This document shows, piece by piece, positions 1-64,000 of a DNA stretch of 64,000 nt; positions within the stretch are counted from its first letter, which is position 1; each line of letters opens with the position of its first letter. A program made the translations under genes and the position numbers. Location of the stretch: positions 902-64,901 of the forward strand of contig JBGSJA010000019.1 of NCBI GenBank assembly GCA_041742235.1. Reading direction: 5' to 3'. Source of the DNA: Salaquimonas sp. Its GTDB lineage: Bacteria; Pseudomonadota; Alphaproteobacteria; Rhizobiales; Rhizobiaceae. Under the pieces are notes generated by a model. The model was not told where the DNA came from and did no database searches. It was given only the letters and a program-made list of their open reading frames with translations.

Positions 1-848
1 GCAAAATCGTGACGGATTGCGCCCAGTTCCTGGATGGCGGCGAGTGCCTCCTCGGTGGAGGTCGCATGCCAGAGGCGTTCCGGCGTTTGGAATCCGGCGG
101 CTTTCAACAGTTTCAGAAATCCGGTTCCCGATGTTGTGATGCCTGAAGGGAACTGACCGAATCCATAAAATATGCCGAGCAATCCCCTTGTCGCGACAAT
201 CCGTGAATCCAATTGTTTCAGCGAGCCCGCCGCCGCATTTCGCGGATTCGCAAAGGCCGGGAGCCCCTCCTCGTCTCGTTCTTCATTCAGTCTCTGAAAA
301 ACGGACTTCGGCAGATAAATTTCTCCGCGAATCTCAATCAGTCCGGCAGGCAACATCGGCGCGGATTGCGGGATGGACGGAATGGTTTGAATGTTCGCGG
401 TGACATCATCACCCGTCGTACCGTCACCGCGTGTTGCCGCTCGAATCAGTTTTCCATCCTCATATAGCAGGCTGATTGCCACCCCATCCACCTTCGGCTC
501 AATGGTCAGGGTAAAATATTCTCCAGTTACAATCTTTGTCACACGTGTGACAAAATCTGTAACTTCTGATTCCTTGTACGTGTTGTCCAGGCTCTGCATG
601 CGGACCAAGTGCCGGGCGGGGGCAAAACCTTCGAGGGGCTTTCCACCCACGGTGAGGGTGGGGGAATCCTCATTTTGCAAGTCCGGGAATTGCTCCTCAA
701 TCTCCTTAAGTTCCCGGAGCAGCTCATCAAATTGCTGATCCGTGATTTGGGGTGCCGCGTCCTGGTAGTAGAGATTGTTGTGTTTCTCAATCTCCAGCCG
801 GAGCCAGTTCGCTCTTGCCTGCGGGGATTTTTCGTTTGATCCACTCAT
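1..848 (-). CDS. ligA: NAD-dependent DNA ligase LigA, N-terminal part (gene continues beyond the left edge)
   Basis: Absent from the ORF track because it has no in-window stop. Reverse translation from the ATG (complement of 846-848) reads MSGSNEKSPQARANWLRLEIEKHNNLYYQDAAPQITDQQFDELLRELKEIEEQFPDL ... TLTIEPKVDGVAISLLYEDGKLIRAATRGDGTTGDDVT ... NPRNAAAGSLKQLD. This shows the KxDG adenylation motif and the typical NAD-ligase N-terminus. Confidence 0.85.
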   Translation of the reverse strand, partial: MSGSNEKSPQARANWLRLEIEKHNNLYYQDAAPQITDQQFDELLRELKEIEEQFPDLQNEDSPTLTVGGKPLEGFAPARHLVRMQSLDNTYKESEVTDFVTRVTKIVTGEYFTLTIEPKVDGVAISLLYEDGKLIRAATRGDGTTGDDVTANIQTIPSIPQSAPMLPAGLIEIRGEIYLPKSVFQRLNEERDEEGLPAFANPRNAAAGSLKQLDSRIVATRGLLGIFYGFGQFPSGITTSGTGFLKLLKAAGFQTPERLWHATSTEEALAAIQELGAIRHDF

Positions 849-1257
849 AAAGCCAATACGCAACGATAATGCCGGAAAGTCCTCCGGTCACGTCTGCAAC
901 AAAGTCAAAAATGTCCGCCCCCTGCCTGCCCGGGGTGAAGGTTTGATGCCACTCATCACTGATTCCAATGGCAAGAATCATTCCCAGCGACAGGCCCTTC
1001 ACCACAACCGCCTGCCATCGAAACGTGCAGGCCAGCGCCCAGGTGAACAAAAATCCCCCGGCGGCAAAATAGACAAAATGCAGGATCTTGTCCGCGTGGA
1101 GAAAAGAAAAGGACGCTACTTCACGCGGAGGCAACGAGGAAAGTCCCCAGAGCGCGCCGGCCCACAGGACAAATCCCGTCCAACCGGCCCACCGGCCAAT
1201 CCTCTGAATTTTCTCATGCATCCCGCGATTGAATACACGAGACGCGAGGGAGTCCAA
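787..1257 (-). CDS. VanZ-like membrane protein
   Basis: ORF 787..1257 has a TTG start; an in-frame ATG lies at 1221. It is hydrophobic and multi-helix, with the VanZ-type segment ISDEWHQTFTPGRQGADIFDFVADVTGGL. Its 3' end overlaps the ligA start by 62 nt. Confidence 0.65.
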   Translation of the reverse strand: MDSLASRVFNRGMHEKIQRIGRWAGWTGFVLWAGALWGLSSLPPREVASFSFLHADKILHFVYFAAGGFLFTWALACTFRWQAVVVKGLSLGMILAIGISDEWHQTFTPGRQGADIFDFVADVTGGLSGIIVAYWLYEWIKRKIPAGKSELAPAGD

Positions 1258-1307
1258 GATTCTTCCTCAAAACCGCTGGGATGGCGACAACCAGGTCTGG
1301 AATGTTC

Positions 1308-2390
1308 TCAAATTTCCACTCGGAATTTTTCGTCTGTTTCAACCGACGAGCAAAATGCGGCGAGGAGGCATGCGAGGGCTTCGAGGTCGGCGAGGTCGAT
1401 GACTTCCACCGGGGAGTGCATGTAGCGGTTTGGGAGGCCGAGGGAGATGGTGGGGATTCCGCCGCGTTGGAGGAAGATCGTGTCGGCGTCCGTTCCCGTG
1501 TGTCGGGGGTTGGCTTCCAATTGGACAGGGATTTTGTGTTTCTCGGCAACGGAGAGAAACCGTTCGCAAAGAGAGGGATGGTTCGAACTACCAAAAGAAA
1601 TCACCGGCCCTCCACCGAGTTTCACGTCTCCATGTTTGGTTTTGGAACAGTTTGGAAAATCGGTGGCATGGGTGACATCAATCACGATTGCCATGTCCGG
1701 TCGGATTCGATACCCGACCATGGTAGCGCCATAGAGTCCGTTTTCTTCCTGAATCGTGGAGACGGCGATCACTTGGGCAACCGGCTGGGATTTTTGCAGA
1801 TGCATCAGTCGGAGCGCTTCTGCTGCGGCCCATGTGCCGATGCGATTGTCACAGCCGCGTGCAGCAATTTTCCCGGATCCCATTTCCCAGACTCCGGCTG
1901 CGATAGTGGCCGGGTCACCAACCCGAACGCGTTTGAGTGCCTCCTCCTTGTTTTTGGCGCCAATATCGATGAAGAGTTCATGAAATTCCGGCGTCTTTTT
2001 CCGGTCCTCCGGTTCCTGCAAATGAATGGCCAGATGACCGATGACCCCTTGGATCGGTCCATGACCTGAACTCACAATCACGCGCTGACCCCGCAGCAAA
2101 CCGCGATCCACGCCCCCGATGCCCTTAAAAAACAAAAAGCCCTCATCGGAGATGTAGGAAATCATGAGCCCGAGTTCGTCCCCGTGTCCCGCCAACAGAA
2201 TTTTGGGTTTTCCCCCGGGGTTTCGGGTCGCGAAGACATTGCCGTAGGGGTCACTTTCGACCTTTTCGGAGAAAGGTGCCACATAGTCGCTCCAGACTCT
2301 CTGACCCCTCCGCTCAAACCCTGATGGGGTGGGGGTTTCCAGCAGTTCTTTCAAGAAGGAATACGACTCGGGAGGCAGGCCATGAAACAT
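1308..2390 (-). CDS. M42 family metallopeptidase (FrvX/YsdC-type aminopeptidase, often annotated endoglucanase)
   Basis: 360-aa ORF. Motifs: LLETPTPSGFE, ILLAGHGDELGLMISYISDEGFLFFKGIGGVD, ARGCDNRIG, IQEENGLYGA and DVTHATD. These match the M42 metal-ligand pattern. Confidence 0.8.
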   Translation of the reverse strand: MFHGLPPESYSFLKELLETPTPSGFERRGQRVWSDYVAPFSEKVESDPYGNVFATRNPGGKPKILLAGHGDELGLMISYISDEGFLFFKGIGGVDRGLLRGQRVIVSSGHGPIQGVIGHLAIHLQEPEDRKKTPEFHELFIDIGAKNKEEALKRVRVGDPATIAAGVWEMGSGKIAARGCDNRIGTWAAAEALRLMHLQKSQPVAQVIAVSTIQEENGLYGATMVGYRIRPDMAIVIDVTHATDFPNCSKTKHGDVKLGGGPVISFGSSNHPSLCERFLSVAEKHKIPVQLEANPRHTGTDADTIFLQRGGIPTISLGLPNRYMHSPVEVIDLADLEALACLLAAFCSSVETDEKFRVEI

Positions 2391-2513
2391 AACACCACGT
2401 TACACCCCGTGGGCCGCGTGTGCAATGTCGGATGAGGTCATTGGGTCGAACGATTCCTGTGTTTTCTATCTTCCGCGCTGGACAAAGTGCCTTTGGCCAC
2501 GCTTGATTTCTTC

Positions 2514-3362
2514 ATGAACACATTTGAAGGACAAGTTGCCATCGTGACGGGAGCAGGCCGGGGAATCGGAGAAGCCATCGCCAAACGTTTTGTCGAACTC
2601 GGAGCCAGGGTGGCGGTTGTGAGCCGCACGGAATCGAATTCTGTGAAAGTGGCTGAGTCATTGAATGCAATCCGTCCGGACAGCGCGAAGCCTTACGCCG
2701 TGGACGTGGCCGATTTTGATGCGGTGCAAAAAGCGGGTGAGCAAATTCTTGCGGACTTCGGGCGATGTGACGTGCTGGTGAACAATGCCGGCATCACCGG
2801 TTTCGAGCAAGGCGTCGTAGCCCACGATCCCGAAAACGCTGAACTGGAAGATTGGCGCGCCGTTCACGCCACGAACCTTGATGGCACCTTCCTGGGTTGC
2901 AAGCACGCGATCCGTGCGATGCGGCGCACAGGCAAGGGGTCGATCATCAACATTTCGTCGCGCTCGGGCGTTGTCGGGATACCGGGAGCCGCCGCATACG
3001 CGTCTTCCAAGGCGGCCATACGCAACCACACGAAGACCGTCGCACTTTATTGCGCGGAACAGGGTCTGGAAGTCAGATGCAATTCAATCCAACCGGCGGC
3101 CATATTGACGCCGATGTGGGAACCCTTGCTGGGCGAAGGGCCAGACCGTAAGGCGCGAATGGCAGCGTTTGTCGCGGATACGCCGCTGCGCCGGTTTGGC
3201 CAGCCCGTGGAGGTTGCCGCCATTGCGGTGCTGCTGGCATCCGATGAGGCCCCGTACATGACCGGAACGGAGATCAACATCGATGGCGGAATACTCGCCG
3301 GGTCGGTGGCAGTGTCCGGATCGACGGCAGGGTCCGCCGATCTTGCCCAGACGACCAAATGA
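2514..3362 (+). CDS. SDR family oxidoreductase
   Basis: The ATG at 2514 gives [23 protein letters not shown] (TGxxxGxG). Further motifs are [20 protein letters not shown] (YxxxK) and a NIDGG tail. The ORF-track start at 2487 is an upstream GTG. The 5' half is visibly lower in GC than the 3' half. Confidence 0.85.
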
Positions 3363-3480
3363 GCGCTGGAACCTGGACTTTCTCCGCAACGCCTTCACCG
3401 ACAGCCGAGAATTCGACGCGCGGCTCAGCAGGAAAAGGACGACATTGTTAGTGAGGAAAGCGCAACAAATCTCGGGCTTT

Positions 3481-3984
3481 TCAGCTCCGCCAATGCGAGT
3501 TCTGTTCGTGGCGGGCGATGATCTGGGCCAGGCCGGCAAACTCGTCGCGGATAAACCGCTTGAAGCGCAGCACCGTCGGGCGCTTCTCTTCGCCCGTCAA
3601 GGTGAGCATTCCCAGATTGCGCTTCGGGTGGCCGATCCGGATCGAGAGCGCCGAGACGAGGTTCTGCCGGCGCAGCATGAACACTACCGACAGCGGCAGG
3701 ATGGTAAGGCTGTCCGACTGCGACAGGATGTTGACGATCGATGCGAGCGAGCCGCCCGAGAAGGCGACCTTGAAATCGGAGACACCGATCGAGTTCAGCA
3801 CCAGGCGCAAGTCTTGGTAGAGCGTGCTGTTGGCGGGCGGGGCGATCCAGGAATAGTTGGCGATCTCCAGGCGCAGCGAGGATTTCTGCGCCAGCGGGTG
3901 GGTGACGCCGCAAACGACCACGTTGCGGCCGGGCAATATCTGCTCGAGCGGGCGGGCTGACTGACGGTGCTCGTCGAGCGGCAT
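3481..3984 (-). pseudogene. LysR-family regulator remnant (C-terminal substrate-binding half only)
   Basis: The translation matches only the distal part of a LysR effector domain (VVVCGVTHPLAQKSS ... SGGSLASIVNILSQSDSLTILPLSVV ...). There is no winged-helix N-terminus. Only 143 nt separate it from the next gene, whereas about 400 nt would be needed. The first Met is probably fortuitous. Confidence 0.65.
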
Positions 3985-4127
3985 GGCAAAAGCGGCGTTC
4001 TGCCTGGGCGCACGTGGATCAAGAAATGCGTCCTACGCTTATCCAGAAAACCGGCAGCAGGCGAATTCAGAACTCGCAGGCCACTTTGACAGTGTCGATC
4101 CGCCCTGCCCGGCAGGCCATGATCGCA

Positions 4128-5033
4128 TTATGGCCTCGCCCGAAGACGGTTCACCAACAAATCATCCCGCAGGATCTTTTCCTCAAGTGCGTTTAGTTCA
4201 CCAACGTCCCATGTGGCGCTCAGGTAGCGACCCTTGGCCCAGTCCGCCCTACCCGAACTCAACCAGACGGCAAATCCGGCGGCGAGCGCCGGATCATCGA
4301 CCAGATAGGCGTGCATCGCCTCGGGCATGCTTCGCCCCAGTTCGGTCGAAACGCCGCCCGGATGCAGCGCAAAGCACTTTATCCCCTCGTCGCCATGATC
4401 GACCTGGACGAATTCGCACAATCGGTTGATCGCGTGTTTCGAGGTCTGATAGTCCGAGGCACCTGGCATCAGCAATTGCGCGCCGATCGAGGACAACAGC
4501 AGCAGATGGCCGCCGCTTCTCCCTTCGGCCGCGCGGTTCTTGGCCGATTGGATCAGCGGAGGAATGGTGAACCGGATCACATGATAGGCGCCCTTGACGT
4601 TAACCTCCCAATTCCGCCACCACCCGGCCGGATCGGAGAGACCGATCTTGGTCCAGGGTCCGAGGTAGCCGGCATTCGCATCGGCCACATCGATGGCGCC
4701 AAACCGTATCAGGCAATCCGCGACCGCGGCCTCGACATCGGCGGCAATCGTCACGTCGCAAGCCTTTATGGCACAGAGCGTGTCGGGGTTGGCGGCAAGG
4801 ACAAGGTCCCGTGTCTCTTCCAAATGTTCCTTGGACCTGGCCACAAGATACACCGTCCGCGCGCCCGCCTCGGCAAAGGCGATGGCGGTGGCCTGGCCAA
4901 TTCCGCGCGAAGCGCCCGTAATGAACACGACCTTGCCCGCAGCGCTGCCTGCGAGCGCTCCATTTGGGTTGATCGCATCGTAGACGTCGTGATGTGCCGT
5001 CAATTCAAGAAACTGGGTCTGGATCGAGGTCAT
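4128..5033 (-). CDS. SDR family oxidoreductase
   Basis: The longest ORF reaches 5243, but the fold begins at MTSIQTQF (ATG is the complement of 5031-5033). Motifs: GKVVFITGASRGIGQA (TGxxxGxG) and LSSIGA ... YQTSKHA (YxxxK). Confidence 0.8.
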   Translation of the reverse strand: MTSIQTQFLELTAHHDVYDAINPNGALAGSAAGKVVFITGASRGIGQATAIAFAEAGARTVYLVARSKEHLEETRDLVLAANPDTLCAIKACDVTIAADVEAAVADCLIRFGAIDVADANAGYLGPWTKIGLSDPAGWWRNWEVNVKGAYHVIRFTIPPLIQSAKNRAAEGRSGGHLLLLSSIGAQLLMPGASDYQTSKHAINRLCEFVQVDHGDEGIKCFALHPGGVSTELGRSMPEAMHAYLVDDPALAAGFAVWLSSGRADWAKGRYLSATWDVGELNALEEKILRDDLLVNRLRARP

Positions 5034-5198
5034 GCGGTTCTTCCCGTGGTCCGAGTGTTGATCTCCACTCCCAATAGCGGTCCAAGCTCGACGCTGCCTG
5101 CCATAAACTGCGAAAATCCTGCCAATTCCTGCAAAAGCTCGTAGGAACGGGTGCATCGGTCGCAATGCGCTGCTACCAATTCTTTCAAGGAGTTGCCC

Positions 5199-6161
5199 AT
5201 GGACCTTGTGCGCCTGATCGATCAAGCCAACCGCTACTTTCAAGAAAGCTCGCGGGATGGACGGATGCTACCCGGTCTGACCGTGCTTCGAAGAGAGGCA
5301 GTGAGCGGCATTGAGGCGGTCGTCTACGAACCGGTGATCTGCCTGATCCTGCAAGGCCGCAAGGAATCCTGGATCGGCAACCTGTTCGCAGATGTTGGGC
5401 CGGGCGATGCCTTGCTGGTCAGCCACGACTTGCCTGTACAATCCAGGATCACCTGCGCGAGCACACATGAGCCCTACCTTGCAGTTATCCTCAAGCTCGA
5501 TCTGGGGATAGTCCGTGGACTTTATGAACAACTGGCCGATGTTCCCATGCCTGGACCGGGTGGCCGGTCCTTGGCGGCGGGGCCGGCGGAACCGGAATGG
5601 CTTGATGTGCTCGAGCGGTACCTGGACCTCATGGACAGACCTCTGGATGCAAAGGTGCTGGGACCATCGGTTCTTCGCGAGGTCCACTATCGCCTGTTGC
5701 TGTCGACGGTCGGAAGGATGCTGCGTGGTCTGCTCGTTGCGGACAGCCACGCCAGCCGGGTTGCCAAGGCCCTTGTCCAACTCCGCCGTGACTTCCGGTC
5801 GCCGTTGAGCCTTCCGGAACTTGCCAAGGCTGCCGGCATGAGCGTCACTTCCTTCCACCAGCATTTCAAAGGCGTAACCGGCACGACGCCGCTTCAGTAT
5901 CAAAAGGACCTCCGGCTGATCGCTTCCCGCACTCTGCTGGCAGAACGCAGAGTATCCGTGTCCGAAGCCGCCTATGCAGTTGGCTATGAAAGCCCGACCC
6001 ATTTCAGCCGCGACTACAGGCGAAAATTCGGTTTGCCGCCCGGCAAGGACGCAAACAGATTCAGCCTTGCGATTCAAAGGGCCGAGATCATGATCCCGGG
6101 TTGGTCAAACGGCGCAGCGACATTGTTTTCGGGCAATGACGACGACAGCAGGTTTCCCTGA
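5199..6161 (+). CDS. AraC family transcriptional regulator (AraC_N-type effector domain)
   Basis: ATG at 5199 with AAGGAG 6 nt upstream. The C-terminus has the double HTH LPELAKAAGMSVTSFHQHFKGVTGTTPLQYQKDLRL ... VSEAAYAVGYESPTHFSRDYRRKFGLPP. It is divergent from the SDR ending at 5033. Confidence 0.8.
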   Translation: MDLVRLIDQANRYFQESSRDGRMLPGLTVLRREAVSGIEAVVYEPVICLILQGRKESWIGNLFADVGPGDALLVSHDLPVQSRITCASTHEPYLAVILKLDLGIVRGLYEQLADVPMPGPGGRSLAAGPAEPEWLDVLERYLDLMDRPLDAKVLGPSVLREVHYRLLLSTVGRMLRGLLVADSHASRVAKALVQLRRDFRSPLSLPELAKAAGMSVTSFHQHFKGVTGTTPLQYQKDLRLIASRTLLAERRVSVSEAAYAVGYESPTHFSRDYRRKFGLPPGKDANRFSLAIQRAEIMIPGWSNGAATLFSGNDDDSRFP

Positions 6162-6224
6162 CGACCGAGGGCTTGTCCCGAGCAAATCTCGTTCAGGCCG
6201 CCAATCTTCAGTTCTCGATCACAT

Positions 6225-6431
6225 CTATTTCGCCGCTTTTTCCAGTTCCTCTTGTGACAAGGCGCCGCTGCCATCGCCATCTGCCGCGGCAAACTGTTCC
6301 TTGTCCCAGTTCACGCCTGCTGCAATGAGTTCATCCAGGTTCAACTGGCCGTCGCCATTGGCGTCGATCTTCGGGAAATCGGCCGCAACGATTGCAATAA
6401 CCGAAAACATGAGTGCGAGCTTCATCTTCAT
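6225..6431 (-). CDS. small secreted EF-hand calcium-binding protein (68 aa)
   Basis: This is the tail of ORF 6225..7307. MKMKLALMFSVIAIVAA is a signal peptide, followed by two DxDxDG loops (DANGDGQLNLDE and DGDGSGALSQEE). GGAGAGGAAA lies directly upstream of the ATG (complement of 6429-6431). Confidence 0.7.
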   Translation of the reverse strand: MKMKLALMFSVIAIVAADFPKIDANGDGQLNLDELIAAGVNWDKEQFAAADGDGSGALSQEELEKAAK

Positions 6432-6472
6432 TTTCCTCTCCTGTTCGCCAGCATGATGCCCAGGCCATTGCG

Positions 6473-7327
6473 TCAGAACGTGGTATCGCCGACCGACACG
6501 GTGCAACCGCTGGTGGCTGGTGAAAACCCGGAAACGGCATTGTCGATACAGCCGATCTGCATCGAGAAACCGAGATCGGCGATGCCGGCATTTCCTGTCG
6601 GGTTGTTCATCAGGTGATTGTTGGAAATTCCGGCACGGGTGACCGAATAAAACGAGATGCCATTCGTCTGCGCGGCGTTCTTGATATTGTAGACCGTGTT
6701 GCCGCGCACCGACACGGTCTGGCTGAACCCGACGCCTATCCCGTATGCGGCTGCCGTCTCGGCAATCGAGGAAACCAGATTGCCCTCGATCACGGAGTTT
6801 TCCCCATAGACGAGGGTTATGCCGGTCGCCTCGCTGTCGAGGTCGCCGGGACCGACATTGGTGATGTGATTGTCGCGGATGACGCTGTCTGCACCAACCA
6901 CGAAAATGCCCCGGTAGTTGCTGGCATTGGCGCTGATGTTCTCGACAGTCGACCGCTGCGCCAACAGCCCACCGAGAAGAACGGCACTGGCAAATCCGTC
7001 CACGCGACCATTTCGGACGGTTACGTCCTTGCGGTGGAACGATACAACGCCGTTCATCCGGTTCGCGGGCCCTGCAAGGCTGTTCGACAAGGTGAAGCCG
7101 TTGAGATCGACCGTCACATTGTCGGCCTCGATTTCGATCGCGCCCGCAAGGTAGGCAGGCGCCGGATCGGTGGTGTTCACGAGGTTCTGCTTCAGGCAAT
7201 AGATCCCGGGCGCAGTAATCGTGAAGGGAACGCTGGTGATCTCGGTGCAGATCGTGATTTCCGCCCGCGCCGGCAGCGCAAGCAGCAGCGAGGCAAGCAA
7301 TCCACAAGCAAGGGCGATTTTGGGCAT
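6473..7327 (-). CDS. secreted right-handed parallel beta-helix repeat protein
   Basis: Start at MPKIALACGLLASLLLALPARA (signal peptide; ATG is the complement of 7325-7327). It continues with about 22-residue repeats rich in N/G/V/I (VRNGRV, IRDNHITNV, IEGNLV, VRGNTVYNI, ISNNHL), typical of the pectate-lyase/NosD-like beta helix. Confidence 0.6.
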   Translation of the reverse strand: MPKIALACGLLASLLLALPARAEITICTEITSVPFTITAPGIYCLKQNLVNTTDPAPAYLAGAIEIEADNVTVDLNGFTLSNSLAGPANRMNGVVSFHRKDVTVRNGRVDGFASAVLLGGLLAQRSTVENISANASNYRGIFVVGADSVIRDNHITNVGPGDLDSEATGITLVYGENSVIEGNLVSSIAETAAAYGIGVGFSQTVSVRGNTVYNIKNAAQTNGISFYSVTRAGISNNHLMNNPTGNAGIADLGFSMQIGCIDNAVSGFSPATSGCTVSVGDTTF

Positions 7328-7471
7328 GGCTCGATCCTCAAGGTTTCGGTTCAGCCAGCCCGCAGCGAGATTAACACAAAATCTGGCAGCACGATAATCA
7401 CCTGTGCCGGCATGGGTAACGAGGCACACTGCGGACTGTCACGGACCGGCGCAGCAAGGCGATGCCTCCAG

Positions 7472-7488
7472 ATTAGAAAACTTCCAAA
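7472..7488. promoter_or_regulatory. candidate iron-control element (Irr box)
   Basis: ATTAGAA-AAC-TTCCAAA matches 12 of 14 half-site positions of the rhizobial ICE as I remember it (TTTAGAA-N3-TTCTAAA). It lies about 120 nt upstream of the imelysin remnant ATG at 7609. Confidence 0.3.
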
Positions 7489-7608
7489 CAACTGATTACC
7501 TTGGCGTTTTGCGATTGACGCAAACCCGCCTGCCGTCTCTATGTCGGGTATTCCGATTGATCCGGCCCTTGAAGCCGGTTGAATGGAGCATGGTCATGAG
7601 CGGACACG

Positions 7609-8190
7609 ATGCATCCCAGATGCAGCGCTATTTCGCGCGCGCACCTGAAAGACTGGTTCTCGACGGTTGCAGGACTTGGCATTGCGGTGGCGCAAACCAA
7701 GGCACGACCGCGCAACTGGCGCTCCGCTCCTTCTATGGCGAGATGATGGATTGGCGCGCCGCCGTGGTGACGGCCGATGCCATGGCTGGGCGGAGGTTTT
7801 CCGGTTCGGCAATCACGTCGTGGATGCCTGGGAGGGGCGTGTCAATGCGTGGCCGCTCGACGAAGGCCTGATCGACTACGTCGATGCGCGCTACGGCACG
7901 GAAAGCGACGACAATCCGCTGTTCACGGCCAATGTCATTGCCAACGCACAGATCGAGGTGGACGGCAAGGCTCTGGATGCCTCCGACATCACGCCGGCGC
8001 CTCTTTCGGGAATGCTCAGCGAGGCCGGCGGTATCGAGGCCAGTGTCGCCACAGGTTACCACGCCATCGAATTCCTGCTGTGGGGCCAGGATTTGAACGG
8101 CACCGGGCCCGGCGCCGGAAACCGGCCGCATACCGACTTTGATCCGGCGAACTGCACCGGCGGCAATTGCGATCGCCGCGCCAAGTTGCC
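7609..8190 (+). pseudogene. imelysin (peptidase M75, IrpA-like) remnant with frameshifts and truncation
   Basis: Three different reading frames are needed. From ATG 7609, a signal-peptide-like MHPRCSAISRAHLKDWFSTVAGLGIAVAQTKA runs into a stop at 7744-7746. A second frame gives LALRSFYGEMMDWRAAVV. The frame of ORF 7667..8230 holds the conserved core EVFRFGNHVVDAWEGRVNAWPLDEGLIDYVD ... VATGYHAIEFLLWGQDLNGTGPGAGNRPHTDF ... [10 protein letters not shown]. Homology stops near 8187, well before a normal C-terminus. Confidence 0.65.
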
Positions 8191-8193
8191 GGA

Positions 8194-8343
8194 GACTATG
8201 TTTCAATGCAGATATTCGAGGAATTGCTGAAGGACGAGAAAGGTCACACCGATTTCCTCGAGACGCAGCTTAATCTCATTGACCAGATCGGCATCCAGAA
8301 CTACGGCCAGCTCAACGCGGCATCGGCCGATGAGGCAGGGTAG
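8194..8343 (+). pseudogene. bfr: bacterioferritin C-terminal remnant (about 50 codons)
   Basis: Below the ORF-track size cut-off. The frame ending at TAG 8341-8343 reads [49 protein letters not shown]. This parallels the E. coli Bfr tail [39 protein letters not shown]. The first three helices are absent. Confidence 0.7.
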
Positions 8344-8361
8344 CCGTCATGCCAAGGCAGG

Positions 8362-9035
8362 GTGAGCACTTCCACGGTCCAAATGGTGATGACGCGCACG
8401 ATCGAGGATGTCGTAAGGCCGGGTTATTCCAGGTTTGCGGGCGCCGCGAGCGATCTGATCCTTATCGCTGCAGCTACGCGCTAGCCATTGCCCGCAACCT
8501 CGAAACAATCGGCGAGGAGCTTTCCGCAAGCTGGGCTGACGGCGGGGATGCTTCCGGCAAATGGGTGGTGGGCCGCAATTCGGAGGCCGCCGCCGCGACG
8601 CTCAATGAACTGCTCTCGACAATGATCCACGGGCTCGAGGCCGTGCGCGACTTGCGGCTGAGAGGCTTCCTTGACGTTGCCAACGGCAAGGACCGCCCGA
8701 GGCAGGCGATCTTCTGGCGCTCCGGCCAAACCGTTGCGTCGATCCGCGGCGACATCGCCGGGCTGGCGCGGATGTTCGAGGAATCGGCAATGATCGCGCT
8801 ACTGCCGGAAGGCGTGACGAGCATAGCCGACTCGATCCGCTTCGAATTCAAAAAGATCGACGGCCTTCTGACAGGACTTGATGCGCCGGTCGCCCAACTC
8901 GTTGCGGACAAGGATGCGCGCGACAAGCTGGTCCTCGCGGACCTGCTTATCAAAGGCCTGGTGGAACGCTTCGACACGCAATACGCGCCCGCAGCGGGTC
9001 TGAGCGCAGGATTTTCATTCTCCGATGGCGATTGA
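8362..9035 (+). pseudogene. second imelysin-like gene remnant (short N-terminal piece plus C-terminal half, different frames)
   Basis: One frame (8362/8383 to TAG 8482-8484) gives MVMTRTIEDVVRPGYSRFAGAASDLILIAAATR. The frame of ORF 8349..9035 then gives CSYALAIARNLETIGEELSASWADGG ... GLEAVRDLRLRGFL ... FSFSDGD. Together they make up far less than a normal imelysin-like protein, and there is no signal peptide. Confidence 0.55.
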
Positions 9036-10111
9036 GACCGAACTTTGCCGCAGGGCATTATTGCGTGGCGCCGGCGCCGGCCTGCTGTCCTTGCTGGCGC
9101 CGGAAGCTGCAAGGGCGATGGAGCGATCGCAAGCCGTGCTTGCTTCCGCAGCAAGGAAACAAGACGGGACGCATTGCGTTTTCGTCCTGACGGAAGCCGG
9201 GGAAACGGTTTGGGAAGCGCCATTGCCCGGCCGCGGTCACGGTTTCGCAATTCACCCGCAGACCGGCAGGTTGGTCGCGTTCGCGCGGCGCCCGGGCAGT
9301 TTCGCTGTGGCCTTCCAGGGCCGGGAAGCGGAGCTGCTGGCATTGGCGACTCCGGCAGGCCGGCATTTTTGGGCATGGCCTGTTTTCAGCCGACGGCAGA
9401 TTGCTTCTGACGACGGAAAACGATTTCGAATCCGAGCGGGGAGTTCTGGGAATATGGGACGCAACCGACGGATATCGCCGGATAGCTGAATTCGAAACAT
9501 CCAGGCTGGATCCCCATGACATGGTCCTGATGCCGGACGGACGCACGCTGTGCGTTGCCAATGGCGGCATCCTCACCCATCCGGAGAGCGGCAGGGCCAA
9601 GCTCAATCTCGATTCGATGAAGCCGTCGATAGTCCTCATCGACATCAACGACGGCAGCCTGATAGCCCGGTTCGAGCCCCCTCCCACACTGTCCCGCCTG
9701 TCGCTGCGCCACCTCGCGGTTGGCAAGGACGCGAAGGTCTGGTTCGGCGCCCAGTGGGAAGGCAATGACATGGATACGCCGCCGCTCATTGGACATGCGG
9801 GTCCTGACCGCGGGCTGGTATTTGCCCCGCTCAATGAACAGACGCTTTCGAAACTCGGAAACTATGTTGGCTCGGTTGCCGCCAACGGCGACGGCAGCCA
9901 AATCGCCTTCACCTCGCCTTTCGGCGGTCATGCTGTCATCGTGGATGCGACAACGGGAAAAGTCGCCAGCGTGATCGAGCAGAAAAAGATCTGCGGCGTG
10001 ACCGGAAGAATGTCCGGCTTTGTTTTCTCCTCGGAACTGGGACAAATGTCTGGCCGCCAGTTCCCGGTTGCGTGGGACAATCATATGCAGCATTTGCGCA
10101 CTGGCGCGTAG
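9025..10111 (+). pseudogene. DUF1513 family protein, interrupted by a +1 frameshift at a T5 run
   Basis: ORF 9025..9489 starts with a Tat-like leader (MAIETELCRRALLRGAGAGLLSLLAPEAARA) and reads correctly up to PAGRHF. The conserved continuation GHGLFSADGRLLLTTENDFESERGVLGIWDA ... LMPDGRTLCVANGGILTHP lies in the frame of ORF 9401..10111. The switch sits at cattttt ggg (T run 9366-9370). Confidence 0.75.
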
Positions 10112-10212
10112 CACCGGTCCAGGCCGATACTCTTGAAAACGTAACCAGTGCGGGAACGCTTCGGACCTGCGTCAGCGCGAAGAATTTGGCCACAGCGCTT
10201 GCTTCGAAGTCA

Positions 10213-10779
10213 TCATGACGAAGCCGAGCGAAAAATTGCGAGATCGTTCCAGACCATCTGGCCGGTCAGCCTGCCTTCGGCGACTTCGAACCGGTCGATG
10301 AAGCGCACTGATGAAAAAGGCGTGCCGTCCGGCCATTCCCCGGCAAGCGTGCCGAAGCAATAGACTGCAATGCCGTTTTCGCTGAAGCACTCGTCAAAAC
10401 TCTCATAGGTCTTGCGCACGAAGCGGTAGCGGCCCCGGCTCCATTCGACCAGATCCTCGAGCTTCGTGAAACGCACATTGCCGGGGAATGTCATCTCGAA
10501 GCCTTCTGCAAGAAAGTCACGCGCGGCAGGAAGATCGCGCGCTTCCATGGCAGCAAGATAGGCCCGGACGATCTCCGCGGGCGCAGGCAGCGGAATACCT
10601 GGCGTCCGCGACTTTCTTCCGCGCATGTAGCCCGTCGGCTTGACCTCCACGATCTCCACGGCGATGCCGTCGAGAGGGGCGGCTATTGCCGACCGTACGG
10701 CATCCGTCAGGCGCGTCGCAATGCGTGTCCTTGTTGCATCGTCATATCCCTCGATGAGCGTGACCCTGACAATCGGCAT
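10213..10779 (-). CDS. tautomerase (4-OT family) fused to an NTF2/SnoaL-like domain
   Basis: Start at MPIVRVTLIEGYDDATRTRIATRLTDAV (Pro-1 tautomerase signature; ATG is the complement of 10777-10779, with GGAGGAAAAGC upstream). The C-terminal 120 residues read EIVRAYLAAMEARDLPAARDFLAEGFEMTFPG ... IDRFEVAEGRLTGQMVWND, an NTF2-like pattern. Confidence 0.65.
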   Translation of the reverse strand: MPIVRVTLIEGYDDATRTRIATRLTDAVRSAIAAPLDGIAVEIVEVKPTGYMRGRKSRTPGIPLPAPAEIVRAYLAAMEARDLPAARDFLAEGFEMTFPGNVRFTKLEDLVEWSRGRYRFVRKTYESFDECFSENGIAVYCFGTLAGEWPDGTPFSSVRFIDRFEVAEGRLTGQMVWNDLAIFRSASS

Positions 10780-10832
10780 GCTTTTCCTCCGTTTTCCACA
10801 AGGCCGGCCCGGCAAGCCGGACCTGTGCATTG

Positions 10833-10856
10833 TTGACATAATGATATATTGACATA
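10833..10856. promoter_or_regulatory. AT-rich patch with TTGACATA direct repeat (candidate divergent promoter/operator)
   Basis: TTGACATA occurs at 10833-10840 and 10849-10856. This is the only AT-rich stretch of the 108-nt intergenic region between the tautomerase fusion and the HutC-type regulator. Confidence 0.3.
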
Positions 10857-10887
10857 CCATTACACAAGCAGATAGCCGGGAACGTCA

Positions 10888-11772
10888 ATGGTCGGGACAG
10901 GTCAAGGGGCGACGCTGGGAATGTCGAACGGTGCAAGGCCGGGCGGCCAGCACTTGCGGCCAGATCCCAACAACCGCGTTCCGCTCTACCACCAGATCTT
11001 CCTCATCCTGCGCAACCGCATCTATGGCGGAACGCTGGCCCCGGGCGATATCGTCCCGGGCGAGCAGGAACTCTGCGCTGAATTTGGCGTATCGCGCATA
11101 ACCGCGAAGCGCGCGCTCAACGAAATGGCGGATGCCGGCCTGGTAGTCCGCGAGCGGGGCCGGGGAACAAGGGTGGTGAGCCGGCCGCCGCCGCCGGCCG
11201 TGACTTCATCCATCGAAGGCTGGCTGGAAAACATTTCCCTGATGGGACTGACGACCGAGGCCCGGGTGCTTGAATTCGCCTATGTCCCCGCCAGCGAGGA
11301 CATCGCCGCGGCACTGGGCACGGAGCAGGGAACACAGGTCCAGCGGGCAGTGCGGGTTCGCATGCTCGACGGGGAGCCGATGTCCTATCTCGTCACCTAT
11401 GTACCCAGCGACATCGGGCTGAGCTTTGGCCGCGAGGACCTCAACGCCAAGCCGCTGCTGCATCTGCTGGAAATGGCTGGCGTCAAGGTCGCCTCGGCGC
11501 GCCAGACGATCTCCGCCACGATTGCGGAAGCAGATGTCGCCAATGCCCTCTCCATCCATCCCGGCGCGCCGTTGATCGAGGTCCGGCGCATCGTCAGCGA
11601 CACTTCCGGCCGGCCGGTCGAATACATCCGCGTTCTATACCGGCCTGACCTTTATCGTTTCGAGATGTCCATGCGGCGCGTGCGCGGCAAGGAAGGCATG
11701 CAATGGACGGCACAGGCGTCATCTCCGGTCCCCGCCGGCGACGGCGAAGGAAAGCCACACGGGGAACGATAA
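10888..11772 (+). CDS. GntR family transcriptional regulator, HutC subfamily (UTRA effector domain)
   Basis: wHTH: PLYHQIFLILRNRIYGGTLAPGDIVPGEQELCAEFGVSRITAKRALNEMADAGLVVRERGRGTRV. The C-terminus is UTRA-like (YLVTYVPSDIG ... IEVRRIVSDTSGRPVEYIRVLYRPDLYRFEM). An alternative ATG lies at 10921. Confidence 0.8.
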   Translation: MVGTGQGATLGMSNGARPGGQHLRPDPNNRVPLYHQIFLILRNRIYGGTLAPGDIVPGEQELCAEFGVSRITAKRALNEMADAGLVVRERGRGTRVVSRPPPPAVTSSIEGWLENISLMGLTTEARVLEFAYVPASEDIAAALGTEQGTQVQRAVRVRMLDGEPMSYLVTYVPSDIGLSFGREDLNAKPLLHLLEMAGVKVASARQTISATIAEADVANALSIHPGAPLIEVRRIVSDTSGRPVEYIRVLYRPDLYRFEMSMRRVRGKEGMQWTAQASSPVPAGDGEGKPHGER

Positions 11773-11805
11773 TCAAGCCACTGACAAATCGACAGGAGGA
11801 CTAGC

Positions 11806-13050
11806 ATGGCAGACAAGTTCGCAGGAAAGGGATCAAGGGCCGTGATGCGGCGTCGCGATTTCCTGGCGGCCGGTGCAACGGCCATAGGCGTGGGCGTGAT
11901 GGGTTTTCCCGCAGTACTGAGGGCGCAGCCCGCAGCGGTAAAGATCGGCCTCATTCATCCGGTCTCCGGCTTTATCGCCTTTTCGGGCACGCAGTGCCGC
12001 GCGGGGGCCGAGATGGCCATCGCCGACATCAATGCCGCCGGCGGCATCAAGTCGATGGGCGGCGCCATGCTGGAGGCGATGCTGGCCGACAGCCAGGGCA
12101 AGCCGGATGTCGGCGCAGCCGAGGTGGGCAAGATGGTCGAGGCTGGCGCACACGGCATCGTGGCCGGTTATTCGTCAGCCATTTCGCTGGCGACATCGCA
12201 GGAAGCGGCCAAGACCAACACGCCCCATGTGGTGGATGTCGGGGTTTCCGACCAGATCGTCCAGCGCGGCCTTGCAAACACGTTCCGCTTCTCGCCGGGC
12301 TACGGCAAGACCGCAGAAATGGCGGTAACCAACCTCGACACGATCAACAAGGCAGCCGGCTCGCCCGCCAAGACCGCGATGATCATCCATGAGGAATCGC
12401 TGTTTGGCACGGGCACAGCGGAACTGTTGAACAAGAAGCTGCCGGAGATCGGCATCCAGGTCGTCGAAACCATCAAGCACGCCAATCCGACGCGCGACTT
12501 CACCAACATCGCGCTCCAGATCAAGTCGAAGAAGCCGGACCTGATCATTCCGGCCAACTACTACAACGAATATGTGCTGCTCGCCCGCACGCTGCGCCAG
12601 CAGCAGATCGAGGCGCAGGGCATCTATTCGGTGCTCGGCGGCGCGGCTTCCAGCTACCAGTTCGTCAAGGAGTTCCCGGAAGCGGCCGAACTCATCATGG
12701 ACTGCAACCACTGGTACAATCCGAAGTCGGAGCTTGCGTTGAACCGCCGCAAGGCCGCCGAGGCAAAGGGCCTTGTCTATACCTACGAAGTCTTCCTCGC
12801 CTACAATGCGGTAGCGCTGCTCGCCGACGCGATCGAACGGGCGGGATCGGTGGAAAAGGACGCGGTGAATGCCGCACTCGCCAGCTCGACCTGGGACCAG
12901 CATGGCATGCCCTACGGCCCCACCAAGATGGTGAACGGCCAGAACGAAGGCGCGCAGCCGGTCAACACGCAGGTCCAGAAGGGCGTGATCGAGGTGATCT
13001 TCCCGAAGGAATTCGCTTCCGCCGAAGCGATCTTCCCGGCGAAGATGTAG
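11806..13050 (+). CDS. ABC transporter substrate-binding protein (LivJ/K-like, Peripla_BP_6) with Tat-type signal
   Basis: The leader is MRRRDFLAAGATAIGVGVMGFPAVLRAQP. It continues with VKIGLIHPVSGFIAFSGTQCRAGAEMAIADINAAGGI, typical of branched-chain amino acid/amide binding proteins. Confidence 0.85.
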   Translation: MADKFAGKGSRAVMRRRDFLAAGATAIGVGVMGFPAVLRAQPAAVKIGLIHPVSGFIAFSGTQCRAGAEMAIADINAAGGIKSMGGAMLEAMLADSQGKPDVGAAEVGKMVEAGAHGIVAGYSSAISLATSQEAAKTNTPHVVDVGVSDQIVQRGLANTFRFSPGYGKTAEMAVTNLDTINKAAGSPAKTAMIIHEESLFGTGTAELLNKKLPEIGIQVVETIKHANPTRDFTNIALQIKSKKPDLIIPANYYNEYVLLARTLRQQQIEAQGIYSVLGGAASSYQFVKEFPEAAELIMDCNHWYNPKSELALNRRKAAEAKGLVYTYEVFLAYNAVALLADAIERAGSVEKDAVNAALASSTWDQHGMPYGPTKMVNGQNEGAQPVNTQVQKGVIEVIFPKEFASAEAIFPAKM

Positions 13051-13062
13051 TTCGCGCAACCC

Positions 13063-13087
13063 ACGGCCGGGCCTTGCGCCCGGCCGT
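13063..13087 (+). terminator. intra-operon GC stem-loop after the binding-protein gene (attenuator or mRNA stabiliser)
   Basis: ACGGCCGGGC-cttgc-GCCCGGCCGT forms a perfect 10-bp stem with a 5-nt loop. It begins 12 nt after the TAG stop and is followed by CCTGTTTCTCT. Confidence 0.55.
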
Positions 13088-13113
13088 CCTGTTTCTCTGA
13101 GCCACAGGCCGCC

Positions 13114-13986
13114 ATGCCCGACCTAGCGATCATCGTTCCATCCGTGCTCAACGGCCTGACGACAGGGGCGTTGTATGCGCTGATCGCGCTCGGCCTGACG
13201 CTGATCTACGGCGTGCTGCACATCATCAATTTCGCACATGGCGCATTGCTGATGCTTGGCCTTTACGCAGTGTATTTCCTAAAGGTGCGCCTCGGCATCG
13301 ACCCATACGTCTCGCTGTTGATCGTCCCGCCGGCCATGTTCGTGTTCGGCTATGCCCTGCAGCGCGGAATAATCGCGCGCGCCAGCCACGGCCGCGACGA
13401 GAACATACTCCTCGTCACGCTCGGCCTATCCATCGTGATGGAGAATCTGGCGCTGTTTTTCTTCAAGTCCGACACGCGCATTGTCGAGACGCCCTATTCC
13501 TTCGAGACGATCGAGATATTCGGGGCGTTCCTGCCGGTGCCCAAGGTCGTGGCCTTCGCAGGCGCATTGGTGACCGCGACGCTTCTTTGGCTGCTGATGA
13601 CACGTACCGACCTTGGCCGCGCCATCCGCGCACTTGCCAAGGAACGTACCGGCGCCAAGCTGGTCGGCATCGACGCCGACCACGTTTTCGGCGTCAGTTT
13701 CGGGCTGGGCATTGCCTGCCTCGGCGTTGCCGCCTGCCTGCTGCTGCCAAGCTATTACGTGAGCCCGCAAGTCGGCAGCGGCTTCGTGCTGATCGCCTTC
13801 ACCATCGTCGTACTCGGCGGCATGGGTTCCTTCGTCGGCGCCATGATCGGGGGCCTGATCATCGGCGTGGTCGAGGCGCTTGGCGGGCTCTTCCTCGGCG
13901 AGAGCCTGGGACAGATCGGCATATTCCTGATCTTCATCCTCGTCCTGATCCTGAGGCCAACCGGCCTTCTCGGCCACAAGGCTTGA
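13114..13986 (+). CDS. branched-chain amino acid-type ABC permease (LivH-like)
   Basis: LNGLTTGALYALIALGLTLIYGVLHIINFAHGALLMLGLY plus eight or so hydrophobic segments. Confidence 0.9.
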   Translation: MPDLAIIVPSVLNGLTTGALYALIALGLTLIYGVLHIINFAHGALLMLGLYAVYFLKVRLGIDPYVSLLIVPPAMFVFGYALQRGIIARASHGRDENILLVTLGLSIVMENLALFFFKSDTRIVETPYSFETIEIFGAFLPVPKVVAFAGALVTATLLWLLMTRTDLGRAIRALAKERTGAKLVGIDADHVFGVSFGLGIACLGVAACLLLPSYYVSPQVGSGFVLIAFTIVVLGGMGSFVGAMIGGLIIGVVEALGGLFLGESLGQIGIFLIFILVLILRPTGLLGHKA

Positions 13987-13990
13987 TGCA

Positions 13991-14980
13991 ATGCGCCAGC
14001 TTGCAATCCTTCTCGCCGTTTTCGGGGCAATCGCACTGGCGCCCCTGGCGCTGTCCTCCGACGCCAGCCTCAACATCGTCATCATGACACTCTACGCGGC
14101 GCTTCTGGGCCAGGCATGGAACATCCTTGGCGGCTATGGCGGGCAGGTTTCCTTCGGCCACGCCGCCTATTTCGGAACGGGGGCCTATGCGGTCGCCATT
14201 CTCCAGGTCCAGTTCGGCGTAAATCCCTGGATCGGCATGATCGCAGGCGCGCTTGCAGCAAGCGCGGTCGCTGCATTCATTGGGTTCTCGTCCTTCCGCT
14301 ATGGCCTTCGCGGTTCGTATTTCGCGCTGGTTACGCTCGCATTCGCGGAGGTGCTGCGAATCCTTTCGAACTCGGTCGGCTTTACCGGCGCGGGCGTCGG
14401 CATCCTCGTGCCGCTGGACCGCAGCGCCGTCAATTTCCAGTTCGCAGACCGCGCCGGCTTCTTCTGGGTCATCTGGACGATGTGCCTTTCCTGCTTCATC
14501 GCGGTCTGGGCGATGGCCAATTCGCGCTTTGGTGCACAGCTTACGGCGGTCCGCGACAATGAGGACGCAGCACGCGCACTTGGCGTCAACGCCTTCGCGG
14601 TAAAGATGCAAGCGATCGTACTGTCTGGCTTCTTCAGCGGATTGGCCGGTGTTTTCTACACCCAGTATTTCCTCTATCTCGATCCGCAAATCGCCTATGG
14701 CGCGGCCATTTCGGTGGAGAGCCTGCTGGTTCCGATCATCGGCGGCATGGGAACGCTGTTCGGCCCGCTGCTGGGGGCGGCGGCGTTGCACGCGCTCTCG
14801 GAAGTTACGCGCGAAATCATTGGCGACGTGCCGGGCATCAGCCTGGTCCTGTACGGCGTTCTGCTCGTGGTCATGGTGCTGTTCATGCCGCGCGGACTTG
14901 CCAGCGTTGCGCATCTGCGCCGCCGAAAGCCCGCGGCCGCCCAGCCCGCCGCCGATGCACCGGAGGCCGGGCATGCTTGA
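13991..14980 (+). CDS. branched-chain amino acid-type ABC permease (LivM-like)
   Basis: LLGQAWNILGGYGGQVSFGHAAYFGTGAYAVA. It starts 4 nt after the LivH-like stop. Confidence 0.9.
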   Translation: MRQLAILLAVFGAIALAPLALSSDASLNIVIMTLYAALLGQAWNILGGYGGQVSFGHAAYFGTGAYAVAILQVQFGVNPWIGMIAGALAASAVAAFIGFSSFRYGLRGSYFALVTLAFAEVLRILSNSVGFTGAGVGILVPLDRSAVNFQFADRAGFFWVIWTMCLSCFIAVWAMANSRFGAQLTAVRDNEDAARALGVNAFAVKMQAIVLSGFFSGLAGVFYTQYFLYLDPQIAYGAAISVESLLVPIIGGMGTLFGPLLGAAALHALSEVTREIIGDVPGISLVLYGVLLVVMVLFMPRGLASVAHLRRRKPAAAQPAADAPEAGHA

Positions 14981-15719
14981 AATCAGCGGCATCACCAAGA
15001 GTTTCGGCGGCGTGCAGGCTTCGCGCAACGTCACGATGAACGTGCCCCAAGGCGGCATCACGTCGCTGATCGGGCCGAACGGCGCCGGCAAGACGACGCT
15101 GTTCGCGCTCATTACCGGCTTCCACAGACCGGACGCAGGCTTCGTCCGGTTCCTCGGCGAAGACATTACCGGCCTTGCCCCGGAGAAGATCGCCGCGCGC
15201 GGCATGGTCCGGACTTTCCAGATCGTCCAACCCTTCGCCGGCCAGACGGTCCGCGAAAACATCGCCGTCGGAGCGCATCTGCGCCTTCGCCGGCGCGCCG
15301 ATGCACTCGAAAAAGCCGAGATGGTCGCCCGCCAGGTCGGCCTGGCGGAACGGCTGGACAGCGACGCGGCGGCGCTTACCGTCGCGGGTCGCAAGCGCCT
15401 CGAAGTTGCCCGCGCGCTTGCCACGGACCCGAAGCTGATCCTGTTCGACGAGGTGTTGGCCGGCCTCAACCCGTCGGAAATACGCGACGTCATTCCGGTC
15501 ATCCGCGCCGTCGCCGAAACCGGCGTGACCATCCTGCTCATCGAGCATGTCATGCAGGCGGTCATGAGCCTGTCGAGCCATGCCTGGGTGCTGAACCAGG
15601 GCGAGATCATCGCGCAGGGCCCTCCCCGCGAAATCGTGGCGAACCCCGCCGTTGTCGAGGCCTATCTCGGCAAGGGCATGGCGGAGCGAATGGCGAGGCG
15701 GGAGGCTAGTCATGCTTGA
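14973..15719 (+). CDS. ABC transporter ATP-binding protein (LivG-like)
   Basis: ATG at 14973 with GGAGG 7 nt upstream; it overlaps the permease stop. Motifs: MLEISGITKSFGGVQA, Walker A GPNGAGKTT, and the LivG-type C-terminal NPAVVEAYLG. Confidence 0.9.
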   Translation: MLEISGITKSFGGVQASRNVTMNVPQGGITSLIGPNGAGKTTLFALITGFHRPDAGFVRFLGEDITGLAPEKIAARGMVRTFQIVQPFAGQTVRENIAVGAHLRLRRRADALEKAEMVARQVGLAERLDSDAAALTVAGRKRLEVARALATDPKLILFDEVLAGLNPSEIRDVIPVIRAVAETGVTILLIEHVMQAVMSLSSHAWVLNQGEIIAQGPPREIVANPAVVEAYLGKGMAERMARREASHA

Positions 15720-16431
15720 GGCCGCCATGCTTGAGGTCAGCGGATTGCGCGGCGGTTACGGCCCGGTCGAGATCCTGCGCGGCATCGACATCGAAATTAG
15801 CCGCGGGGACATTGTCGCCCTGCTCGGCTCCAATGGCGTTGGCAAGACCACCTTCGCCACCATCGTGTCCGGGCTCCGGCGTCCATGGGGCGGAACGGTG
15901 CGGTTCCAGAGCCGCGACATCACACGCCTGCCGGCGCAGGCGATTGTCGACAGCGGCCTCATCCAGGTTCCGGAGGGACGGCACATCTTCCCGAATCTCA
16001 GCGTCCGCGAAAATCTCCTGCTCGGAGCGTACCGGCGCGGGCGGGCCAACCGGTCCGCCAACCTTGAGCGCATCACAGATATCTTTCCGCGCCTTCGCGA
16101 ACGCTTCGAACAAAGGGCCGGAACCCTTTCGGGCGGCGAGCAACAGATGCTCGCAATCGGACGCGGCATGATGGCCGAGCCTGAAATCCTCATCCTCGAC
16201 GAGCCGTCAATCGGCCTGTCGCCGCTGCTGGTCGAGGAAATGTTCGCGCTCATCAAACGGCTGAACGAAGAGGGGCTGACGATCCTTCTTGTCGAGCAGA
16301 ACGTGCTGCAATCGCTGGAAATCGCGACCCGCGCCTTTGTCATGGAAAATGGCGAGATCAGGCTCTCGGGACGCCCGTCCGAAATGATGGACGATCCCGA
16401 ACTCCAGCGCTCCTATCTGGGGCTCGCGTGA
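15712..16431 (+). CDS. ABC transporter ATP-binding protein (LivF-like)
   Basis: ATG at 15712 overlaps the LivG-like stop. Motifs: [44 protein letters not shown] and the tail SYLG. Confidence 0.9.
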   Translation: MLEAAMLEVSGLRGGYGPVEILRGIDIEISRGDIVALLGSNGVGKTTFATIVSGLRRPWGGTVRFQSRDITRLPAQAIVDSGLIQVPEGRHIFPNLSVRENLLLGAYRRGRANRSANLERITDIFPRLRERFEQRAGTLSGGEQQMLAIGRGMMAEPEILILDEPSIGLSPLLVEEMFALIKRLNEEGLTILLVEQNVLQSLEIATRAFVMENGEIRLSGRPSEMMDDPELQRSYLGLA

Positions 16432-17705
16432 TGGCCTCGACCCTTGCGGAAAAGATCATCGCACGCGCCGCCGGCCGCGATGAAGTGCGGCCGGGCGAAG
16501 TGGTCACGGTCAAGGTGGACCTCGCCATGATCCACGATTCGGGCGGCCCGCGCCGGGTGGAGCCGATACTGCGGGAGCTTGGCGCTCCCCTGTTCGATTC
16601 CTCGAGGGTGGTGTTGATCTCCGATCATTTCGTGCCGGGAGACACCGATGAGGGCGCACGGATCCTCGAAATGACGCGGGCCTGGGCAAAGGAGCGCAAG
16701 GTCGCTTTCCATGACGGCGAAGGCATCTGCCACGTCGTGCTGCCGGAACGCGGGCATCTGAGACCCGGCATGATGGTCGTCGGCGGGGACAGCCATTCGC
16801 CGACGGGGGGCGCATTTGGAGCCTACATGTTCGGCATTGGCGCAACGGAAATGGCGGGTGTTCTGGCCACCGGCGAGATCTGGCTGAAGGTGCCCGATAC
16901 CATTCTGATCGAATGGACCAACACGCTATCGCCGGGCGTGGTCGCCAAGGACATGATGCTGGCATTGTGCGGGCGGCTGGGAATGGATGGCGGCCGCTAC
17001 CAGGCCGTCGAGTATTCGGGTACGGCGGTCAGCGCCCTTTCCATGCAGGAGCGCATGACGCTTTCCAACATGGCCGCCGAACTGGGCGCGCAGGCGGGAC
17101 TGATAGCGCCCGACGAAACCACGCAGCGATGGCTTGAGAGCATCGGCGGCGGTGCCGGCGAGTGGCGCGGTCTCGCAACCGATCCCGGCGCCAGGCTCGG
17201 CGCGCACCATGTGTTCGATGCGGCACTACTGGAGCCGCAGGTGGCAGCGCCCCACTCGCCCGCCAATGCCGCCTCTGTCGGACAGGCAGCTGCAACGCCG
17301 GTGGATATCGCCTATATCGGCGCCTGCACGGGGGCGAAATACGAGGACCTGAAGGCGGCAGCCGGCATTCTAGCGGGCCGGAAACTTGCAGGTGGCGTGG
17401 AACTTCTCGTTGCCCCGGCGAGCCGGCGAGACCAGGACCGTGCCGAGGCTGAAGGCATCATGCGGGTGTTCGAGGATGCCGGAGCGCGCATCCTGCCCAA
17501 TGCCTGCGGCATCTGCGCCGGCTATGGCAGCGACAGGCTTGGCGAGAACGTCACTTGCATCTCCTCCACCGCGCGCAACTTCAAGGGCCGCATGGGCGCA
17601 GCGAGCTCGAAGGTATGGCTCGCCTCCCCGCTCACGGTCGCTGCTTCCGCTATCGCCGGGCACATCGCCGATCCGCGTGAATTCCTTGCGGAGGCCAGTT
17701 CATGA
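16431..17705 (+). CDS. aconitase-superfamily hydro-lyase large subunit (LeuC/HacA-like, short form)
   Basis: MASTLAEKIIARAAGRDEVRPGEVVTVKVDLAMIHDSGG, GGDSHSPTGGAFGA, IGACTGAKYEDL and PNACGICAGYG (Fe-S cysteine ligands). TGATG overlap with the preceding gene. Confidence 0.8.
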   Translation: MASTLAEKIIARAAGRDEVRPGEVVTVKVDLAMIHDSGGPRRVEPILRELGAPLFDSSRVVLISDHFVPGDTDEGARILEMTRAWAKERKVAFHDGEGICHVVLPERGHLRPGMMVVGGDSHSPTGGAFGAYMFGIGATEMAGVLATGEIWLKVPDTILIEWTNTLSPGVVAKDMMLALCGRLGMDGGRYQAVEYSGTAVSALSMQERMTLSNMAAELGAQAGLIAPDETTQRWLESIGGGAGEWRGLATDPGARLGAHHVFDAALLEPQVAAPHSPANAASVGQAAATPVDIAYIGACTGAKYEDLKAAAGILAGRKLAGGVELLVAPASRRDQDRAEAEGIMRVFEDAGARILPNACGICAGYGSDRLGENVTCISSTARNFKGRMGAASSKVWLASPLTVAASAIAGHIADPREFLAEASS

Positions 17706-18205
17706 CCGGGCGCATCTTTCTTTTCGGCGACGACATCGATACCGACCAGCTTGCGCCCGGCCAGTATATGAAGGGAGGTATCGCCGAACTCGCGGCGCAC
17801 TGCCTCGAAAGCGTGCGCCCGGATTTTCCTGCCGGCGTGCGGAAGGGCGATATCCTCGTCGCCGGGCGCAATTTCGGCATGGGTTCCTCGCGCGAGCAGG
17901 CAGCGGAAGCCCTGCGCCATCTGGGCGTTTCCGCCGTCATCGCCCGCTCCTTCGCCGGCATCTTCTACCGCAACGCCATCAATTTGGGATTGCCCGCGCT
18001 GGTCGCGCCGGACACCACCGGAATTGAGGACGGCGATACCGCGGATCTCGACCTGGGCGCCGGGCGCCTACACCTGATCAAGAAGAACCGGAGCATCGAA
18101 CTCGAGCCGCTTCCGGAAAACCTGCGGAAGATGCTCGAGGATGGCGGCCTTGTCCCGCATCTCAAGAAGCGCTTCGCTGCCGGGATGGAGAAACCTACGC
18201 CGTGA
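17702..18205 (+). CDS. aconitase-superfamily hydro-lyase small subunit (LeuD-like)
   Basis: FGDDIDTDQLAPGQYMK, LVAGRNFGMGSSREQAAEAL and IARSFAGIFYRNAINLGLP. ATGA overlap with the large subunit. Confidence 0.8.
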   Translation: MTGRIFLFGDDIDTDQLAPGQYMKGGIAELAAHCLESVRPDFPAGVRKGDILVAGRNFGMGSSREQAAEALRHLGVSAVIARSFAGIFYRNAINLGLPALVAPDTTGIEDGDTADLDLGAGRLHLIKKNRSIELEPLPENLRKMLEDGGLVPHLKKRFAAGMEKPTP

Positions 18206-19068
18206 GCTTGAAACAGAGACTGCACGATCCTTCAATCCTGCTTGCGCCGGGCGTCTACGATGCCCTGACCGGACTGATCGCCCAGAAGGCCGGCGCCGAA
18301 GCCGTGTACCTTTCCGGCGCATCGATCGCCTATTCGCGGTTCGGCCGCCCCGACATCGGGCTCGTGTCGATGAGCGAGGTTGCCGATACGGTTGCAGCGC
18401 TGCGGGACCGGATCGAACTGCCCGTCATCGTCGATGCCGACAACGGTTTCGGCAACGCGCTCAACGTGCAGCGCACGGTGCGCGTTTTCGAGCGGATGGG
18501 GGCCAACGCGCTTCAACTCGAGGACCAGACTATGCCCAAGCGCTGCGGGCATCTCGACGGAAAATCGCTGATTTCCACTACTGAAATGGCGGGAAAGATT
18601 CGCGCCGCCTGCGATGCACGCACTTCCGCAGAGACGCTCGTCATAGGCCGCACCGACGCAATCGCAGTGGAAGGATTTGCCGCCGCCATCGACCGCGCCG
18701 AAGCCTATCTGGAAGCCGGCGCGGACGTGCTCTTCATCGAGGCGCCACAGTCGATGGACGAAATCTCGCGACTGGTTGATAATTTTCGCGGCCGCGTGCC
18801 GCTGATGGCAAACATGGTCGAGGGCGGCAAGACGCCGATCCTCGGAGCGGCCGATCTGGAGGCGACAGGCTTCAGCCTCGTCATTTTTCCCGGCGGTGTC
18901 GTCCGCGCATTGGCGGCTACTGCCCGCGACTACTACGCCAACCTGATCGGCACGGGCTCGAACGAAGCATTTCGAAACCGCATGTTCGACTTCAACGGGC
19001 TGAACGAACTGATCGGCACGCCCGAAATGTTGCGGCAAGGCGCCATCTACGAGGGAGACGCAAACTGA
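18202..19068 (+). CDS. isocitrate lyase/PEP mutase superfamily enzyme (PrpB / carboxyvinyl-carboxyphosphonate phosphorylmutase-like)
   Basis: LLAPGVYDALTGLIAQKAGAEAVYLSGASIAYS, VDADNGFGNALNVQRTVRVFERMGANALQLEDQTMPKRCGHLDGK and ADVLFIEAP. GTGA overlap upstream. Confidence 0.8.
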   Translation: MSLKQRLHDPSILLAPGVYDALTGLIAQKAGAEAVYLSGASIAYSRFGRPDIGLVSMSEVADTVAALRDRIELPVIVDADNGFGNALNVQRTVRVFERMGANALQLEDQTMPKRCGHLDGKSLISTTEMAGKIRAACDARTSAETLVIGRTDAIAVEGFAAAIDRAEAYLEAGADVLFIEAPQSMDEISRLVDNFRGRVPLMANMVEGGKTPILGAADLEATGFSLVIFPGGVVRALAATARDYYANLIGTGSNEAFRNRMFDFNGLNELIGTPEMLRQGAIYEGDAN

Positions 19069-20798
19069 TGACGCTCGATCCGGTCACGCTGGCAATCATG
19101 AAGGGCCGTCTGGAGCAAATCGCAGACGAAATGGACGCGACCCTCTTCCGCTCGGCCTTCAACCCGATCATTGCCGAGGCGCACGACGCTTCGCACGGCA
19201 TTTACGAAGCCGGTACCGGCGACACGCTGGTGCAGGGCAAGTCGGGATTGCCGATCTTTGTTGGCGTGATGGCGTTTGCGGTGAAAGCCGTCATCGACAA
19301 GGCGGCGAGACAAGGTGGCATCAACGAAGGCGACGTGTGGATCTTCAACGATCCATACGACGGCGGCACGCACCTTTCGGATTTCCGTTTGGTGAAGCCG
19401 GTATTCGTTGACGGCGCGGTTTTCTGCTTCCTGGCGTCGGTCGGCCACTGGCACGATGTTGGCGGCAATGTGCCAGGAAACTATAATCCCGTCGCGCGGG
19501 AGTGTTTTCAGGAAGGAATGCTCATCCCGCCGGTCAAGCTCTACGACAAGGGCGAGTTCCGGCAGGACATAGTCGACATCCTTTCGGCCAATTCGCGGCT
19601 GCCGCTTTCGCTCTACGGCGACCTCAATGGCCAGATCAACGCGCTGGAACTGGGCGAGCGGCGCATGCATGCGCTGATCGCCGAATACGGCGCCGCCACG
19701 GTCGCGGCGTGCCTTGCAGAACTCAAATCGCGTGCGGCCCAAATGATGCGCGCCCAGATCGCGCGCCTGCCGCCGGGCACAGTCTCGGCCGAGGATTTTC
19801 TCGACAATGACGGCATTGTCGACCAACCCCTGAAGATCGCGCTGGACCTGACGATCGACAACGGCCGCATGGTGATCGACTTCACCCGCTCCTCGCCCGC
19901 TTGCGCCGGGCCGGTGAACATCTCGCGCGCCACCACCATTGCCGCCTGCTATGTGGCGCTGAAGCACATATTCGGCGAGGTGCCGGCCAATGCCGGGGTG
20001 CTGGAGCCGGTGGAGTTCAAGATCGCGGAAGATTCGCTGCTTTCGGTGCGCGCGCCCAAGCCCGTCGGCGGCTATACCGAAACCATTCTCCGATTGATCG
20101 ACGTGATCTTCCAGGCGATGGCTAAGATCGCGCCGCAGGAGGCGATGGCCTGCGCCTACGGCACGATCAACGCGCTTTCCCTGGCCGGCTACCGGGCAAA
20201 CGGCCAGCGCTGGGTGATGTTTTCCTTCTTCGGAGGCGGCCATGGCGGCCATGCCAATGGCGACGGGCTGAACCACGGAAATGCGCCGATCTCGACTGCC
20301 ACCATACCACCTCTCGAAATCCTGGAAGCTGCCTATCCGGTGCGCTTCACACAATGGGCGCTGCGCCCCGATTCCGGCGGTGCGGGCAGGCATCGCGGCG
20401 GCCTTGGCGCAATCTACGAGATCGAGTTGCTGGAAAAGGAGGCGGACGTCTTCCTGTTTGGCGAACGCGGGCGATTTGCCCCGCCCGGAATCCTTGGCGG
20501 GCTTTGCGCAGCGGCTAACCGCTTCACCTATCAGCAGGCGGATGGCGGGCATGAGCCGCCAATGGCGTCCAAGATGGTCGGCATCCATATCGAACGCGGC
20601 CAGCGGCTGCGCCTCGAAACGCCCGGCGGCGGCGGATATGGCGATCCGCTGGAGCGTGACCCGCAGCAGGTCCGGCGCGACGTGATGCTGGGTCTCGTCT
20701 CGCCGGCGAAAGCGTTGGAGGACTATGGCGTGGCGGTTTCGGGAAGCGGCGCGCTGGATGAGGCGGCGACCAGGGCAAAGCGGGGGCAGACAGCGTGA
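19068..20798 (+). CDS. hyuB: hydantoinase B/oxoprolinase family protein
   Basis: MTLDPVTLAIMKGRLEQIADEMDATLFRSAFNPIIAEAHDASHGIY, NDPYDGGTHLSDF and GGGGYGDPLERDPQQVRRDV. Confidence 0.85.
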   Translation: MTLDPVTLAIMKGRLEQIADEMDATLFRSAFNPIIAEAHDASHGIYEAGTGDTLVQGKSGLPIFVGVMAFAVKAVIDKAARQGGINEGDVWIFNDPYDGGTHLSDFRLVKPVFVDGAVFCFLASVGHWHDVGGNVPGNYNPVARECFQEGMLIPPVKLYDKGEFRQDIVDILSANSRLPLSLYGDLNGQINALELGERRMHALIAEYGAATVAACLAELKSRAAQMMRAQIARLPPGTVSAEDFLDNDGIVDQPLKIALDLTIDNGRMVIDFTRSSPACAGPVNISRATTIAACYVALKHIFGEVPANAGVLEPVEFKIAEDSLLSVRAPKPVGGYTETILRLIDVIFQAMAKIAPQEAMACAYGTINALSLAGYRANGQRWVMFSFFGGGHGGHANGDGLNHGNAPISTATIPPLEILEAAYPVRFTQWALRPDSGGAGRHRGGLGAIYEIELLEKEADVFLFGERGRFAPPGILGGLCAAANRFTYQQADGGHEPPMASKMVGIHIERGQRLRLETPGGGGYGDPLERDPQQVRRDVMLGLVSPAKALEDYGVAVSGSGALDEAATRAKRGQTA

Positions 20799-22864
20799 CG
20801 AAACCAGCCTATGCCATCGGCGTCGATGTCGGCGGAACCTTCACGGACGTCTTCATACTGGACGAGGCCACGGGGACGATCGCCACTGCCAAAGTGCCCT
20901 CGACACGTGGCGACCAGTCCAGGGGGTTCGTCGAAGGTATCTCGGGAAGTGTCGCTGACTTTGGCGACATTCGTACCGTGGTTCACGGTACGACGGTTGG
21001 AACGAACGCCCTGCTTGAACGCAAGGGCGCGCGCACCGGCATCATCACCACCGAAGGTTTCCGCGATGTTCTGGAGATGCGCCGCCGCGACAGGCCGACG
21101 ACATGGGGACTGAAAGGCTCTTTCACGCCGGTGGTTGACCGCCGTGACCGCGTCGAGGTTAGCGAGCGCGTCCTTGCCGACGGAACGGTGATGGAGGCGG
21201 TCGATCTCGACGCCGTGCGCAGCCGCGCCAGGGCATTGCTTGAAAGCGGCTGCCAGTCCGCCTGCGTCTTCTTCATCAACGGCTATGCCAATTCGGCAAA
21301 CGAGGCGCTGGCGGTCGAGGCAGTCCGCTCGGTCTGGCCGAACCCCTACGTCACCGCCGCGACGGAGATCCTGCCGGAAATCCGCGAATTCGAACGGCTC
21401 TCCACCGCGACGCTGAACGCCTATCTCCAGCCGGTCGTCTCCTCCTATCTGGAAAGGCTGGAGAGGAGCCTTGCCGACCGCGGTTTCAAAGGCGACATCC
21501 TCATCGTCCAGTCGAATGGCGGCGTGATGTCCGTCGATACTGCCAAGCGTTATCCGGTGCGCACGGCGCTTTCTGGCCCCGCGGCAGGCGTGATCGCCGC
21601 GACCGCGATTGCGCAGGCGGCGGGATTCGCCAACATCATCACCTGCGACATGGGCGGAACCTCCTTCGACGTTTCACTGGTTGCGGGCGGCCAGGCGGCG
21701 CTGGCGGCGCAAACCTCGATCGATTTCGGACTTGTTGTGCGCACGCCGATGATCGAGATCACGACGATCGGCGCCGGCGGCGGCTCGATAGCGTGGGTCG
21801 ACAGCAGCGGCCTGCTGCAGGTGGGGCCCGAATCGGCCGGGTCCGACCCTGGCCCGGCCTGCTATGGCCTTGGCAACGCCCGGCCAACGGTTACCGACGC
21901 GAATGTCGTTCTCGGCCGCATCAATGCCGAACGGCCGATCGGCGGCAAGCTGGCGCGCCTCGATGTCCAAGCGGCAAGGGCTGCGATCGAGGCCGAGATC
22001 GCCTCTCCGCTCGGTCTGGGCATCGAGGATGCAGCCGAAGCGATCTTGAAGCTCGCGACGGCCAAGATGGCCGGCGCCATCCGCCTTGTCTCGATTGAAA
22101 AGGGACACGATCCGGCAAGGTTCGCAGCGATGCCTTTTGGCGGCGGCGGCGGGCTGCATACCGGCGCTTTGATCAAGGAGGTCGGCCTGGGTTCGGCGCT
22201 GGTGCCCCGGTTTCCCGGCGTCACCTCCGCGCTCGGCTGCGTGGTGGCAGACATGCGGCATGACCGTGTGCAGACGGTGAACCGCCTGCTTGACCAGATC
22301 GATGCGGCGGCGCTGGGAGAGGAAATGGCTGCGGTTGCGCGCAATACCTCAAAATTGCTGGCCGAATCCGGCGTTGCATTCGAACGCATCGACGAGCTCT
22401 ACGAATTCGACATGCTTTATGTCGGCCAGACCCACACGGTGACGGTGAAAGTGGAAATGCCGCAAGGCGGCCTCACACGCGAGGCTATCGCAGCGCGCTT
22501 CGACGCCGCCTATCTTGAAGCTTACGGGCGGCTTCTGGAGAACATACCGCGACGCGTGATGAACTACCGCATCGCCGTGATCGGCAGGCGGCGCAAACTC
22601 GACATGACCGTGTTCGCCCCGGTGGATGGCAGGCCGGCACGCGATTGCCTGATCGGGACGCGGCGCATATTCGCCGATGGCCGGTTCATGGATGCCGGCG
22701 TCTACGAACGTCTGGCGCTGGAGAGCGGCGCGCAGATCGAAGGCCCTGCCCTGCTGGAACAGCCCGACACGACAATCTTCGTCGATCCCGGCCTCGTTGC
22801 GCGGGTTGATGCGTTCGGAAACCTCGTCATCCGTTCTGCCGGAGGCGCCAGTGGAGGCAAGTGA
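20795..22864 (+). CDS. hyuA: hydantoinase/oxoprolinase family protein (A subunit)
   Basis: YAIGVDVGGTFTDVFILDE, HGTTVGTNALLERKGARTGIITTEGFRDVLEMRR and TCDMGGTSFDVSL. GTGA overlap with hyuB. Confidence 0.85.
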   Translation: MTKPAYAIGVDVGGTFTDVFILDEATGTIATAKVPSTRGDQSRGFVEGISGSVADFGDIRTVVHGTTVGTNALLERKGARTGIITTEGFRDVLEMRRRDRPTTWGLKGSFTPVVDRRDRVEVSERVLADGTVMEAVDLDAVRSRARALLESGCQSACVFFINGYANSANEALAVEAVRSVWPNPYVTAATEILPEIREFERLSTATLNAYLQPVVSSYLERLERSLADRGFKGDILIVQSNGGVMSVDTAKRYPVRTALSGPAAGVIAATAIAQAAGFANIITCDMGGTSFDVSLVAGGQAALAAQTSIDFGLVVRTPMIEITTIGAGGGSIAWVDSSGLLQVGPESAGSDPGPACYGLGNARPTVTDANVVLGRINAERPIGGKLARLDVQAARAAIEAEIASPLGLGIEDAAEAILKLATAKMAGAIRLVSIEKGHDPARFAAMPFGGGGGLHTGALIKEVGLGSALVPRFPGVTSALGCVVADMRHDRVQTVNRLLDQIDAAALGEEMAAVARNTSKLLAESGVAFERIDELYEFDMLYVGQTHTVTVKVEMPQGGLTREAIAARFDAAYLEAYGRLLENIPRRVMNYRIAVIGRRRKLDMTVFAPVDGRPARDCLIGTRRIFADGRFMDAGVYERLALESGAQIEGPALLEQPDTTIFVDPGLVARVDAFGNLVIRSAGGASGGK

Positions 22865-23465
22865 ATTCAATCCGCGCCGCACCGCGCTCGTCATCATCGA
22901 CTTGCAGAACGACTTCCTCCACCCGGATGGCGCCTACGCCCGTGGCGGCCAGGCGAATGAAGACATCGCGGCCTTGCCCGCGCGCGTCCTGCCGGTGGCG
23001 AAAGCGGTCCGGGCAGCCGGCGGGGCAGTCGTGTCAACGCTGTTCACGCTGGTGCCTGGCCGCGACGGCGAGCCGATGATCTCACCGCACCTGCGAAAGC
23101 TGCGCCCCTTCCTGCGCAAGGGCGATTTTACGCCGGGAGGCTGGGGCCATGCGCTCGTGGACGAGTTGCAGCCGGCGGACTTCACCGTCGAGAAGGTGGC
23201 CTATTCGGCTTTCTACATGACGCGCCTTGAATGGGTGCTGCGCAAGGCGGGCATCGACACGCTGCTTGTCTGCGGGATCGTGACGAACGGCGGCGTCGCC
23301 TCAACGGTCCGCGATGCGCATGTGCGCGACTTCAAGGTTACCGTCCTGTCGGACGGTTGCGCGGCGTTTTCCAGCGAGGTGCATTTGCGCGCCATCGGCG
23401 ACCTCTCGACCGTGGCGCAAACCATCCCCTGCGCAGGCGCGCTCGAGATGTTCGAGGGTTCGTGA
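22851..23465 (+). CDS. isochorismatase-family cysteine hydrolase
   Basis: I call the GTG at 22851 as start (GGAGG 5 nt upstream; it overlaps the hyuA stop). Motifs: RTALVIIDLQNDFLHPDGAY (Asp), EKVAYSAF (Lys region) and CGIVTNGGVASTVRDA. The nucleophile position reads TNGGV, so the Cys is not obvious from the sequence. Confidence 0.7.
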   Translation: MEASEFNPRRTALVIIDLQNDFLHPDGAYARGGQANEDIAALPARVLPVAKAVRAAGGAVVSTLFTLVPGRDGEPMISPHLRKLRPFLRKGDFTPGGWGHALVDELQPADFTVEKVAYSAFYMTRLEWVLRKAGIDTLLVCGIVTNGGVASTVRDAHVRDFKVTVLSDGCAAFSSEVHLRAIGDLSTVAQTIPCAGALEMFEGS

Positions 23466-24865
23466 TGGGACGTGTGTTGCGGCAGGCCGCGCCGAGGGTC
23501 GATGCTGCCGCGGATGTGGTGGTCATTGGCGCCGGCGCTTGCGGCCTGGTCGCGGCGTTGCGCGCCAAGGCGAACGGCGCAGAGGTCATCGTGCTCGAAC
23601 GGGACGCCTCGCCTTCGGGTTCCACCTCGATGTCTTCCGGCTTTGTTCCCGCTCCCGGAACGCTCGCCCAGGCGAAAGCCGGAATAGCGGACGACAGTCC
23701 ACACATTTTCCTCGCCGACATTCTTGCCAAGTCGAAAGGGAAATCGGATCCGTTCCTCGCTGATCTTGCAAGCCGCACCATCGGTCCCGCGGTCGACTGG
23801 CTGGCCCGCCACTGCGGCATCGAGTGGATAGTGCTGGACGATTTTCTCTATCCCGGCCATTCGCGCTACCGCATGCATGCGGTGCATGAAAAAACCGGAG
23901 CGGCGTTGCACGCGAAACTGCTTGCAGCAGCGCAGGCGGCAGACATTCCCGTCGTCACCGAAGCGCGCGCAGAGCGGCTTTTCATTGACGGCGAAGACCG
24001 GATCGGCGCCGTGGAAATCGTAAGGCCGGGCGGCATCGAGTTCATCGGCTGTGGCAGCCTCGTCCTTTCCTGCAACGGTTATGGCGGGAATCGCGAACTG
24101 GTGCGGCGCTACATTCCCGAGATCGCGGAAGGTTTGTACTACGGCCATGCGGGCAATACCGGCGACGCCGTGCAATGGGGCGGGGAACTTGGCGCGCAAT
24201 TGCGTCATCTGTCCGGCTATCAGGGCCACGGATCGCTCGCCCATCCGCACGGCATCCTGATCAGCTGGGCCTTGATGACGCGCGGCGGAATGCAGGTCAA
24301 TGTCGAGGGCAGGCGCTTTTCCGATGAAAGCGGCGGGTATTCCGAGCAGGCGGTAAAGGTCCTTGCCCAGCCGCAGAAAATTGCCTGGAACATCTACGGC
24401 GATGCGATCCACCAATTCGCCCTGTCCTTTCCCGATTACCGCGACGCGCTCGCCGCGGGAGCGGTGCGCACCGCGCCCGATCTCGCCTCGCTGTGTGCAG
24501 CGACCGGGCTGCCGGCGGACGGGCTTGCCCAAACGCTCGATGAAACCGCGCGGCTGCGGGCAGGCGTAGGCGCGGATTCCTTTGGCCGCGATTTCACAAA
24601 CCTCCCGCCACTGACGCCGCCCTATTGTGCGGTCAAGGTGACCGGAGCGCTGTTTCACACGCAAGGCGGTCTCGTGATCGATGAACACGCGCGTGTCGTC
24701 CGGCGGGACGGCACTGCTTTCCCCAATCTTCACGCGGCGGGCGGCGCGGCCTGCGGCGTTTCAGGTCCCGATGTAAGCGGCTACCTCTCCGGCAATGGCC
24801 TGCTTACGGCAATCGCATTCGGCTACATTGCCGGCTGCAACGCCGCTTCCCCTGCAAGGGATTGA
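23465..24865 (+). CDS. FAD-dependent oxidoreductase (FAD_binding_2, fumarate reductase/KstD-like flavoprotein)
   Basis: ATG at 23465 overlaps the preceding TGA. Motifs: ADVVVIGAGACGLVAALRAKANGAEVIVLERD (GxGxxG), GALFHTQGGLVIDEHARV and PNLHAAGGAACGVSG. Confidence 0.8.
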   Translation: MGRVLRQAAPRVDAAADVVVIGAGACGLVAALRAKANGAEVIVLERDASPSGSTSMSSGFVPAPGTLAQAKAGIADDSPHIFLADILAKSKGKSDPFLADLASRTIGPAVDWLARHCGIEWIVLDDFLYPGHSRYRMHAVHEKTGAALHAKLLAAAQAADIPVVTEARAERLFIDGEDRIGAVEIVRPGGIEFIGCGSLVLSCNGYGGNRELVRRYIPEIAEGLYYGHAGNTGDAVQWGGELGAQLRHLSGYQGHGSLAHPHGILISWALMTRGGMQVNVEGRRFSDESGGYSEQAVKVLAQPQKIAWNIYGDAIHQFALSFPDYRDALAAGAVRTAPDLASLCAATGLPADGLAQTLDETARLRAGVGADSFGRDFTNLPPLTPPYCAVKVTGALFHTQGGLVIDEHARVVRRDGTAFPNLHAAGGAACGVSGPDVSGYLSGNGLLTAIAFGYIAGCNAASPARD

Positions 24866-24908
24866 CATGCGGTCAACGCAATTGGCATTGCCGAACGCAT
24901 TCCTGGAC

Positions 24909-24931
24909 AAAAAAGCGGTAGCCGCCGCCGC
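24909..24931 (-). terminator. possible Rho-independent terminator of the hdeA-like gene
   Basis: On the minus strand, a short GC hairpin (GCGG-cta-CCGC inside GCGGCGGCGGCTACCGC) is followed by TTTTTT (complement of A run 24909-24914). It lies about 30 nt after the stop. The stem is short. Confidence 0.3.
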
Positions 24932-24957
24932 ATGCAGGCTCCCGTCCTGATGGCCTG

Positions 24958-25266
24958 CTATCGCTTTTCGTTGAAAGCCTTCATCAAGGTTTCAGCGGGA
25001 TTATCAATGCAGTAGTCCATGATCGCATTGGTCGCGGCGAGGAATTCGGGGCCATTGAAGATGGCGTTGCCTTCCTGGCCACTTTTGTAGCCATGGAAAA
25101 AAATCATTGTGAATTCCTGTTCTTCATCATCCATCTTCAGCATGGTGCGGCAGTCGATCGTCTGAATGTCAAGCACGGCGCTTTCCTGATCCTGCGCGGC
25201 GGCTTCCAATCCGGGCAACAAGAGAACCAGTGACGCGGCAAAGACGGTTTGATTCAATTTCCTCAT
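24958..25266 (-). CDS. HdeA/HdeB-family periplasmic acid-stress chaperone-like protein
   Basis: Signal peptide MRKLNQTVFAASLVLLLPGLEAAAQ. The mature part is about 80 residues and acidic, with two Cys (IDCRTMLKMDDEE ... MDYCIDNP), as in HdeA. Confidence 0.55.
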   Translation of the reverse strand: MRKLNQTVFAASLVLLLPGLEAAAQDQESAVLDIQTIDCRTMLKMDDEEQEFTMIFFHGYKSGQEGNAIFNGPEFLAATNAIMDYCIDNPAETLMKAFNEKR

Positions 25267-25293
25267 GGCTTTTCCCCGTGTTTTCCCGATTGA

Positions 25294-25644
25294 TCAAAAG
25301 CGGATTATCCCGCGCATGCATTCATTGTAGAGCACGTCGAAGCTTACGCCCCGCTGCACGCCCCGGGTGACCGCTCCGGTGGTCGCACCGATCCGGGCGC
25401 CCCTGCGCGCACCCCGGCCGCCATTGACTATTCCTCCCACCACTGCTCCGCCGGCGCCTCCGCGAACCGCCCCTCCGATGGCGCCGCCCCGGGAATTTCG
25501 AAGGGAGACTTCGCGGGCATAGGCGCGGCAATAGGCATCCCGGCTTTGGGCGTGGGTTTCGGTCGGGAGCATGACCGTGGCAGCAAACCCCCACACCATG
25601 GATATGCCCAAAATGGGCAAGGTAATCGTTTTGAAGCCTCTCAT
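25294..25644 (-). CDS. glycine-zipper family small membrane/periplasmic protein
   Basis: Start at MRGFKTITLPILGISMVWGFAATVM (ATG is the complement of 25642-25644). Core: GGAIGGAVRGGAGGAVVGGIVNGGRGARRGARIGATTGA. Confidence 0.5.
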   Translation of the reverse strand: MRGFKTITLPILGISMVWGFAATVMLPTETHAQSRDAYCRAYAREVSLRNSRGGAIGGAVRGGAGGAVVGGIVNGGRGARRGARIGATTGAVTRGVQRGVSFDVLYNECMRGIIRF

Positions 25645-25921
25645 GTTCACCACCCGGGGTTTTTTCGGCCGCGTTCGGTATTTCAGATTAAGTTGACAGA
25701 ATTCAGACAAGACAACTGCTGCGAATGTAACGGCCTGGAAGATGGGAAAAATCGTTGAGTTGCAATAGCGCGATATTGCGACACGCAAGGTGGATGGAGG
25801 CAGGAGATCGCCTCACCCAGTTGACAGCCGGCCGCTTGGCATTGCCGTGACCATCAGCCGTACCAAGGATCTGTCTGGCAATTGCACTGACCCATCATGC
25901 CGCTGCGCTTTACTTTCAGCT

Positions 25922-27448
25922 CTATGGAACCATGATCAGTGCGCCGGTCGTGCGGCCGGATTCAAGCTCATGTTGCGCATCGGCGGCCTGCGCAAGCTTG
26001 AACACCGTCGGCGCTTCGATCCGGAGGCGCCCCTCCGCGATTGCCGCGAACAAGCGGCCGGATTGAAGCTCGATCAACGCGCGGGTTCCGGTATAGTGGC
26101 CGTAGTTGGGACGCGACAGCGTCACCGAACGCGAAGCAAGTGCGCCAATGTCCCTGGCTCCGATTGGCCCGGAGGCTTGCCCGTAACTTGCGAGATGGCC
26201 CCGCAACGCCAACGCCGCGATCGAATGGTCGAAACTGTCGGCCCCGATGGCATCGTAGATCACCTCCGCTCCGCGGCTGCCCGTCAGATCCATCACCGCG
26301 TCCACGAATTCCGGTCCGCGGCCGATGATGACCTCGTGTGCGCCCAATTCACGCGCGCGAGACGCCTTTTCGTGGTTGGAGACGGTCGCAATGACATTGG
26401 CCCCCAACGAGGCTGCCCATTGTGTCAGAAGTGATCCCACGCCGCCGGCCGCGGCATGGATGACCGCCGTGTCTCCCGGCTTGACAGGGTAGACGTCGTG
26501 CAAGAGAAACGCTGCCGTGACTCCCTTGAGCAGGCCTGCCGCAGCCAGTTGGTCCGGCATGCCGGCGGGCAAGCCGATCACCAATTCGGCGGACATGGTT
26601 CGCAGGCCGGCATAGGCGCCGGGCGGCGCACATGCATAGGCAACGGCCTGCCCGACCCGCAGATGGGTCACGCCCGGACCAATATCCGTGACAACGCCGG
26701 CGGCTTCCATGCCAGGCACACCGGGCGGGCGCACGAGATCGAAATAGCCGGTGCGGCAATAGATATCGATGAAATTTACGCCGATCGCGGTCTGGCGGAT
26801 CTGAACCTCGCCGTCACGGGGCCGCGGCACTTCGATCTCGACCGGCTTCAGCACCTCTGGTCCGCCATGCCTTTCCATGACGATTGCCATGGTTCGCCCT
26901 TCCGCGAGCGACGTGGAGACAGCAGGTGCAGCGACCGGTGCCGGTTGCCAGGGAAGCGTTTTCCTTGCGTCCCGGTCCGCTTGATGGACTTCTCCCCGTG
27001 GCGCGGCGCCTCGATTGACCAGCCTGGCTTCAAGGGCGCGCATGCCGGCACGGTAGATCCCTTGGGCGACGAGGCGCGCCAGTTCGTCCTGCCGTTCGGG
27101 TGGCGTGTCAAAGCGCGATTCCCAGATCCAGAAGGTCTGGCCGCCATCGGTAACGGGTTTCAGCTGGATTTTCGCCACATATCCGAACAGCGGCATGGGC
27201 GCCTCAAGCAGGCAATAGGAAAGCACATGCTTGCGATCGTCGAGGACCAGCAATTGTTCGCGCAGGAAACCGCCTTCCTTCAATGAAAAGGCGCGTACCG
27301 CTCCGACTTCGTCGCCGGAAAGTCCTCCCTCGATCCGGCTGTGTGCGATTGCCGGATGCCATTCATGGTGGCTGTTGAACTCACGCAGGATGCGCCAAAC
27401 TACATCTAGTGGCGCGTCGATGACGGCGGTTTCGCGAATGCGCACCAT
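25922..27448 (-). CDS. fusion of an SRPBCC (START/polyketide-cyclase-like) domain and a quinone oxidoreductase (MDR/Qor)
   Basis: N-terminus: MVRIRETAVIDAPLDVVWRILREFNSHHEWHPAI ... FWIWESRFD. After a linker of about 40 residues comes MAIVMERHGGPEVLKPVEIEVPRPRDGEVQIRQTAIGVNFIDIY ... AAAGGVGSLLTQWA (NAD(P)-binding motif). It is one uninterrupted 508-aa ORF. Confidence 0.8.
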   Translation of the reverse strand: MVRIRETAVIDAPLDVVWRILREFNSHHEWHPAIAHSRIEGGLSGDEVGAVRAFSLKEGGFLREQLLVLDDRKHVLSYCLLEAPMPLFGYVAKIQLKPVTDGGQTFWIWESRFDTPPERQDELARLVAQGIYRAGMRALEARLVNRGAAPRGEVHQADRDARKTLPWQPAPVAAPAVSTSLAEGRTMAIVMERHGGPEVLKPVEIEVPRPRDGEVQIRQTAIGVNFIDIYCRTGYFDLVRPPGVPGMEAAGVVTDIGPGVTHLRVGQAVAYACAPPGAYAGLRTMSAELVIGLPAGMPDQLAAAGLLKGVTAAFLLHDVYPVKPGDTAVIHAAAGGVGSLLTQWAASLGANVIATVSNHEKASRARELGAHEVIIGRGPEFVDAVMDLTGSRGAEVIYDAIGADSFDHSIAALALRGHLASYGQASGPIGARDIGALASRSVTLSRPNYGHYTGTRALIELQSGRLFAAIAEGRLRIEAPTVFKLAQAADAQHELESGRTTGALIMVP

Positions 27449-27894
27449 CAGGCCGCGCGGCCTGCCATTTGCTGCTTCAGCATGGAAAATGCCGCCTGGA
27501 AAACGCCGGCCCCGATGTTTCGTACAAGTTCAGCCTCGCGTTCCGCCGCACAATCGAAATCGGCGGTCCACTCGGCAAACGTCTGGTTGCCGTCTGTGAT
27601 GGGTGTCAGCGCCAATGTCGCAACATAGTTCTCTACACCCATCGGACTTTCGAGAATGGCGTAGGTGCAACTCATCTCGTAGTCCGAAAGCGCCAGCAAT
27701 TGCTCGCGAATGCGTCCTCCGTCGCGCAAAGTGAAATTTCGGATGCAGCCGACCTTGTCGGCAGGCTGCATCTGTTCGATACGGCTGTCGGCCACGAACG
27801 GCGTCCAGCGCGGCAGGCCGTTGAAGTCGCGGACCAGGTCCCAAACCGCCGAGGCAGGAGCCGCAATGACCGCTGATACATAGACATGCGCCAT
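27448..27894 (-). CDS. SRPBCC family protein
   Basis: MAHVYVSAVIAAPASAVWDLVRDFNGLPRWTPFVADS ... FAEWTADFD. It is a paralogue of the N-terminal domain of the next gene. Its stop overlaps that gene's ATG (ATGA). Confidence 0.75.
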   Translation of the reverse strand: MAHVYVSAVIAAPASAVWDLVRDFNGLPRWTPFVADSRIEQMQPADKVGCIRNFTLRDGGRIREQLLALSDYEMSCTYAILESPMGVENYVATLALTPITDGNQTFAEWTADFDCAAEREAELVRNIGAGVFQAAFSMLKQQMAGRAA

Positions 27895-27904
27895 CCGCTT
27901 GCCC

Positions 27905-30097
27905 TCACCGGTCGCGATCATCGTCGATGTCGCCGGCCTTTCCGTTTTTCTTGCCTTCGCTGCGCTGGACGAGCGACGCCATGTCCTTGGCGTCCCGCAG
28001 CACGTCGGTCATGCGTCCGATAGAGCCGCCCTCTATGCCGATCTCTTTCATGAGGCTGTCGATCATCGGCGCCTGGACGCGGTAGCGCAGTGCCGAGTCA
28101 ATTACCTCGTCGGTGACGTTCTTGCGCTGGCCGTCTCCTCCCCCGTTCATGCCATCCACATGAAGGATCTTGATGCCCTCGATCTTCTCCATCGGCCGAA
28201 CGCTTTCACGCACGATGCCTTCAAGGCGTTCAAGCAGCTTGTCGCGAGTGCGCGCCACACGCGCGTCCTGCGACAGCGCATTCTCAGATTCGTTGAGCGC
28301 GCGCTGGCCCTCGGCATCGACCCTGTAGCGTTCGCTGGCGGCAAATGCGGCGACCTTTTCCGCCTCCGCTTGCGCCAGCGCTGCGATCTTCTTCGCCTCC
28401 GCCAGGCTCTTTGCCGCCTTCATTTCAGCGTCGGCCTTGGCAGTCAGGCGAAGGCCCGCCGTCTCCGCTTCGCGTTGCGCCGATATGATCTCCGTGAGCT
28501 TGCGCCGCTCCGCGATTTCCCGCTCCCGTGTGGTAAGGGCTTGCTCTTCCGCTTCGATCGCCTTGGCGCGAACCGCGGCTGCCGCCGACATTGCCGCCGA
28601 GCGCTCCTGTGACTTCTTGGCAAGCTCGATCGCCTTGTCCATCTCGGCGATCTCGAGTTGACGGTCGCGGTTGATTCCCGCCGCCCGGATTTCGCGCTCG
28701 TTCACGATGCGCGCCTCGGCAACCGCACGCTCGGTGGTAATGCGCGCCCGCTCCACTTCCTCCTGCATGGCCAGTTCGGCCTCCTCGAAGGCCTGCCTCT
28801 TGGCGATCTGCAATGCATCAAGCGTCTTTTCGCGTTCCAGCCGAACGGCGTCGAGCGCCCTTTCCTGGGCTATCCGCTCCGCCTCCGTCAGCTGTGCTTG
28901 TACGATGTCGTTGCGCTGCTTTTCGGCTTCCGCCCTTGCCAGTTCGGCAGTCTTCTCGGCGACTGCTATCTGATGCTCGAGCATATGTATCTCGATGGCC
29001 TTCTCGCGCCCGATCTCCAGCCGGCGGGCTTCGACCTCGCGCTGTATCCGCGCCTTCTCCAGTTCCAATTCGAGGGCAATCACCTCGCGCTCCGTCTTCT
29101 CGCGGGCCTTCAGTTCGACCTCGTCGATCGACCGGCGGCGCGCAACCTCGCGGCGCTGCGCATCTTCCTCGGTCTTGATCCGTTCCTCGGTAATGGCGCG
29201 CTGCTGGGCAAGGCGTGATTTCTCCACCGCCTCTTGCGCTGCAAGTTGCGCCTGCTCGGATTCCTGCTCGCGCTGGGCCCTCTCCGAAGCCAATTCCATG
29301 CGTTGCTCAGCACGGCGGATTTCCAGTTCACGCTCCTGCTGAAGCCTTGCATATTCCTGGTCGCGGTCGATCTGGTAGACCTGCTTCTGGGCGGCAAGGT
29401 TCTGGTTCCGGATCTCGACCAGGGTACGCTGCTCGATCTCGTTTCGCATCTTCCGGCGCGATTCGATCGACTCGGTGATCTGCGTCAGGCCTTCAGCGTC
29501 AAAGGCATTGGAGGGATCGAAATATTCAAGCCCGGTCTGGTCGAGATCGACGACCGCGACGGACTCCAGTTCCAGGCCGTTCTTCGCCAGCGATTCAGCC
29601 GCGAGCGAGCGAACTGCTTCGGCAAACTCTCCGCGTTGTTCATGCATCTCCTCGAGCGCCATGCGCGCTGCAATGGTGCGCATGGCAGCGGCGAACTTGC
29701 CCTCCAGCAGTTCACGCAGGCCATCTTGCTGCAAGGTGCGCCGGCCAAGCGTTTGTGCCGCAGAGGCCACCGCATCGCGCCCGGCGCCGACGCGAACGAA
29801 AAACTCGGCCTCGATGTCGACGCGCATGCGATTGCGCGTGATCAGCGCCTGTTCGTTCATGCGCTTCACGTCGATGCGGATGACATTCATGTTTACGGGC
29901 GTGATCTCGTGCAGGACGGGGATGACGAAGGCACCGCCATTCACCACGACCTTCTCTCCAAGGAACCCGGTACGAACGAACGCGATATCCTTGGTTGATC
30001 GCCGGTAGAGCCATCGCAGGATGTAGACCGCGGCGACGATCGCGATCACCAGCAATATCAGCCAGAGCAATGCTGCTCCCAGTAATTCGCCCGACAT
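27905..30097 (-). CDS. flotillin / SPFH (band 7) family protein with very long coiled coil (730 aa)
   Basis: Start MSGELLGAALLWLILLVIAIVAAVYIL (TM helix; GGGAGGAAGAT precedes the ATG, complement of 30095-30097). The SPFH core is AFVRTGFLGEKVVVNGGAFVIPVLHEI ... RMRVDIEAEFFVRV. It is followed by about 400 residues of E/A/R/Q-rich heptad-like sequence. Confidence 0.85.
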   Translation of the reverse strand: MSGELLGAALLWLILLVIAIVAAVYILRWLYRRSTKDIAFVRTGFLGEKVVVNGGAFVIPVLHEITPVNMNVIRIDVKRMNEQALITRNRMRVDIEAEFFVRVGAGRDAVASAAQTLGRRTLQQDGLRELLEGKFAAAMRTIAARMALEEMHEQRGEFAEAVRSLAAESLAKNGLELESVAVVDLDQTGLEYFDPSNAFDAEGLTQITESIESRRKMRNEIEQRTLVEIRNQNLAAQKQVYQIDRDQEYARLQQERELEIRRAEQRMELASERAQREQESEQAQLAAQEAVEKSRLAQQRAITEERIKTEEDAQRREVARRRSIDEVELKAREKTEREVIALELELEKARIQREVEARRLEIGREKAIEIHMLEHQIAVAEKTAELARAEAEKQRNDIVQAQLTEAERIAQERALDAVRLEREKTLDALQIAKRQAFEEAELAMQEEVERARITTERAVAEARIVNEREIRAAGINRDRQLEIAEMDKAIELAKKSQERSAAMSAAAAVRAKAIEAEEQALTTREREIAERRKLTEIISAQREAETAGLRLTAKADAEMKAAKSLAEAKKIAALAQAEAEKVAAFAASERYRVDAEGQRALNESENALSQDARVARTRDKLLERLEGIVRESVRPMEKIEGIKILHVDGMNGGGDGQRKNVTDEVIDSALRYRVQAPMIDSLMKEIGIEGGSIGRMTDVLRDAKDMASLVQRSEGKKNGKAGDIDDDRDR

Positions 30098-30138
30098 ATC
30101 TTCCTCCCTGTATTCCCTCGGCGACGGGGTGCGAGCCC

Positions 30139-30969
30139 CTAGAACGTCACCTGCTTGAATTTCCGCGTCTGTTCGACCAACGCCACTTCCGTTGGCAGCC
30201 TTTCCATCGAGGAAGCGCCATAGAAGCCGTGGCAATTGCTCGTCCGGTTGAGCACGTAGCTTGCATCCTCCGGCGACGAGACCGGGCCGCCATGCACCAG
30301 TACGAGCACATCCTTGTTGACCTTGAGCGCCGCTTCCGCCCAGCGATCGACCAGTGCGGGACAGTCTTCAAGCTTCAGCGCCGTTTCCGCGCCGATGGAG
30401 CCACCGGTCGTCAGGCCGAGATGACAAACGACGATATCGGCGCCGGCTTTCGTCATCGCCGCGCTTTCGTCCTCGTTGAAGACATAAGGGGTGGTCAGCA
30501 TGTCCATTGAATGGGCAAGCGCGATCAGGTCGATCTCCAGCCCGTAGGACATCCCCGTCTCCTCCAGATTTGTCCGGAAGGTGCCATCGATCAGGCCCAC
30601 CGTGGGGAAATTCTGGATACCGGAAAAACCGATCTCCTTCACCTGGCGCAAGAATGGTTCGAACATGCAGAACGGATCGGTTCCGTTCACCCCGGCAAGC
30701 ACCGGTGTCTTGCGAACGACAGGCAATATCTCGCGCGCCATTTCCATGACGATGTCGTTGGCATTGCCATAGGCGAGAAGGCCCGAGAGCGACCCGCGGC
30801 CCGCCATGCGGTACCGGCCGGAATTGTAGATGACGATCAGGTCTATGCCGCCTTGCTCTTCGCACTTGGCGGACAGGCCGGTTCCCGCTCCGCCGCCGAC
30901 GATCGGAACCCTGTCGCGCTTCATTTGCCGGAACCACTCGACGATTTGCTTGCGTTCGAACCTTGGCAT
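30139..30969 (-). CDS. phosphoenolpyruvate hydrolase-like TIM-barrel protein (partner of UPF0261; Tm-1 C-terminal domain homologue)
   Basis: [49 protein letters not shown] ... [15 protein letters not shown] ... [10 protein letters not shown] ... VLVHGGP. Its ATG shares one base with the upstream stop (TGATG). Confidence 0.7.
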
Positions 30970-33188
30970 CAGGCGCTCCTCCTTAAGGGCTTGCAGACGG
31001 AATTGAACGCGGCGACCAGTGCCGACGAGAACAGGTCGTCATTGATGTTGGCATTGATCCGAATGATGCGCCGCCGGGCGGTCTGGCGGACCGTGGCCTC
31101 AAGCGCGTCGAACAAGGCCTTGTCGGCGCCAGGATCGTGGAAAGGTCCGCCCGACCGGTCAAGAATGGATACGCCACCTTCCGGAATGAGGAAGATGGAC
31201 GGGCCATCCATGCTGTTCATTCGCCGTCCGATCCACTCGCCAAAGGCGCGGTTCTCATCAGCTGTCGTTCGCATCAGCGTGACGGACGGGTTGTGGATGA
31301 CGAATTTCCGTGAGGCGAAACGATCCGGCACGCTGTCGCGGGGGCCGAAATTGACCATGTCCAGCGCACCGGCCGAGCCGACCCACGGAATTCCGGTTTC
31401 GATTGCTGCGCCAAACCGGTTCTCGTCGGCGGGAAACACCCCCCCTACCAACATGTCGGCGATCTCTGTCGTGGTGATGTCGAGAAAGCCGGCGAGCAGT
31501 CCCGAGTGTCCAAGCGCTTCCATGGCCCTGCCGCCGGTGCCGGTCGCGTGAAACACGAGACAGTCGAAATCGCCTTCGAGTGCGCGTGAAACCGCCTGGA
31601 CGCACGGCGTGGTGACGCCGAACATCGTGAGGCCGACTGCCGGTTTCGATGCGGCGCGCCTGGACGCCATCTCGGCGCCGGTGGGAAGCTGCGCGATCAT
31701 GCCGGCGAGCGCATGCGCCGCGTTTGCCAGTACGCGCTCCGTGATCTGGTTGAGACCTTGCACGTCAGCCACCGAATGGAACATGTTGATATCGGTGGCG
31801 CCGACATAGGCGCGTGTGTCGCCCGCCGCGACCGTGGAAACCATGACCTTCGGAATTCCAACAGGCAGTTCGCGCATACCGGCGGTGGCGATGGATGTTC
31901 CGCCCGATCCACCGGCGGAGATCACGCCGCCAACATCCCGCTCTTGGGCCATGAACCTTGCGAAGGCCTGCGCCATCGCTGCAACCGCGCGACCCCTGTC
32001 ATCGCCAAACACAGCCATGGTTCCGCCCGGATGCATCGCGGCGACCTGCATCGGCGTGACGTCGCACCGCGACGGTTTGCCGGAGGTCGACAGGTCAACT
32101 GTCTTGACGCGCAAGCCGACCTTCTTCAGGCAGGCCGCGACATAGCCCAGTTCCTGACCTTTGGTGTCGAACGTGCCGGCAACGATTGCCGTGCGGCCGA
32201 TACGCTCGGCATAGGGAATTGCGAAAACCTTCGAGGAAGGCTCTTGCGGCTTTTGCGCCTCCGCCACGACATCGCGAAGGCTGCTCGCAGGCAAACCCCA
32301 CCGGTTGGGGAGTGAATTGAGCGTGCGGAAATTTTGCGTTGCGTTCCCTTCGTTCCGGTTCTCTTGCCCGCGCTCGACCCTGTACACTTGTGCAAAGAGT
32401 TCGCCGGGGCTCGTTTGCGGTCCCGGGTCGGGCGGCGCCAGGTCATCCGCGTGACGTCCGACACCCAAAAGGCGCTGCTGCAGGTCGCGATCGCCCGCCA
32501 GCACGGAAGCTTCCATGACCTGGTTGATGCGGCCATTGACCATGATCGCGACCGTGTCGGAAACCGCGGTGGCGACGCCGATGTTCTGTTCGATCACAAG
32601 GATCGCCATCTCGCCTTCCGCAGCAAGCGTCACCATCATCTTCTCGACCTGGTCCACGATCACGGGAGCAAGCCCTTCGGTCGGTTCGTCCATCACCAGC
32701 AGCCGCGGATTGGCAAGCAATGCGCGCGAAATCGACAGCATCTGCTGCTCGCCGCCGGAGAGCTGCGACCCGCCATTGTTGCGCCGGTCCGCCAGTCGCG
32801 GAAACGTTTCGTAGATGCGCTCGCGCGTCCATGACGCCTCCGCGGGGTTTGACTCGGCCAGGCGCAAGTGTTCGTCCACGGTGAGGCTCGGCCAAACGCG
32901 CCTGCCCTGCGGAACATAGGCGACGCCCGCATGATGGATGCGGTGCGGTTCCATCTTCGAGATTTCCTGGCCATGCACACGGATACTGCCGGAGCGGGCG
33001 GACTTGAGACCGGTAATCGTGTTGCACAATGTGGTCTTGCCCATGCCGTTGCGGCCCACGACGCTCATCACTCCGTGATCAAGCGTCAGCGAAACGCCCT
33101 GAACCACATGCGCCTCGCCATAGTAGACATGGAGGTTCTGGATCGCGAGGGCGGCCTTTGCAGCAGGTGCGGCGCGGATCTCAGCCAT
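30969..33188 (-). CDS. LivF-type ABC ATPase fused to a UPF0261 (Tm-1-like ATP-binding) domain (739 aa)
   Basis: Start MAEIRAAP (ATG is the complement of 33186-33188, GGAGG upstream, 8-nt overlap with the LivG-like gene). The ABC part is complete: [38 protein letters not shown] and LVIEQN. A linker of about 85 residues follows. Then comes [24 protein letters not shown] ... [33 protein letters not shown] ... [11 protein letters not shown] ... ITTTEI, the UPF0261 pattern. There is no stop or frame change between the domains. Confidence 0.8.
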
Positions 33189-33966
33189 GCCTGCCTCCAA
33201 GGTATATTTCCTGCACCTGCGGATCTCTTTCGATCTCCTCCGGCGTGCCTTCCTTGAACACCTTGCCATTGTGCATCATCGACACGAGTTCGCTGACCCG
33301 CAGGGCAACGTCGAGGTCATGCTCGATGATGATGTAGCCGATATGCGCCGGAAGCGCGTTGAGGATCGCAACAAGATCGCGGCGCTCCGTCGGGGACAGG
33401 CCCGCGGCGGGTTCATCGAACAGGATGAACCTTGGCGCCCCAGCGAGGGCCAATGCGATTTCCAGCTGGCGCTGCTGCCCGTGGGAGAGCGTCCCGACCG
33501 GCATTTCCGCCTCACGATCCAGATGCACCACATGGATGATCGACTCGGCCTGCGCCATGGCGCCATCGCCGGCGCCCGGACGCAGAAGCGAAAAGCGCCG
33601 GTTCGACACGCCCCGGCACGCCAAATAGACCGATTGCCGAATGGTCAGGCTCGTGAACAACTGCGAGATCTGATAGGTCCGTCGCAGGCCGCGGCGGATG
33701 CGCTCGTGTGGCGGCAACGACGTTATGTCCTCGCCGAAGAACCGGATCCTGCCCGAACTCGGCTGGAAGTCCCCCGTGATCGCATTGAACAGCGTCGTCT
33801 TGCCGGCTCCATTGGAGCCGAGGACGGCGCGTCTTTCGCCCGCGCCGATCCTCATGTTGATGTCGGCAAGCGCAACCAATGCCCCGAAGTTCCGGCCCAC
33901 GCCTTCAAGCTCCAGCGCGTTTGCGCCAGCTCCCCGAAGTCTTGATGCTGCAACCGATACGGACAT
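33181..33966 (-). CDS. ABC transporter ATP-binding protein (LivG-like)
   Basis: LELEGVGRNFGALVALADINM, GSNGAGKTT, LSHGQQRQLEIALAL, FILFDEPAAGLSP and EIYLGG. Confidence 0.85.
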   Translation of the reverse strand: MSVSVAASRLRGAGANALELEGVGRNFGALVALADINMRIGAGERRAVLGSNGAGKTTLFNAITGDFQPSSGRIRFFGEDITSLPPHERIRRGLRRTYQISQLFTSLTIRQSVYLACRGVSNRRFSLLRPGAGDGAMAQAESIIHVVHLDREAEMPVGTLSHGQQRQLEIALALAGAPRFILFDEPAAGLSPTERRDLVAILNALPAHIGYIIIEHDLDVALRVSELVSMMHNGKVFKEGTPEEIERDPQVQEIYLGGRHG

Positions 33967-33987
33967 TGGAAGCGCTCTCTGCCTGCC

Positions 33988-35232
33988 TTACTCGCAGCTC
34001 GGGTTTTCGCGGCTTACCGCGCCAAGTGCCCGGAACTCGGCTTCGTCGATGCCGAGCGTCTGGTTCACCTGCGGCGTTACCTTGATGAGCTTGTTCAGCA
34101 GGACGCCGCCCTCGCCTTCAGTGACTTCCGTCAGGAAGATGTCGGCGATCGCGTTGCGGTTGCTGTCGAGCGACACCTTGCCGGTCGGTGAGTCGAACGA
34201 CACCTTTGCAAGTGTCTCGCGGTATTTCGCAGGGTCGGAAAGATCGCCGCCAACGGTCTCGAGCGCCAGCAGCGCAGCCTTCATGTTGACGTAGTAGGCA
34301 TGGGCAAACAGGGAGGGCGAGGGGAAGGCGCCCTTCTGCTTGCTGTAGGCTTCCGTGAACGCCTTCCACTCGGCCGCATCGTTTGTATCGGCGGTCGGCC
34401 CGGCTGAAGGGGTTCCGATCAAGACGTCGCGGAGCTTGCCCTTCGAGGTCAGAACCGTCTGGTCAACGGTAATCGACCCGCCAACCAGCGGCGCCTGCCC
34501 GCCGGCCTGCTGATACTGCGTGAGAAAGTTGACGGCGTCGGCGCCGCCAAGCGCCACGTAGATGGCATCGACATCATCGGGTATGGCTGCGATGACCGAA
34601 GAGAAGTCCTTGTTGCCGATCGGCACCCACGATTTCGAAGGCACCTTGCCGCCGGCCTTGCAGAACTCCGCCATGAACCCGAACACTTGGGTGTAGGGAA
34701 AGGAATAGTCTTCGGCCACGACCGCAACCGTCTTGTAGCCCTTGTCGTTGAATGCGTAAGTGCCAAGGCCCGCCATCCATTGCGCGCCATCGGTGGAGAA
34801 GCGGAAGAAGTTTTCTGCCGGATCGCGGAAGGTCGTATCCTGCGCCGCGGAAGAACCGTTGACAAAGGTCACGTCCGGTTGGGTCTTTGCATATTCCTTC
34901 ACCGCGATGCCTTCATCGCCGGACAGCGGACCGACAAGAATCTTCACGCCGTCCTGCTCGACCAGCTTGCGCGCAGCGCGCACCGCGCTGTCGGGCGACG
35001 CGTCGGAAGAGCCCTTGACGATCTCGATTTTCTTGCCGCCCGCCATGGATTTGAATTCTTCCAAGGCAGTCATCGCGCCGCGTTCGGCATCCTCTCCAAG
35101 GACCGTGAAGGCGCCTTCAAACGTGGCCAGCAGGCCGACCTTGACCGTGTCTTCCTGCGCAAGGCCAAGGCCTGGCGCCGCCATGCCTGCCACGACGCCC
35201 AGCGCAATGAACGTTCTTCTGGTAATGCTCAT
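33988..35232 (-). CDS. ABC transporter substrate-binding protein (LivJ/K-like, Peripla_BP_6)
   Basis: Start MSITRRTFIALGVVAGMAAPGLGLAQ (GGGAGGATGAA precedes the ATG, complement of 35230-35232). It continues with VKVGLLATFEGAFTVLGEDAERGAMTALEE. Confidence 0.85.
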   Translation of the reverse strand: MSITRRTFIALGVVAGMAAPGLGLAQEDTVKVGLLATFEGAFTVLGEDAERGAMTALEEFKSMAGGKKIEIVKGSSDASPDSAVRAARKLVEQDGVKILVGPLSGDEGIAVKEYAKTQPDVTFVNGSSAAQDTTFRDPAENFFRFSTDGAQWMAGLGTYAFNDKGYKTVAVVAEDYSFPYTQVFGFMAEFCKAGGKVPSKSWVPIGNKDFSSVIAAIPDDVDAIYVALGGADAVNFLTQYQQAGGQAPLVGGSITVDQTVLTSKGKLRDVLIGTPSAGPTADTNDAAEWKAFTEAYSKQKGAFPSPSLFAHAYYVNMKAALLALETVGGDLSDPAKYRETLAKVSFDSPTGKVSLDSNRNAIADIFLTEVTEGEGGVLLNKLIKVTPQVNQTLGIDEAEFRALGAVSRENPSCE

Positions 35233-35257
35233 TTCATCCTCCCGTTGAACCATCACT

Positions 35258-36304
35258 TCAAAGCCCGGCGCCCTGCGACCCCGAGTTCCATCCATCCCGG
35301 GATGTTCGCGGCCTGAACCGGTCCCAAAGCCCGAGAATTCCGTCCGGCGACACAAAAACGATCACCAGGAAAAACAATCCGATCAAAGTATTGAAGCGCT
35401 GCGCGCCCACCAGATCGATTGCGAAGGTCTGGATGATCACGACAACTGCCGCGCCGATGAACGGTCCGATCGGATGGCGTTGCCCGCCGATGACCGCGAT
35501 GATGAGAATGTTGATGGCCGGCCCGACAGCAATCGTGCCCGGGGAGATGCGGCCGTTGAACCAGACCAGAAGCACGCCTGCAGCGCCCGCGATCAGTCCC
35601 GTAAGCCACCAGGCGAAGACCTTGTGGGCGGTGACATCATACCCGATCGCGCGCATGCGCCGCGGATTGTCGCGGATCGCCTGCAGCGTGAGCCCGAATG
35701 TCGACTTCCCACCATAAAGGACGGCGAAATAGGCCACGGCGGCATTCGCGAGGCAAAGATAGTAAAATGGCACCGGATCGCGCCAATAGACACCAAGGAC
35801 TTCGGGCGCGCGCAGCCCGGTGTAACCTGGAAAGCCGTTGAACAGGGCGTAGTTCTGCTGCGTGAAGTAGAAACAGGCAGTGGCGATCGCCAAGGTGATC
35901 ATGATCGTGTAGATGCCTTCGGTGCGCACGGCGATCCAGCCGAAGACAGCCGACAGCAGTGAAGCGATCAGGATCGCCAGCGGCGTCACGATCCACCAGG
36001 GCCAGTCAAAGCCGTATACGCCCGAATTGTTCTGGCCGAAGATGGCAACCACATAGCCGGCAGCCCCGGCGATCGTCACCTGGGCCAAGCTGACCATGCC
36101 GCCATATCCGGCAAGGACCATCAATGACAGGGCGATCATTCCGAGGATCAGCGAGTAGCCGCCAATCTGCGTGAGGAAGAAATCGGATGCGACCGCCGGA
36201 TAGGCCAGCAACAACAAGCCAAGGATGGCGTGCGCGGGGGTGAAAAACTCACCGGCGCGCGCCGTTGCTCCGGCAGAAACAGATTCGGCCGCACCAACGC
36301 TCAT
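35258..36304 (-). CDS. ABC permease (LivM-like)
   Basis: FFLTQIGGYSLILGMIALSLMVLAGYGGMVSLAQVTIAGAAGY; multi-pass hydrophobic profile. Confidence 0.85.
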   Translation of the reverse strand: MSVGAAESVSAGATARAGEFFTPAHAILGLLLLAYPAVASDFFLTQIGGYSLILGMIALSLMVLAGYGGMVSLAQVTIAGAAGYVVAIFGQNNSGVYGFDWPWWIVTPLAILIASLLSAVFGWIAVRTEGIYTIMITLAIATACFYFTQQNYALFNGFPGYTGLRAPEVLGVYWRDPVPFYYLCLANAAVAYFAVLYGGKSTFGLTLQAIRDNPRRMRAIGYDVTAHKVFAWWLTGLIAGAAGVLLVWFNGRISPGTIAVGPAINILIIAVIGGQRHPIGPFIGAAVVVIIQTFAIDLVGAQRFNTLIGLFFLVIVFVSPDGILGLWDRFRPRTSRDGWNSGSQGAGL

Positions 36305-37353
36305 GCCGGCCTGCCCATCAGGCCCTGCGGCCTGAGGCTGAGCGTCACGACCAGTATCACGAAGGTCAGAACCACTCCGTAGGTGGGAAAGTAAACAAGC
36401 CCGATCTGTTCGGCGAGCCCGATAATCAGCGCGCCGATGGCTGCTCCCGTCACCGATCCCATGCCGCCGACGATCACCACGACGAGGGAGGCAAGCAGGT
36501 AGCGTACGTCTTCGCCGGGCGCGACCGAAAGCGCCGAGCCGCCAACAACTCCGGCAAGGCCGGCCAGCCCCGCGCCCATGGCGAAAACCACGGCGAATAC
36601 CAGATGCACGTTCTTGCCGGTTGCGGCCAGCATGTCGCGATCATCGACGCCGGCGCGGATCATCATTCCGATGCGGGTCCGGTTCAACATCAGCCACAGG
36701 CCAATGCCTATCGCGATGGCAAGTACCAACACCATCAACCGGTAGAAGGGGTAGGTCAGGTAGACCGCCGCCCCGTTCGAGCGGAATGCGGTGATGAATG
36801 GCAGCTTGATCGAGCCGTCGAGCCAGTCGGGTAGAATGAACTGGTAGGTGGTCCCGCCCCAGGCGGCGAGCATCAGGTCCGCGCCAACGATCGAGATGCC
36901 GATGGTCACCAGCGTCTGTCGCAGGTCGTCGCCTTCCAGCCGCCGGAATACCAGGACCTGCATGATCAGTCCCACCAGCGCAAGGACTACGAATCCCGCG
37001 GCTGCGCCAAGCAGCCAGTAGCCGGTGCGCGTGCCGACTTCGTAGCCCACATAAGCCCCCAGCAGGTAAAGTGTGCCGTGGGCGAGATTGACGTTGCGCA
37101 TCAGCCCGAAGACGAGCGTGAAGCCGCTGGCGACCAGGAAATAAAGCCCGGCCAGGGTCAGGCCGTTGAGTACCGCGCTCAGAAATGCCTTTTTGGAAAT
37201 CAGGATCGCATTCAGCCAGTCCGGCCACTGGGCGAAAAACAACCAGGCCAGAACCACCACCGCGAGCAGCCACAATACCAGCCGGCCCGGCCGGGCCGGG
37301 CCGGCGCCGCCTTGTGCCAGGGGATCGTGGCCCGGGGTTGCGCTCTCGCTCAT
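36301..37353 (-). CDS. ABC permease (LivH-like) with N-terminal extension
   Basis: LNGLTLAGLYFLVASGFTLVFGLMRNVNLAHGTLYLLGAYVGY, preceded by an extra segment of about 50 residues containing one hydrophobic helix. Confidence 0.85.
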   Translation of the reverse strand: MSESATPGHDPLAQGGAGPARPGRLVLWLLAVVVLAWLFFAQWPDWLNAILISKKAFLSAVLNGLTLAGLYFLVASGFTLVFGLMRNVNLAHGTLYLLGAYVGYEVGTRTGYWLLGAAAGFVVLALVGLIMQVLVFRRLEGDDLRQTLVTIGISIVGADLMLAAWGGTTYQFILPDWLDGSIKLPFITAFRSNGAAVYLTYPFYRLMVLVLAIAIGIGLWLMLNRTRIGMMIRAGVDDRDMLAATGKNVHLVFAVVFAMGAGLAGLAGVVGGSALSVAPGEDVRYLLASLVVVIVGGMGSVTGAAIGALIIGLAEQIGLVYFPTYGVVLTFVILVVTLSLRPQGLMGRPA

Positions 37354-37357
37354 GGCT

Positions 37358-38668
37358 TCAGGCGATCAGCCGGCGGCGGGCTTCGTTCATCCGCGGCGCC
37401 TTGTGGAACTTGCCGTCCTTCATGATCGCCAGCAGCCGGTTCCTGTCCTGCAGGATTCGGACGTCCGCCAGCGGGTCGCCATCGACAAGCAGGAGGTCGG
37501 CGAAATAGCCCTCCTTCACCATGCCAAGTTCATTCTCCATGCCCATGATCTGGCCGCCATATTTCGTGGCCGCCTGGATCGCTTCCATGGGCGTGAAACC
37601 CAGCATCTCGACGAAGGTCTGGATGTCCTTCGCATTGGTTCCCTGGGGCGTCCATGCAAAGCCGTAATCGCCGCCGATGCAGATGCGGATTCCGCGCCGG
37701 TGCATCTTCTTCATGGTGTCCACGCACATTTCCAGCTCCCGTTCGTACAGAAGCGTGATCGGCGAACCGGGCTTGATTCCCCACTGCTCGGCGTGGCGCG
37801 CGGTGTTGATCAGCCAGGCGATGCCGGGCGCAACGAAATGCCGGTCCTTTGCCGCTTCAAGCATGTCGAGCGCCTCCTCGTCGCAGAAAGAGGCATGGTA
37901 GATGTTGCGGATGCCGTGGCGCACGCATTGCTTTACGGAATTGGCCGAGCGGGCATGGGCGGATACCACCTTGTTCCGGCACTTCGCCTCCTTGACGGCA
38001 ATCGCCACTTCTTCTTCCGACATGGGCGTTTCTTCCGCGCCCATGCCGGTGATTTCCTCGCCCGACAGGTTGAGCTTGATCGAATCCACGCCGTACTTGA
38101 TCAAGGTACGCACGACGCGCCGCACTTCCTCCGGTCCGGAGACGACAATGCCCAGGTTGAGGCCCTCATGCGGGATATGCGAAGGTGCGCTGTCGCCGAG
38201 GCCCCCGACAGTCGTGATCTCTGGTCCTGCCGCCAGATAACGTGGGCCGGGGAACCTGCCCTCGTTGATGAACCGCTTGGCAACGACATCAAGCCGGGCC
38301 TTCGCGGCCGCCGCGCCCCTGCCCGCGGTGAAGCCGGCATCGAGCACCAGCTTGGCCATCTCCATCGTGACCAGCATGTGCTCTTCCAGTTCCATCATCT
38401 GGATTGGCTCGATGCCGGGAGCATTGTTCCAGGAAAGATGCAGATGGGCGTCGATCATTCCGGGCATGAGCGTTGCGCCCATGCCGTCGATCACCGTCGC
38501 GCCGCCGCCATAGGAAGGTGCGGAAAAGCGGGAGGAACCGCGGGTGATCGACTTGATACGGTTGCCCTGCACCAGCACCTCGCCGCTGAAGGGCGCCTCG
38601 CCGCTCGCGTCGAGCACGCGCACATTCGTGAACAGGACCGGGCCGTTGCCGTTCATGTCGTCAGCCAT
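37358..38668 (-). CDS. amidohydrolase-superfamily metal-dependent hydrolase
   Basis: Start MADDMNGNGPVLFTNVRVLDASGE (AAGGAGG upstream; ATG is the complement of 38666-38668). Motifs: LMPGMIDAHLHL (HxH), SAHARS and the tail FADLLLVDGDPLADVRIL. Confidence 0.8.
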   Translation of the reverse strand: MADDMNGNGPVLFTNVRVLDASGEAPFSGEVLVQGNRIKSITRGSSRFSAPSYGGGATVIDGMGATLMPGMIDAHLHLSWNNAPGIEPIQMMELEEHMLVTMEMAKLVLDAGFTAGRGAAAAKARLDVVAKRFINEGRFPGPRYLAAGPEITTVGGLGDSAPSHIPHEGLNLGIVVSGPEEVRRVVRTLIKYGVDSIKLNLSGEEITGMGAEETPMSEEEVAIAVKEAKCRNKVVSAHARSANSVKQCVRHGIRNIYHASFCDEEALDMLEAAKDRHFVAPGIAWLINTARHAEQWGIKPGSPITLLYERELEMCVDTMKKMHRRGIRICIGGDYGFAWTPQGTNAKDIQTFVEMLGFTPMEAIQAATKYGGQIMGMENELGMVKEGYFADLLLVDGDPLADVRILQDRNRLLAIMKDGKFHKAPRMNEARRRLIA

Positions 38669-38721
38669 GGGAATTCCTCCTTGTTTTTTGCGCCGCCGCT
38701 GCAAGGCGCGCGGTTCAAACT

Positions 38722-39495
38722 TCAGCCTTCCCGCAGGAAGGCGCTGATCAGGCTTCTGCATTCGGCGGGCTTTTCCACGGTTGCCCAGTGCCCGCATTGC
38801 GAAAGGATCCTTGCCCGCCCCTGCGGCAGTTCATCCGCGAGGGCCGTGGCGATCGTTGGCGGCGAGATGGCATCCTCATCGCCCGTGACGACAAGCGTGC
38901 GCGCCCTGACAAGCGACGCATCCGCCCGATTTGCGCCTGCCAGGGCTTCGCACAACTTCGCGAAGCCTTCGGCATCCTGGCGCATGTGGCTTTCCCTGAC
39001 GAAGGCCAAAGCGGCAGGGGATGTTTCGACCGATCCCGCCGCGAGTCCGGCAGCCGCGACCTGGTCGGCAATGACTGCCATGCCCTCCCGCCGCGCAAGT
39101 CCCGCTCGTGCCCGCAGGCGCTCGCGGGCCGGTTCGGCAGGCTCCACGATCGGCCCGAAAAGGATGAGGCTCGAAACGAATTCCGGCTTGTGCATGGCCA
39201 GATGCTGGGCAAGCAAGGTCCCGAAGGAATGGGCAATGAGTTGAACGGATCGCACGCCGAGTTCGCTGATCAGCGCCCCGAGCGAGGCGACGATGAAGGC
39301 GATGTCGATGCTGCCCGCCGGCGTGCGCGAACGCCCCGATCCCGGCAGGTCCGGGCGAATGATGCGCATGCCGCCAAGCGAGGGGACCAATGGCTGCCAA
39401 CTGTTCGAAGTGCCGCCAAGACCGTGGAGGAGCAGGGCGCACTCGCCTTGACCCTCATCCTCCACCACCATTCCCGCGATTGTCCGGCTGGTCAC
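38722..39495 (-). CDS. alpha/beta hydrolase (enol-lactonase-like)
   Basis: LLLHGLGGTSNSWQPL, nucleophile elbow LIAHSFGT and the C-terminal CGHWATVEKP. Confidence 0.8.
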   Translation of the reverse strand: MTSRTIAGMVVEDEGQGECALLLHGLGGTSNSWQPLVPSLGGMRIIRPDLPGSGRSRTPAGSIDIAFIVASLGALISELGVRSVQLIAHSFGTLLAQHLAMHKPEFVSSLILFGPIVEPAEPARERLRARAGLARREGMAVIADQVAAAGLAAGSVETSPAALAFVRESHMRQDAEGFAKLCEALAGANRADASLVRARTLVVTGDEDAISPPTIATALADELPQGRARILSQCGHWATVEKPAECRSLISAFLREG

Positions 39496-40367
39496 GATGC
39501 GCGCTCCAGGAACCGGTTTTCCAAGGTGCCGATGCCGGCGATCTCGACGCGCACCACGTCGCCGTGACGCAGGTATTTCGGCGGCTTGAAGCCGATGCCG
39601 ACGCCGGCCGGCGTTCCCGTCGCGATGATGTCGCCTGGATGCAGCGTCACGCCCGCGGAAATCGTCTCGATGATCTTCGGGATCGTGAAGATCAGGTCGG
39701 CCGTGTTCGCCTTCTGGCGCAGTTCACCATTGACATAGCAACAGACCTCCATGTCATGAACCGACACCTCATCGGCGGTAACCGCGTATGGCCCCATGGG
39801 GCAGAATGTATCTTGCGACTTGGCGACCAGCCACTGGCTGTAGCGCCCTTGCAGGTCGCGCGCTGTAACGTCGTTTATAATAGTATATCCCCAGACGTGC
39901 TCCATCGCGTCTGCCGCACGAATTCCCCGGCCGGCCTTTCCGATGACAACCGCCAGTTCCGCTTCATAGTCCACCGCTGCCGATACGGAAGAATCCAGCA
40001 TGACCGCGCAGCCATGCGCGACGACGGATTCGGGTACCTTGGAAAAGACGATCGGTTCTTTCGGCACCTCGCCGGCCGCGGCGCTGGAGTCGAAACCGCT
40101 TTGTGAGAATTCGCGGGCGTGCTCCCGGTAATTCTTGCCAACGCAGAAGATGTTTCGGCGCGGCCTCGGAAACGGAGCCTCCAGTTGCACCTCGTCAAGC
40201 GCCACGGATGCAAGCCGATCGATTGATGCCAGGTCCTGGCCGATCAGCGCCGCCACGCCCGACTCGGCCTCTTGGCCCGAAAGCGCGAGCGGCTCAAGTC
40301 CGGTGCCGTCGGGGCGCACGATTCCCACGCGGCGTTCTCCGCCAACGCGAAATGTTGCAAACTTCAC
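39492..40367 (-). CDS. fumarylacetoacetate hydrolase (FAH) family protein
   Basis: The ORF track starts at 40382, but GGGAGGAG sits 4 nt before the GTG at 40367. That start gives the family-typical N-terminus (M)KFATFRVGGERRVGIV. Motifs: IFCVGKNYREHA, VDYEAELAVVIGK, NDVTARDLQ and HPGDIIATGTPAGVG. Confidence 0.8.
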   Translation of the reverse strand: MKFATFRVGGERRVGIVRPDGTGLEPLALSGQEAESGVAALIGQDLASIDRLASVALDEVQLEAPFPRPRRNIFCVGKNYREHAREFSQSGFDSSAAAGEVPKEPIVFSKVPESVVAHGCAVMLDSSVSAAVDYEAELAVVIGKAGRGIRAADAMEHVWGYTIINDVTARDLQGRYSQWLVAKSQDTFCPMGPYAVTADEVSVHDMEVCCYVNGELRQKANTADLIFTIPKIIETISAGVTLHPGDIIATGTPAGVGIGFKPPKYLRHGDVVRVEIAGIGTLENRFLERAS

Positions 40368-40393
40368 GGAGCTCCTCCCCATGAATTTAAATG

Positions 40394-40412
40394 AACCAAT
40401 AAGCTATTGGTT
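40394..40412. promoter_or_regulatory. candidate FadR/GntR operator (perfect inverted repeat)
   Basis: AACCAAT-aagct-ATTGGTT lies in the AT-rich 100-nt divergent region between the FAH-led operon and the FadR-type regulator. A further ATTGG repeat occurs at 40429-40439. Confidence 0.4.
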
Positions 40413-40468
40413 TATGTATTAAATATGGTATTGGAAATTGGAACAGCTCGCAAGAGTCGTTTTTGAAA

Positions 40469-41230
40469 ATGGTTTCCGCAAATGATTGGCTTGAGGAAAG
40501 CGCAGTGAACTTACCGCTTGAGGGAACCAATTCAACATCGGTTCACATTCGTCAGCGAGGCGCGCCCAGCAAGGCTGCCCTTCTGGAACTGGACTTGCTC
40601 CGGCGCCTTGAAAACAAGGAATGGAGCGACGGCGAACCGCTTCCCGACGAAAGAAGCATCGCAGCCAAATACGCAGTGGCACGAAACACGGTTCGCAAGG
40701 CATTGGCGCGCCTTGAAGCAAGCGGACTGCTGAGACGGGAGGTCGGCCGCGGCACATTCGCGGTTCCGCAGCCTGAAGAGGCGGTGGCCAGGATATTGGC
40801 GCGTTTCACCAATGCAAGCCCTGCGGACATCTTGAACCTGCGCCTGTTCATCGAGCCGCACGCGGCGGCAGCCGCCGCCCGCAGTCTTTCCGAAAACGAG
40901 TACGCGGCAATTTCGGCCGCCGCCGCAAAGGCGGAACAGGCGAACGAACTGGACGAATACGAATATTGGGACAATGAATTTCACCGGCAGATCAACAACG
41001 CAGCCGGCAATCGTTTCCTCTCCGATTTCTTCGCGCTGCTGACCATCATTCGATATACGCCGACGATGATGGAAATCCGCCGCCAATGGTTCAGCGAGGC
41101 GCGCCGCAACGCCTACAACGAAGAGCATCGTGAGATTCTGGAGGCCCTGCGCAACTGGGACAGCGATCGCGCGTCCGCTGCAATGCGCCACCATCTGCTT
41201 TCGCGGCGGCGAAACTATTTCGGCCAATAG
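40469..41230 (+). CDS. GntR family transcriptional regulator, FadR subfamily (FCD domain)
   Basis: wHTH LPDERSIAAKYAVARNTVRKALARLEASGLLRREVGRGTFAV. The FCD domain is ILNLRLFIEPHAAAAAA ... EHREILEALRNWDSDRASAAMRHHL. The first ATG is at 40469; the ORF track uses the TTG at 40463. Confidence 0.8.
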   Translation: MVSANDWLEESAVNLPLEGTNSTSVHIRQRGAPSKAALLELDLLRRLENKEWSDGEPLPDERSIAAKYAVARNTVRKALARLEASGLLRREVGRGTFAVPQPEEAVARILARFTNASPADILNLRLFIEPHAAAAAARSLSENEYAAISAAAAKAEQANELDEYEYWDNEFHRQINNAAGNRFLSDFFALLTIIRYTPTMMEIRRQWFSEARRNAYNEEHREILEALRNWDSDRASAAMRHHLLSRRRNYFGQ

Positions 41231-41240
41231 GATAACCGCC

Positions 41241-41741
41241 ATGCCCCCTTCACGCATTGTCCAGCACATCGCCTCGGCCGCGGGAACCGGCGACCCTGCT
41301 GCATTGCTGCGCCGCCTGATGGATGCGGGGCCGACCGACATCCTCGCGGTGCGGATGATCATTGAGCCGCAGGCGGCGGCAGCCGCGGTTTCAAACGGAA
41401 GCGGCGCCGACATCCAGGCCATTCGCGAGGCGCACGAAAACGCGACTGCACAGGAATCGCTCGCGGGATTCGAGCACTGGGACGCCATGCTGCACCGTTG
41501 CATCTTCTCCGCCACCCGCAACGAGTTGCTGATCAGCCTGCAGGACATATTGGCGGCCATCCGCACCAGGCCCGCCTGGTCGCGCATCAAGAATACGGTC
41601 ATCTCGCCGGATGTGCGGATGAAGTACTGCCGCGAACATGCGGCCATCGTGGAGGCCATCGCGGCCCGCAATGCACAATCCGCGCACGACGCGATGAAAC
41701 ATCACCTTCGCAGCGTGACACTCGACATGTTCCCCCAGTAG
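41241..41741 (+). CDS. stand-alone FCD (GntR C-terminal) domain protein without DNA-binding domain
   Basis: The ATG at 41241 lies 10 nt after the regulator stop. ILAVRMIIEPQAAAAAV ... FHRCIF ... CREHAAIVEAIAARNAQSAHDAMKHHL parallels the FCD domain of the upstream gene. There is no room upstream for a wHTH. Confidence 0.65.
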   Translation: MPPSRIVQHIASAAGTGDPAALLRRLMDAGPTDILAVRMIIEPQAAAAAVSNGSGADIQAIREAHENATAQESLAGFEHWDAMLHRCIFSATRNELLISLQDILAAIRTRPAWSRIKNTVISPDVRMKYCREHAAIVEAIAARNAQSAHDAMKHHLRSVTLDMFPQ

Positions 41742-41883
41742 TTGGTTTCTTGTCCAGTGTCAGATGCGAGGCTTCGCGTTCCCCTGGCAAAGGCGTGAGT
41801 TTCGGGGCTGCTTTCCCGGCTGTCGGCATGCAAATTGCTAAGCTACCGTCATGGCGCGGACGCCAGGTGCGGAGAACAAGTAC

Positions 41884-42840
41884 ATGAACGAGATTCCTGT
41901 CATCGACATCGGCGGGCTTTATTCCGGCGGCCCGGGCGAGCGAAAGCGCATCGCGCGCGAAATCGGTGCGGCCTGCCGCGGGACCGGTTTCTTCTACATA
42001 AGCGGGCACGGGGTTGCTCCCGCCTTGATGTCGGACGTGTTTCGCGCGTCCGCCGGCTTTTTTTCCCTGCCGGAAGACACAAAACGGCAGGCGCTCTTTT
42101 CAAGTGCAACGGGAAATCGCGGCTTCATCCCCATGAAGGGGGAAGCGCTCGATCCGACAAAACCGGCTGACCTCAAGGAGGCATTCAACATCGGCCTCGA
42201 ACTTGCACCGGACGATCCCGATATCCTAGCCGGCGCGCGGTTCAGGGCGCTCAATCTTTGGCCATCCCTGCCCGGTTTTCGGGCAACCATGCTCGATTAT
42301 TTCAATGCGGCATGGCGCACGGGATTGCTGCTGCATGAAGCATTTGCCGAAGATCTGGGGCTTGAGCGAACCTATTTCGCCGGCCATCTCGACCGTCCGC
42401 TGGCAACCTTGCGGCTGCTGCACTATCCAAGCCGCCCGCATCAGGTCGAGGCGGGACAGATGGGGGCTGGCGAGCATACCGACTATGGCTGCGTCACACT
42501 CTTGGCGACCGACGACGCAGGCGGCCTGGAGGTGCGCACGCGCGAAGGCGAGTGGCTGGCTGCACCGCATGTGCCGGGCGCGTTCGTTTGCAATATCGGC
42601 GACTGCCTGATGCGCTGGACCAACGACATCTACGTCTCGACGCCGCACCGCGTGGTCAACCCCGCCGGGCGCGAACGCTATTCCGTCGCCTTTTTCCTCG
42701 ATCCCAATCCCGACGCCGTCATTTCCTGCCTGCCTGGGTGCGCCACAGATGAACGGCCGGCGAAATACGCTCCGATCCGCGGCGATGACTACCTGCAAGG
42801 CAAGCTCGACGCCACCTATGCGGCAAGCGGCCTTGCCTGA
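41884..42840 (+). CDS. 2-oxoglutarate/Fe(II)-dependent oxygenase (isopenicillin N synthase family)
   Basis: MNEIPVIDIGGLYSG, GAGEHTDYGCVTLLATD (HxD) and STPHRVVNPAGRERYSVAFF (His and RxS). Confidence 0.8.
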   Translation: MNEIPVIDIGGLYSGGPGERKRIAREIGAACRGTGFFYISGHGVAPALMSDVFRASAGFFSLPEDTKRQALFSSATGNRGFIPMKGEALDPTKPADLKEAFNIGLELAPDDPDILAGARFRALNLWPSLPGFRATMLDYFNAAWRTGLLLHEAFAEDLGLERTYFAGHLDRPLATLRLLHYPSRPHQVEAGQMGAGEHTDYGCVTLLATDDAGGLEVRTREGEWLAAPHVPGAFVCNIGDCLMRWTNDIYVSTPHRVVNPAGRERYSVAFFLDPNPDAVISCLPGCATDERPAKYAPIRGDDYLQGKLDATYAASGLA

Positions 42841-42879
42841 TTGCAATGCTGCGTTGCAACACGATTGTATGCAATAGCT

Positions 42880-42897
42880 ATATTTCCGATGAAATAT
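42880..42897. promoter_or_regulatory. AT-rich inverted repeat, candidate operator
   Basis: ATATTTC-cgat-GAAATAT (7-bp arms) lies in the 275-nt leader upstream of the BMP-type binding-protein gene. Confidence 0.3.
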
Positions 42898-43115
42898 TAA
42901 GCGTCTGTTAACCCATGCCTAATTGTAAGGCACATTCGCTGTCTGAGCCGCCCGGCGCAGGTTTTAAATAACGTCGTGATTTCAACGACATGCTTCCAAG
43001 TATGGTGGCAACTTCATCTGGCATGCCGATTGCAACCCTGCTCCCGAGTGGCTGCGGTTCCCTTGGAGGCGGCCAGTCCGGAGATTGATCAGGCTATTCG
43101 AACAGGAGTTGGAAC

Positions 43116-44231
43116 ATGCCAAACGCAGGAATTAGCAGACGCAGGCTGCTCAAGGCGGGCGCCGCCGGGTTTGCCGCCGCGACATTGCCCATCGGTATGA
43201 TCGGACGCGCGCTCGCAGCGGACGAAGTGGTGCTTGGCGCCGTTTATGTCGGCCCGCGCGATGATTTCGGCTGGAACCAGGCCCACGCCGTCGCCATGGA
43301 AATCCTCAAGGGCGTAGCGAACGTCAAGGTGCTCGAGGAAGAGAACGTCCCCGAGACCGACGCCTGCGCAAAGTCGATGGAGTCGATGATCAACCTCGAC
43401 GGCGCCAACCTGATCCTCGGCACTTCTTTCGGCTACTTCGATCCGTTCATGGTGGATCTTGCGAAGAAGTACCCGGACGTACAGTTCCGCCATGCCGCGC
43501 CCTTGTGGAGCAAGGACAAGCACCCGATGAACCTGGGTGGCTATTTCTGCTATCTCAACCAGGCGCATTTCGTGAACGGCGTTGCCGCAGGCCTCAGCAC
43601 GACCAGCGGCAAGATCGGCTTTGTAGCGGCCAAGCCCATACCGACCGTGCTTTCCAACATCAACTCTGTGCTGCTCGGCGCACGCTCGGTACGTCCAGAC
43701 GCCGAGGTGCAGGTGATCTTCACCGGAGACTGGTCGATGCCGGTCCGCGAGGCGGAAGCGGCAAACGCGCTCGTCGATGCCGGCTGCGATGTGCTGACCT
43801 GCCATGTCGACGGACCAAAGGTGGTGATCGAGACTGCAGAGGGGCGCGGCGTCAAGAGCTGCGGACACAACGCCTCGCAGGCGCCGCTCGCGCCCAAGGG
43901 CTTCATTACCGGCGCAGAGTACAAGTGGGAGACCATCTACAAGATGTTCGCCGACATGCTGGCCAAGGGCGAAGCGTTGCCAAACGTCGTTGTCGGCGGA
44001 TACGACAACGACATGGTCCAGAACACCGCCTACGGGGCGGGAGCCACGCCGGAAGCCATCAAGGCTGCCGACGCGGCCATTGCCGGCCTGAAGGCAAAGA
44101 AGCCGATCTATGTCGGTCCGCTCAAGGACAACACCGGCAAGGTCGTGCTGGAAGCAACCTACGACAACTACGACCCTGTTCTGGACGGCATGAATTTCCT
44201 TCTCGAAGGCGTCAAGGGTTCGATCACCTGA
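43116..44231 (+). CDS. BMP family (basic membrane protein / PnrA-like) ABC substrate-binding protein with Tat-type signal
   Basis: AGGAG lies 7 nt before the ATG. Leader MPNAGISRRRLLKAGAAGFAAATLP. It continues with VLGAVYVGPRDDFGWNQAHAVAME ... GTSFGYFDP ... IGFVAAKPIP. Confidence 0.85.
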   Translation: MPNAGISRRRLLKAGAAGFAAATLPIGMIGRALAADEVVLGAVYVGPRDDFGWNQAHAVAMEILKGVANVKVLEEENVPETDACAKSMESMINLDGANLILGTSFGYFDPFMVDLAKKYPDVQFRHAAPLWSKDKHPMNLGGYFCYLNQAHFVNGVAAGLSTTSGKIGFVAAKPIPTVLSNINSVLLGARSVRPDAEVQVIFTGDWSMPVREAEAANALVDAGCDVLTCHVDGPKVVIETAEGRGVKSCGHNASQAPLAPKGFITGAEYKWETIYKMFADMLAKGEALPNVVVGGYDNDMVQNTAYGAGATPEAIKAADAAIAGLKAKKPIYVGPLKDNTGKVVLEATYDNYDPVLDGMNFLLEGVKGSIT

Positions 44232-44245
44232 AAACCGCTGCCATC

Positions 44246-44270
44246 GCGGGGCCGCCCGGCGCGGCCCCGC
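44246..44270 (+). terminator. intra-operon GC stem-loop after the binding-protein gene
   Basis: GCGGGGCCGC-ccggc-GCGGCCCCGC forms a perfect 10-bp stem with a 5-nt loop, 14 nt after the TGA stop. The architecture matches the hairpin at 13063, but the sequence differs. Confidence 0.55.
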
Positions 44271-44301
44271 ACTCTTCCAAATCCGGTTGCACTGATTGCT
44301 C

Positions 44302-45408
44302 ATGGCAAACGCTGAGATATCGGCCCCAATCCTCCCCGCCGACACTGCCCGCCTGAAGGCAGTTGCGGAGGCGATCTTCATCCCGGCTGCAGCGCTGGTG
44401 ATTTCGGCAATCCTCTTTTCGCTGTTCCTGTTGGCGCTCGGGAAAAGCCCGATCCAGTATTTCGAGCTGGTATGGCGCGGCGGTTTCGGCACATCCTTTT
44501 CCTTCCAGAACACGCTGCAGCGGGCTGCTCCGCTGATCCTGTGCGGACTTGCCTTCGCCATTCCTGCCGTCATCGGCCTGACCATGATCGGGGCGGAAGG
44601 CTCGCTCGTGCTTGGCGGCTTCGCCGCAGCGGCCCTTGCCGTTCCGCTGGTCTCGGCCGGGGCGCCAGTTGCACTGACAATGGTGCTGATGATCTTGGCC
44701 GCCATGGCAGCAGGCGCAGCCTGGAACGCGTTGGCCGGCTGGCTTCGCCACGCCCGCGGGGTCAACGAGACGATTTCCACGCTGCTGCTGACCTACATCG
44801 CAATCGCGATCATGAACTTTTTCGTCGAAGGATTGCTGCGCGATCCCGCTTCCGCCAACAAGCCGTCTACAATGCCGATCGGAAAGGACTACATGGTCGG
44901 GCCCCTGCCCGGCATGGACGTCCATTGGGGCCTCGCCGCCGGCATAGTCTTGGCGATCCTTCTGCAAATCCTGATGTCGCGCACCACGTTCGGCTTTGCC
45001 GCACGACTGACCGGCGGCAATCCGCGCGCCGCGCTTGCGCAGGGCCTGCCGGTCGGTGCGCTTATAGTGGCATGCGCCGCCATCGCCGGCGCCTGCGCGG
45101 GCCTGGCAGGATACTTCGAGGTCGCGGCGATCCACGGCCAGGCAAATGCCTCGCTGGTTGCCGGCTATGGTTTCACGGGCATCCTCGTGTCGTTCCTCGC
45201 CCGCCACAAACCCGTCATCATCGTGCCGGTCGCGATCATGTTCGGCGCGATCGAGGCATCGGGCGGGCTGGTCCAACGGCGTATGGACATGCCGGACGCG
45301 ACGGCGCTAGTGCTGCAGGGGATCATCTTCATCGTGCTTCTGGCCAGCGAGACCATGCATGGGCGCCTTGCCATCTTCCAGCCAAAAGCGGAGGTCGAGC
45401 GCACATGA
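44302..45408 (+). CDS. ABC transporter permease (BMP/nucleoside-type, YufP-like)
   Basis: The first ATG is at 44302; the ORF-track TTG is at 44296. Multi-pass profile with GAEGSLVLGGFAAAALAV ... TLLLTYIAIAIMNFFVEG ... VAGYGFTGILVSFLA. Confidence 0.85.
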   Translation: MANAEISAPILPADTARLKAVAEAIFIPAAALVISAILFSLFLLALGKSPIQYFELVWRGGFGTSFSFQNTLQRAAPLILCGLAFAIPAVIGLTMIGAEGSLVLGGFAAAALAVPLVSAGAPVALTMVLMILAAMAAGAAWNALAGWLRHARGVNETISTLLLTYIAIAIMNFFVEGLLRDPASANKPSTMPIGKDYMVGPLPGMDVHWGLAAGIVLAILLQILMSRTTFGFAARLTGGNPRAALAQGLPVGALIVACAAIAGACAGLAGYFEVAAIHGQANASLVAGYGFTGILVSFLARHKPVIIVPVAIMFGAIEASGGLVQRRMDMPDATALVLQGIIFIVLLASETMHGRLAIFQPKAEVERT

Positions 45409-46325
45409 GTGGTGACGAGCTTGTCGCAATTCTCATCGCCATCCTCGGCGGCGCCATCCGTGTCTCGACGCCGTTCATGTTCGTGGCGCTTGGCGAGACG
45501 CTGACCGAGAAATCCGGCCGCATCAATCTCGGCCTTGAAGGCAATCTCGTCCTGGGCGCCATGGTTGCCTACGGCGTTTCCTACGAAACCGGTTCGCCCT
45601 GGCTTGGCGTGCTAGCCGCCGGGTTTTCCGGCGTGATGCTAGGGCTGATGCATGGCGTCATCTGCAGCCTGCCGCGGGTCAACGACATCGCTGTCGGTCT
45701 TGCCATGATGTCACTCGGCGTCGGTCTCGCCTTCTTTTTCGGCAAGCCGTACATCCAACCCTCCGCTCCCAGGCTTCAATCGCTGCCGCTCGGCGAATGG
45801 GCATCCACCCCCGCGCTGCGGCAGGCGCTGGAGATCAATCCACTCTTCTTCGCCGGCATCCTTGCCGCCGGCATCATGTGGTGGGCTTTCGCCAACACCC
45901 GGGCCGGCCTTGTCGTTCGCATGACCGGAGACTCCGAACCCGCCGCCCGGGCCATGGGCGTCAATCCGATCATGGTCCGCGTGATTGCGACGGCCATGGG
46001 CGGTTTCCTTGCCGGCGTTGGCGGCGCGTTCCTCTCGCTCTCGTACCCGGGAAGCTGGAATGAAGGCCTTTCCTCCGGCCAGGGCTTGATGGCCGTTGCA
46101 CTTGTCATCTTCGCGCGCTGGAATCCGCTGCGCTGCATTCTCGCCGCACTGCTTTTCGGCGCGGCCGGCGCCATCGGGCCTGCGCTCCAGTCGGTCGGCA
46201 TCAGCCAGGGCTATTACTTCTTCAACGCCGCCCCCTACATCCTCACGCTTTTCATCATGATCACCTCGGCACGTTCGTCTTCCTCCGCGCGCGAGGCGCC
46301 GGGCGAACTGTCAATCGTCAAGTAG
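45405..46325 (+). CDS. ABC transporter permease (YufQ-like)
   Basis: The ATG at 45405 overlaps the preceding TGA (ATGA). [35 protein letters not shown]. The ORF-track entry 44472..46325 is an out-of-frame 5' extension. Confidence 0.85.
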
Positions 46326-46333
46326 GAGCCTCG

Positions 46334-47044
46334 ATGAACGCGATCGCCCACGAGACAAAAACCGGTCCAGTAAGGGCGGACCCCTATTCCTGGCCGTTTG
46401 ACGGAGACTTGCGGGCGCGCAACACTGCGCTCGTCATCATCGACATGCAGACGGATTTTTGCGGCAAGGGCGGCTATGTCGACAGCATGGGCTACGATAT
46501 ATCGCTGACCCGCGCGCCGATCGCGCCCATCATGTCCGTTCTGGCGGCGATGCGGAGCCTCGGGTTCCACATCATCCACACCCGCGAGGGGCACAGGCCC
46601 GACCTATCCGACCTGCCAGCCAACAAGCGCTGGCGCTCGCAGCGCATCGGCGCGGGCATTGGCGATCCGGGGCCGTGCGGGCGGATCCTCGTGCGCGGCG
46701 AGCCGGGCTGGGAAATCATCCCCGAACTCTCCCCCCTTCCCGGCGAACCGGTTATCGACAAGCCGGGCAAGGGATCGTTCTGCGCAACCGATCTCGATAT
46801 GCTCCTGCATACACTCGGCGTGCGCAACCTCGTCCTAGCTGGCATCACCACCGATGTCTGCGTCCACACAACCATGCGCGAGGCAAACGACCGCGGCTTC
46901 GAGTGCCTGCTGCTGGAGGATTGCTGCGGGGCGACAAAGCTGGAGAACCATCTTGCCGCAATCGACATGGTCAAGATGCAGGGCGGCGTGTTCGGTGCGG
47001 TTGCGACCAGCGCCGCATTCCTCAAGGCATTGGAGGCGGCGTGA
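46334..47044 (+). CDS. isochorismatase-like cysteine hydrolase, biuret-hydrolase (BiuH)-like
   Basis: AGGAG upstream. [41 protein letters not shown] (Asp), [14 protein letters not shown] (Lys) and [28 protein letters not shown] (Cys) make a complete D-K-C triad. The resemblance to BiuH is from memory. Confidence 0.75.
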
Positions 47045-48594
47045 TGGATGCACTTGTCGCGCACGCCAAGCAGACAGGAGAATTGCGTGGCCTGTCGCTG
47101 CAGACGGTCGGAATGGGCAAGTCTTTCGGCAGGTTGACGGCGCTGGCCGACGTTTCCATCCGCATCGAGGCAGGCGAGTTCCATGCCCTTCTGGGTGAAA
47201 ACGGCGCGGGCAAGTCGACGCTCGTCAAATGCATCATGGGCTTCTACCAGCCGACTGCAGGCCAGTTGATGGTCAACGGCAAGCAGGTCGGGATCCATTC
47301 GCCGGCAGACGCGCAATCCGCGGGGATCGGCATGGTCTACCAACATTTCACCGTGGTGCCCTGCCTGACGGCCGCGGAAAACATGGTGATATCCCGTGCC
47401 GGGGTACCCGCAATCATCGACTGGAAGAAGGAGAAACACGCGCTCGAGGAATTCATGGCGCGCATGCCCTTCACGGTGCCTCTGGACATGCAGGTCTCGG
47501 CGCTTTCAGCCGGCGAGAAGCAGAAACTGGAGATCCTGCGACAGCTTTATCTCGACCAGCGCTTTCTCATCCTCGACGAACCGACATCGGTGCTGACGCC
47601 CGGCGAAGCCGATGAAATCCTCGGCTTGCTCCACGAGATGGCGCGATCGGGCGAAATCACGGTGCTGATGATCACGCACAAATTCCGCGAAGTGACGGCC
47701 TTTGCCGACAAGGTGACGGTGCTGCGCCGCGGCAAGGTGGCCGGAGGCGGCGCCGTGGGAGAGCTTTCCACAGCGGAAATGTCGCGCCTGATGATCGGCG
47801 AAACCGAAGTGCGCAAAAGCGCGGCACGGGCAGTTGCTCCCAATGCCAGCGAGACGCGGCTCGAACTTGCCGCGCTTTACATCGACGATCCCGACGGATC
47901 CCCGGTGGTGGAAGCGTTGGATCTCAAGATCAAGGCCGGTGAGATCGTCGGCATAGCAGGCGTGTCGGGCAACGGCCAAAGCGCGCTTTTGGAGGGGATT
48001 TCGGGACAAAGACCGATCCGCGACGGGCGCATTTTCATCCACGGCAAGCCGTTCGAGGCAACCCGCCGCGATTATGACCGCTTCAAGGTATTCGGCCTGC
48101 CGGAGGAACCGCTGAAGAACGCGGCGGTGAGGCGCATGAGTGTTGCCGAAAACATTGCCTTTCGCAGTTTCGACAAGCCGCCCGCCGCGAGCATGGGATG
48201 GTGGCTGAAACCGGCCTCCATGCGGATGCGGGCAGCGGGGCTGATCGAGCGGTACCGCGTCAAGACGCCATCGACGGAAACGCCCATCGAGAACCTATCC
48301 GGCGGCAACGTGCAGCGCACCATACTTGCGCGTGAACTTTCCGGCGAGGTCGAGGTGCTGATCGTCGCCAACCCGTGCTTCGGGCTCGACTTCGCATCGG
48401 TGGCCGAAATCCGCGCGCAGATCATCGACCAGCGCAACCGCGGCGCGGCAGTGCTGCTGATATCGGAGGATTTGGACGAGATACTGGAACTTTCCGACCG
48501 GGTCGCTGTCATGTCGGGCGGGCGCATCACCTATGTCGCGCCGGTCGCGGAAGCGGACCGCAACACCATCGGCAAATACATGGCGGGGCACTGA
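47044..48594 (+). CDS. ABC transporter ATP-binding protein with duplicated nucleotide-binding domains
   Basis: NBD1: [36 protein letters not shown]2: [34 protein letters not shown]. Its start overlaps the hydrolase stop. Confidence 0.85.
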
Positions 48595-49268
48595 TGATCA
48601 CTGTCGCCGCAGAGCCGTATCCGTACACCATGCCTCACGATGCCACGGCGCTGGTCGTCATCGACATGCAACGCGACTTCGTCGAACCGGGCGGCTTTGG
48701 CGCAGCGCTCGGGAACGACGTTTCGCGCCTGACAGCCATCGTTCCGGTGGTGGCCGGGCTTCTTTCACTTTTCAGGGCTCGCAGCTGGCCCGTCATCCAC
48801 ACCCGCGAGGCGCACCGCCCGGACCTTTCCGACTGCCCGCCGTCGAAGATCGCCCGCGGCAGTGCATCGCCGCGCATCGGCGAGGAGGGTCCGATGGGAA
48901 GGCTGCTGGTGTCGGGCGAACCGGGCAACCAGATTGTCGGCGATCTCGCGCCATTGCCGGGCGAAACGGTCGTGGACAAGCCCGGCAAGGGCATGTTCTG
49001 GGCGACGGGCCTGCACGAGAAATTGCAGGCCGACGGCATCACACACCTCGTCTTTGCCGGGGTCACGACCGAGGTCTGCGTCCAGACTTCGATGCGCGAG
49101 GCCAATGATCGCGGATATGAATGCCTGCTGATCACAGACGCAACCGAAAGCTATTTTCCCGAGTTCAAGGCATCGACGATCAGGATGATCACGGCGCAGG
49201 GCGGAATCGTCGGCTGGGCCGCGCCTCTTTCCAATCTGAAGACCGCACTGACGGATAGCGGCGCATGA
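48594..49268 (+). CDS. isochorismatase-like cysteine hydrolase (second paralogue)
   Basis: The ATG at 48594 overlaps the ATPase [37 protein letters not shown] and [27 protein letters not shown] give the D-K-C triad. Confidence 0.8.
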
Positions 49269-49453
49269 GCGAGGAACCGTTCGACCCGAAAAAACTGATC
49301 GACGCGATGGCCCCGTTCCTGGGACTGGAAGTCGCCGCCGAATACAGGCCGGGCGTCGCCGCCCACCTGTCTGCGGCCCACCGGATCGCGCAGGACGTTC
49401 TGGCCGCGCAAATCGACGACGATGCCGAACAAGCGCCGGTCTTCCGCCCGTGA
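49265..49453 (+). CDS. AtzG-like small protein (DUF4089)
   Basis: 62 aa: [66 protein letters not shown] overlap upstream and GTGA overlap with the amidase downstream. Size, position and the C-terminal APVF motif fit the AtzG/GatC-like partner of AtzE. Confidence 0.6.
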
Positions 49454-50847
49454 CCGATCCATCCTTACTCACGGCGGCGGAAATTGCGGCAGGCGTTCGG
49501 GGCCGCAAGTTCAGCGCCGCCGATGTAACGGCGCATGCGCTTGGCCGGATAGCCAAACTCGATCCCTTGCTCAACGCATTCACGGCGGTCACGGCGGAGC
49601 GCGCGATCGCCAAGGCAGCCGCGGTGGATGCTGTGATCGCCGCAGGCAAGGACCCAGGACCGTTGGCCGGCGTGCCCTTCGCGGCGAAGAACCTTTTCGA
49701 CATCGAGGGCGTTGTCACGCTGGCCGGTTCGAAGATCAACCGCGACAACAACCCGGCAAGTAAGGATTCAACGCTGGTAGCCCGGATGGAGGCGGCGGGC
49801 GCGATCCTCACGGGGGCATTGAACATGGGCGAATATGCCTACGACTTCACCGGTGAGAACGTCCACTACGGACCATCGCGCAATCCGCATTCGCCCGAAC
49901 ACATGTCCGGGGGGTCGTCCGGCGGATGCGGCACCGCGGTGGCCGCAGGCATGGTTGCGCTGGCGCTGGGCTCCGACACCAATGGCTCCATCCGTGTGCC
50001 GTCCTCGCTTTGCGGATTGTTCGGCCTCAAACCGACCTATGGACGGCTGCCCCGAACCGGCACATTTCCCTTTGTTGACAGCCTCGATCATCTCGGCCCG
50101 TTCGCTCGCCGCACACAGGACCTCGCGCTTTGCCTCGACGCGATGTCCGGCGCGGACGCGGCTGACCCAACATGCTCGCCGGAGCATTTCGCGCCCGTGA
50201 CCCCTTTGCTGAAAACCGGCATTGACGGGCTGAGCATCGCGAAGGCCGGAGGCTATTTCTCGACTGGCGGCCATGCGGAGGCGTTCGAGGCGGTTGACCG
50301 CATTGCGGCGGCGCTCGATGTGTCCGGCACGGTCGCAATCGACGCGAAGGCCGCGCGCGGGGCGGCCTACCTCATCACCATGGCCGAGGGGGCATCCTTG
50401 CACCTTGAGCGTCTGCGCCGACGCCATGCGGACTTCGATCCGGACGTGCGCGACCGCCTGATTGCGGGGGCAATGATCCCGGGAGCGTGGGTGGCAAAGG
50501 CGCAGAAACTGCGCCGCGTCTTTCGCCGGCAAATGCTGGACATCTTCGAAGAAGTCGATGCGCTGATCGCGCCGGCAACGCCCTGCCGCGCGCCGCGTAT
50601 CGGGCAAAGGCTGATGACGATCGACGGCGTGGGAATGCCCGTGCGGCCCAATCTTGGCCTTTTCACCCAGCCCGTTTCATTTATCGGATTTCCGGTGGTC
50701 AGCGTTCCGGTCTGGACCGGGGGCGAACAATTGCCGATCGGCGTCCAGATCATTGCGGCCCCCTGGCGCGAGGACATCGCGCTTCGCATCGCCCATCATC
50801 TCGAGGCCGCCGGCGTGGTCCGGGCTCCGACAGCAAGGGAAGCATGA
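49450..50847 (+). CDS. amidase-signature enzyme, AtzE (1-carboxybiuret hydrolase)-like
   Basis: GTG start. GVPFAAKNLFDIEGVVTLAGSK, MSGGSSGGCGTAVAAG and GSDTNGSIRVPSSLCG give the Ser-cisSer-Lys signature. It sits directly between the AtzG-like and AtzH-like genes. Confidence 0.75.
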   Translation: MTDPSLLTAAEIAAGVRGRKFSAADVTAHALGRIAKLDPLLNAFTAVTAERAIAKAAAVDAVIAAGKDPGPLAGVPFAAKNLFDIEGVVTLAGSKINRDNNPASKDSTLVARMEAAGAILTGALNMGEYAYDFTGENVHYGPSRNPHSPEHMSGGSSGGCGTAVAAGMVALALGSDTNGSIRVPSSLCGLFGLKPTYGRLPRTGTFPFVDSLDHLGPFARRTQDLALCLDAMSGADAADPTCSPEHFAPVTPLLKTGIDGLSIAKAGGYFSTGGHAEAFEAVDRIAAALDVSGTVAIDAKAARGAAYLITMAEGASLHLERLRRRHADFDPDVRDRLIAGAMIPGAWVAKAQKLRRVFRRQMLDIFEEVDALIAPATPCRAPRIGQRLMTIDGVGMPVRPNLGLFTQPVSFIGFPVVSVPVWTGGEQLPIGVQIIAAPWREDIALRIAHHLEAAGVVRAPTAREA

Positions 50848-50848
50848 C

Positions 50849-51619
50849 GTGGAACAAAAGGGCCGCTGGGCGGGGCGCAACAACGACAAGGACAATGTCC
50901 GCGACGCGGTCTGGGGCGCGCTGGAAAATGGCGGCATGGCGCTGGGGCCGGTGTGGAGCCACATTCCCAACTTCATCGGCGCCGACATGGCCGCCTGGCG
51001 CCTTGCGCAAACCGATGCCTGGAAGCGCGCTCGCACGGTAAAATGCAACCCCGATCCGCCGCAAGTTCCGGTTCGCCTGCGGGCACTGTACGAAGGCAAG
51101 ATCCTCTATGCGCCGGTGCCCTATCTCACGAAGGATTTTCCGTATCTTCGGATCGATCCGGAACGGCTGAAGACAAATGGCATCTCCTTCGAGCTGGCGG
51201 CGACATCGGAAGGATACATGACGCATGGTGAACGGATCGAATTCGAGGAAGTCGAACCGCTCGATTTCTGCGTCGTTGGCTCGGTCGCGGTGAGCCGCGA
51301 AGGTGGCCGCACCGGCAAGGGCGCAGGCTTTGCCGACCTTGAGACGGGCATTTTCCGGGAACTTGGAATCATCACCGCAGCGACCCCGATGGCGACGACC
51401 ATCCACTCCTCGCAGCTCGTCGACAATTCGCGCGTGTTCATGATGAAGCACGATTCCCCGCTCGATTTCATCGCCACGGAAGCGGAGCTGATCGTCACCG
51501 GAAACAGTGCGCCGCGCCCGCGCGGGGTAGCGTGGGAATTCGTGGAGGCCGACCAGTTTGAGAGCATCCCTTTCCTGAAAGCATTGCGCGAACGGATGCT
51601 GCAGCGCGGGGATGGCTGA
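50849..51619 (+). CDS. 5-formyltetrahydrofolate cyclo-ligase family protein
   Basis: The frame of ORF 50654..51619 has no ATG before the conserved part. I call the GTG at 50849, 1 nt after the amidase stop, giving (M)EQKGRWAGRNNDKDNVRDAVWGALE. Further motifs: KCNPDPPQVPVR ... FCVVGSVAVSREGGRTGKGAGFADLE ... HDSPLDFI. The start call is uncertain. Confidence 0.6.
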   Translation: MEQKGRWAGRNNDKDNVRDAVWGALENGGMALGPVWSHIPNFIGADMAAWRLAQTDAWKRARTVKCNPDPPQVPVRLRALYEGKILYAPVPYLTKDFPYLRIDPERLKTNGISFELAATSEGYMTHGERIEFEEVEPLDFCVVGSVAVSREGGRTGKGAGFADLETGIFRELGIITAATPMATTIHSSQLVDNSRVFMMKHDSPLDFIATEAELIVTGNSAPRPRGVAWEFVEADQFESIPFLKALRERMLQRGDG

Positions 51620-52019
51620 CATGGTCGTCAACGATCCGCAGGTTCACGCAGAAGTCTGCGCCGTGTTCGAGCGCTACGAAAAGGCGCTGGTATCAAACGA
51701 CATCGCCGTGCTCGACGAACTGTTCTGGCAGGACGAGCGTGTGCTGCGATACGGCATCGGCGAGAACCTTTACGGTGTCGGCGAGATCCTCGCCTTCCGA
51801 AAGGCGCGGCCATCGGCAGGGCTGGCTCGGGATTTGTCGAAGACGGTGATCACCACTTTCGGCGCCGACTTCGCCACGGCATCGACGCTGTTTCATCGCA
51901 TCAATGCGCCGGGAAAGGTCGGCCGGCAGATGCAGACCTGGGTGCGCATGGCCGGCATCTGGAAGGTGGTCGCGGCGCATGTGAGCATCATCGACGCGCC
52001 GGACGCTGGCGCGCCATAG
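51612..52019 (+). CDS. AtzH-like / HpxZ-like NTF2-fold protein (DUF3225)
   Basis: VFERYEKALVSNDIAVLDELFWQDERVLRYGIGENLYGVGEILAFRKAR ... GRQMQTWVRMAGIWKVVAAHVS. It overlaps the preceding stop by 8 nt; an alternative ATG lies at 51621. Confidence 0.65.
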   Translation: MADMVVNDPQVHAEVCAVFERYEKALVSNDIAVLDELFWQDERVLRYGIGENLYGVGEILAFRKARPSAGLARDLSKTVITTFGADFATASTLFHRINAPGKVGRQMQTWVRMAGIWKVVAAHVSIIDAPDAGAP

Positions 52020-52041
52020 GCACCCTTGCTATTGGAACCCG

Positions 52042-52716
52042 ATGCAAACCTCCGCCGAAGCCATACGCCATGAACTGGCGCGCCGGATCGTAACCCGCCG
52101 GATAGAACCGGGAAGCGTGCTCGACGAAACGCAGCTTGCCGCCGAATTCTCCGTCTCGCGCACGCCGGTGCGCGAAGCGCTGCGCAAGCTTGCGACGCTT
52201 GGCCTGGTCGAACACCGCGCCCATCGCAGGACCACCGTGAGCAAGCCCGATCCGCAAATGCTTGCCGGAATGTTCGCGGTGATGGCGCATCTGGAAATGC
52301 TGTGTGCCGGCTTGAGCGCGGTGAAGATGGGTCCGGCGGAGCGCAACCGGCTTGAACAGATGCATGAGCGGATGGGGGCATTGGTTCGCGCCGGCGACGC
52401 GGAAAGCTACGCAATCGCCAACGAAGCTTTTCACTCGGCCATCTACGAGGGCACGAAGAACGCCTATCTGGCTGAGATCACGACCAACACGCGTCTGCGC
52501 CTGCAGGCGTTCCGGCGGGCGCAATTTGCCGCGATGGGGCGCATAGCATCATCGCATTGCGAGCACGGCATGATCGTGGATGCCATTTTGCGCGGTGAGC
52601 GCGACATCGCGCAATCGGCCATGCTTGCCCATATCGGCCATGTCGAGGATGCGTGGCAGCATGTTTCCGCAATGCCTCACGCCGAAGCCGAGACAAAGGC
52701 CCGCCAGGACTTGTAG
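52042..52716 (+). CDS. GntR family transcriptional regulator, FadR subfamily (FCD domain)
   Basis: LDETQLAAEFSVSRTPVREALRKLATLGLVEHRAHRRTTV, followed by the FCD pattern (MAHLEMLCAGLSA ... ANEAFHSAIYEG ... CEHGMIVDAIL). Confidence 0.8.
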   Translation: MQTSAEAIRHELARRIVTRRIEPGSVLDETQLAAEFSVSRTPVREALRKLATLGLVEHRAHRRTTVSKPDPQMLAGMFAVMAHLEMLCAGLSAVKMGPAERNRLEQMHERMGALVRAGDAESYAIANEAFHSAIYEGTKNAYLAEITTNTRLRLQAFRRAQFAAMGRIASSHCEHGMIVDAILRGERDIAQSAMLAHIGHVEDAWQHVSAMPHAEAETKARQDL

Positions 52717-54422
52717 CTCGAAATGTCGCGCGCGCCTTGGATGGCTTGCGCCTCGACAAGAAAGCCCTGGACGGCCGTTCCGTTCTTCAGTCGCAACGTG
52801 CCGATGCCAAGCGGCGCCGGTATGCCCGCAACGAAACTGCCGTAAGCTTCCCGCGACATCGACCAGACCTCGACCGCGATTTCCTCGCCCGTGCCTTCGG
52901 GAACTCGCAACAGTCCCGGCTTGGGCGGCACGGTTCCCGCCAGGGCGTAAAGCCGGTAATCGGCAGTCGTTGAAGTTGCTTCGACGAAATTCGCGTTCCG
53001 GCTGGTCAGCTCATGGTTGAGCGGCATGCCAGACAAATGCGCGCCGACGACAGCGAGCCGGATTTCCTGCCCTGGAACGGTAGGTTCAGAAGCGATGCCG
53101 GTTTCGACAAGGCTCGCCAGGCCCGCAAGCATTGCGTCCGACCCCGCCTTGCCAATGAGTGTAAGCGACGACGGAAGCCCGTCTGCGCGCATTCCGGCCG
53201 GAACCGAGAAAGCCGCAAGGTCGAGCAGGTTCACGAAATTGGTGTATGTCCCGAGGTTGGAATTGAGCCGCACCGGATCGGCCAGAACTTCTTCTACTGT
53301 GTAGACCGTCGGGATGGACGGCACCGCCAGCATGTCGATCGAACTCAACACGGGTTCGACGGCGCGGCGCAGCGCGGCGAGCCGGTACAGCGCGTCGAAT
53401 GTATCCACCGAGTTGAATTTGGAGGCGCCGGAAATGATAGCGCGTGTCACCGGGTGCAGCGCATCGGGGTTCCGTTCGATGATGCCTCGAACGGCATGAT
53501 AACGCTCGGCCACCCATGGCCCCTCGTAAAGCAGGCGGGCAACATCGAAGAACGGCGTGAAGTCGATTTCGCGGATGCTGCCACCGATTGTGGCCAGCCG
53601 TTCCAGATCCGCCTCATATGCCTTTTCGGCGATAGCATCTCCAAAGAACTGCCGGTCGGCATTGCGTGGAACACCGATACGGAGCATTGGCGGCGCGGCT
53701 GCGATGCCCGCGGGCGGCAATCTGCGGGACATGAAATCGGCGGCGTCGTATCCGGCGGCGACCGCAGCGACTTCGGCGGCATCGGCGGCGTTTGCTGCAA
53801 ACACCGATATCGTGTCGAGCGTCCGGCAGGCGGGCACGACGCCTGTGGCGGAGAGCAGTCCAAGGCTGGGCTTCAAGCCGGCAATGCCGTTGAGCGCCGC
53901 CGGCACGCGTCCGGAACCTGCCGTATCCGTGCCGAGCGAAAACGCGGCGATGCCTGCGCCGACCGCCACTGCCGAACCCGAACTTGAGCCGCCGGGCACG
54001 AGGTCCGGCCGCAGAGTGTTCTTCGGAACGCCGTAGGGCGAGCGTACGCCGACAAGGCCGGTGGCAAACTGGTCGAGATTGGTCTTGCCGATGACGATCG
54101 CGCCGGCCGCCTCCAGCAGCCCCACGACATGCGCCGAAACTGTCGGTACATAGGCGAATTCGGGGCAAGCGGCCGTTGTCGGCATGCCGGCAACATCGAT
54201 ATTGTCCTTGACGGCGAATGGCAGGCCGAAAAGCGGCTTGCCCGCTGCGTCCTCCCTTTCGTGTTTTAGCGCGGCCTTGAGCGCGTCATCGCGGTCGCGC
54301 AATGTGATGAAAATCGCATCATCGCCATGCGAGGCGATCCTTGCATAGGTGGTTTCGATTGCCTCGACGGGCGACATGGCCCGCCATGTTTGAAAAGATC
54401 TGGCTTTCGGATTTCTGGACAT
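52677..54422 (-). CDS. allophanate hydrolase (AtzF-like: amidase domain plus C-terminal allophanate-hydrolase domain)
   Basis: GLPFAVKDNIDVAGMPTTAACP, GGSSSGSAVAV and the C-terminal LRLKNGTAVQGFLVEAQAIQGARDISSYKSWRAF. An alternative start lies at 54377 (MSPVEAIE). The 3' end overlaps the convergent regulator gene by 40 nt. Confidence 0.8.
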   Translation of the reverse strand: MSRNPKARSFQTWRAMSPVEAIETTYARIASHGDDAIFITLRDRDDALKAALKHEREDAAGKPLFGLPFAVKDNIDVAGMPTTAACPEFAYVPTVSAHVVGLLEAAGAIVIGKTNLDQFATGLVGVRSPYGVPKNTLRPDLVPGGSSSGSAVAVGAGIAAFSLGTDTAGSGRVPAALNGIAGLKPSLGLLSATGVVPACRTLDTISVFAANAADAAEVAAVAAGYDAADFMSRRLPPAGIAAAPPMLRIGVPRNADRQFFGDAIAEKAYEADLERLATIGGSIREIDFTPFFDVARLLYEGPWVAERYHAVRGIIERNPDALHPVTRAIISGASKFNSVDTFDALYRLAALRRAVEPVLSSIDMLAVPSIPTVYTVEEVLADPVRLNSNLGTYTNFVNLLDLAAFSVPAGMRADGLPSSLTLIGKAGSDAMLAGLASLVETGIASEPTVPGQEIRLAVVGAHLSGMPLNHELTSRNANFVEATSTTADYRLYALAGTVPPKPGLLRVPEGTGEEIAVEVWSMSREAYGSFVAGIPAPLGIGTLRLKNGTAVQGFLVEAQAIQGARDISSYKSWRAFVSASA

Positions 54423-54648
54423 TCGATTGCAGCCTGTTTTTTGGGCAAATTGCCGGCATTGGCATCTCGCGGGGCACTATTCGCCCCATGCCACCCAATG
54501 AAGCAAGAGTTCGGCCAGTTTGACCGCAATCACCGCAGGTTTCGGCTGACGGCAGTTTTCGAGTGCAAACGGCCCGGACAATCATGCTGCGACGCAAAAA
54601 CGTCATGCATCTCGGCTAGCGTAAGGGAGTTCACCCGCAAGGCCGGAT

Positions 54649-55413
54649 ATGTTCTCCCTTGGCAAGAAAAGAGCGTTGGTCGTCGGTATCGCCAACGAAA
54701 ACTCGATTGCGTGCGGTTGCGCCCGCGCCTTCAGGGCGCAGGGTGCGGAACTTGCGGTTACCTACCTCAACGACAAGGCCGAACCCCATGTCAAGCCCGT
54801 TGCCGAGGACCTTGGCGCGAGCATGTTCATGCCGCTCGACGTAAGCAGGGATGGCGAAATCGAAGCGGTGTTTTCGCAGATCGGCCGGCAATGGGGAAGC
54901 CTGGACATCTTGCTGCATTCGATTGCCTATGCGCCGCGTGAGGACTTGCACGGGCGGGTCATCGACTGCTCGGCGTCCGGTTTTGCCATGGCCATGGACA
55001 TCTCGGTCCATTCGTTCTTGCGGATGATCCGCCTGGCCGAGCCATTGATGACCTCCGGCGGCACCTGCCTCGCAGTTTCATTCTTCGGCTCGTCGCGCGT
55101 GGTCTCCAACTACAACATGATGGGCCCGGTGAAGGCAGCGCTCGAAAGCGCCGTCAGGTACGCAGCCGCCGAACTCGGCGGGAAGGGCATCACCGTCCAT
55201 GCCCTCTCCCCCGGTCCGCTGCGCACTCGGGCGGCTTCCGGCATTTCCCATTTCGACGAGATGCTCGACGCGGCGGCCCGGCGTGCGCCGACGCACCAGC
55301 TTGCGACGATCGAGGATGTCGGCGCCTTCGCTGCATTCCTCGCTTCCAACGAAGCGCGAAACGTCACGGGTGGTGTTCACGAAATCGATGGCGGTTATTC
55401 CATCACAGCTTGA
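54649..55413 (+). CDS. fabI: enoyl-[acyl-carrier-protein] reductase (NADH), FabI-type
   Basis: LGKKRALVVGIANENSIACGCARAF, LLHSIAYAP, YNMMGPVKAALES (Y-x6-K) and ALSPGPLRTRAASG. Confidence 0.8.
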   Translation: MFSLGKKRALVVGIANENSIACGCARAFRAQGAELAVTYLNDKAEPHVKPVAEDLGASMFMPLDVSRDGEIEAVFSQIGRQWGSLDILLHSIAYAPREDLHGRVIDCSASGFAMAMDISVHSFLRMIRLAEPLMTSGGTCLAVSFFGSSRVVSNYNMMGPVKAALESAVRYAAAELGGKGITVHALSPGPLRTRAASGISHFDEMLDAAARRAPTHQLATIEDVGAFAAFLASNEARNVTGGVHEIDGGYSITA

Positions 55414-55422
55414 GGACAGACC

Positions 55423-57912
55423 ATGGCCAGCATTTTCGACTTGCTAGAACCTTCCCGCCAGAAAAACCTGCCCTATGCCGAGACGGATGTTCTGGGGAAG
55501 GTTCGCCACGCGCTGATGGATGCACAGCGCGAAGTGAACGACATTGCGCACAGCCACGGCATCCAGACGGCGGCCCTCCTCGCCCACAGCCGGCGCATCG
55601 TCGACAGTCATTCGGGCCGGGGCGGCAATACGCTCGAAATTGCCAACAAGGTTCTGGATGAACTTCGCTCCACGCAACAGGAAGGCAGGCTTGGCGAAGC
55701 CTGGCTTGAATACCTGACGGATGCAGGCGAGCGTTTCGTGCTGACGATGGACACCTTGCGCAAGCGCGGCGACATCTTCCTCGAACATGAACAGGCCGGG
55801 TGCCCGCCGGTGCTCGTCTATGAGTACGAAAAGGTCATGGATGGAGCGGACCTTCCTTTTCCTTCCAACTACGAGTTGCTGCGGATCTTGCCCCCGGCGG
55901 GGATCGAAGTGAAGGACTGGAAGCGGCCCTATATGATCATCGACCCGCGCGCAGGGCACGGGCCGGGGATCGGTGGTTTCAAGTCCGACAGCCAGGTCGG
56001 CGTCGCCCTTCGTGACGGGCACCCGGTTTATTTCGTTTCTTTTCGCCGCGAGCCGGAACCCGGTCAGTATCTGGCCTATGTAACCCGCACCCAGTCAGCC
56101 TTCGTGCGCGAAGTGATGCGCCGTCACCCCGAATCGCCAAAGCCAGTCATAACCGGCAATTGCCAGGGCGGGTGGGCAACGCTGCTGCTGGCTGCGATGA
56201 ACCCCGATCTCACCGGGCCGGTGGTCATCAACGGCGCTCCGGTAGCCACATGGGCGGGCGAGGTGGGCCTCTACCCGATGCGCTACAATGGCGGGGTCGT
56301 CGGCGGAACGTGGATACCGATGGCGCTCTCCGATGTCGGCGGCGGAATCTTCGACGGGGCGCACCTGGTGCAGAATTTCGAGCTGCTCAATCCCTCGCGA
56401 ACCCTGTTCCACAAATACACCGACCTCTTCAGGGACATCGACAAGGGCGATGAACGCTTCCTCGAATTCGAGAGATGGTGGGGCGGCTTTTTCCTGATGA
56501 GCGAACCCGAGATCAAATGGATCGTCGAGCAACTTTTCGTCGGCAATCGCCTGGTCAAGAACGAGGCCCGGATCGAACCGGGCCGGCCGGTCGACCTGAA
56601 GGCAATCCGAGCGCCCATCATTGTGTTCGCCTCGCATGGCGACAACATCACCCCGCCCCAGCAGGCGCTCAACTGGATCGCTGAAACCTATTCGGACGTC
56701 AACGAGATCAAGATCCGCGGCCAGCGCATCATCTACATGGTGCACAACGAGGTTGGCCATCTGGGCATTTTCGTATCCTCGCAAATCGCCAACAAGGAAC
56801 ATGCCGAGGTAGCATCGACGCTCAAGACGATCGAGGCGCTGGCGCCCGGGCTGTACGAGATGCGCATCGATGATGTTGCCGGTGACGGGATGCACCGGCG
56901 CTTCACCGTTGGTTTCACCGAGCGTACGCTGGACGACATTCGCGCGCTCGACGACGACCACCACGACGAGCGGCCTTTCGCGGCGGTGGCAAGGGCCTCG
57001 GAAATGCAGGCGCAGGCCTATGACTTGTTCGTCCGGCCGTTCGTCAAGGCCGCGGTTACCGACACTACTGCAGAGCTGAGCCGTGCCATGCACCCGCAAA
57101 GGCTGACCCGCGCCCTCATGTCGTCGCGCAGTCCGCTCGTTCGCGGCCTCGAGGAGCGCGCCGGGCAGGTTCGGGCGGAACGCAAGCCCGCCGCCCCGGA
57201 CAATCCCTTCCTGGCGGCAGAGGCCCTGTGGGTGGAGATGGCCGGGCAGGCGATCGATCTGTGGCGCGATCAACGGGACATGATGACGGAACTGATGTTC
57301 CACGGTGTCTGGGGACAGCCATGGATGCGCGCCTTCGGCCGCTCGCACGATGCGCGGCGCACGCTGAAGAACGCCCATGAATTGAGGGCCCTGCCGGAAG
57401 TAAGCGCGGCGCTTTTCAACATCGAGCGCGGCGGCTTCATCGAAGCCGTCATCCGCATGCTGATCCTGCTTGCCGAGAACCGCGGCACAGTGCGCCGCGA
57501 CCGCCTCGAAAGGGCAAGCCGCGTGCTGACACAGGACGAACCGTTCAAGTCGCTGACAGCGGAGCGGCGCGCCATGATCATCCATGAACAGACCCTCATC
57601 GCGACCTACGAACCCGACGCCGCGATCGACACCCTGCCGGTCCTCCTCAAGACTGCGGAGGAACGCGACCTCGCGGCGCGCATCGTCCAGTACATTCCGG
57701 GCGCGATCGGCGAAATGACGCCGAAGACCCTCGAGATGCTGCAGCGGTTTCACAAGGTTCTCGATCTGCCACCGGTTACCGCCGACATTCTTTCCGATCC
57801 ACTTTCCGCAGGCGTGCAAGCGGCACCAATGGCGGCTGACCCCGCATTGGCTGGCGGTGGGAACGGGCGTGCAAGGCGCAAGACTGCATCGCAAGAGGCG
57901 GCCGGCGAATGA
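55423..57912 (+). CDS. DUF3141 family protein with PHA-synthase-like alpha/beta-hydrolase core (829 aa)
   Basis: GAGGA lies 6 nt before the ATG. The lipase-box-like GNCQGGWATLLLAA (G-x-C-x-G-G as in PhaC), FASHGDNITPPQQALNW and HNEVGHLGIFVS suggest a Cys-Asp-His triad. It has a long helical C-terminal extension. Confidence 0.65.
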   Translation: MASIFDLLEPSRQKNLPYAETDVLGKVRHALMDAQREVNDIAHSHGIQTAALLAHSRRIVDSHSGRGGNTLEIANKVLDELRSTQQEGRLGEAWLEYLTDAGERFVLTMDTLRKRGDIFLEHEQAGCPPVLVYEYEKVMDGADLPFPSNYELLRILPPAGIEVKDWKRPYMIIDPRAGHGPGIGGFKSDSQVGVALRDGHPVYFVSFRREPEPGQYLAYVTRTQSAFVREVMRRHPESPKPVITGNCQGGWATLLLAAMNPDLTGPVVINGAPVATWAGEVGLYPMRYNGGVVGGTWIPMALSDVGGGIFDGAHLVQNFELLNPSRTLFHKYTDLFRDIDKGDERFLEFERWWGGFFLMSEPEIKWIVEQLFVGNRLVKNEARIEPGRPVDLKAIRAPIIVFASHGDNITPPQQALNWIAETYSDVNEIKIRGQRIIYMVHNEVGHLGIFVSSQIANKEHAEVASTLKTIEALAPGLYEMRIDDVAGDGMHRRFTVGFTERTLDDIRALDDDHHDERPFAAVARASEMQAQAYDLFVRPFVKAAVTDTTAELSRAMHPQRLTRALMSSRSPLVRGLEERAGQVRAERKPAAPDNPFLAAEALWVEMAGQAIDLWRDQRDMMTELMFHGVWGQPWMRAFGRSHDARRTLKNAHELRALPEVSAALFNIERGGFIEAVIRMLILLAENRGTVRRDRLERASRVLTQDEPFKSLTAERRAMIIHEQTLIATYEPDAAIDTLPVLLKTAEERDLAARIVQYIPGAIGEMTPKTLEMLQRFHKVLDLPPVTADILSDPLSAGVQAAPMAADPALAGGGNGRARRKTASQEAAGE

Positions 57913-59300
57913 GGCTCGAGAACCGAACCCTTGAGGAAATGAACCCGGGCGATACGGCGGAACTTCGCCGACTTGTCACGGCCGATGACCTCTATGTATT
58001 TGCTGTCGCGTCGGGCAACTTCAATCCGATGCACCTGCCCGGCATCGATGGCGACGGCGACGGCAAGGCCGACGGGGTCGCACCGGGAATGTTCGTTGGT
58101 TCGTTCATTTCGGCGGTGCTCGGAACGATGCTGCCGGGACCGGGAACCCTCTACCGCTCGCAGAAATTCGATTTCCACGAGAGGGCCCATGCCGGCGACG
58201 AGCTGGTGTCGCGCGTCGTGGTAAAGGAAAAGGCCAAGGACGGAACGGTCACGCTGGTGACCGAGGTGCGCAGGGTTGCCGACGATGCCTTGATCGTTTC
58301 GGGAAAGGCCAAGGTGCAGGCGCCGCCGCGAAAATTCATTGCCGAAGACATCGAGGTGCCGGGACTTGTCGTCCAGCGGCACCGCCATTTCGACGCGCTG
58401 CTGGAAAAGGCCAAGCCGCTTCCGGCCATCGTGACGGCGGTGGTCTGTCCGCAGGAAGCAAACTCGCTGGGCGGTGCGGTTCTCGCGGCCAAGGAAAGCA
58501 TCATCACGCCGATCCTGATCGGTGACAGCGAAAAAATCGCCGCCGCGGCAAGCGAAATCGGAGCCGACATTTCCGGTTTCGAGATCATCGACGTCAAGGA
58601 TGCCGATGGCGCAGCACGGATGGCATGTGCGCTGGTCAACCAGGGCAAGGCCTCGGCAGTGATGAAAGGGCATATCCATACCGATGAACTGCTCAAACCG
58701 ATGCTTGAACGCGAAACCGGCCTGCGTGCCGGACGCCGCTTCACCCATGTCTTCGTCATGGACGTGCCGGGCATGCCCCATCCCATCATGGTAACGGATG
58801 CGGCAATCAACATCGCCCCGGACCTGTCGACGAAGGTCGACATCATCCAGAACGCCATCGACCTCGCGCTTTCGCTTGGCATCGAGGCTCCGCGCGTCGG
58901 TGTCCTGTCGGCCGTCGAAACGGTCAATCCCGCCATACAGTCCTCCATCGATGCGGCGCTTTTGTCCAAGATGGCGGAACGCGGCCAGATCAAGGGCGGT
59001 TTCGTCGACGGGCCGCTGGCGATGGACAACGCGGTCGATCTTGCCGCGGCGCGCACGAAAGGCATCCGCTCGGAAGTTGCTGGCCAGGCCAATATTCTCG
59101 TCGTTCCCGGTATCGACGCGGGCAACATGCTGGCCAAGCAACTGTCCTTCATCAGCCACGCCGAAGGGGCCGGCCTGGTGCTCGGCGCCAAGGTTCCGGT
59201 CATCCTCAACTCGCGTTCGGACAGTTCCATGTCGAGATTGGCTTCCTGTGCCGTCGCAGCGATCCACCATTTTCATTCGACCGGCCGGGACAGGAAATGA
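57909..59300 (+). CDS. MaoC-like hot-dog domain fused to phosphate acetyl/butyryl-transferase (PTA_PTB)
   Basis: ATGA overlap upstream. N-terminus: LYVFAVASGNFNPMH ... GDELVSRVVVKEK. From about residue 150: AIVTAVVCPQEANSLGGAVLAAKESIITPILIGD ... AVMKGHIHTDELL ... VTDAAINIAPD ... ANILVVPGIDAGNMLAK, the PTA/PTB pattern. Confidence 0.8.
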   Translation: MRLENRTLEEMNPGDTAELRRLVTADDLYVFAVASGNFNPMHLPGIDGDGDGKADGVAPGMFVGSFISAVLGTMLPGPGTLYRSQKFDFHERAHAGDELVSRVVVKEKAKDGTVTLVTEVRRVADDALIVSGKAKVQAPPRKFIAEDIEVPGLVVQRHRHFDALLEKAKPLPAIVTAVVCPQEANSLGGAVLAAKESIITPILIGDSEKIAAAASEIGADISGFEIIDVKDADGAARMACALVNQGKASAVMKGHIHTDELLKPMLERETGLRAGRRFTHVFVMDVPGMPHPIMVTDAAINIAPDLSTKVDIIQNAIDLALSLGIEAPRVGVLSAVETVNPAIQSSIDAALLSKMAERGQIKGGFVDGPLAMDNAVDLAAARTKGIRSEVAGQANILVVPGIDAGNMLAKQLSFISHAEGAGLVLGAKVPVILNSRSDSSMSRLASCAVAAIHHFHSTGRDRK

Positions 59301-60484
59301 GCCGCAATATTCTCACCCTCAATGCGGGCTCGTCATCGCTGAAGTTCGCGCTGTTCCCCAACGAGGGCGACGCGCCACTGGCCACCGGAATTGTGGACCG
59401 CATCGGCGCTGATGCAAGCCTGCGTATCGTGGATGCCCAAGGCATGGAACTTCCAAAGCGCGGCCATGGCGATTTCGCCGATCACGCACGCGCCCTCGCC
59501 TCCGCACTTGGAATACTGCAGTCGGAATTTGCCGGCATGGAAGTTGAAGCGGTCGGGCATCGCGTGGTTCATGGCGGTCCGGACTTCTCCGCTCCGGTAG
59601 CGCTGGACGATAAGGTGATGAAACGGCTCGAACAATTCTCGCCGCTCGCGCCCCTTCACCAGCCGCACAATCTCGCCGGTATCCGGGCGGCGATGGCGGC
59701 CTTTCCGGAGGCGGCCCAAATCGCCTGTTTCGACACGGCGTTTCACCGCAACCAGCCATTCGTGAACGATACGTTCGCATTGCCGCGCGAGTGGTACGAA
59801 AAGGGCGTGCGCCGGTACGGCTTCCACGGGATCAGCTATGAATACATGGCAGGCGCACTGGCGCAGACCGCGCCGCTGCTTTACGCCGGCCGGATCGTGG
59901 TCGCGCATCTGGGCAATGGCGCTTCCATGTGCGCAATGTCGAACGGGCGCTCGGTCGCCTCGTCCATGGGTTTTTCAGCGCTTGACGGCCTGCCCATGGG
60001 AACGCGGTGCGGGCAACTCGATCCGGGCGTCATCCTCTATCTTCTGGAACAGGAGAAACTGGAGCCGGCGGAGATTTCGGACCTCCTGTACAAGCGATCG
60101 GGCCTGCTCGGCATTTCCGGCCTGTCGCACGACATGCGCACACTAGAGGCCTCCGAAGACCCCGCCGCCAAGGATGCTATCGACTATTTCGTTTTCCGTA
60201 TCCAGCGCGAACTGGGCGCCATGGCCGCGGCTCTTGGCGGCTTGGACGCACTCGTCTTTTGTGGCGGGATCGGCGAGAACTCGCGCCTCGTTCGCGCACG
60301 GGTCTGCGAGCGGCTTGAATGGATGGGCATCGAGATAGATCACGGCAGGAACGCGGCCAACGACCCTGTGATCAGCAGCGAACTTGCGCGCGTAAAGGTT
60401 CTGGTGATTCCGACCAACGAAGAACTCGTGATCGCAAGGGCAGCACGCATGCTGTCCGGCGGGCGTGAGAGGAACGCGGCGTGA
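59297..60484 (+). CDS. ackA: acetate (short-chain acyl) kinase
   Basis: ILTLNAGSSSLKFALF, AVGHRVVHGG, YGFHGISYEY, VAHLGNGASMCA and FCGGIGENS. ATGA overlap upstream. Confidence 0.9.
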   Translation: MSRNILTLNAGSSSLKFALFPNEGDAPLATGIVDRIGADASLRIVDAQGMELPKRGHGDFADHARALASALGILQSEFAGMEVEAVGHRVVHGGPDFSAPVALDDKVMKRLEQFSPLAPLHQPHNLAGIRAAMAAFPEAAQIACFDTAFHRNQPFVNDTFALPREWYEKGVRRYGFHGISYEYMAGALAQTAPLLYAGRIVVAHLGNGASMCAMSNGRSVASSMGFSALDGLPMGTRCGQLDPGVILYLLEQEKLEPAEISDLLYKRSGLLGISGLSHDMRTLEASEDPAAKDAIDYFVFRIQRELGAMAAALGGLDALVFCGGIGENSRLVRARVCERLEWMGIEIDHGRNAANDPVISSELARVKVLVIPTNEELVIARAARMLSGGRERNAA

Positions 60485-60595
60485 CATCGGCCTTGAAGGC
60501 AGAGGCGGCGGCCGCGATGATCCCGGACGAACCAGCGGTCGCGGGATGGCCGATGTACCGAAAACAGAAATGAACTGGCAGGGCAGGTGGAAGTC

Positions 60596-61378
60596 ATGGG
60601 TGCAAGCAAGGTAGCGGTCGTCACCGGATCAACCAGCGGCATTGGGCTCGCCGTTGCGCGCGCGCTGGCGGGCGCCGGCCATGCCGTCGTCCTCAACGGC
60701 CTTGGCGATCCTTCCGAGGTCGAAGGATTGCGCGCTGACATCGAAAGGCAATCTGGAAGCGAGATCGCCTTTCACAATGCGGACATGTCGAAACCCGACC
60801 AGATCGGGAATCTGGTGGAATTCACCAATGCCCGTTTTGGCGCGATTGACATCGTGGTCAACAATGCCGGCATCCAGACCGTTGCGCCGATCGAGGAATT
60901 CCCCGTCGACCGCTACGACCTGATTCTCGCGATCAACATGTCATCGGCCTGGCACATGACGCGCCTCACCATGGCCGGGATGAAGCAGCGCAAATGGGGG
61001 CGCTATATCAACATTGCCTCGGCCCACGCACTGGTGGCTTCGCCCTTCAAGTCGGCCTATGTCATGTCAAAGCACGCGGTTCTCGGATTGACGAAAACCG
61101 TGGCGCTCGAAGGCGCGGAATTCGGCGTTACGGCGAACGCCATATGCCCGGGTTACGTTCTTACCCCGCTGGTCGAGAAACAGATACCCGAGACCGCGAA
61201 GGCGCGAGGCATCAGCGAAGAGGAAGTGATCCGCGACGTGCTTCTTGCGGCCCAGCCCACGCGCCAGTTTGTCGGCGCCGACCAGATCGGCGCGCTGGCA
61301 ACGTTCCTGTGCTCGCCTGCGGCATCCCAGATCACAGGTACCGCCATTCCGGTCGATGGCGGCTGGACTGCGCATTGA
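60596..61378 (+). CDS. bdhA: 3-hydroxybutyrate dehydrogenase
   Basis: ATG at 60596 with AGGTGGA 4 nt upstream. KVAVVTGSTSGIGLAVARAL, NNAGIQ, NIASAHALVASPFKSAYVMSKHAVLGLTK, ICPGYVLTPLVEKQI and VDGGWTAH. Confidence 0.85.
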   Translation: MGASKVAVVTGSTSGIGLAVARALAGAGHAVVLNGLGDPSEVEGLRADIERQSGSEIAFHNADMSKPDQIGNLVEFTNARFGAIDIVVNNAGIQTVAPIEEFPVDRYDLILAINMSSAWHMTRLTMAGMKQRKWGRYINIASAHALVASPFKSAYVMSKHAVLGLTKTVALEGAEFGVTANAICPGYVLTPLVEKQIPETAKARGISEEEVIRDVLLAAQPTRQFVGADQIGALATFLCSPAASQITGTAIPVDGGWTAH

Positions 61379-61752
61379 GGTGTCCTGCGCCACGCGGTAA
61401 CCGGCGGCGACTACGAAACGCGGACCGTTTTCGCCATGACGCCCAGATCGGCACATTGGCGGGCGATGACCTTGGTCTCAGCTGATATGATGCAATCGCA
61501 TTCCACTATTTCCTGATATGCTCATCTCATGCTGGTACCCCTGCGGCATCCAGTCCATGTGTTCTGTCATGCGCACGTGGTATCGGATTGTCTCGGGCGT
61601 CTTGAATGGATGATTGCCCGACACTGTTTCGCGCGATGCCATTTCACAGGCACTCGGGCAACAGGCGCCGACATGAACATTTTCGAGGCTTTGATGCCGA
61701 CCAGGAAGCGAAGGGTGAGAACCCGCCCATTGTTCCGGTCAAGACTGGCTAG

Positions 61753-63954
<2,202 letters not shown>

Positions 63955-64000
63955 AACAGAAGACGGCCATTCCGCCCTGCGCGGGGTGGCCTGCCACTTT

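What the first reader, a model, noticed from the sequence alone, without database searches (positions are those of the whole stretch)
10888..24865. GntR-headed operon with 12 structural genes couples a Liv-type importer to LeuCD-like dehydratase, PrpB-like lyase, HyuB/HyuA, a cysteine hydrolase and a flavoprotein
Seen:
- After the binding-protein gene and its hairpin, every junction from 13991 to 24865 is a 1-14 nt stop/start overlap (ATGA, GTGA, TGATG), or a 4-nt gap in one case. This indicates one translationally coupled unit.

Known:
- An ATP-dependent hydantoinase/oxoprolinase pair followed by an isochorismatase-family amidase is the enzyme logic of N-methylhydantoin to N-carbamoylsarcosine to sarcosine.
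- An aconitase-type hydro-lyase plus an isocitrate-lyase/PEP-mutase-superfamily lyase is the logic of methylcitrate-type C-C cleavage.

Inference:
- The proposed route imports a cyclic amide or ureide with a carboxyalkyl side chain. The ring is opened with ATP, the product is deamidated, oxidised by the FAD enzyme, then isomerised and cleaved to central metabolites.
- I do not know a characterised pathway with this combination.
- The hydrolase here reads TNGGV where the two paralogues further right have T[DE]VCV, so its nucleophile may differ.
Basis: partly seen in the sequence, partly recalled or inferred. Interest (0 to 1): 0.65.

Follow-up and report, generated by a model that had tools for sequence, protein, structure and literature searches.

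The report
Conserved operon for an unknown cyclic amide
This is a real, widely conserved but uncharacterised bacterial operon that most likely imports a small ring-shaped amide carrying an acid group, opens the ring with ATP and then cuts the carbon skeleton into central metabolites; its substrate is still unknown.

Summary
A GntR/HutC gene is followed by 12 genes with the stated junctions: overlaps of 1-14 nt and one 4-nt gap.

The set is not a chance neighbourhood. In 54 species-level genomes with enough flank, the PrpB-like lyase lies with HyuB, HyuA and the isochorismatase-like gene in 52. A LeuCD-like or PrpD-like hydro-lyase is present in 53 and the flavoprotein in 46. Gene order and transporter type vary. 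A divergent Pro-1 tautomerase-SnoaL gene and a conserved operator also belong to the unit.

Three results sharpen the interpretation:
- The binding protein's closest solved relative binds L-pyroglutamate.
- The "cysteine hydrolase" has Gly at the nucleophile position in all 73 orthologues, with Asp and Lys kept as in true isochorismatases. It is unlikely to be a thiol amidase.
- The flavoprotein has Tyr at both catalytic or binding Arg positions of fumarate reductase.

Best model: a carboxylated five-membered lactam or imide is desaturated, opened with ATP and stripped of nitrogen. The resulting cis-alkene acid is hydrated and cleaved. I found no published assignment. The substrate and the order of steps are inferred.

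The parts
10213..10779 (-). Divergent gene: N-terminal Pro-1 tautomerase (4-OT fold) fused to a SnoaL/NTF2-like domain, 188 aa. The true start is ATG 10779, preceded by GGAGG.
   Evidence: Pfam Tautomerase + SnoaL_2. The PDB 9mua/9mup 'Tautomerase' chain starts at Pro1 and aligns with residues 29-211 of the long ORF, E=7e-59. Sequence read. Found next to the cluster in 26 of 54 genomes.
10833..10862 (+). Promoter-like site (TTGACA, 16 nt, TACCAT) overlapped by an inverted repeat, TAATGATAT-N6-ATACCATTA (10839-10862). Putative GntR/HutC operator.
   Evidence: Promoter scan. The same roughly 30-nt element is conserved in the tautomerase-GntR intergenic region of L001, L007, L008, L009, L013, L015, L017, L035, L053 and L058.
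10888..11772 (+). GntR-family regulator of the HutC type (winged HTH + UTRA effector domain). The start is 10888, or more likely 10921 (283 aa, as in P. gilvum).
   Evidence: PF00392 + PF07702. Orthologue lengths.
11806..13050 (+). Periplasmic solute-binding protein of the Liv type (Peripla_BP_6), in a long (about 415 aa) subfamily.
   Evidence: Pfam. The closest solved structure is 8WCH, which is SAR11_0655 with L-pyroglutamate: E=1e-31 and 27% identity over 367 aa, including the C-terminal extension that LivJ/LivK lack (PMC11485210).
13063..13087 (+). G+C-rich hairpin (10 pairs) with a T-rich tail between the SBP gene and livH. Likely a partial terminator or stabiliser that raises SBP expression over the rest of the operon.
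   Evidence: In the Stappia orthologue the depth of RNA contigs over the SBP gene is about 2-3 times that downstream (this is a weak measure).
13114..13986 (+). ABC permease, LivH-like.
   Evidence: The orthologue in L001 (85% identity) carries PF02653.
13991..14980 (+). ABC permease, LivM-like.
14973..15719 (+). ABC ATPase, LivG-like.
15712..16431 (+). ABC ATPase, LivF-like.
16428..17705 (+). Large subunit of an aconitase-family [4Fe-4S] hydro-lyase (archaeal LeuC/HacA type).
   Evidence: PF00330. NF001614 scores 506.5 (cut-off 385) and TIGR01343 hacA_fam scores 428.1 (cut-off 385.7). Cys300, Cys360, Cys363 and the GGDSH motif are invariant.
17702..18205 (+). Small subunit (LeuD/DmdB family). 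Its substrate loop reads YMKGG, with a basic residue where homoaconitase has Arg.
   Evidence: TIGR02087 scores 189.9 (cut-off 108.95). The best solved match is the MJ1271 homoaconitase small subunit (2pkp), whose loop YLRT aligns with YMKG. YM[K/R]GG is the usual form in orthologues.
18202..19068 (+). C-C lyase of the isocitrate lyase/PEP mutase superfamily (like PrpB or 2,3-dimethylmalate lyase).
   Evidence: PF13714. TIGR02317 prpB scores 285.9, below its cut-off of 354.4. PDB matches: methylisocitrate lyases at about 1e-54, petal death protein at 1e-47, dimethylmalate lyase at 4.5e-47. PKRCGH, Arg, Glu and Asn are invariant in 84 sequences.
19068..20798 (+). HyuB-type subunit (the metal-containing hydrolysis site) of an ATP-dependent lactamase/hydantoinase.
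   Evidence: PF02538, E=1e-170. Its best NCBIfam match is CapB at 327 bits, below the cut-off of 1000. The Asp40-His102-Asp105-His127 tetrad is conserved, matching Asp41/His99/Asp102/His124 of CapB (PMC8453981).
20795..22864 (+). HyuA-type subunit (ATP-binding, ASKHA fold).
   Evidence: PF05378 + PF01968 + PF19278. CapA scores 519.6 bits, below the cut-off of 1000. The DVGGTFTD and DMGGTSFD motifs are conserved.
22851..23465 (+). Isochorismatase-fold protein with Asp and Lys kept but Gly at the Cys nucleophile position (GIVTNGGVAST).
   Evidence: PF00857. TNGGV aligns with TNCCV of 3kl2 and TEVCV of 6xix. The motif is invariant in 73 orthologues, and DLQNDF and EKVAYSAF are conserved. Directly contiguous with HyuB-HyuA in 48 of the 54 genomes.
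23462..24865 (+). Soluble FAD protein of the fumarate reductase / urocanate reductase / KstD superfamily, with no cytochrome domain and a Tyr/Tyr/Trp active-site variant.
   Evidence: PF00890. TIGR01813 scores 206 (cut-off 285). Against Fcc3: His365 and His504 are kept, Arg402 becomes Tyr293, Arg545 becomes Tyr441, Glu378 becomes Trp269 and Arg381 becomes Met. Tyr293, Tyr441 and Trp269 are unchanged in every orthologue that has a residue at those columns (59, 57 and 59 of 59; the other 2 at Tyr441 are alignment gaps).

Best explanation
This is a substrate-inducible catabolic operon for a small cyclic amide that carries a carboxylate. The substrate is most likely a five-membered lactam or imide resembling pyroglutamate or succinimide, with a branched or extra-carboxylated carbon skeleton.

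Proposed steps, with their basis:
1. The HutC-type GntR repressor sits on the inverted repeat that overlaps the promoter and is released by the substrate or an intermediate. (Inferred from a conserved operator.)
2. The Liv-type ABC system imports the compound. (Homology. Its closest solved relative binds L-pyroglutamate.)
3. HyuA phosphorylates the lactim tautomer with ATP, and HyuB hydrolyses the activated ring at its metal site. (By homology with caprolactamase and 5-oxoprolinase; catalytic residues are present.)
4. The flavoprotein introduces or removes a C=C next to a carbonyl. Its Tyr-rich, Arg-less site suggests it acts on the neutral ring, as KstD does, which would fix a cis double bond. 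(Inferred.)
5. The Cys-less isochorismatase-fold enzyme, tightly coupled to HyuBA, releases the nitrogen without a thiol. This could be vinylogous (enamine or enol-ether type) hydrolysis as in true isochorismatases, or substrate-assisted breakdown of a maleamate-type amide. The Pro-1 tautomerase-SnoaL protein shifts a double bond or an enamine/imine. (Inferred.)
6. The resulting cis-alkene di- or tricarboxylate (aconitate-, homoaconitate- or dialkylmaleate-like) is hydrated by the LeuCD-like Fe-S enzyme. The PrpB-like lyase then cleaves it to glyoxylate or pyruvate plus succinate, glutarate or a related acid. (Catalytic motifs are shown; the substrates are inferred.)
For: Gene map and coupling. 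Domains.

Conservation:
- The identical 13-gene order plus the divergent tautomerase occurs in P. gilvum and M. koreense.
- Among 54 species genomes, HyuB/HyuA/IsoC lie with PrpB in 52, LeuC-like or PrpD-like in 53, and the flavoprotein in 46, in at least 4 different gene orders.
- An Azospirillum lipoferum megaplasmid has the same set.

Substrate class:
- The importer is swapped for TRAP, TTT or NMT1-type systems in other genomes. TRAP and TTT are known carriers of carboxylates (my knowledge), so the substrate is probably an organic anion.
- The SBP's closest solved relative, 8WCH, is an L-pyroglutamate binder with Kd < 5 nM.
- Accessory genes point to ring amides and maleate-type intermediates: a cyclic amidohydrolase of the allantoinase/dihydropyrimidinase type, Asp/Glu/hydantoin-racemase-superfamily genes, and a second, canonical Cys hydrolase.

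Catalytic competence:
- HyuB metal tetrad and HyuA ATP motifs (PMC8453981).
- LeuC cysteines.
- A basic residue in the LeuD loop, as in homoaconitase.
- The lyase KRCGH motif.

Expression and regulation:
- RNA-derived contigs bridge all junctions in a Stappia orthologue.
- A conserved operator overlaps the promoter.
Against: - No substrate has been shown. All chemistry after import is inferred from family membership.
- SBP identity to 8WCH is only 27%, so ligand transfer is weak.
- HyuAB relatives also include carboxylases.
- The isochorismatase-like protein has no precedent as a Cys-less amidase. It could be a non-catalytic partner of HyuAB.
- Eight of 54 genomes lack the FAD_binding_2 flavoprotein nearby. 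Loci L020 and L027 of this kind carry a GMC oxidoreductase plus a CMD-family gene instead. The redox step may therefore not be a C-C desaturation.
- The tautomerase gene is found near the cluster in only 26 of 54 genomes.
- ATP-dependent opening of an imide would be unusual. The known cyclic imidases I am aware of need no ATP (my knowledge).
- The metatranscriptome evidence comes from contigs, which carry no strand information and may include DNA.
Confidence: 0.5

Rival explanations
1. Hydantoin/ureide route. The substrate is a 5-substituted hydantoin with a carboxyalkyl chain, for example hydantoin-5-propionate or 5-carboxymethylhydantoin. HyuAB opens it to an N-carbamoyl amino acid, the isochorismatase-like enzyme decarbamoylates it, and the remaining enzymes degrade an unusual amino acid.
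For: - The HyuA/HyuB Pfam families include N-methylhydantoinase.
- The HyuAB plus isochorismatase-family pairing is the N-methylhydantoin / N-carbamoylsarcosine logic (established knowledge).
- Some variant loci carry Asp/Glu/hydantoin-racemase-family genes and an allantoinase/ErtD-like cyclic amidohydrolase.
Against: - The Cys nucleophile of N-carbamoylsarcosine amidase-type enzymes is replaced by Gly in all 73 orthologues.
- There are no amino-acid oxidase, transaminase or sarcosine oxidase genes.
- The racemase-like genes match no curated hydantoin racemase model.
- The SBP's closest solved relative binds a lactam, not a ureide.
Confidence: 0.12
2. Carboxylase reading. HyuAB is an ATP-dependent carboxylase or enol-phosphorylating enzyme, as for acetone or acetophenone, acting on a keto acid. 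The product then enters a methylcitrate-like isomerase/lyase sequence. No nitrogen is involved.
For: - HyuA and HyuB also match acetophenone carboxylase subunits.
- The metal tetrad is shared by carboxylases and lactamases.
- TRAP and TTT transporters in variant loci fit plain organic acids.
- The isochorismatase-like protein lacks an amidase nucleophile.
Against: - Scores are far higher to caprolactamase models than to carboxylase models: 520 against 283 bits and 327 against 126 bits.
- No gamma or epsilon subunit genes were found in any of about 80 loci.
- The SBP relative binds a lactam.
- Variant loci add cyclic amidohydrolases and a canonical Cys amidase.
Confidence: 0.1
3. Plain L-pyroglutamate (5-oxoproline) utilisation. 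The ABC system and HyuAB make glutamate, and the other enzymes serve another, merely co-located function.
For: SAR11_0655 (8WCH) binds L-pyroglutamate and sits next to a 5-oxoprolinase. Eukaryotic 5-oxoprolinase is a HyuA-HyuB fusion.
Against: - The lyase, hydro-lyase and isochorismatase-like genes travel with hyuBA in 52-53 of 54 genomes through several rearrangements and transporter swaps. That is not expected for a chance neighbour.
- Glutamate needs none of these enzymes.
- SBP identity to 8WCH is only 27%.
Confidence: 0.06
4. Methylcitrate-cycle or propionate-detoxification operon that happens to contain HyuAB.
For: The best NCBIfam hit of the lyase is PrpB. PrpD-family genes occur in 12 of the 54 genomes counted.
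Against: - The PrpB score of 285.9 is below its cut-off of 354.4.
- There is no methylcitrate synthase (PrpC) or propionyl-CoA synthetase in the window cluster or in the variant loci examined.
- The PrpD-like proteins score only 41 bits against PrpD models.
- The hydro-lyase is of the LeuCD/HacAB type, not AcnB or AcnD.
Confidence: 0.04
5. Two unrelated operons (transport, and enzymes) joined by chance.
For: The transporter type is exchangeable between genomes. A weak internal promoter-like site lies at 19459-19487.
Against: - Start/stop overlaps run across the transporter-enzyme boundary.
- The same order occurs in many genera.
- RNA contigs cross the LivF/LeuC junction in a Stappia orthologue.
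- Internal promoter-like hits are only slightly above the shuffle expectation (6 found against 2.5 +/- 1.8).
Confidence: 0.03

Closest known systems
Creatinine / N-methylhydantoin pathway (ATP-dependent N-methylhydantoinase HyuAB followed by N-carbamoylsarcosine amidase)
   Same: A two-subunit ATP-dependent ring-opening enzyme is immediately followed by an isochorismatase-fold protein.
   Different: - The isochorismatase-fold protein has Gly in place of the catalytic Cys.
- There are no creatinine deaminase or sarcosine oxidase genes.
- A hydro-lyase, a C-C lyase, a flavoprotein and a tautomerase are present in addition.
Caprolactamase CapAB and 5-oxoprolinase (ATP-dependent lactam hydrolases)
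   Same: Best curated matches for both subunits. The metal tetrad and ATP motifs are conserved.
   Different: Scores are far below the equivalog cut-offs (520 and 327 bits against 1000). The genomic partners are different. The SBP relative suggests a carboxylated five-membered ring rather than caprolactam.
Last steps of nicotinate fermentation in Eubacterium barkeri: dimethylmaleate hydratase DmdAB plus 2,3-dimethylmalate lyase. Also TcuA plus aconitase plus isocitrate lyase for tricarballylate, and the methylcitrate cycle (PrpD/Acn/PrpB).
   Same: A LeuCD-type Fe-S hydratase (LeuD/DmdB family, TIGR02087) is paired with an ICL/PEP-mutase-family lyase that keeps the KRCGH catalytic loop. A fumarate-reductase-family flavoprotein also weakly matches TcuA.
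   Different: - There are no upstream enzymes of those pathways (B12 mutase, methylcitrate synthase).
- The lyase and flavoprotein are below all equivalog cut-offs.
- The flavoprotein lacks the two Arg residues.
- The hydratase/lyase pair is fused to an ATP-dependent ring-opening module.
SAR11_0655 L-pyroglutamate ABC transporter with pxpABC 5-oxoprolinase (PMC11485210)
   Same: A Liv-type SBP of the same long subfamily, lacking the LivJ Glu that binds the alpha-ammonium group, linked to an ATP-dependent lactam-opening enzyme.
   Different: Only 27% identity. The ring-opening enzyme here is HyuAB, not PxpABC. Six further enzymes are present.
True isochorismatases (PhzD, EntB) and maleamate amidohydrolase NicF
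   Same: Same fold. The Asp and Lys of the catalytic set are kept. The absence of Cys is the state I recall for PhzD and EntB (my knowledge). NicF (3ot4/3uao) and PhzD are among the PDB matches.
   Different: No chorismate-pathway context. Sequence is closer to cysteine hydrolases (3kl2, RutB, biuret hydrolase) than to PhzD or EntB. Its reaction is unknown.

Membership tests
N-carbamoylsarcosine amidase / cysteine hydrolase branch of the isochorismatase superfamily | Isochorismatase fold (PF00857) | tested here: met
   E=2.1e-41, 142 bits against a cut-off of 27.
N-carbamoylsarcosine amidase / cysteine hydrolase branch of the isochorismatase superfamily | Catalytic triad Asp-Lys-Cys with Cys as the nucleophile | tested here: not met
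   Asp and Lys are present. The Cys position is Gly (TNGGV against TNCCV and TEVCV) in the window and in all 73 orthologues.
ATP-dependent hydantoinase/oxoprolinase/caprolactamase (HyuAB) | HyuA (PF05378/PF01968/PF19278) and HyuB (PF02538) domains encoded as adjacent genes | tested here: met
   The genes overlap by 4 nt.
ATP-dependent hydantoinase/oxoprolinase/caprolactamase (HyuAB) | Metal-binding Asp-His-Asp-His tetrad in HyuB and ATP-binding Asp/Thr motifs in HyuA | tested here: met
   D40, H102, D105 and H127, plus DVGGTFTD and DMGGTSFD, are conserved in 74-75 sequences. Reference residues come from PMC8453981.
Caprolactamase CapA/CapB (equivalog) | Score above the NCBIfam equivalog cut-off | tested here: not met
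   519.6 and 327.3 bits against a cut-off of 1000.
Methylisocitrate lyase PrpB | Score above the TIGR02317 or NF008455 cut-off | tested here: not met
   285.9 against 354.4, and 243.6 against 353.
ICL/PEP-mutase superfamily C-C lyases | Gating-loop K-[RK]-C-G-H with the catalytic Cys, plus the Mg-binding Asp/Glu set | tested here: met
   PKRCGH is invariant in 84 sequences. The equivalents of D58, D85, D87, E115, R158, E188, N210 and R241 align with E. coli PrpB. T212 is Val, and R270 is not matched.
LeuCD / HacAB / DmdAB aconitase-family hydro-lyases | Subfamily models above cut-off, and three Cys ligands of the [4Fe-4S] cluster | tested here: met
   NF001614 506.5 > 385, TIGR01343 428.1 > 385.7, TIGR02087 189.9 > 108.95. 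C300, C360 and C363 are invariant.
3-isopropylmalate dehydratase or homoaconitase (equivalogs) | Score above the equivalog cut-offs | tested here: not met
   LEU2 342 < 610, HacA_Meth 372 < 550, leud 150 < 246, HacB 166 < 230.
Soluble fumarate reductase / flavocytochrome c flavoprotein | Catalytic Arg402, substrate-binding Arg545 and the Glu378/Arg381 proton relay (Shewanella Fcc3 numbering, from memory; checked against the R402 mutant chain) | tested here: not met
   The four positions are Tyr, Tyr, Trp and Met. His365 and His504 are kept. TIGR01813 scores 206, below 285.
Tautomerase superfamily (4-OT type) | N-terminal Pro-1 after Met removal, and the beta-alpha-beta fold | tested here: met
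   MPIVRV at the RBS-preceded start. The 9mua chain begins with the aligned Pro1. PF01361 scores 22.4 against a cut-off of 22, which is borderline.
GntR family, HutC subfamily | GntR winged HTH plus a UTRA effector domain | tested here: met
   PF00392 at 2.1e-19 and PF07702 at 3.9e-36. No equivalog cut-off was reached.

The most novel reading that the evidence does not exclude
The operon may encode a previously undescribed pathway for carboxyalkyl-substituted succinimides or maleimides, or closely related pyrrolinone lactams. Examples are (dihydro)hematinic acid and its relatives, which form when chlorophylls, bilins and haem are oxidised.

The proposed route is:
1. A KstD-like flavoprotein makes the maleimide.
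2. HyuAB opens the ring at the cost of ATP, because dialkyl-substituted rings strongly favour closure.
3. The Cys-less isochorismatase-fold enzyme promotes substrate-assisted loss of ammonia from the dialkylmaleamate.
4. Methyl-cis-(homo)aconitate is hydrated by the homoaconitase-like enzyme.
5. The product is split to pyruvate plus glutarate or succinate.

This would fit the occurrence of the operon in phototrophic mats, alga-associated and soil Alphaproteobacteria. The chemistry is my own inference. Nothing here tests it directly.
Probability: 0.1. Interest if true: 0.8.

Novelty: new variant of a known kind. Interest (0 to 1): 0.55.

Why it matters
The gene set is present in many genera, mostly marine, soil, sludge and hot-spring Alphaproteobacteria: Roseibium, Stappia, Hoeflea, Mesorhizobium, Bosea, Azospirillum, many Paracoccaceae, and also a Hydrogenophaga and a Granulosicoccus. 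It is transcribed in estuarine metatranscriptomes. None of its enzymes reaches a curated equivalog threshold, and no paper I could search assigns it a substrate.

Solving it would do three things:
- Identify a probably common environmental N-heterocyclic acid and its route into central metabolism.
- Define the chemistry of a conserved Cys-less isochorismatase-fold enzyme and of a Tyr-substituted fumarate-reductase-family flavoprotein.
- Give a function to the crystallised but unpublished tautomerase-SnoaL fusion (PDB 9mua/9mup).

Tried and rejected
- Literature. All ten full-text searches found no assignment of the cluster. Only 8WCH led to a useful paper.
- TRAP SBP ligand. I tried to read the Vetting et al. 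TRAP-SBP paper to get the ligand of 4MNC, the closest structure to the TRAP SBP of variant loci (E=2.4e-50). It is not held.
- RNA evidence for the window itself. Only hot-spring and biofilm DNA metagenomes hold it. The P. gilvum locus could not be submitted. I used a Stappia indica orthologue instead.
- DNA search against plasmids. It gave only weak partial matches. The Azospirillum lipoferum record has no annotation, so I mapped the genes myself.
- Direct creatinine-pathway and methylcitrate-cycle memberships: considered and rejected (see the membership tests).
- Canonical fumarate reductase or TcuA function for the flavoprotein: considered and rejected, because both Arg residues are missing.
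- Structure prediction and fold search: not run. The fold of every protein is already clear from sequence, and pocket-level comparison is not returned by the tools.

Full report
**Observation**

The region was re-read with the ORF lister and a script that lists candidate starts. A GntR-family gene (10888 or 10921-11772) is followed by a solute-binding-protein gene (11806-13050, RBS AGGAGG). After that comes a 10-pair G+C-rich hairpin with a T-rich tail (13063-13087) and then eleven more genes up to 24865.

There is a 4-nt gap between livH and livM. The other junctions overlap by 8, 8, 4 (or 1), 4, 4, 1, 4, 14 and 4 (or 1) nt. Pfam and NCBIfam confirm every family assignment. The TNGGV motif, and the TDVCV and TEVCV motifs of two paralogues at 46406-46963 and 48645-49181, are also confirmed. 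The window comes from a hot-spring/biofilm metagenome.

**The unit is larger than reported**

Upstream, on the minus strand, lies a gene for a tautomerase fused to a SnoaL/NTF2-like domain. Its real start is the ATG at 10779, preceded by GGAGG. This gives the N-terminal Pro-1 typical of the tautomerase superfamily. An unpublished crystal structure labelled only "Tautomerase" (9mua/9mup) begins at exactly that Pro and matches at E=7e-59.

The 108-nt intergenic region holds a promoter-like TTGACA-16-TACCAT site. It is overlapped by the inverted repeat TAATGATAT-N6-ATACCATTA (10839-10862). The same element is conserved in the corresponding region of at least ten orthologous loci. This is what one expects of a HutC-type operator.

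**Is it one functional unit?**

The lyase protein has hundreds of relatives at about 80% identity. In Polymorphum gilvum and Mesorhizobium koreense the whole 13-gene array plus the divergent tautomerase is present in the same order, with unrelated flanks.

A scan of one genome per species returned 80 loci at 63-81% identity. I mapped the 14 window proteins onto them. Among the 54 loci with at least 8 kb on both sides of the lyase gene:

| Gene near the lyase | Loci (of 54) |
|---|---|
| HyuB, HyuA and the isochorismatase-like gene | 52 (contiguous in 48) |
| LeuC-like gene | 49 |
| LeuC-like or MmgE/PrpD-family gene | 53 |
| Flavoprotein | 46 |
| GntR gene | 45 |
| Liv-type ABC system | 30 |
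| Tautomerase | 26 |

At least four gene orders occur. The same set also lies on an Azospirillum lipoferum megaplasmid.

In estuarine metatranscriptomes, contigs from a close relative of Stappia indica bridge every gene junction of the orthologous cluster. Depth is higher over the SBP gene. This is supportive but not strand-specific, and DNA carry-over cannot be excluded. Internal promoter-like matches are barely above the shuffle expectation. The "two unrelated operons" reading is therefore very unlikely.

**What the variable parts say**

Where the Liv system is missing, TRAP (DctPQM), TTT (TctC) or NMT1-type binding proteins take its place. TRAP and TTT systems are known to carry carboxylates (my knowledge), so the substrate is very probably an organic anion.

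Other accessory genes are:
- an allantoinase/dihydropyrimidinase-like cyclic amidohydrolase;
- Asp/Glu/hydantoin-racemase-superfamily genes, a superfamily that also holds maleate isomerase and arylmalonate decarboxylase;
- a 2-oxoglutarate oxygenase;
- a second isochorismatase-family gene with the canonical Cys (GISTNMCVETT);
- a GMC oxidoreductase plus a CMD-family gene, in loci L020 and L027, which lack the FAD_binding_2 flavoprotein.

In the four loci without a LeuCD-like gene, a PrpD-family gene sits next to the lyase. This fits a hydration/dehydration step on a citrate- or aconitate-like acid just before the lyase.

**The binding protein**

Its closest solved relative by a wide margin is 8WCH (E=1e-31; the next is 3e-20). 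8WCH is SAR11_0655 crystallised with L-pyroglutamate. It binds that ligand with Kd < 5 nM and was described as a new class of ABC transporter next to a 5-oxoprolinase (PMC11485210).

Identity is only 27% over 367 residues. The alignment nevertheless runs through the C-terminal extension that LivJ/LivK-type proteins lack. Both proteins also lack the acidic residue that, as I recall, binds the alpha-ammonium group in LivJ. This is a lead towards a carboxylated lactam, not proof.

**The enzymes**

*HyuB and HyuA.* HyuB keeps the Asp-His-Asp-His metal tetrad and HyuA keeps the ATP-binding motifs. The reference residues and the phospho-lactim mechanism are described for caprolactamase (PMC8453981). 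The best curated matches are CapA and CapB, far below the equivalog cut-offs and well above the carboxylase models.

*The isochorismatase-fold protein.* It keeps Asp (DLQNDF) and Lys (EKVAYSAF) but has Gly where cysteine hydrolases have the nucleophile. GIVTNGGV is invariant in 73 orthologues. This is a conserved state, not decay. As I recall, true isochorismatases, which hydrolyse a vinyl ether by acid catalysis, have the same state. A thiol-acyl amidase mechanism is excluded.

*The flavoprotein.* It belongs to the fumarate reductase / urocanate reductase / KstD superfamily. It has Tyr at both the catalytic Arg402 position and the carboxylate-binding Arg545 position of Shewanella Fcc3. It has Trp and Met at the proton-relay positions. 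The two His residues are kept. Tyr293, Tyr441 and Trp269 do not vary in any of the 59 orthologues. It is not a canonical succinate/fumarate-type enzyme. A Tyr-based site recalls ketosteroid dehydrogenases, which desaturate a ring next to a carbonyl (my knowledge).

*The LeuCD-like enzyme.* It passes the subfamily models for archaeal-type LeuC/HacA and LeuD/DmdB but no equivalog, and it keeps the three cluster cysteines. Its small subunit is closest to the Methanocaldococcus homoaconitase subunit. A Lys or Arg sits where that enzyme has the Arg of its YLRT loop, and where isopropylmalate isomerases have hydrophobic residues. This suggests a substrate with a distal carboxylate.

*The lyase.* It keeps the KRCGH catalytic loop and the Mg and substrate ligands of E. 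coli PrpB. The exceptions are Thr212 (Val here) and the C-terminal Arg270. It scores below the PrpB cut-off and is about equally close to methylisocitrate lyases, the petal death protein and 2,3-dimethylmalate lyase.

**Most likely mechanism**

Putting this together, I think the operon catabolises a small carboxylated cyclic amide, most likely a five-membered lactam or imide.

Supported by homology and conservation:
- import by a Liv-type, TRAP or TTT system;
- ATP-dependent ring opening by a catalytically intact HyuAB;
- a terminal hydration by an Fe-S hydro-lyase, followed by C-C cleavage by a PrpB-like lyase. The products would be glyoxylate or pyruvate plus a dicarboxylate.

Inferred:
- The flavoprotein desaturates (or reduces) the ring rather than an open-chain diacid, which would fix the cis geometry that aconitase-type hydratases need.
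- The Cys-less isochorismatase-fold protein, genetically locked to HyuBA, releases the nitrogen. This could be enamine or vinyl-type hydrolysis, or substrate-assisted collapse of a maleamate-type amide.
- The Pro-1 tautomerase-SnoaL protein moves a double bond or interconverts an enamine and an imine.

I put about 0.5 on this overall scheme. I do not commit to a named substrate.

**Rivals**

- A 5-substituted hydantoin route is weakened by the missing Cys and by the absence of any amino-acid-oxidising enzyme.
- A carboxylase function of HyuAB cannot be excluded. It is disfavoured by the model scores, by the absence of gamma or epsilon subunits in about 80 loci, and by the SBP lead.
- Plain pyroglutamate utilisation does not explain the co-inherited enzymes.
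- A methylcitrate cycle lacks its synthase and fails the equivalog tests.

**Comparison with known systems and novelty**

The cluster works like a splice of two known logics. One is an ATP-dependent lactam/hydantoin opener followed by an isochorismatase-fold enzyme, as in creatinine catabolism. The other is an Fe-S hydratase plus an ICL-family lyase, as in the end of nicotinate fermentation, tricarballylate use or the methylcitrate cycle. It is a member of none of these pathways: in each case a defining feature was tested and not met.

Ten full-text searches found no paper that assigns this gene combination. I rate it a new variant of a known kind of system, namely a catabolic operon built from known families. 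It has two distinctive enzyme subfamilies and an unknown, probably environmentally common, substrate.

The most novel reading that remains open is catabolism of tetrapyrrole-derived carboxyalkyl imides such as hematinic acid. That reading would account neatly for the ATP use, the Cys-less hydrolase, the homoaconitase-like hydratase and the habitats. It rests only on chemical reasoning (probability about 0.1).

Noticed in passing
window 46406-46963 and 48645-49181 (+): Two canonical isochorismatase-family cysteine hydrolases (ITTDVCV and VTTEVCV), 26-30% identical to the operon's Cys-less protein. They resemble the biuret/triuret-hydrolase-like 'cysteine hydrolase' structures and probably belong to another nitrogen-compound cluster.
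   Followed up: partly
window 10213-10779 (-) and PDB 9mua/9mup: A crystal structure of a close homologue of the tautomerase-SnoaL fusion exists (186 aa, E=7e-59), but I could find no publication. Its genomic partner genes, this operon, may give it a biological context.
   Followed up: partly
window 19459-19501 (inside hyuB): A short A+T-richer patch with a promoter-like TTGGCG-17-TATAAT and a small palindrome (TCCCGTCGCGCGGGA) that scores as terminator-like on both strands. It lies inside a coding region of otherwise 62-65% G+C, and its significance is unknown.
   Followed up: no
window 24958-25266 (-), 25922-27448 (-), 27905-30235 (-), 9401-10111 (+): The flanks are unrelated to the operon: an HdeA/HdeB-family gene, a long ORF with SRPBCC (polyketide cyclase-like) and zinc alcohol dehydrogenase domains (possibly two genes read as one from an upstream start), a flotillin/SPFH protein, and a DUF1513 protein. 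They mark the borders of the unit.
   Followed up: partly
L044 (WNWL01000002.1, labelled Oceanobacillus sp. HTM 045): A record labelled as a Firmicute carries the complete alphaproteobacterial-type cluster at 55-75% protein identity on an 807-kb contig. This may be a mislabelled or contaminated assembly, or a transfer.
   Followed up: no
L036, L037, L039, L054, L060, L067 (GntR-tautomerase intergenic regions): The second cluster architecture has a different conserved palindrome (ACCTGTAT...ATACAGGT) in place of the TAATGGTAT...ATACCATTA operator. The regulator and its operator appear to have co-diverged.
   Followed up: no
L074 2-1039: An IS110-family transposase lies directly beside the cluster in a Neomegalonema MAG. 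This hints at mobility of the module.
   Followed up: no
L015 1500-17200, runs X5-X8: Estuary metatranscriptomes contain contigs 95-99% identical to the Stappia indica cluster across all genes, so the operon is expressed, or at least present, in natural estuarine communities.
   Followed up: partly

Follow-up and report, generated by a model that had tools for sequence, protein, structure and literature searches.

UPF0261 proteins and PF09370 TIM barrels are found widely, in bacteria, archaea, and fungi as well as in plants (the Tm-1-like proteins), and we know of an activity for one stand-alone UPF0261 protein only and of none for the TIM partner. MarK (Saro_1862; PDB 9MPY) of Novosphingobium aromaticivorans was described in 2025 as an ATP-dependent multiple aromatic kinase; it is a stand-alone homodimer encoded in an acvCDEF carboxylase/phosphatase operon and has no TIM partner (PMC12624787). 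Tomato Tm-1 (PDB 3WRW, 3WRX, and 3WRY) carries UPF0261 as the N-terminal half and PF09370 as the C-terminal half of a single polypeptide, and its known role is the binding of a viral replicase. Tm-1 works through ATP-bridged binding (PMC12624787).

The ABC importers of the HAAT family (TC 3.A.1.4) use second ATPases of the LivF, UrtE, and BraG kind, ordinary members of which stop at about residue 240. Importer ATPases with an additional C-terminal domain are well known from other families: MalK, MetN, ModC, and OpuAA carry small TOBE, NIL, or CBS domains, packed on the dimer of nucleotide-binding domains (NBDs) and present twice per transporter. Here we describe a gene of Salaquimonas sp., found in a window of 64,000 nucleotides (contig JBGSJA010000019.1), in which an ATPase of the HAAT family is joined to a UPF0261 domain of the Tm-1/MarK type. 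A search of the literature on the fusion, on the COG and Pfam identifiers, and on flotillin with SRPBCC returned nothing beyond the papers on MarK and on the origin of Tm-1.

The Fusion Gene

The gene occupies a minus-strand frame running from an ATG at 33188, with GGAGG just 5′ of it, to a TGA at 30971-30969 (Table 1). An annotation of the DNA made from the sequence alone (the first-pass annotation) had read it as one uninterrupted frame of 739 codons encoding an NBD, a low-complexity linker, and a full UPF0261 domain. This is borne out by the frame, which has zero internal stops, by the motifs quoted at the time, all of which are found in the protein, and by Pfam, with matches to ABC_tran (residues 30-170; 101.8 bits, cut-off 25), the UPF0261 N-terminal profile (residues 333-499; 190 bits, cut-off 27), and UPF0261_C (residues 515-731; 285.5 bits, cut-off 27). 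Independent gene calls give 739 amino acids, and orthologues are 735-745 amino acids long. A 766-amino-acid version beginning at an in-frame ATG at 33269 was rejected, because it would begin within the LivG-type gene and has no support from the gene calls or the orthologue lengths.

The beginning of the fusion gene overlaps the LivG-type gene by 8 nt. Its end overlaps the start of the TIM-barrel gene in the sequence TGATG, with the A at 30969 common to both; the shared base and the translational coupling to a PF09370 gene thus stand as first proposed. Identical 739-amino-acid proteins occur in two independent Logan assemblies, without a frameshift or stop in the linker, and a third assembly reads in frame through the 3′ end. 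Hundreds of orthologues agree in length and architecture, some of them from complete genomes (Mesorhizobium, Hoeflea, and Roseibium). The chance that a linker frameshift or a lost stop, introduced in sequencing or assembly, merged two genes is therefore negligible, and the fusion is confirmed as a genuine, conserved bacterial gene.

Table 1. Features of the fusion locus (positions in the window)
Feature	Position	Strand	Evidence or remark
Two SRPBCC (Polyketide_cyc2) genes, second fused to a quinone-oxidoreductase domain	25922..27921	minus	conserved module end
Flotillin (Band_7 + Flot)	27905..30097	minus	Pfam; conserved neighbor, 41 nt downstream of TIM barrel
PF09370 "PEP hydrolase-like" TIM barrel, 276 aa	30139..30969	minus	Pfam, 427.5 bits
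Fusion gene, 739 codons + stop: HAAT-family LivF/UrtE-type ABC ATPase, disordered linker, UPF0261	30969..33188	minus	ORF, Pfam, orthologues
UPF0261 (Tm-1/MarK-type) ATP-binding domain, residues 326-739	30972..32213	minus	Pfam PF06792 + PF23189, NCBIfam, PDB
Linker, residues 245-325, predicted disordered	32214..32456	minus	pLDDT, alignments
Linker motif LPNRWG, residues 293-298	32295-32312	minus	
Linker motif VYRVER, residues 268-273	32370-32387	minus	
Nucleotide-binding domain, residues 1-244	32457..33188	minus	motifs, 1JI0 alignment, Foldseek
LivG/UrtD-type ABC ATPase partner, 261 aa	33181..33966	minus	GSNGAGKTT, LSHGQQ, FILFDEP, IIEHD (switch His kept)
Periplasmic binding protein, Peripla_BP_6, RR signal peptide	33988..35232	minus	Pfam
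BPD_transp_2 permease	35258-36304	minus	Pfam
BPD_transp_2 permease	36301-37353	minus	Pfam
Amidohydrolase	37358-38797 at most	minus	upstream catabolic gene of same string
PcaD-like alpha/beta hydrolase	38722-39495	minus	upstream catabolic gene
FAA-hydrolase family protein	39492-40382	minus	upstream catabolic gene
Divergent GntR/FCD regulator	40463..41230	plus	57% identical to GntR of locus L003; Pfam labels of orthologues

The Transporter ATPase and Its Partners

The NBD has a Walker A motif, a Q-loop (PQGR), an LSGGQ-type signature (LSGGEQQM), a Walker B motif with the catalytic Glu, and the LivF-type sequence VIEQN. It aligns end to end with the T. maritima ATPase 1JI0, which ends at query residue 243 (Foldseek TM 0.91), and its VIEQN is aligned with LVEQN of 1JI0, Gln replacing the switch His; the LivG-type MJ1267 has IEH at this point. 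The curated NCBIfam models UrtE (TIGR03410) and LivF (NF008626) give 224.4 and 155.3 bits, below their equivalog cut-offs of 285.8 and 441, respectively. Since the UrtE score is the higher of the two and neither cut-off is reached, the earlier label "LivF type" is valid only generically, for the second NBD of a HAAT transporter, with Gln at the switch-His position.

The operon further encodes a LivG-type ATPase, two permeases, and a binding protein, and no second LivF-type gene was found among its open reading frames and Pfam matches; it is thus fully supported, as had been claimed, that the fused subunit is the transporter's own ATPase in the LivF position. In its NBD motifs, its Gln, and these partners the protein resembles LivF, UrtE, and BraG, but it runs 495 residues further than the ordinary members. 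The nearest ligand-defined relatives of the binding protein in the PDB are two binders of benzoate derivatives from R. palustris (4EY3 and 4EVQ), the match being a weak one (E = 1e-22).

The linker of about 80 residues that had been called low-complexity is predicted to be disordered: AlphaFold2 gives it (residues 243-325) a pLDDT of 23-33, with both flanking domains confident, and the model of the whole protein (pTM 0.44) contains no confident inter-domain packing. On this model, a tether that raises local concentration would fit better than rigid coupling. Among 120 close homologues the linker is gap-free and only about 55% conserved, and column identity is about 0.85-0.9 in the NBD and UPF0261 domain alike. 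Two motifs stand out, VYRVER and LPNRWG; the P-x-RW of the latter is retained in most divergent fusions, also where the UPF0261 domain has decayed, and is absent from the unfused UPF0261 proteins compared, none of which carries a docking extension.

The UPF0261 Domain and the TIM Barrel

All family motifs are intact in the UPF0261 domain, which scores 563.4 bits against NCBIfam NF002673 (PRK02399; cut-off 520). Its best PDB matches are Tm-1 (3WRY; E = 1.8e-93 with the full-length query, 3.7e-94 with the domain alone) and MarK (9MPY; E = 2.3e-50 and 7e-51, respectively), and a Foldseek search with the domain model also returns Tm-1 and MarK as best matches (MarK E 1e-33). It is about 50% identical to the N-terminal region of Tm-1, with which it has every pocket motif in common, but it is joined here to an ABC ATPase, with the TIM barrel in a separate coupled gene; Tm-1, the binder of viral replicase, is not known to act as an enzyme or in transport.

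MarK, at about 30-35% identity, is alike in fold and family and in several functional residues. The ATP-contacting Lys (K16 of MarK, K20 of Tm-1) is kept as K343 in GTFDTK, the acceptor-contacting H219 and H304 as H547 and H632, and G195 is kept as well; the ATP-site and acceptor-site motif residues are invariant among 41 homologues. On these grounds this ATP-binding domain is probably a kinase. In contrast, four of the seven residues of the MarK acetovanillone pocket differ (T196V, F283M, I285N, and H348L), all having the states found in Tm-1, so an acceptor other than that of MarK is expected. MarK also differs in standing alone, with neither TIM partner nor transporter, and no biotin carboxylase or phosphatase of the acvCDEF type was found along the 14.5 kb of this gene string or at related loci. 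The first-pass annotation had described UPF0261 and the TIM barrel as the two halves of Tm-1, biochemically obscure; the pairing stands, but the family can no longer be called wholly uncharacterized, because MarK is an aromatic kinase (PMC12624787).

The TIM barrel matches Mll9387 (PDB 2P10; E = 3e-120), deposited as a "putative phosphonopyruvate hydrolase"; as that protein has no demonstrated activity, the match gives a family and no function. A relaxed Pfam scan found no second family in the protein, and beyond 2P10 a fold search returned generic TIM barrels at TM of about 0.55 (archaeal TIM, Pdx1, 2-methylisocitrate lyase, and KPHMT). Of the module's proteins the TIM barrel is the best conserved across the loci compared, as one would expect of an enzyme.

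Distribution and Evolution

The three Pfam domains and the length of the fusion are shared by at least 120 clusters of orthologous proteins (67-80% identity). Fused forms occur in Alpha-, Beta-, and Gammaproteobacteria. The fused arrangement, which had been thought rare, is common in Hyphomicrobiales and Rhodobacterales; its database entries are automatically annotated, often wrongly, as "ABC transporter permease." A profile search of genome contigs was keyed on generic ABC motifs, so that most of its at least 80 loci were ordinary LivF genes and close relatives were missed; loci L007-L016 were informative.

Unfused arrangements are also found. LivG, LivF, UPF0261, and TIM-barrel genes are adjacent and separate in Falsiroseomonas and in Actinomycetota; in an Acidimicrobiales metagenome-assembled genome, genes for a binding protein, UPF0261, and the TIM barrel diverge from permease and ATPase genes; and an unfused pair on plasmid pRL9 of R. 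johnstonii was traced by plasmid megablast, with partial matches only. In a rough tree all fused NBDs form one clade, sister to the LivF proteins of the loci with unfused adjacent genes, which suggests a single origin of the fusion and its retention across three proteobacterial classes. This pattern strengthens the functional link between transporter and module that had been proposed from the fusion. Two apparent triple fusions did not hold up: in the long open frames of L007 and L009 the LivG and NBD matches lie in different frames, which removes a LivG-LivF-UPF0261 protein, and the 1,026-amino-acid P0031, a candidate NBD-UPF0261-TIM protein, has no PF09370 match.

The module is not always complete. 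UPF0261 adjoins PF09370 also in L003, L007-L014, L016, and L089-L091. In five loci (L087, L088, and L092-L094), which belong to two or more branches of the NBD tree, every catalytic motif of UPF0261 has been lost and the TIM barrel is absent, with perfect NBD motifs and the domain of about 400 residues still retained. Locus L091 is the reverse case, with a dead NBD, intact UPF0261 and TIM barrel, and neither LivG nor binding protein. The TIM-barrel gene is adjacent in eight of the nine motif-intact fused lineages and in none of the five motif-decayed ones (Fisher p = 0.003, for loci that are not phylogenetically independent). The exception is Mesorhizobium, in which the UPF0261 motifs are intact and the adjacent TIM barrel is missing; the TIM barrel is thus no obligate neighbor of the fusion.

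Neighboring Genes

Flotillin lies downstream in every proteobacterial fused locus for which the downstream flank was read, after the TIM barrel or, where this is missing or elsewhere, as the immediate next gene (it is present in L003, L004, L008, L009, L087-L090, and L092-L094). The SRPBCC genes follow flotillin in all fused loci read except L094. This order is found also in the loci with degenerate UPF0261 and in minimal loci without catabolic genes; flotillin was not detected in the actinobacterial unfused loci. Flotillin and SRPBCC stand beside the fused gene in both Alpha- and Gammaproteobacteria, one minimal locus without catabolic genes included.

The catabolic genes upstream of the permeases are kept in Aquicoccus and Mesorhizobium but are missing from some fused loci. 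The amidohydrolase is similar to Cc2672 and to carboxypeptidases of the ochratoxinase type, and an aromatic or hydrophobic acid or amide may be what is imported; because clades differ in their accessory enzymes, such neighbors can only be suggestive of the substrate. A scan for promoters and terminators between 24800 and 41300 gave fewer matches than were found in shuffled sequence.

Possible Roles of the Fusion

We tentatively favor, at slightly short of an even chance, a role in which UPF0261 and the TIM barrel work together as an ATP-dependent enzyme pair on the cytoplasmic side of the transporter. The two proteins, in contact with each other, would act on what is imported, phosphorylating the compound or its first breakdown product and so activating or trapping it; the fusion would be the covalent form of a partnership for which other lineages have neighboring but separate genes. 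Several lines of evidence point this way: the fusion is under selection (at least 120 clusters, both domains equally conserved, site residues invariant); the adjacent unfused genes and the single sister clade of fused NBDs form a Rosetta-stone pattern; MarK provides a kinase precedent with which K343, H547, and H632 are shared; and the TIM barrel tracks the integrity of the catalytic motifs. On the other side, catalysis by a Tm-1-type UPF0261 protein with a TIM partner is argued by analogy with MarK, a distant relative with an altered pocket that needs no TIM barrel, and plant Tm-1 is known to act through binding, not catalysis. A non-catalytic role evidently suffices to retain UPF0261, since the degenerate fusions keep it, and Mesorhizobium has intact motifs without an adjacent TIM barrel. 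MarK and Tm-1 are dimers, yet there is a single LivF per LivG/LivF transporter; the variable accessory enzymes and the generic result of the TIM-barrel fold search also count against the enzyme pair.

The same degenerate fusions would be at home with a regulatory appendage, in which UPF0261, alone or together with the TIM barrel, would gate the importer in response to ATP or to a metabolite of the cytoplasm, much as the C-terminal domains of MalK, MetN, ModC, and OpuAA do by trans-inhibition or activation. The position is right, as known regulatory domains sit C-terminal to the NBD; the five loci with decayed UPF0261 have flawless NBDs; Tm-1 works by an ATP-bridged contact; and conservation of the linker motifs does not depend on catalysis. 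Those regulators, however, are small packed domains, whereas the addition here is a two-lobed, enzyme-type UPF0261 domain of 414 residues on a disordered tether, present once per heterodimeric NBD pair. Gating also leaves unexplained why catalytic residues are invariant in the clade of the window, why precisely the loci with decayed motifs have lost the TIM barrel, why unfused forms lack a docking extension, and why L091, its NBD dead and LivG and binding protein gone, retains UPF0261 and the TIM barrel. We consider gating unlikely. Each module survives without the other (L091 on one side, L087, L088, and L092-L094 on the other), which is easier to reconcile with an enzyme on a tether than with an obligate allosteric gate, and the comparative evidence leans toward the enzyme pair.

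Another possible role is that of a scaffold, in which the linker and UPF0261 would tie the transporter into a membrane assembly of flotillin and SRPBCC proteins, with catalysis secondary or absent. The constancy of these neighbors, even in minimal and degenerate loci, and the persistence of P-x-RW beyond the decay of UPF0261 are consistent with such a scaffold. However, the actinobacterial unfused loci have no detectable flotillin, and a further explanation would be needed for the clade of the window, where the catalytic motifs are invariant and the TIM barrel is strongly conserved; we regard a scaffold as quite improbable. Very improbable, in our view, is a neutral fusion, in which the stop between two adjacent co-transcribed genes was lost with equal expression as the sole effect and no mechanistic coupling. 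The unfused adjacent arrangements evidently work and the linker is poorly conserved overall, but the fusion arose once and was retained across three proteobacterial classes, the linker is of constant length in the close clade and has two conserved motifs, and even decayed domains have not been removed.

The enzyme pair and the membrane neighbors could be combined in a bolder scheme of import and capture, which we judge rather doubtful: the tethered UPF0261 kinase and the TIM barrel would phosphorylate the substrate as it emerges, with flotillin and the two SRPBCC proteins, as ligand carriers, organizing the process, and the scheme would explain a role of the Tm-1-like proteins of plants as well. 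The system would then be an ABC-based functional analogue of group translocation by the PTS. The likeness is one of working only, entry being coupled to immediate phosphorylation by a phosphotransfer domain attached to the transporter; there is no relation in sequence or fold, and here ABC ATPases power transport and any phosphorylation would come after translocation.

Significance

New in this analysis are the link between the TIM barrel and motif integrity, the reverse case of L091, the linker motifs, and the flotillin and SRPBCC neighbors. Should catalysis take place at the transporter, the fusion would represent a new way to link import by an ABC transporter with metabolic trapping, and its flotillin and SRPBCC neighbors would offer a rare genetic handle on the role of bacterial flotillin. 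Should the domain instead gate the importer, it would define a new, enzyme-derived class of ABC regulatory domain, for which the decayed variants would serve as natural controls. The covalent tie to one specific binding-protein-dependent importer makes this pair of "function unknown" proteins experimentally tractable.

Architecture of the Fusion Gene and Its Operon

The window contains an uninterrupted frame of 739 codons whose product carries three Pfam domains, ABC_tran (residues 30-170), UPF0261 (residues 333-499), and UPF0261_C (residues 515-731); these domains, and the presence of all motifs quoted in the first-pass annotation, bear out its claim of a LivF-type ATPase fused to a UPF0261 domain. 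A GGAGG sequence lies just ahead of the ATG, which overlaps the 3′ end of the LivG-type gene by 8 nt. At the other end, the string TGATG combines the stop with the next start, one base being common to both genes as originally described; the second gene encodes a full-length PEP_hydrolase/PF09370 protein (the TIM barrel).

Upstream, the same gene string encodes the other transporter components: two BPD_transp_2 permeases, a Peripla_BP_6 substrate-binding protein (SBP) with an RR signal peptide, and a canonical LivG-type ATPase (GSNGAGKTT, LSHGQQ, FILFDEP, and IIEHD). No second LivF-type gene was found in this string, which makes the fusion product the transporter's own second ATPase, as the annotation had it. 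The closest ligand-defined relatives of the SBP are benzoate-derivative binders of R. palustris (a weak match), which together with the SRPBCC proteins hint at hydrophobic or aromatic substrates.

Features of the window (coordinates within the window)
Feature	Position	Strand	Remark
Hydantoinase B/A (oxoprolinase-like) pair	19068-22864	plus
SRPBCC N-terminal to quinone oxidoreductase (ADH_N/ADH_zinc_N)	25922-27448	minus
SRPBCC	27448-27921	minus
Flotillin	27905-30097	minus
TIM barrel (PF09370)	30139-30969		276 codons
Fusion ORF	33188 (ATG) to 30971-30969 (TGA)	minus	739 codons
LivG-type ATPase	33181-33966
GntR/FCD and FCD-only pair	40463-41741	plus	also in Aquicoccus (L003)
FCD-only ORF	41130-41741	plus	overlaps divergent GntR/FCD regulator; no DNA-binding domain
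2OG-Fe(II) oxygenase	41851-42840	plus
Bmp/PnrA-type ABC system	43116-48594	plus

In the Bmp/PnrA-type system, the longest ORF of the double-NBD (nucleotide-binding domain) ATPase has ~228 extra N-terminal residues, which probably reflect an over-extended start.

The fused NBD can be aligned over its whole length with T. maritima 1JI0, finishing at about residue 244, and shares with it a VEQN sequence in which Gln replaces the switch His, whereas LivG-type NBDs retain the His. NCBIfam scores are higher for UrtE (224 bits) than for LivF (155 bits), both below cut-off. In an AlphaFold2 model the two domains have pLDDT of ~85 and ~80 and residues 243-325 only 23-33, with a pTM of 0.44, indicating a flexible tether. 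Among 120 close homologues this linker is gap-free yet just ~55% conserved, with short conserved motifs VYRVER (268-273) and LPNRW (293-297). P-x-RW is found again in divergent fusions, where the rest of the linker cannot be aligned, and is absent from unfused UPF0261 proteins, which begin directly at the V-x-V-x-G-T-x-D-T-K strand.

Continuity and Distribution

An artefact of assembly or sequencing that merged two genes is extremely improbable. Two contigs from independent assemblies encode the identical 739-aa protein, and its 3′ part is also present in frame on a third; these and the same-length orthologues corroborate the continuous ORF across the linker. A search run over 5.8 billion proteins returned at least 120 orthologue clusters at 67-80% identity; among the matches listed, all 120 combine PF00005, PF06792, and PF23189, and all but two are 733-748 aa long (exceptions, 722 aa and P0031 at 1026 aa). 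Sources include Zhengella, Hoeflea, Roseibium, Aquicoccus, Amorphus, Pseudaminobacter, Mesorhizobium, and Xanthobacteraceae. An all-against-all HMMER scan over 1.84 billion representatives at 50% identity gave about a dozen full-length fused clusters, reaching down to ~40% identity, and many junction-spanning fragments; beneath these came stand-alone UPF0261 proteins of ~400 aa. The fusion is visible in databases, yet is not described in the literature searched. Many orthologues are named "ABC transporter permease" at NCBI, a misnomer for a protein lacking a membrane domain, and the wrong name probably keeps keyword searches from finding the architecture.

The window's proteins were mapped onto related loci, with ORF continuity checked at each. 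LivF and UPF0261 genes lie within ~30 nt of each other in L010 and L013 and ~0.9 kb apart in L012. In a rough neighbour-joining tree without bootstrap, all fused NBDs group in a single clade whose sister group is the unfused-adjacent LivFs. Judged from these sequences, this is a Rosetta-stone pattern, in which an association already present in an operon apparently became covalent a single time and afterwards spread to several proteobacterial classes; the unfused-adjacent loci and the single clade strengthen the functional link between transporter and module suggested earlier.

Related loci compared with the window
Locus	Source or protein	Arrangement
L003	Aquicoccus	true fusion
L004	Mesorhizobium	true fusion
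L007	Burkholderiales MAG	true fusion
L008	Arenicellales MAG	true fusion
L009	Reyranella soli	true fusion
L089-L091	metagenomic loci	true fusions
L087, L088, L092, L093, L094	P0137, P0151, P0125, P0131, P0147	fusion with decayed UPF0261
L010	Falsiroseomonas	LivG-LivF, stop, separate UPF0261 and TIM-barrel genes
L012, L013	two Actinomycetes MAGs	as L010
L016	Acidimicrobiales MAG	unfused; SBP-UPF0261-TIM divergent from permease and ATPase genes
L011, L014		unfused; genes remain nearby

Plasmid pRL9 of Rhizobium johnstonii 3841 (L006, 214030-216061) carries an unfused Tm-1-like and PEP-hydrolase pair with overlapping genes. Divergently oriented to this pair are a GntR regulator and a CUT1 sugar-type ABC transporter, the latter accompanied by a Gfo/Idh/MocA oxidoreductase and a cupin; the pair is there tied to a different transporter class.

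The UPF0261 Domain and Its TIM Barrel

The UPF0261 part has its best match in tomato Tm-1 (E=1.8e-93), followed by MarK (E=2.3e-50); Foldseek agrees, and its search returned no PDB entry spanning both halves of the fusion. MarK (Saro_1862, PDB 9MPY), a homodimer, uses ATP to phosphorylate acetovanillone and related aromatics, forming ADP; the authors of that study call this the family's first catalytic activity (PMC12624787). The earlier description of UPF0261 function as unknown therefore no longer holds in full. The searched literature does not mention the ABC fusion, and no functional study of a UPF0261 protein other than MarK was found there. The window protein keeps the ATP-site Lys (K343) and MarK residues G195, H219 (H547), and H304 (H632), and has V, M, N, and L for T196, F283, I285, and H348; these four states are identical to those of Tm-1 and invariant in 41 fused homologues. 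By residue conservation, the domain looks catalytically competent, with a conserved Tm-1-type pocket, and is not a MarK orthologue.

Six homologues (P0125, P0131, P0136, P0137, P0147, and P0151) have perfect NBD motifs and have lost all UPF0261 motifs ([27 protein letters not shown]) in the alignment and motif table. The TIM-barrel gene is absent from all five readable loci of this group, where flotillin directly follows the fused gene. The reverse decay occurs in P0132 (L091, 10001-12157): the NBD lacks Walker A, Walker B, Q-loop, and signature, the locus lacks LivG and SBP, and an intact UPF0261 domain is followed by an intact TIM barrel. Transporter and UPF0261/TIM modules can thus each outlive the other. 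The TIM barrel adjoins motif-intact fusions in eight of nine lineages (exception, Mesorhizobium) and so tracks UPF0261 catalytic integrity (Fisher p = 0.003, loci counted as independent of kinship). Of all proteins in the set it is the best conserved (84, 76, 69, 70, 70, and 61% identity across loci; UPF0261, 73, 59, 59, 53, 53, and 45%); a fold search gave generic neighbours only, which do not settle its chemistry.

The Flotillin/SRPBCC Module

Flotillin (Band_7 and Flot) lies downstream, after the TIM barrel where present, in all proteobacterial fused loci with a readable 3′ flank (the window, L003, L004, L008, L009, L087-L090, and L092-L094); two SRPBCC/Polyketide_cyc2 genes come next in all but L094. 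In the window these genes and the TIM barrel are joined through a 41-nt gap and overlaps. One SRPBCC is often fused to a quinone oxidoreductase, as is conserved in L003, L004, L008, L009, and L089. Decayed-clade flotillins measure 900-1140 aa in four of five loci and 566 aa in L094; one shares 46% identity with the window's flotillin across the SPFH part. The searched literature does not mention flotillin and SRPBCC together.

Catabolic genes vary by clade. The window, Aquicoccus, and Mesorhizobium have an FAA-hydrolase family protein, a PcaD-like hydrolase, a Cc2672/ochratoxinase-type amidohydrolase, and a divergent GntR/FCD regulator; the decayed clade has an XDH-like molybdenum hydroxylase, Fe-ADH, and an AraC regulator. 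L090, between recA and housekeeping genes, is a minimal locus without catabolic genes: permeases, SBP, LivG, fusion, TIM barrel, flotillin, and two SRPBCC.

Possible Role of the Fusion

Between the channelling and gating originally suggested, our analysis leans towards an enzyme pair. The UPF0261 domain and TIM barrel would form an ATP-dependent pair, kept by the flexible tether at the importer's cytoplasmic face, that phosphorylates or otherwise activates the incoming compound. This reading, tentatively held at somewhat under even chances, draws on the MarK precedent, the invariant catalytic residues, the loss of TIM barrel and catalytic motifs together, the ability of each module to persist without the other, and the disordered tether. 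Against it, the acceptor pocket is unlike that of MarK, a single LivF per transporter is at odds with dimeric MarK and Tm-1, decayed domains are retained, and Mesorhizobium lacks the TIM barrel.

UPF0261 might instead regulate the importer by gating it, as in MalK, MetN, or ModC, which we consider unlikely, if worth keeping in view; a scaffold for flotillin/SRPBCC assembly is decidedly unlikely, and a neutral fusion is improbable. In overall type, this is an importer ATPase extended at its C-terminus by an accessory domain. That domain is here of kinase type and tethered, and the gene belongs to a conserved module that also holds transporter, TIM-barrel, flotillin, and SRPBCC genes.

Follow-up and report, generated by a model that had tools for sequence, protein, structure and literature searches.

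The triuret/biuret pathway was published in 2020-21. Triuret hydrolase (TrtA) produces carboxybiuret, which decays to biuret with a half-life of about 20 min, and is selective for triuret over other substrates by a factor of about 10^4 or more (PMC7948467). Five residues discriminate TrtA from biuret amidohydrolase (BiuH), and specificity signatures have been published (PMC7948467). Carboxybiuret is also hydrolysed by AtzEG (PMC7948467); in Pseudomonas ADP, cyanuric acid is degraded through AtzEG, AtzH and AtzF (PMC6219798). In the AtzH pocket, which binds the dicarboxylate, one of the arginines is at position 66 (PMC6219798), and TrtB is a homologue of AtzH/HpxZ (PMC12625717, Fig. S11 legend). 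TrtB-TrtA fusion proteins (PF11533 + PF00857) were found in metagenomes. In the Herbaspirillum locus (L035), genes are arranged in the order AtzF-BMP-perm-perm-BiuH-ATPase-TrtA-AtzH-like-GntR.

Analysis of a 64,000-nucleotide stretch of Salaquimonas sp. DNA, referred to as the window, led us to propose, with a probability of roughly 0.8, that it contains an operon that takes up triuret and biuret, mineralises them completely, is transcribed by sigma-54 and is probably nitrogen-regulated. All assignments are drawn from sequence and comparative analysis. Every gene listed in a sequence-only reading of positions 43116-54422 was found in place as an intact open reading frame that passes its own family model (ORF check and profile searches), and the tight plus-strand packing it described was recovered as well, with junctions mostly consisting of overlaps of 1, 4 or 8 nt or gaps of 1 to 22 nt, the exception being a 64-nt gap 3' of the binding-protein gene. 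Profile and PDB sequence matches agree with the assignments of BiuH, TrtA, AtzE, AtzG, AtzH and AtzF, for which that reading had proposed a homology check. It had further described the region as a nitrogen-mining island for a urea-condensation or carboxylated ureide compound. Nitrogen scavenging is supported and can be narrowed to triuret and biuret by TrtA/BiuH orthology, but the term island is not, since base composition is uniform and tRNA genes are absent across the window, leaving no mark of horizontal acquisition. For comparison, 31 related alphaproteobacterial species-level loci were collected using the 5-FCL-like protein of the operon. The same cluster is present in 30 of them, with AtzG-AtzE found in 13 loci and absent from 17.

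Two BiuH-like cysteine hydrolases had been recognized in the window, with their individual roles and the entry substrate left open, questions that homology would now largely close. Hydrolase 1 (46334..47044, + strand; isochorismatase family) scores 417.6 bits on the NCBIfam BiuH equivalog NF050097 (cutoff 370), matches the crystallised R. leguminosarum BiuH (6AZO) with 407 bits and 75% identity and carries the BiuH signature Y/Y/D/C/Q/V at TrtA positions 35/41/160/162/202/205. It is assigned as the BiuH orthologue, predicted to convert biuret to allophanate and NH3. Hydrolase 2 (48594..49268, + strand; PF00857, 143.5 bits) reaches 238.9 bits on NF050097, under the cutoff of this model, and its best PDB match is Herbaspirillum TrtA (6XIX/6XJE) with 310 bits, compared with 187 bits to BiuH. 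It is 66% identical to the crystallised Herbaspirillum enzyme, its TrtA signature (F35, N41, E160, C162, Q202, I205) is complete and all five published discriminating residues are present. This protein is assigned as the TrtA orthologue, predicted to convert triuret to 1-carboxybiuret and NH3. Because TrtA would make the AtzEG substrate directly from triuret, AtzD is not needed and its absence is expected. In line with the earlier observation that a ring-opening amidohydrolase is missing, a tblastn search of the 64 kb with R. leguminosarum AtzD returned no match. That the locus mainly serves a cyanuric acid pathway, with AtzD encoded elsewhere in the genome and triuret as a side substrate, is unlikely. 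The Pseudomonas ADP route does use the same AtzEG-AtzH-AtzF enzymes, and AtzD is found in sister clusters sharing the same backbone (R. leguminosarum L001 (R. johnstonii 3841), L029 and L032). However, besides the absence of AtzD from the window, in 27 of the 30 related clusters a TrtA orthologue is present and AtzD is missing within 10 kb, and the signature residues of this strongly triuret-selective enzyme are intact. It should be noted that the two pathways are not exclusive, as AtzD encoded at another site would supply the same intermediates.

Following TrtA, the operon encodes a 62 aa AtzG-like small subunit (49265..49453, + strand; PF13318, formerly DUF4089, 52.7 bits, cutoff 24) and AtzE (49450..50847, + strand; NF006631, 691 bits; TIGR02715, 666 bits), the latter matching Pseudomonas ADP AtzE (6C62) with 481 bits over its full length and predicted to hydrolyse 1-carboxybiuret to 1,3-dicarboxyurea and NH3. 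In each of the 14 loci with AtzE (13 found in the scan, and Hoeflea), an AtzG homologue is located directly 5' of AtzE; the 17 loci that lack AtzE have none. An AtzH-type NTF2 enzyme (51612..52019, + strand; PF11533, formerly DUF3225, 186.9 bits), predicted to convert 1,3-dicarboxyurea to allophanate and CO2, is encoded further downstream. The suggested AtzG/AtzE/AtzH-like trio passes PF13318, NF006631 and PF11533, including the DUF4089 and DUF3225 models on which the sequence-only reading had staked its interpretation.

The NTF2 protein also scores 190 bits on the NCBIfam HpxZ equivalog (cutoff 135), and its best PDB match is HpxZ-like 2RCD (159 bits); AtzH 6BJT gives 141.7 bits. All nine AtzH pocket residues are kept, Y22, R46 and R66 among them, and the HpxZ (2RCD) pocket is identical to that of AtzH, so that sequence alone cannot tell 1,3-dicarboxyurea from an oxalurate-derived substrate. 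Moreover, atzGEH clusters are commonly tied to allantoate and purine catabolic genes (Esquirol et al.). The trio could consequently be read as an HpxX-HpxY-HpxZ-type oxalurate module within a cluster for purine-derived ureides (oxalurate, allantoin derivatives) instead of triuret. We regard this as very unlikely and less coherent, because family searches of the cluster genes yielded no HpxW/GGT-type oxamate amidohydrolase and because an allophanate hydrolase, required by the carboxybiuret route but not by oxalurate breakdown, is present here and belongs to the cluster in most loci. The same searches found no allantoate amidohydrolase or AllFGHK. Further, the trio is inserted immediately 3' of TrtA, the enzyme that forms the AtzEG substrate, and in L029 and L032 the place of TrtA beside AtzE is taken by AtzD, another carboxybiuret producer.

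A different assignment would make the NTF2 protein a TrtB-type carboxybiuret decarboxylase as in Herbaspirillum, with AtzEG acting on another amide and flux running only from triuret via carboxybiuret and biuret to allophanate. Its gene does occupy the position of Herbaspirillum trtB, just 5' of the GntR gene, and BiuH is kept in all loci. Nevertheless, this appears quite unlikely given the 691-bit score of AtzE on its equivalog model and the fact that the window protein carries N52, L53 and R66 like Pseudomonas AtzH. This signature is found in 14 of 14 AtzE-linked copies and in 0 of 17 AtzE-less copies, which instead have Q/G66 and Q53, while the Herbaspirillum TrtB-like protein has C66. Phylogeny accounts for part of the correlation at residue 66, although an NJ tree without bootstrap suggests at least two or three independent switches. 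Based on the occurrence of Arg66 with AtzE and Gln/Gly without it, the window would encode the deaminating branch (AtzEG, AtzH, AtzF). The last enzyme of this branch, the two-domain allophanate hydrolase AtzF (52677..54422, - strand; TIGR02713, 773 bits; Pfam Amidase + AH_C), is encoded convergently, as described before, and the 3' ends of its gene and of the regulator gene overlap by 40 nt.

The importer consists of a BMP-family periplasmic substrate-binding protein (43116..44231, + strand; PF02608, 113 bits), two BPD_transp_2 permeases (PF02653), namely permease 1 (44296..45408, + strand; 111.8 bits; TTG start at 44296 or ATG at 44302) and permease 2 (45405..46325, + strand; 123.9 bits; 4-nt overlap with permease 1), and a double-NBD ABC ATPase (47044..48594, + strand; PF00005 in two stretches), whose ATG at 47044 overlaps the BiuH stop as TGATG, with an alternative GTG at 47041. 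BMP-family proteins usually bind purines or nucleosides, and the PF02608 match confirms the transporter type that had been suggested. The binding protein bears a twin-arginine signal (SRRRLLK), matches AtzT (6PI5) with 159 bits and the Brucella BMP protein 3S99, its best PDB match, with 166 bits, and its gene is placed as in the clusters of Herbaspirillum and R. leguminosarum. It is the predicted triuret/biuret binding component. Since published triuret clusters already include a BMP importer, along with a GntR regulator, and the Pseudomonas ADP atz operon also has a BMP-type binding protein, AtzT, this feature is not unusual. Import of ordinary nucleosides or purines, with the hydrolases as unrelated passengers, would fit the BMP family, the adenine modelled in 3S99 and the guanine bound by AtzT, and among NCBIfam transporter models those for a putative vitamin B6 ABC system and for sugar ABC transporters come closest, all far below cutoffs. 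Yet hydrolase and transporter genes alternate, with BiuH encoded between permease 2 and the ATPase and TrtA after the ATPase, this order is unchanged from Herbaspirillum to Rhizobiales and the operon contains no nucleosidase, phosphorylase, deaminase or ribokinase, rendering such a function extremely improbable.

Between AtzE and the AtzH-type gene lies a gene for a 5-FCL (MTHFS)-fold protein (50849..51619, + strand, GTG start; PF01812, 63.9 bits) that has no NCBIfam match. Its AF2 model (pLDDT 71, pTM 0.77) yields MTHFS structures as top Foldseek matches (E 5e-9 to 2e-5, 15-21% identity). In 29 of 31 species-level loci, the gene is located between TrtA/AtzE and the AtzH/TrtB-like gene, just 5' of the latter; another locus is cut inside the gene. 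Mean column identity in the family alignment is 76-79%. The protein is classed as a strongly conserved putative accessory of the operon. Its occurrence with NTF2 proteins of either the AtzH or the TrtB type makes a function at or close to a step shared by both branches most likely. One lineage has a 77-80% identical copy on its own among housekeeping genes, and relatives at about 46% identity have unrelated gene contexts.

Upstream, a sigma-54 (-24/-12) type promoter, TGGCAT-N5-TTGCA (43019..43034, + strand), is found about 80 nt 5' of the BMP start codon. It is the sole match in 64 kb, with 0.11 expected and at least one match in 10 of 100 shuffles. Of 27 homologous loci, 24, among them that of R. 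leguminosarum 3841, have GGCA[CT]N5TTGC 54-99 nt 5' of the BMP start, and no sigma-70-like site was found in 40300-43200. The operon is probably sigma-54-transcribed and nitrogen-regulated. The near-palindromic conserved 12-mer ATTGTATGCAAT has an exact match at 42864..42875, and 13 of 27 upstream regions contain TTGTAT[GA]CAA about 95-180 nt 5' of the promoter motif. It represents a candidate operator or upstream binding site that may be linked to the GntR/FadR-type (FCD) regulator (52042..52716, + strand; PF00392 + PF07729). In Herbaspirillum and most related loci, the regulator gene likewise comes after the NTF2 gene, and its product is likely pathway-specific. A 2OG-Fe(II) oxygenase (41851..42840, + strand; Pfam DIOX_N + 2OG-FeII_Oxy), with the EFE-like enzyme 9OVH (239 bits), 6JYV and thymine dioxygenase 5C3P (166 bits) as best PDB sequence matches, is encoded here; in 11 related loci its gene lies directly 5' of the BMP gene and shares its strand, and in 2 loci it lies 3' of the cluster. 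The oxygenase gene is a frequent accessory neighbour, forming its own transcription unit 5' of the sigma-54 promoter.

In the proposed pathway, ureides would be imported by the Tat-exported binding protein and its ABC transporter, as genomic context suggests. TrtA, acting in place of the ring-opener AtzD as the source of 1-carboxybiuret, would release this compound and NH3 from triuret, as judged by orthology to the characterised enzyme. AtzE-AtzG would deaminate it to 1,3-dicarboxyurea, the AtzH-type enzyme would form allophanate and AtzF would yield NH3 and CO2. Biuret, either imported or arising from spontaneous decarboxylation of 1-carboxybiuret, would enter at allophanate via BiuH. The Herbaspirillum triuret operon shares backbone and gene order with the window, with AtzF nearby, whereas three extra genes, atzG, atzE and the 5-FCL-fold gene, are inserted here between trtA and the AtzH/TrtB-like gene. 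Herbaspirillum trtA-trtB-biuH-atzF represents the decarboxylating branch (TrtB) and the window would represent the deaminating branch (AtzEG + AtzH). The operon thus appears to be a variant of a known pathway with an added AtzG-AtzE pair and a conserved 5-FCL-like gene.

The operon at 43116-54422 is best explained as a locus for the uptake and breakdown of triuret and biuret, a reading to which we assign a probability of roughly 80%. All genes named for this region in the sequence-only reading proved to be intact open reading frames (ORFs) that pass curated family models. The operon encodes a BMP-family binding protein (43116-44231; PF02608, 113 bits) with a twin-arginine signal, SRRRLLK, seen directly in the sequence, two permeases of the BPD_transp_2 family, cysteine hydrolase 1 (46334-47044), a double-NBD ABC ATPase, hydrolase 2 (48594-49268), an AtzG-like protein of 62 aa (PF13318, 52.7 bits) whose gene overlaps atzE by 4 nt, an AtzE-family amidase (NF006631, 691 bits against a cutoff of 461; 481 bits to 6C62), a 5-FCL family protein with a GTG start at 50849 (50849-51619; PF01812, 63.9 bits), an AtzH-like NTF2 protein (51612-52019; PF11533, 186.9 bits) and a GntR/FCD regulator. 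A convergent gene encodes a two-domain allophanate hydrolase, AtzF (TIGR02713, 773 bits against a cutoff of 511), consisting of Amidase (PF01425) and AH_C (PF21986) domains. The DUF4089 and DUF3225 identities proposed for the 62-aa ORF and the NTF2 protein, like the AtzE and AtzF assignments, were thus borne out by the respective models. Binding protein, permeases and ATPase together have the composition of a BMP/PnrA-type (AtzT-like) importer. Gene junctions are tight, with overlaps of the TGATG, ATGA and GTGA types plus one of 8 nt, which fits a translationally coupled operon. The label "island" used earlier did not hold: composition is uniform and no tRNA genes were found in the window, so there is no sign of a mobile island, and the idea was rejected given the uniform GC content. 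A known plasmid locus was also rejected, with megablast against plasmids returning only partial matches of about 70-78% identity.

The two hydrolases can be told apart by sequence, hydrolase 1 being assigned as BiuH and hydrolase 2 as a TrtA orthologue, that is, a predicted triuret hydrolase. Hydrolase 1 passes the NCBIfam BiuH equivalog NF050097 (417.6 bits against a cutoff of 370) and its best PDB match is the crystallised BiuH of R. leguminosarum (407 bits, 75% identity). Hydrolase 2 falls below the BiuH cutoff (238.9 bits) and best matches TrtA of Herbaspirillum sp. BH-1 (6XIX/6XJE, 310 bits), as against 187 bits to BiuH 6AZO; its identity is 66% to TrtA versus 44-47% to BiuH. The residues discriminating TrtA from BiuH are F35, N41, E160 and I205, arranged around a shared Q202 and replaced by Tyr, Tyr, Asp and Val in BiuH, while Cys162, with D24, is catalytic in TrtA (PMC7948467). 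Hydrolase 2 is identical to TrtA at D24, F35, N41, E160, C162, Q202 and I205, whereas hydrolase 1 carries the BiuH residues Y/Y/D/C/Q/V at TrtA positions 35/41/160/162/202/205. The same two patterns, F/N/E/C162/Q/I versus Y/Y/D/C/Q/V, recur in the R. leguminosarum and Herbaspirillum reference pairs.

These assignments bear on the ring-opening enzyme that had been reported as missing. A search with R. leguminosarum AtzD gave no match anywhere in the 64 kb, confirming its absence and ruling out a concealed copy. TrtA converts triuret to 1-carboxybiuret and NH3, carboxybiuret breaks down to biuret (half-life about 20 min), and AtzEG is the known carboxybiuret amidase (PMC7948467). As TrtA starts from a linear compound and yields what AtzEG acts on, the missing ring-opener leaves no gap. 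The earlier interpretation as a ureide nitrogen-scavenging cluster is therefore supported and also sharpened, with the two hydrolases now assigned by homology as TrtA and BiuH.

Judged from orthology to characterised enzymes, the pathway would proceed as follows. Triuret and biuret would be imported by the BMP/ABC system. TrtA would hydrolyse triuret to 1-carboxybiuret and NH3, AtzEG would convert 1-carboxybiuret to 1,3-dicarboxyurea and NH3, and AtzH would turn 1,3-dicarboxyurea into allophanate and CO2, leaving AtzF to degrade allophanate to 2 NH3 and 2 CO2. BiuH would feed biuret into the same route by hydrolysing it to allophanate and NH3, with biuret either imported or formed through spontaneous decarboxylation of carboxybiuret. 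The action of AtzEG on 1-carboxybiuret is predicted from gene context, its genes lying directly after trtA or, in two related loci (L029 and L032), after atzD.

Using the 5-FCL-like protein as query and one genome per GTDB species, 31 loci were retrieved. Nearly all belong to Hyphomicrobiales (Oricola, Zhengella, Roseitalea, Labrys, Devosia, Nitratireductor, Salinarimonas, Rhizobium and Roseiarcus) and one is from a Rhodobacteraceae MAG. Mapping of the window proteins showed the same cluster in 30 of them. A TrtA orthologue (62-91% identity) is encoded in 27 loci and AtzD takes its place in two, L029 and L032, with one locus, L005, being ambiguous. AtzE is present in 13 loci of the scan and absent from 17, where the 5-FCL-like gene directly follows trtA at a distance of 0-50 nt. 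All 14 AtzE loci (the 13 plus the Hoeflea locus L002) have an AtzG-like ORF immediately before atzE, and none of the other loci does. The NTF2 gene follows the 5-FCL-like gene in 29 loci at gaps of -4 to 42 nt, except for 186 nt in L031; in the thirtieth, L033, the sequence ends inside the 5-FCL-like gene. A formamidase without counterpart in the window is encoded in 13 loci. In many versions of the cluster, this CN_hydrolase gene sits between permease 2 and biuH, as on pRL10 of R. johnstonii 3841 (L001, 6137-7153). Weak activity of TrtA on formylurea has been published, and some versions of the cluster may also process formyl-ureides. The loci L029 and L032, both from uncultured Alphaproteobacteria MAGs, encode BMP, permeases, (formamidase), BiuH, AtzD, ATPase, AtzG, AtzE, 5-FCL-like protein, AtzH and a 2OG oxygenase, and are a cyanuric acid version in which BiuH is combined with AtzEG.

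Presence or absence of AtzE is mirrored in the NTF2 protein. Copies from the 14 AtzE-linked and 17 AtzE-less loci were aligned with AtzH from Pseudomonas ADP, the HpxZ-like protein 2RCD and the TrtB-like protein of Herbaspirillum. The two groups separate perfectly at AtzH positions 52 (N in AtzE-linked copies versus H, Q, V or Y in AtzE-less ones), 53 (L versus Q) and 66 (R versus Q or G), and less cleanly at position 69, where several residues occur on either side. At positions 52/53/66, Pseudomonas AtzH and HpxZ have N/L/R and the Herbaspirillum protein has V/L/C. The AtzH pocket is formed by Tyr22, Arg46, Arg63, Arg66, Arg73, Phe94, Arg96, Gln106 and Gln108, with Arg66 part of the arginine-rich region holding both carboxylates of 1,3-dicarboxyurea (PMC6219798). 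All nine pocket residues are conserved in the window protein, which is thus assigned to the AtzH type. Loss of Arg66 would be chemically sensible where 1-carboxybiuret, with an amide in place of the second carboxylate, is the expected substrate. The AtzE-less copies are presumably functional TrtB. In an unbootstrapped neighbor-joining tree, AtzE-less clades fall beside AtzE-containing clades at least twice, so that a single inherited event does not fully account for the correlation between residues and AtzE. When DUF3225 proteins are annotated, residue 66, read along with 52 and 53, can serve as a simple marker that separates the AtzH type from the TrtB type. TrtB was reportedly defined by Aukema et al. 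in 2020. Its placement in this family is indirect and relies on the Herbaspirillum locus and on the legend of Fig. S11 in PMC12625717, in which TrtB is called a homologue of AtzH and HpxZ. Several metagenomic proteins of 344-378 aa found among TrtA homologues (P0163, P0176, P0186, P0187, P0202 and P0239) are TrtB-TrtA fusions (PF11533 + PF00857), naturally joining two consecutive pathway enzymes. Their AtzH-like/TrtB-like domain is N-terminal and their TrtA part is 73-77% identical to Herbaspirillum TrtA, and they support a functional link between the two proteins.

The 5-FCL-like gene, which is translationally coupled to the NTF2 gene, occurs in essentially all alphaproteobacterial triuret operons. 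It is not found in the characterised Herbaspirillum and R. leguminosarum clusters and is therefore not essential for the core chemistry. Paralogues of 5-formyltetrahydrofolate cyclo-ligase (MTHFS) termed 5-FCL-like, of the At1g76730 type, have been described (PMC3223725). The window protein matches PF01812 with 63.9 bits against a cutoff of 27; no NCBIfam model matched it, and PDB sequence searches with the protein and with its family profile returned nothing significant, solved MTHFS structures included. Its AlphaFold model is of moderate confidence (pLDDT 71, pTM 0.77), and the best Foldseek matches to this model are MTHFS structures (2JCB, 1YDM, 1SOU, 1WKC and 3HY6/3HY4/3HY3/3HXT; E 5e-9 to 2e-5) with TM scores of about 0.62-0.68 on the target at 15-21% identity. 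The protein thus shares family and fold with MTHFS, but at 256 aa it is longer than the matched chains (168-198 residues) and the canonical enzyme (about 190-200 aa).

The 5-FCL-like family has a mean column identity of 76-79%. Its invariant motifs are K14-x-x-x-R18, IPNF-GAD, NPD-PQ-P-R-R, R154-T-G-K-G-A-G-F-A-D-L-E and H201-D202, of which IPNF-GAD and NPD-PQ-P-R-R are additional relative to MTHFS. The K/R pair, the glycine-rich loop and two Asp residues of MTHFS presumably make up its ATP/Mg site, and the matching motifs are invariant here. The Tyr-Tyr pair of the MTHFS G-x-G-Y-Y-D loop, which we take to contact folate, is aligned with Phe-Ala in the 5-FCL-like protein (GKGAGFADLE, invariant in the family). 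An hhalign comparison pairs GKGAGFADLE with GRGKGYYDAY of a human MTHFS sequence, aligning only the glycine-rich loop and at low probability. Given the nucleotide-site motifs and the replacement of Tyr-Tyr by Phe-Ala, we suggest, as a lead, that the protein is probably a nucleotide-using enzyme with a non-folate substrate. No column of its alignment tracks the presence of AtzE, unlike in the NTF2 protein, which suggests a role common to both branches. More specifically, it might be an undescribed enzyme of ureide catabolism, an ATP-using MTHFS relative partnering the AtzH/TrtB-type NTF2 protein on an N-carboxylated or N-acyl ureide, a proposal we consider speculative and rather improbable. Possible roles would include capturing or re-routing labile 1-carboxybiuret or allophanate before dead-end decay, or handling formyl-ureides. 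If the protein is indeed a ureide enzyme, it would point to an additional step or control point in the pathway.

Relatives of this protein outside the operon are found in other settings. Lone copies of 77-80% identity (L030, 10001-10768; L037, 5051-5836), all of one lineage, lie between bamE and an unannotated gene with plsX/fabH and purC/purS/purQ nearby, and ureide genes are absent within about 8 kb. The wider family comprises 168 representative clusters at E <= 1e-30. Members of about 46% identity from Cyanobacteria and Chloroflexi (L038, 8001-9312, from Microcoleus sp., L039 and L040) neighbor genes for Macro-domain proteins, PfkB kinases, SIS-domain proteins or ADP-ribosyl-glycohydrolases, all unrelated to ureides. 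Because of these unrelated contexts, guilt by association is valid only in the alphaproteobacterial clade, and there are hints of a different, possibly nucleotide- or sugar-phosphate-related role in the wider family. A Pfam scan of longer relatives yielded no informative fusion partner, with one GNAT and one amine-oxidase fusion observed.

Upstream of the operon, a sigma-54-type promoter match, TGGCAT-N5-TTGCA, is located at 43019-43034, about 80 nt before the BMP start codon. It is unique in the 64 kb, with 0.11 matches expected and at least one match in 10 of 100 shuffles. Of 27 homologous upstream regions, 24 carry a GGCA[CT]N5TTGC motif 54-99 nt ahead of the BMP start; R. leguminosarum 3841 is among them and Herbaspirillum is not. 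Searches for a sigma-70-like promoter (in 40300-43200) and for Rfam families, e.g. guanidine riboswitches, found none. The sigma-54 type of promoter would be in keeping with control by nitrogen limitation. At 42864-42875 there is a conserved 12-mer, ATTGTATGCAAT; its 10-nt core is present in 13 of the 27 upstream regions and forms a perfect palindrome, TTGTATACAA, in locus L018. It is a candidate operator, possibly bound by the GntR regulator. Just upstream of the operon, a 2OG-Fe(II) oxygenase is encoded on the plus strand (41851-42840). This gene is directly upstream and on the same strand in 11 related loci as well as the window, and downstream in two more. The closest solved structures are 9OVH (ethylene/succinate-forming-enzyme-like), 6JYV and thymine dioxygenase, and the enzyme may make or modify the ureide substrate, e.g. 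by oxidative removal of an N-substituent. Two tandem GntR/FCD-type ORFs precede it, at 40463-41230 (+) and 41130-41741 (+), overlapping by about 100 nt. The first consists of HTH and FCD domains, the second of FCD only with no detectable HTH, and the latter has no counterpart in any related locus.

Additional gene clusters were observed elsewhere in the window. A second catabolic cluster of the nitrogen-heterocycle type, at 10888-23465 (+), encodes a GntR/UTRA regulator, an ABC transporter of the Peripla_BP_6 type, the large and the small subunit of an aconitase-like protein and a member of the PEP-mutase/isocitrate-lyase family. It also includes genes for hydantoinase B and A (19068-22864) and, at 22677-23465 (+), for a third hydrolase of the isochorismatase family, 30% identical to BiuH. 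In a 766-aa ORF at 30969-33269 (-), an ABC-transporter ATPase domain is joined to the N- and C-terminal domains of UPF0261; the ORF, which may be a genuine fusion or may have been called too long, adjoins a Peripla_BP_6/permease set and an amidohydrolase (33988-38797). Directly downstream of AtzF, an unrelated cluster at 54649-60484 (+) encodes a FabI-like enoyl reductase, an 829-aa DUF3141 protein weakly similar to PHA synthase, an enzyme uniting enoyl-CoA hydratase and phosphate acetyltransferase, and an acetate kinase.

Urea fertiliser, which is spread on fields in very large amounts, contains triuret and biuret as impurities, and both are possible products of uric acid oxidation (PMC7948467). 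Two fates of 1-carboxybiuret have been described: TrtB decarboxylates it, and AtzEG, in cyanuric acid-degrading bacteria, deaminates it. About half of the related alphaproteobacterial genomes have the deaminating AtzEG-AtzH module built straight into a triuret operon. Clusters of atzGEH lacking AtzD, some with allophanate hydrolase, ABC transporters and "amidases", were recorded by Esquirol et al. (PMC6219798), who assigned them no substrate as TrtA was not then known. The window gives such clusters a concrete natural substrate source, thereby addressing a question left in 2018. In Tassoulas et al., AtzEG appears solely as the enzyme of Pseudomonas ADP that acts on the TrtA product (PMC7948467). 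Full-text searches of an incomplete literature collection found no paper reporting TrtA and AtzEG in one operon, or the 5-FCL-like gene. Most of the remaining novelty lies in that gene and in the AtzH/TrtB specificity marker. The uncharacterised but strongly conserved 5-FCL-fold gene and the sigma-54 promoter are flagged here as parts of the system.

The closest known systems are the triuret/biuret operons of Herbaspirillum sp. BH-1 and R. leguminosarum bv. viciae 3841 (PMC7948467), with which the window shares backbone and gene order: BMP, two permeases, BiuH, ATPase, TrtA, NTF2 protein and GntR, with AtzF adjacent. In Herbaspirillum (L035), the order is AtzF, BMP, permease, permease, BiuH, ATPase, TrtA, an AtzH-like protein of 125 aa and GntR, and the TrtA of this locus is 91% identical to the characterised enzyme. 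The pRL10 locus of R. johnstonii 3841 reads GntR / BMP, permease, permease, formamidase, BiuH, AtzD, ATPase, TrtA, cupin. According to a supplementary legend of PMC7948467, these clusters comprise trtA, trtB, biuH, atzD and atzF along with an ABC cassette and a GntR regulator, and the same gene set with bmpA-nupABC is found in nitrifier MAGs (PMC12625717). R. leguminosarum also has the same sigma-54 promoter motif, whereas the AtzD, formamidase and cupin genes of its cluster are not found in the window. The window keeps the backbone in the published order and differs from the published operons by three genes, atzG, atzE and the 5-FCL-like one, which are inserted after trtA and before the NTF2 gene. 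With R66, its NTF2 protein is of the AtzH and not the TrtB type, and where the published pathway decarboxylates to biuret, the window is predicted to add or substitute a deaminating route.

From 1-carboxybiuret onward, the predicted chemistry is the same as in Pseudomonas sp. ADP (atzDGEHF + atzSTUVW; PMC6219798, PMC6834077). Homologues of AtzG, AtzE (481 bits), AtzH (142 bits, full pocket conserved) and AtzF are all encoded, and the BMP-type AtzT is related to the window binding protein. In contrast to that system, AtzD is absent and TrtA would provide 1-carboxybiuret from a linear substrate, BiuH is extra, a 5-FCL-like gene separates atzE from atzH, a GntR-type regulator stands in for the LysR-type one and the promoter is sigma-54-type. 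The hpxWXYZ systems for oxalurate in Klebsiella and other Enterobacteriaceae contain homologues of all three members of the trio (the small subunit, the amidase-signature enzyme and the NTF2 protein), and the window NTF2 protein passes the HpxZ model. However, neither hpxW, encoding a GGT-like oxamate amidohydrolase, nor allantoate genes such as that for allantoate amidohydrolase were found in the operon or its flanks, and the trio is instead tied to TrtA, BiuH and AtzF. The locus is thus read as a variant of a known pathway, a triuret route that proceeds by deamination and has one more conserved gene, and not as a new kind of system, and it leaves the overall pathway picture unchanged.
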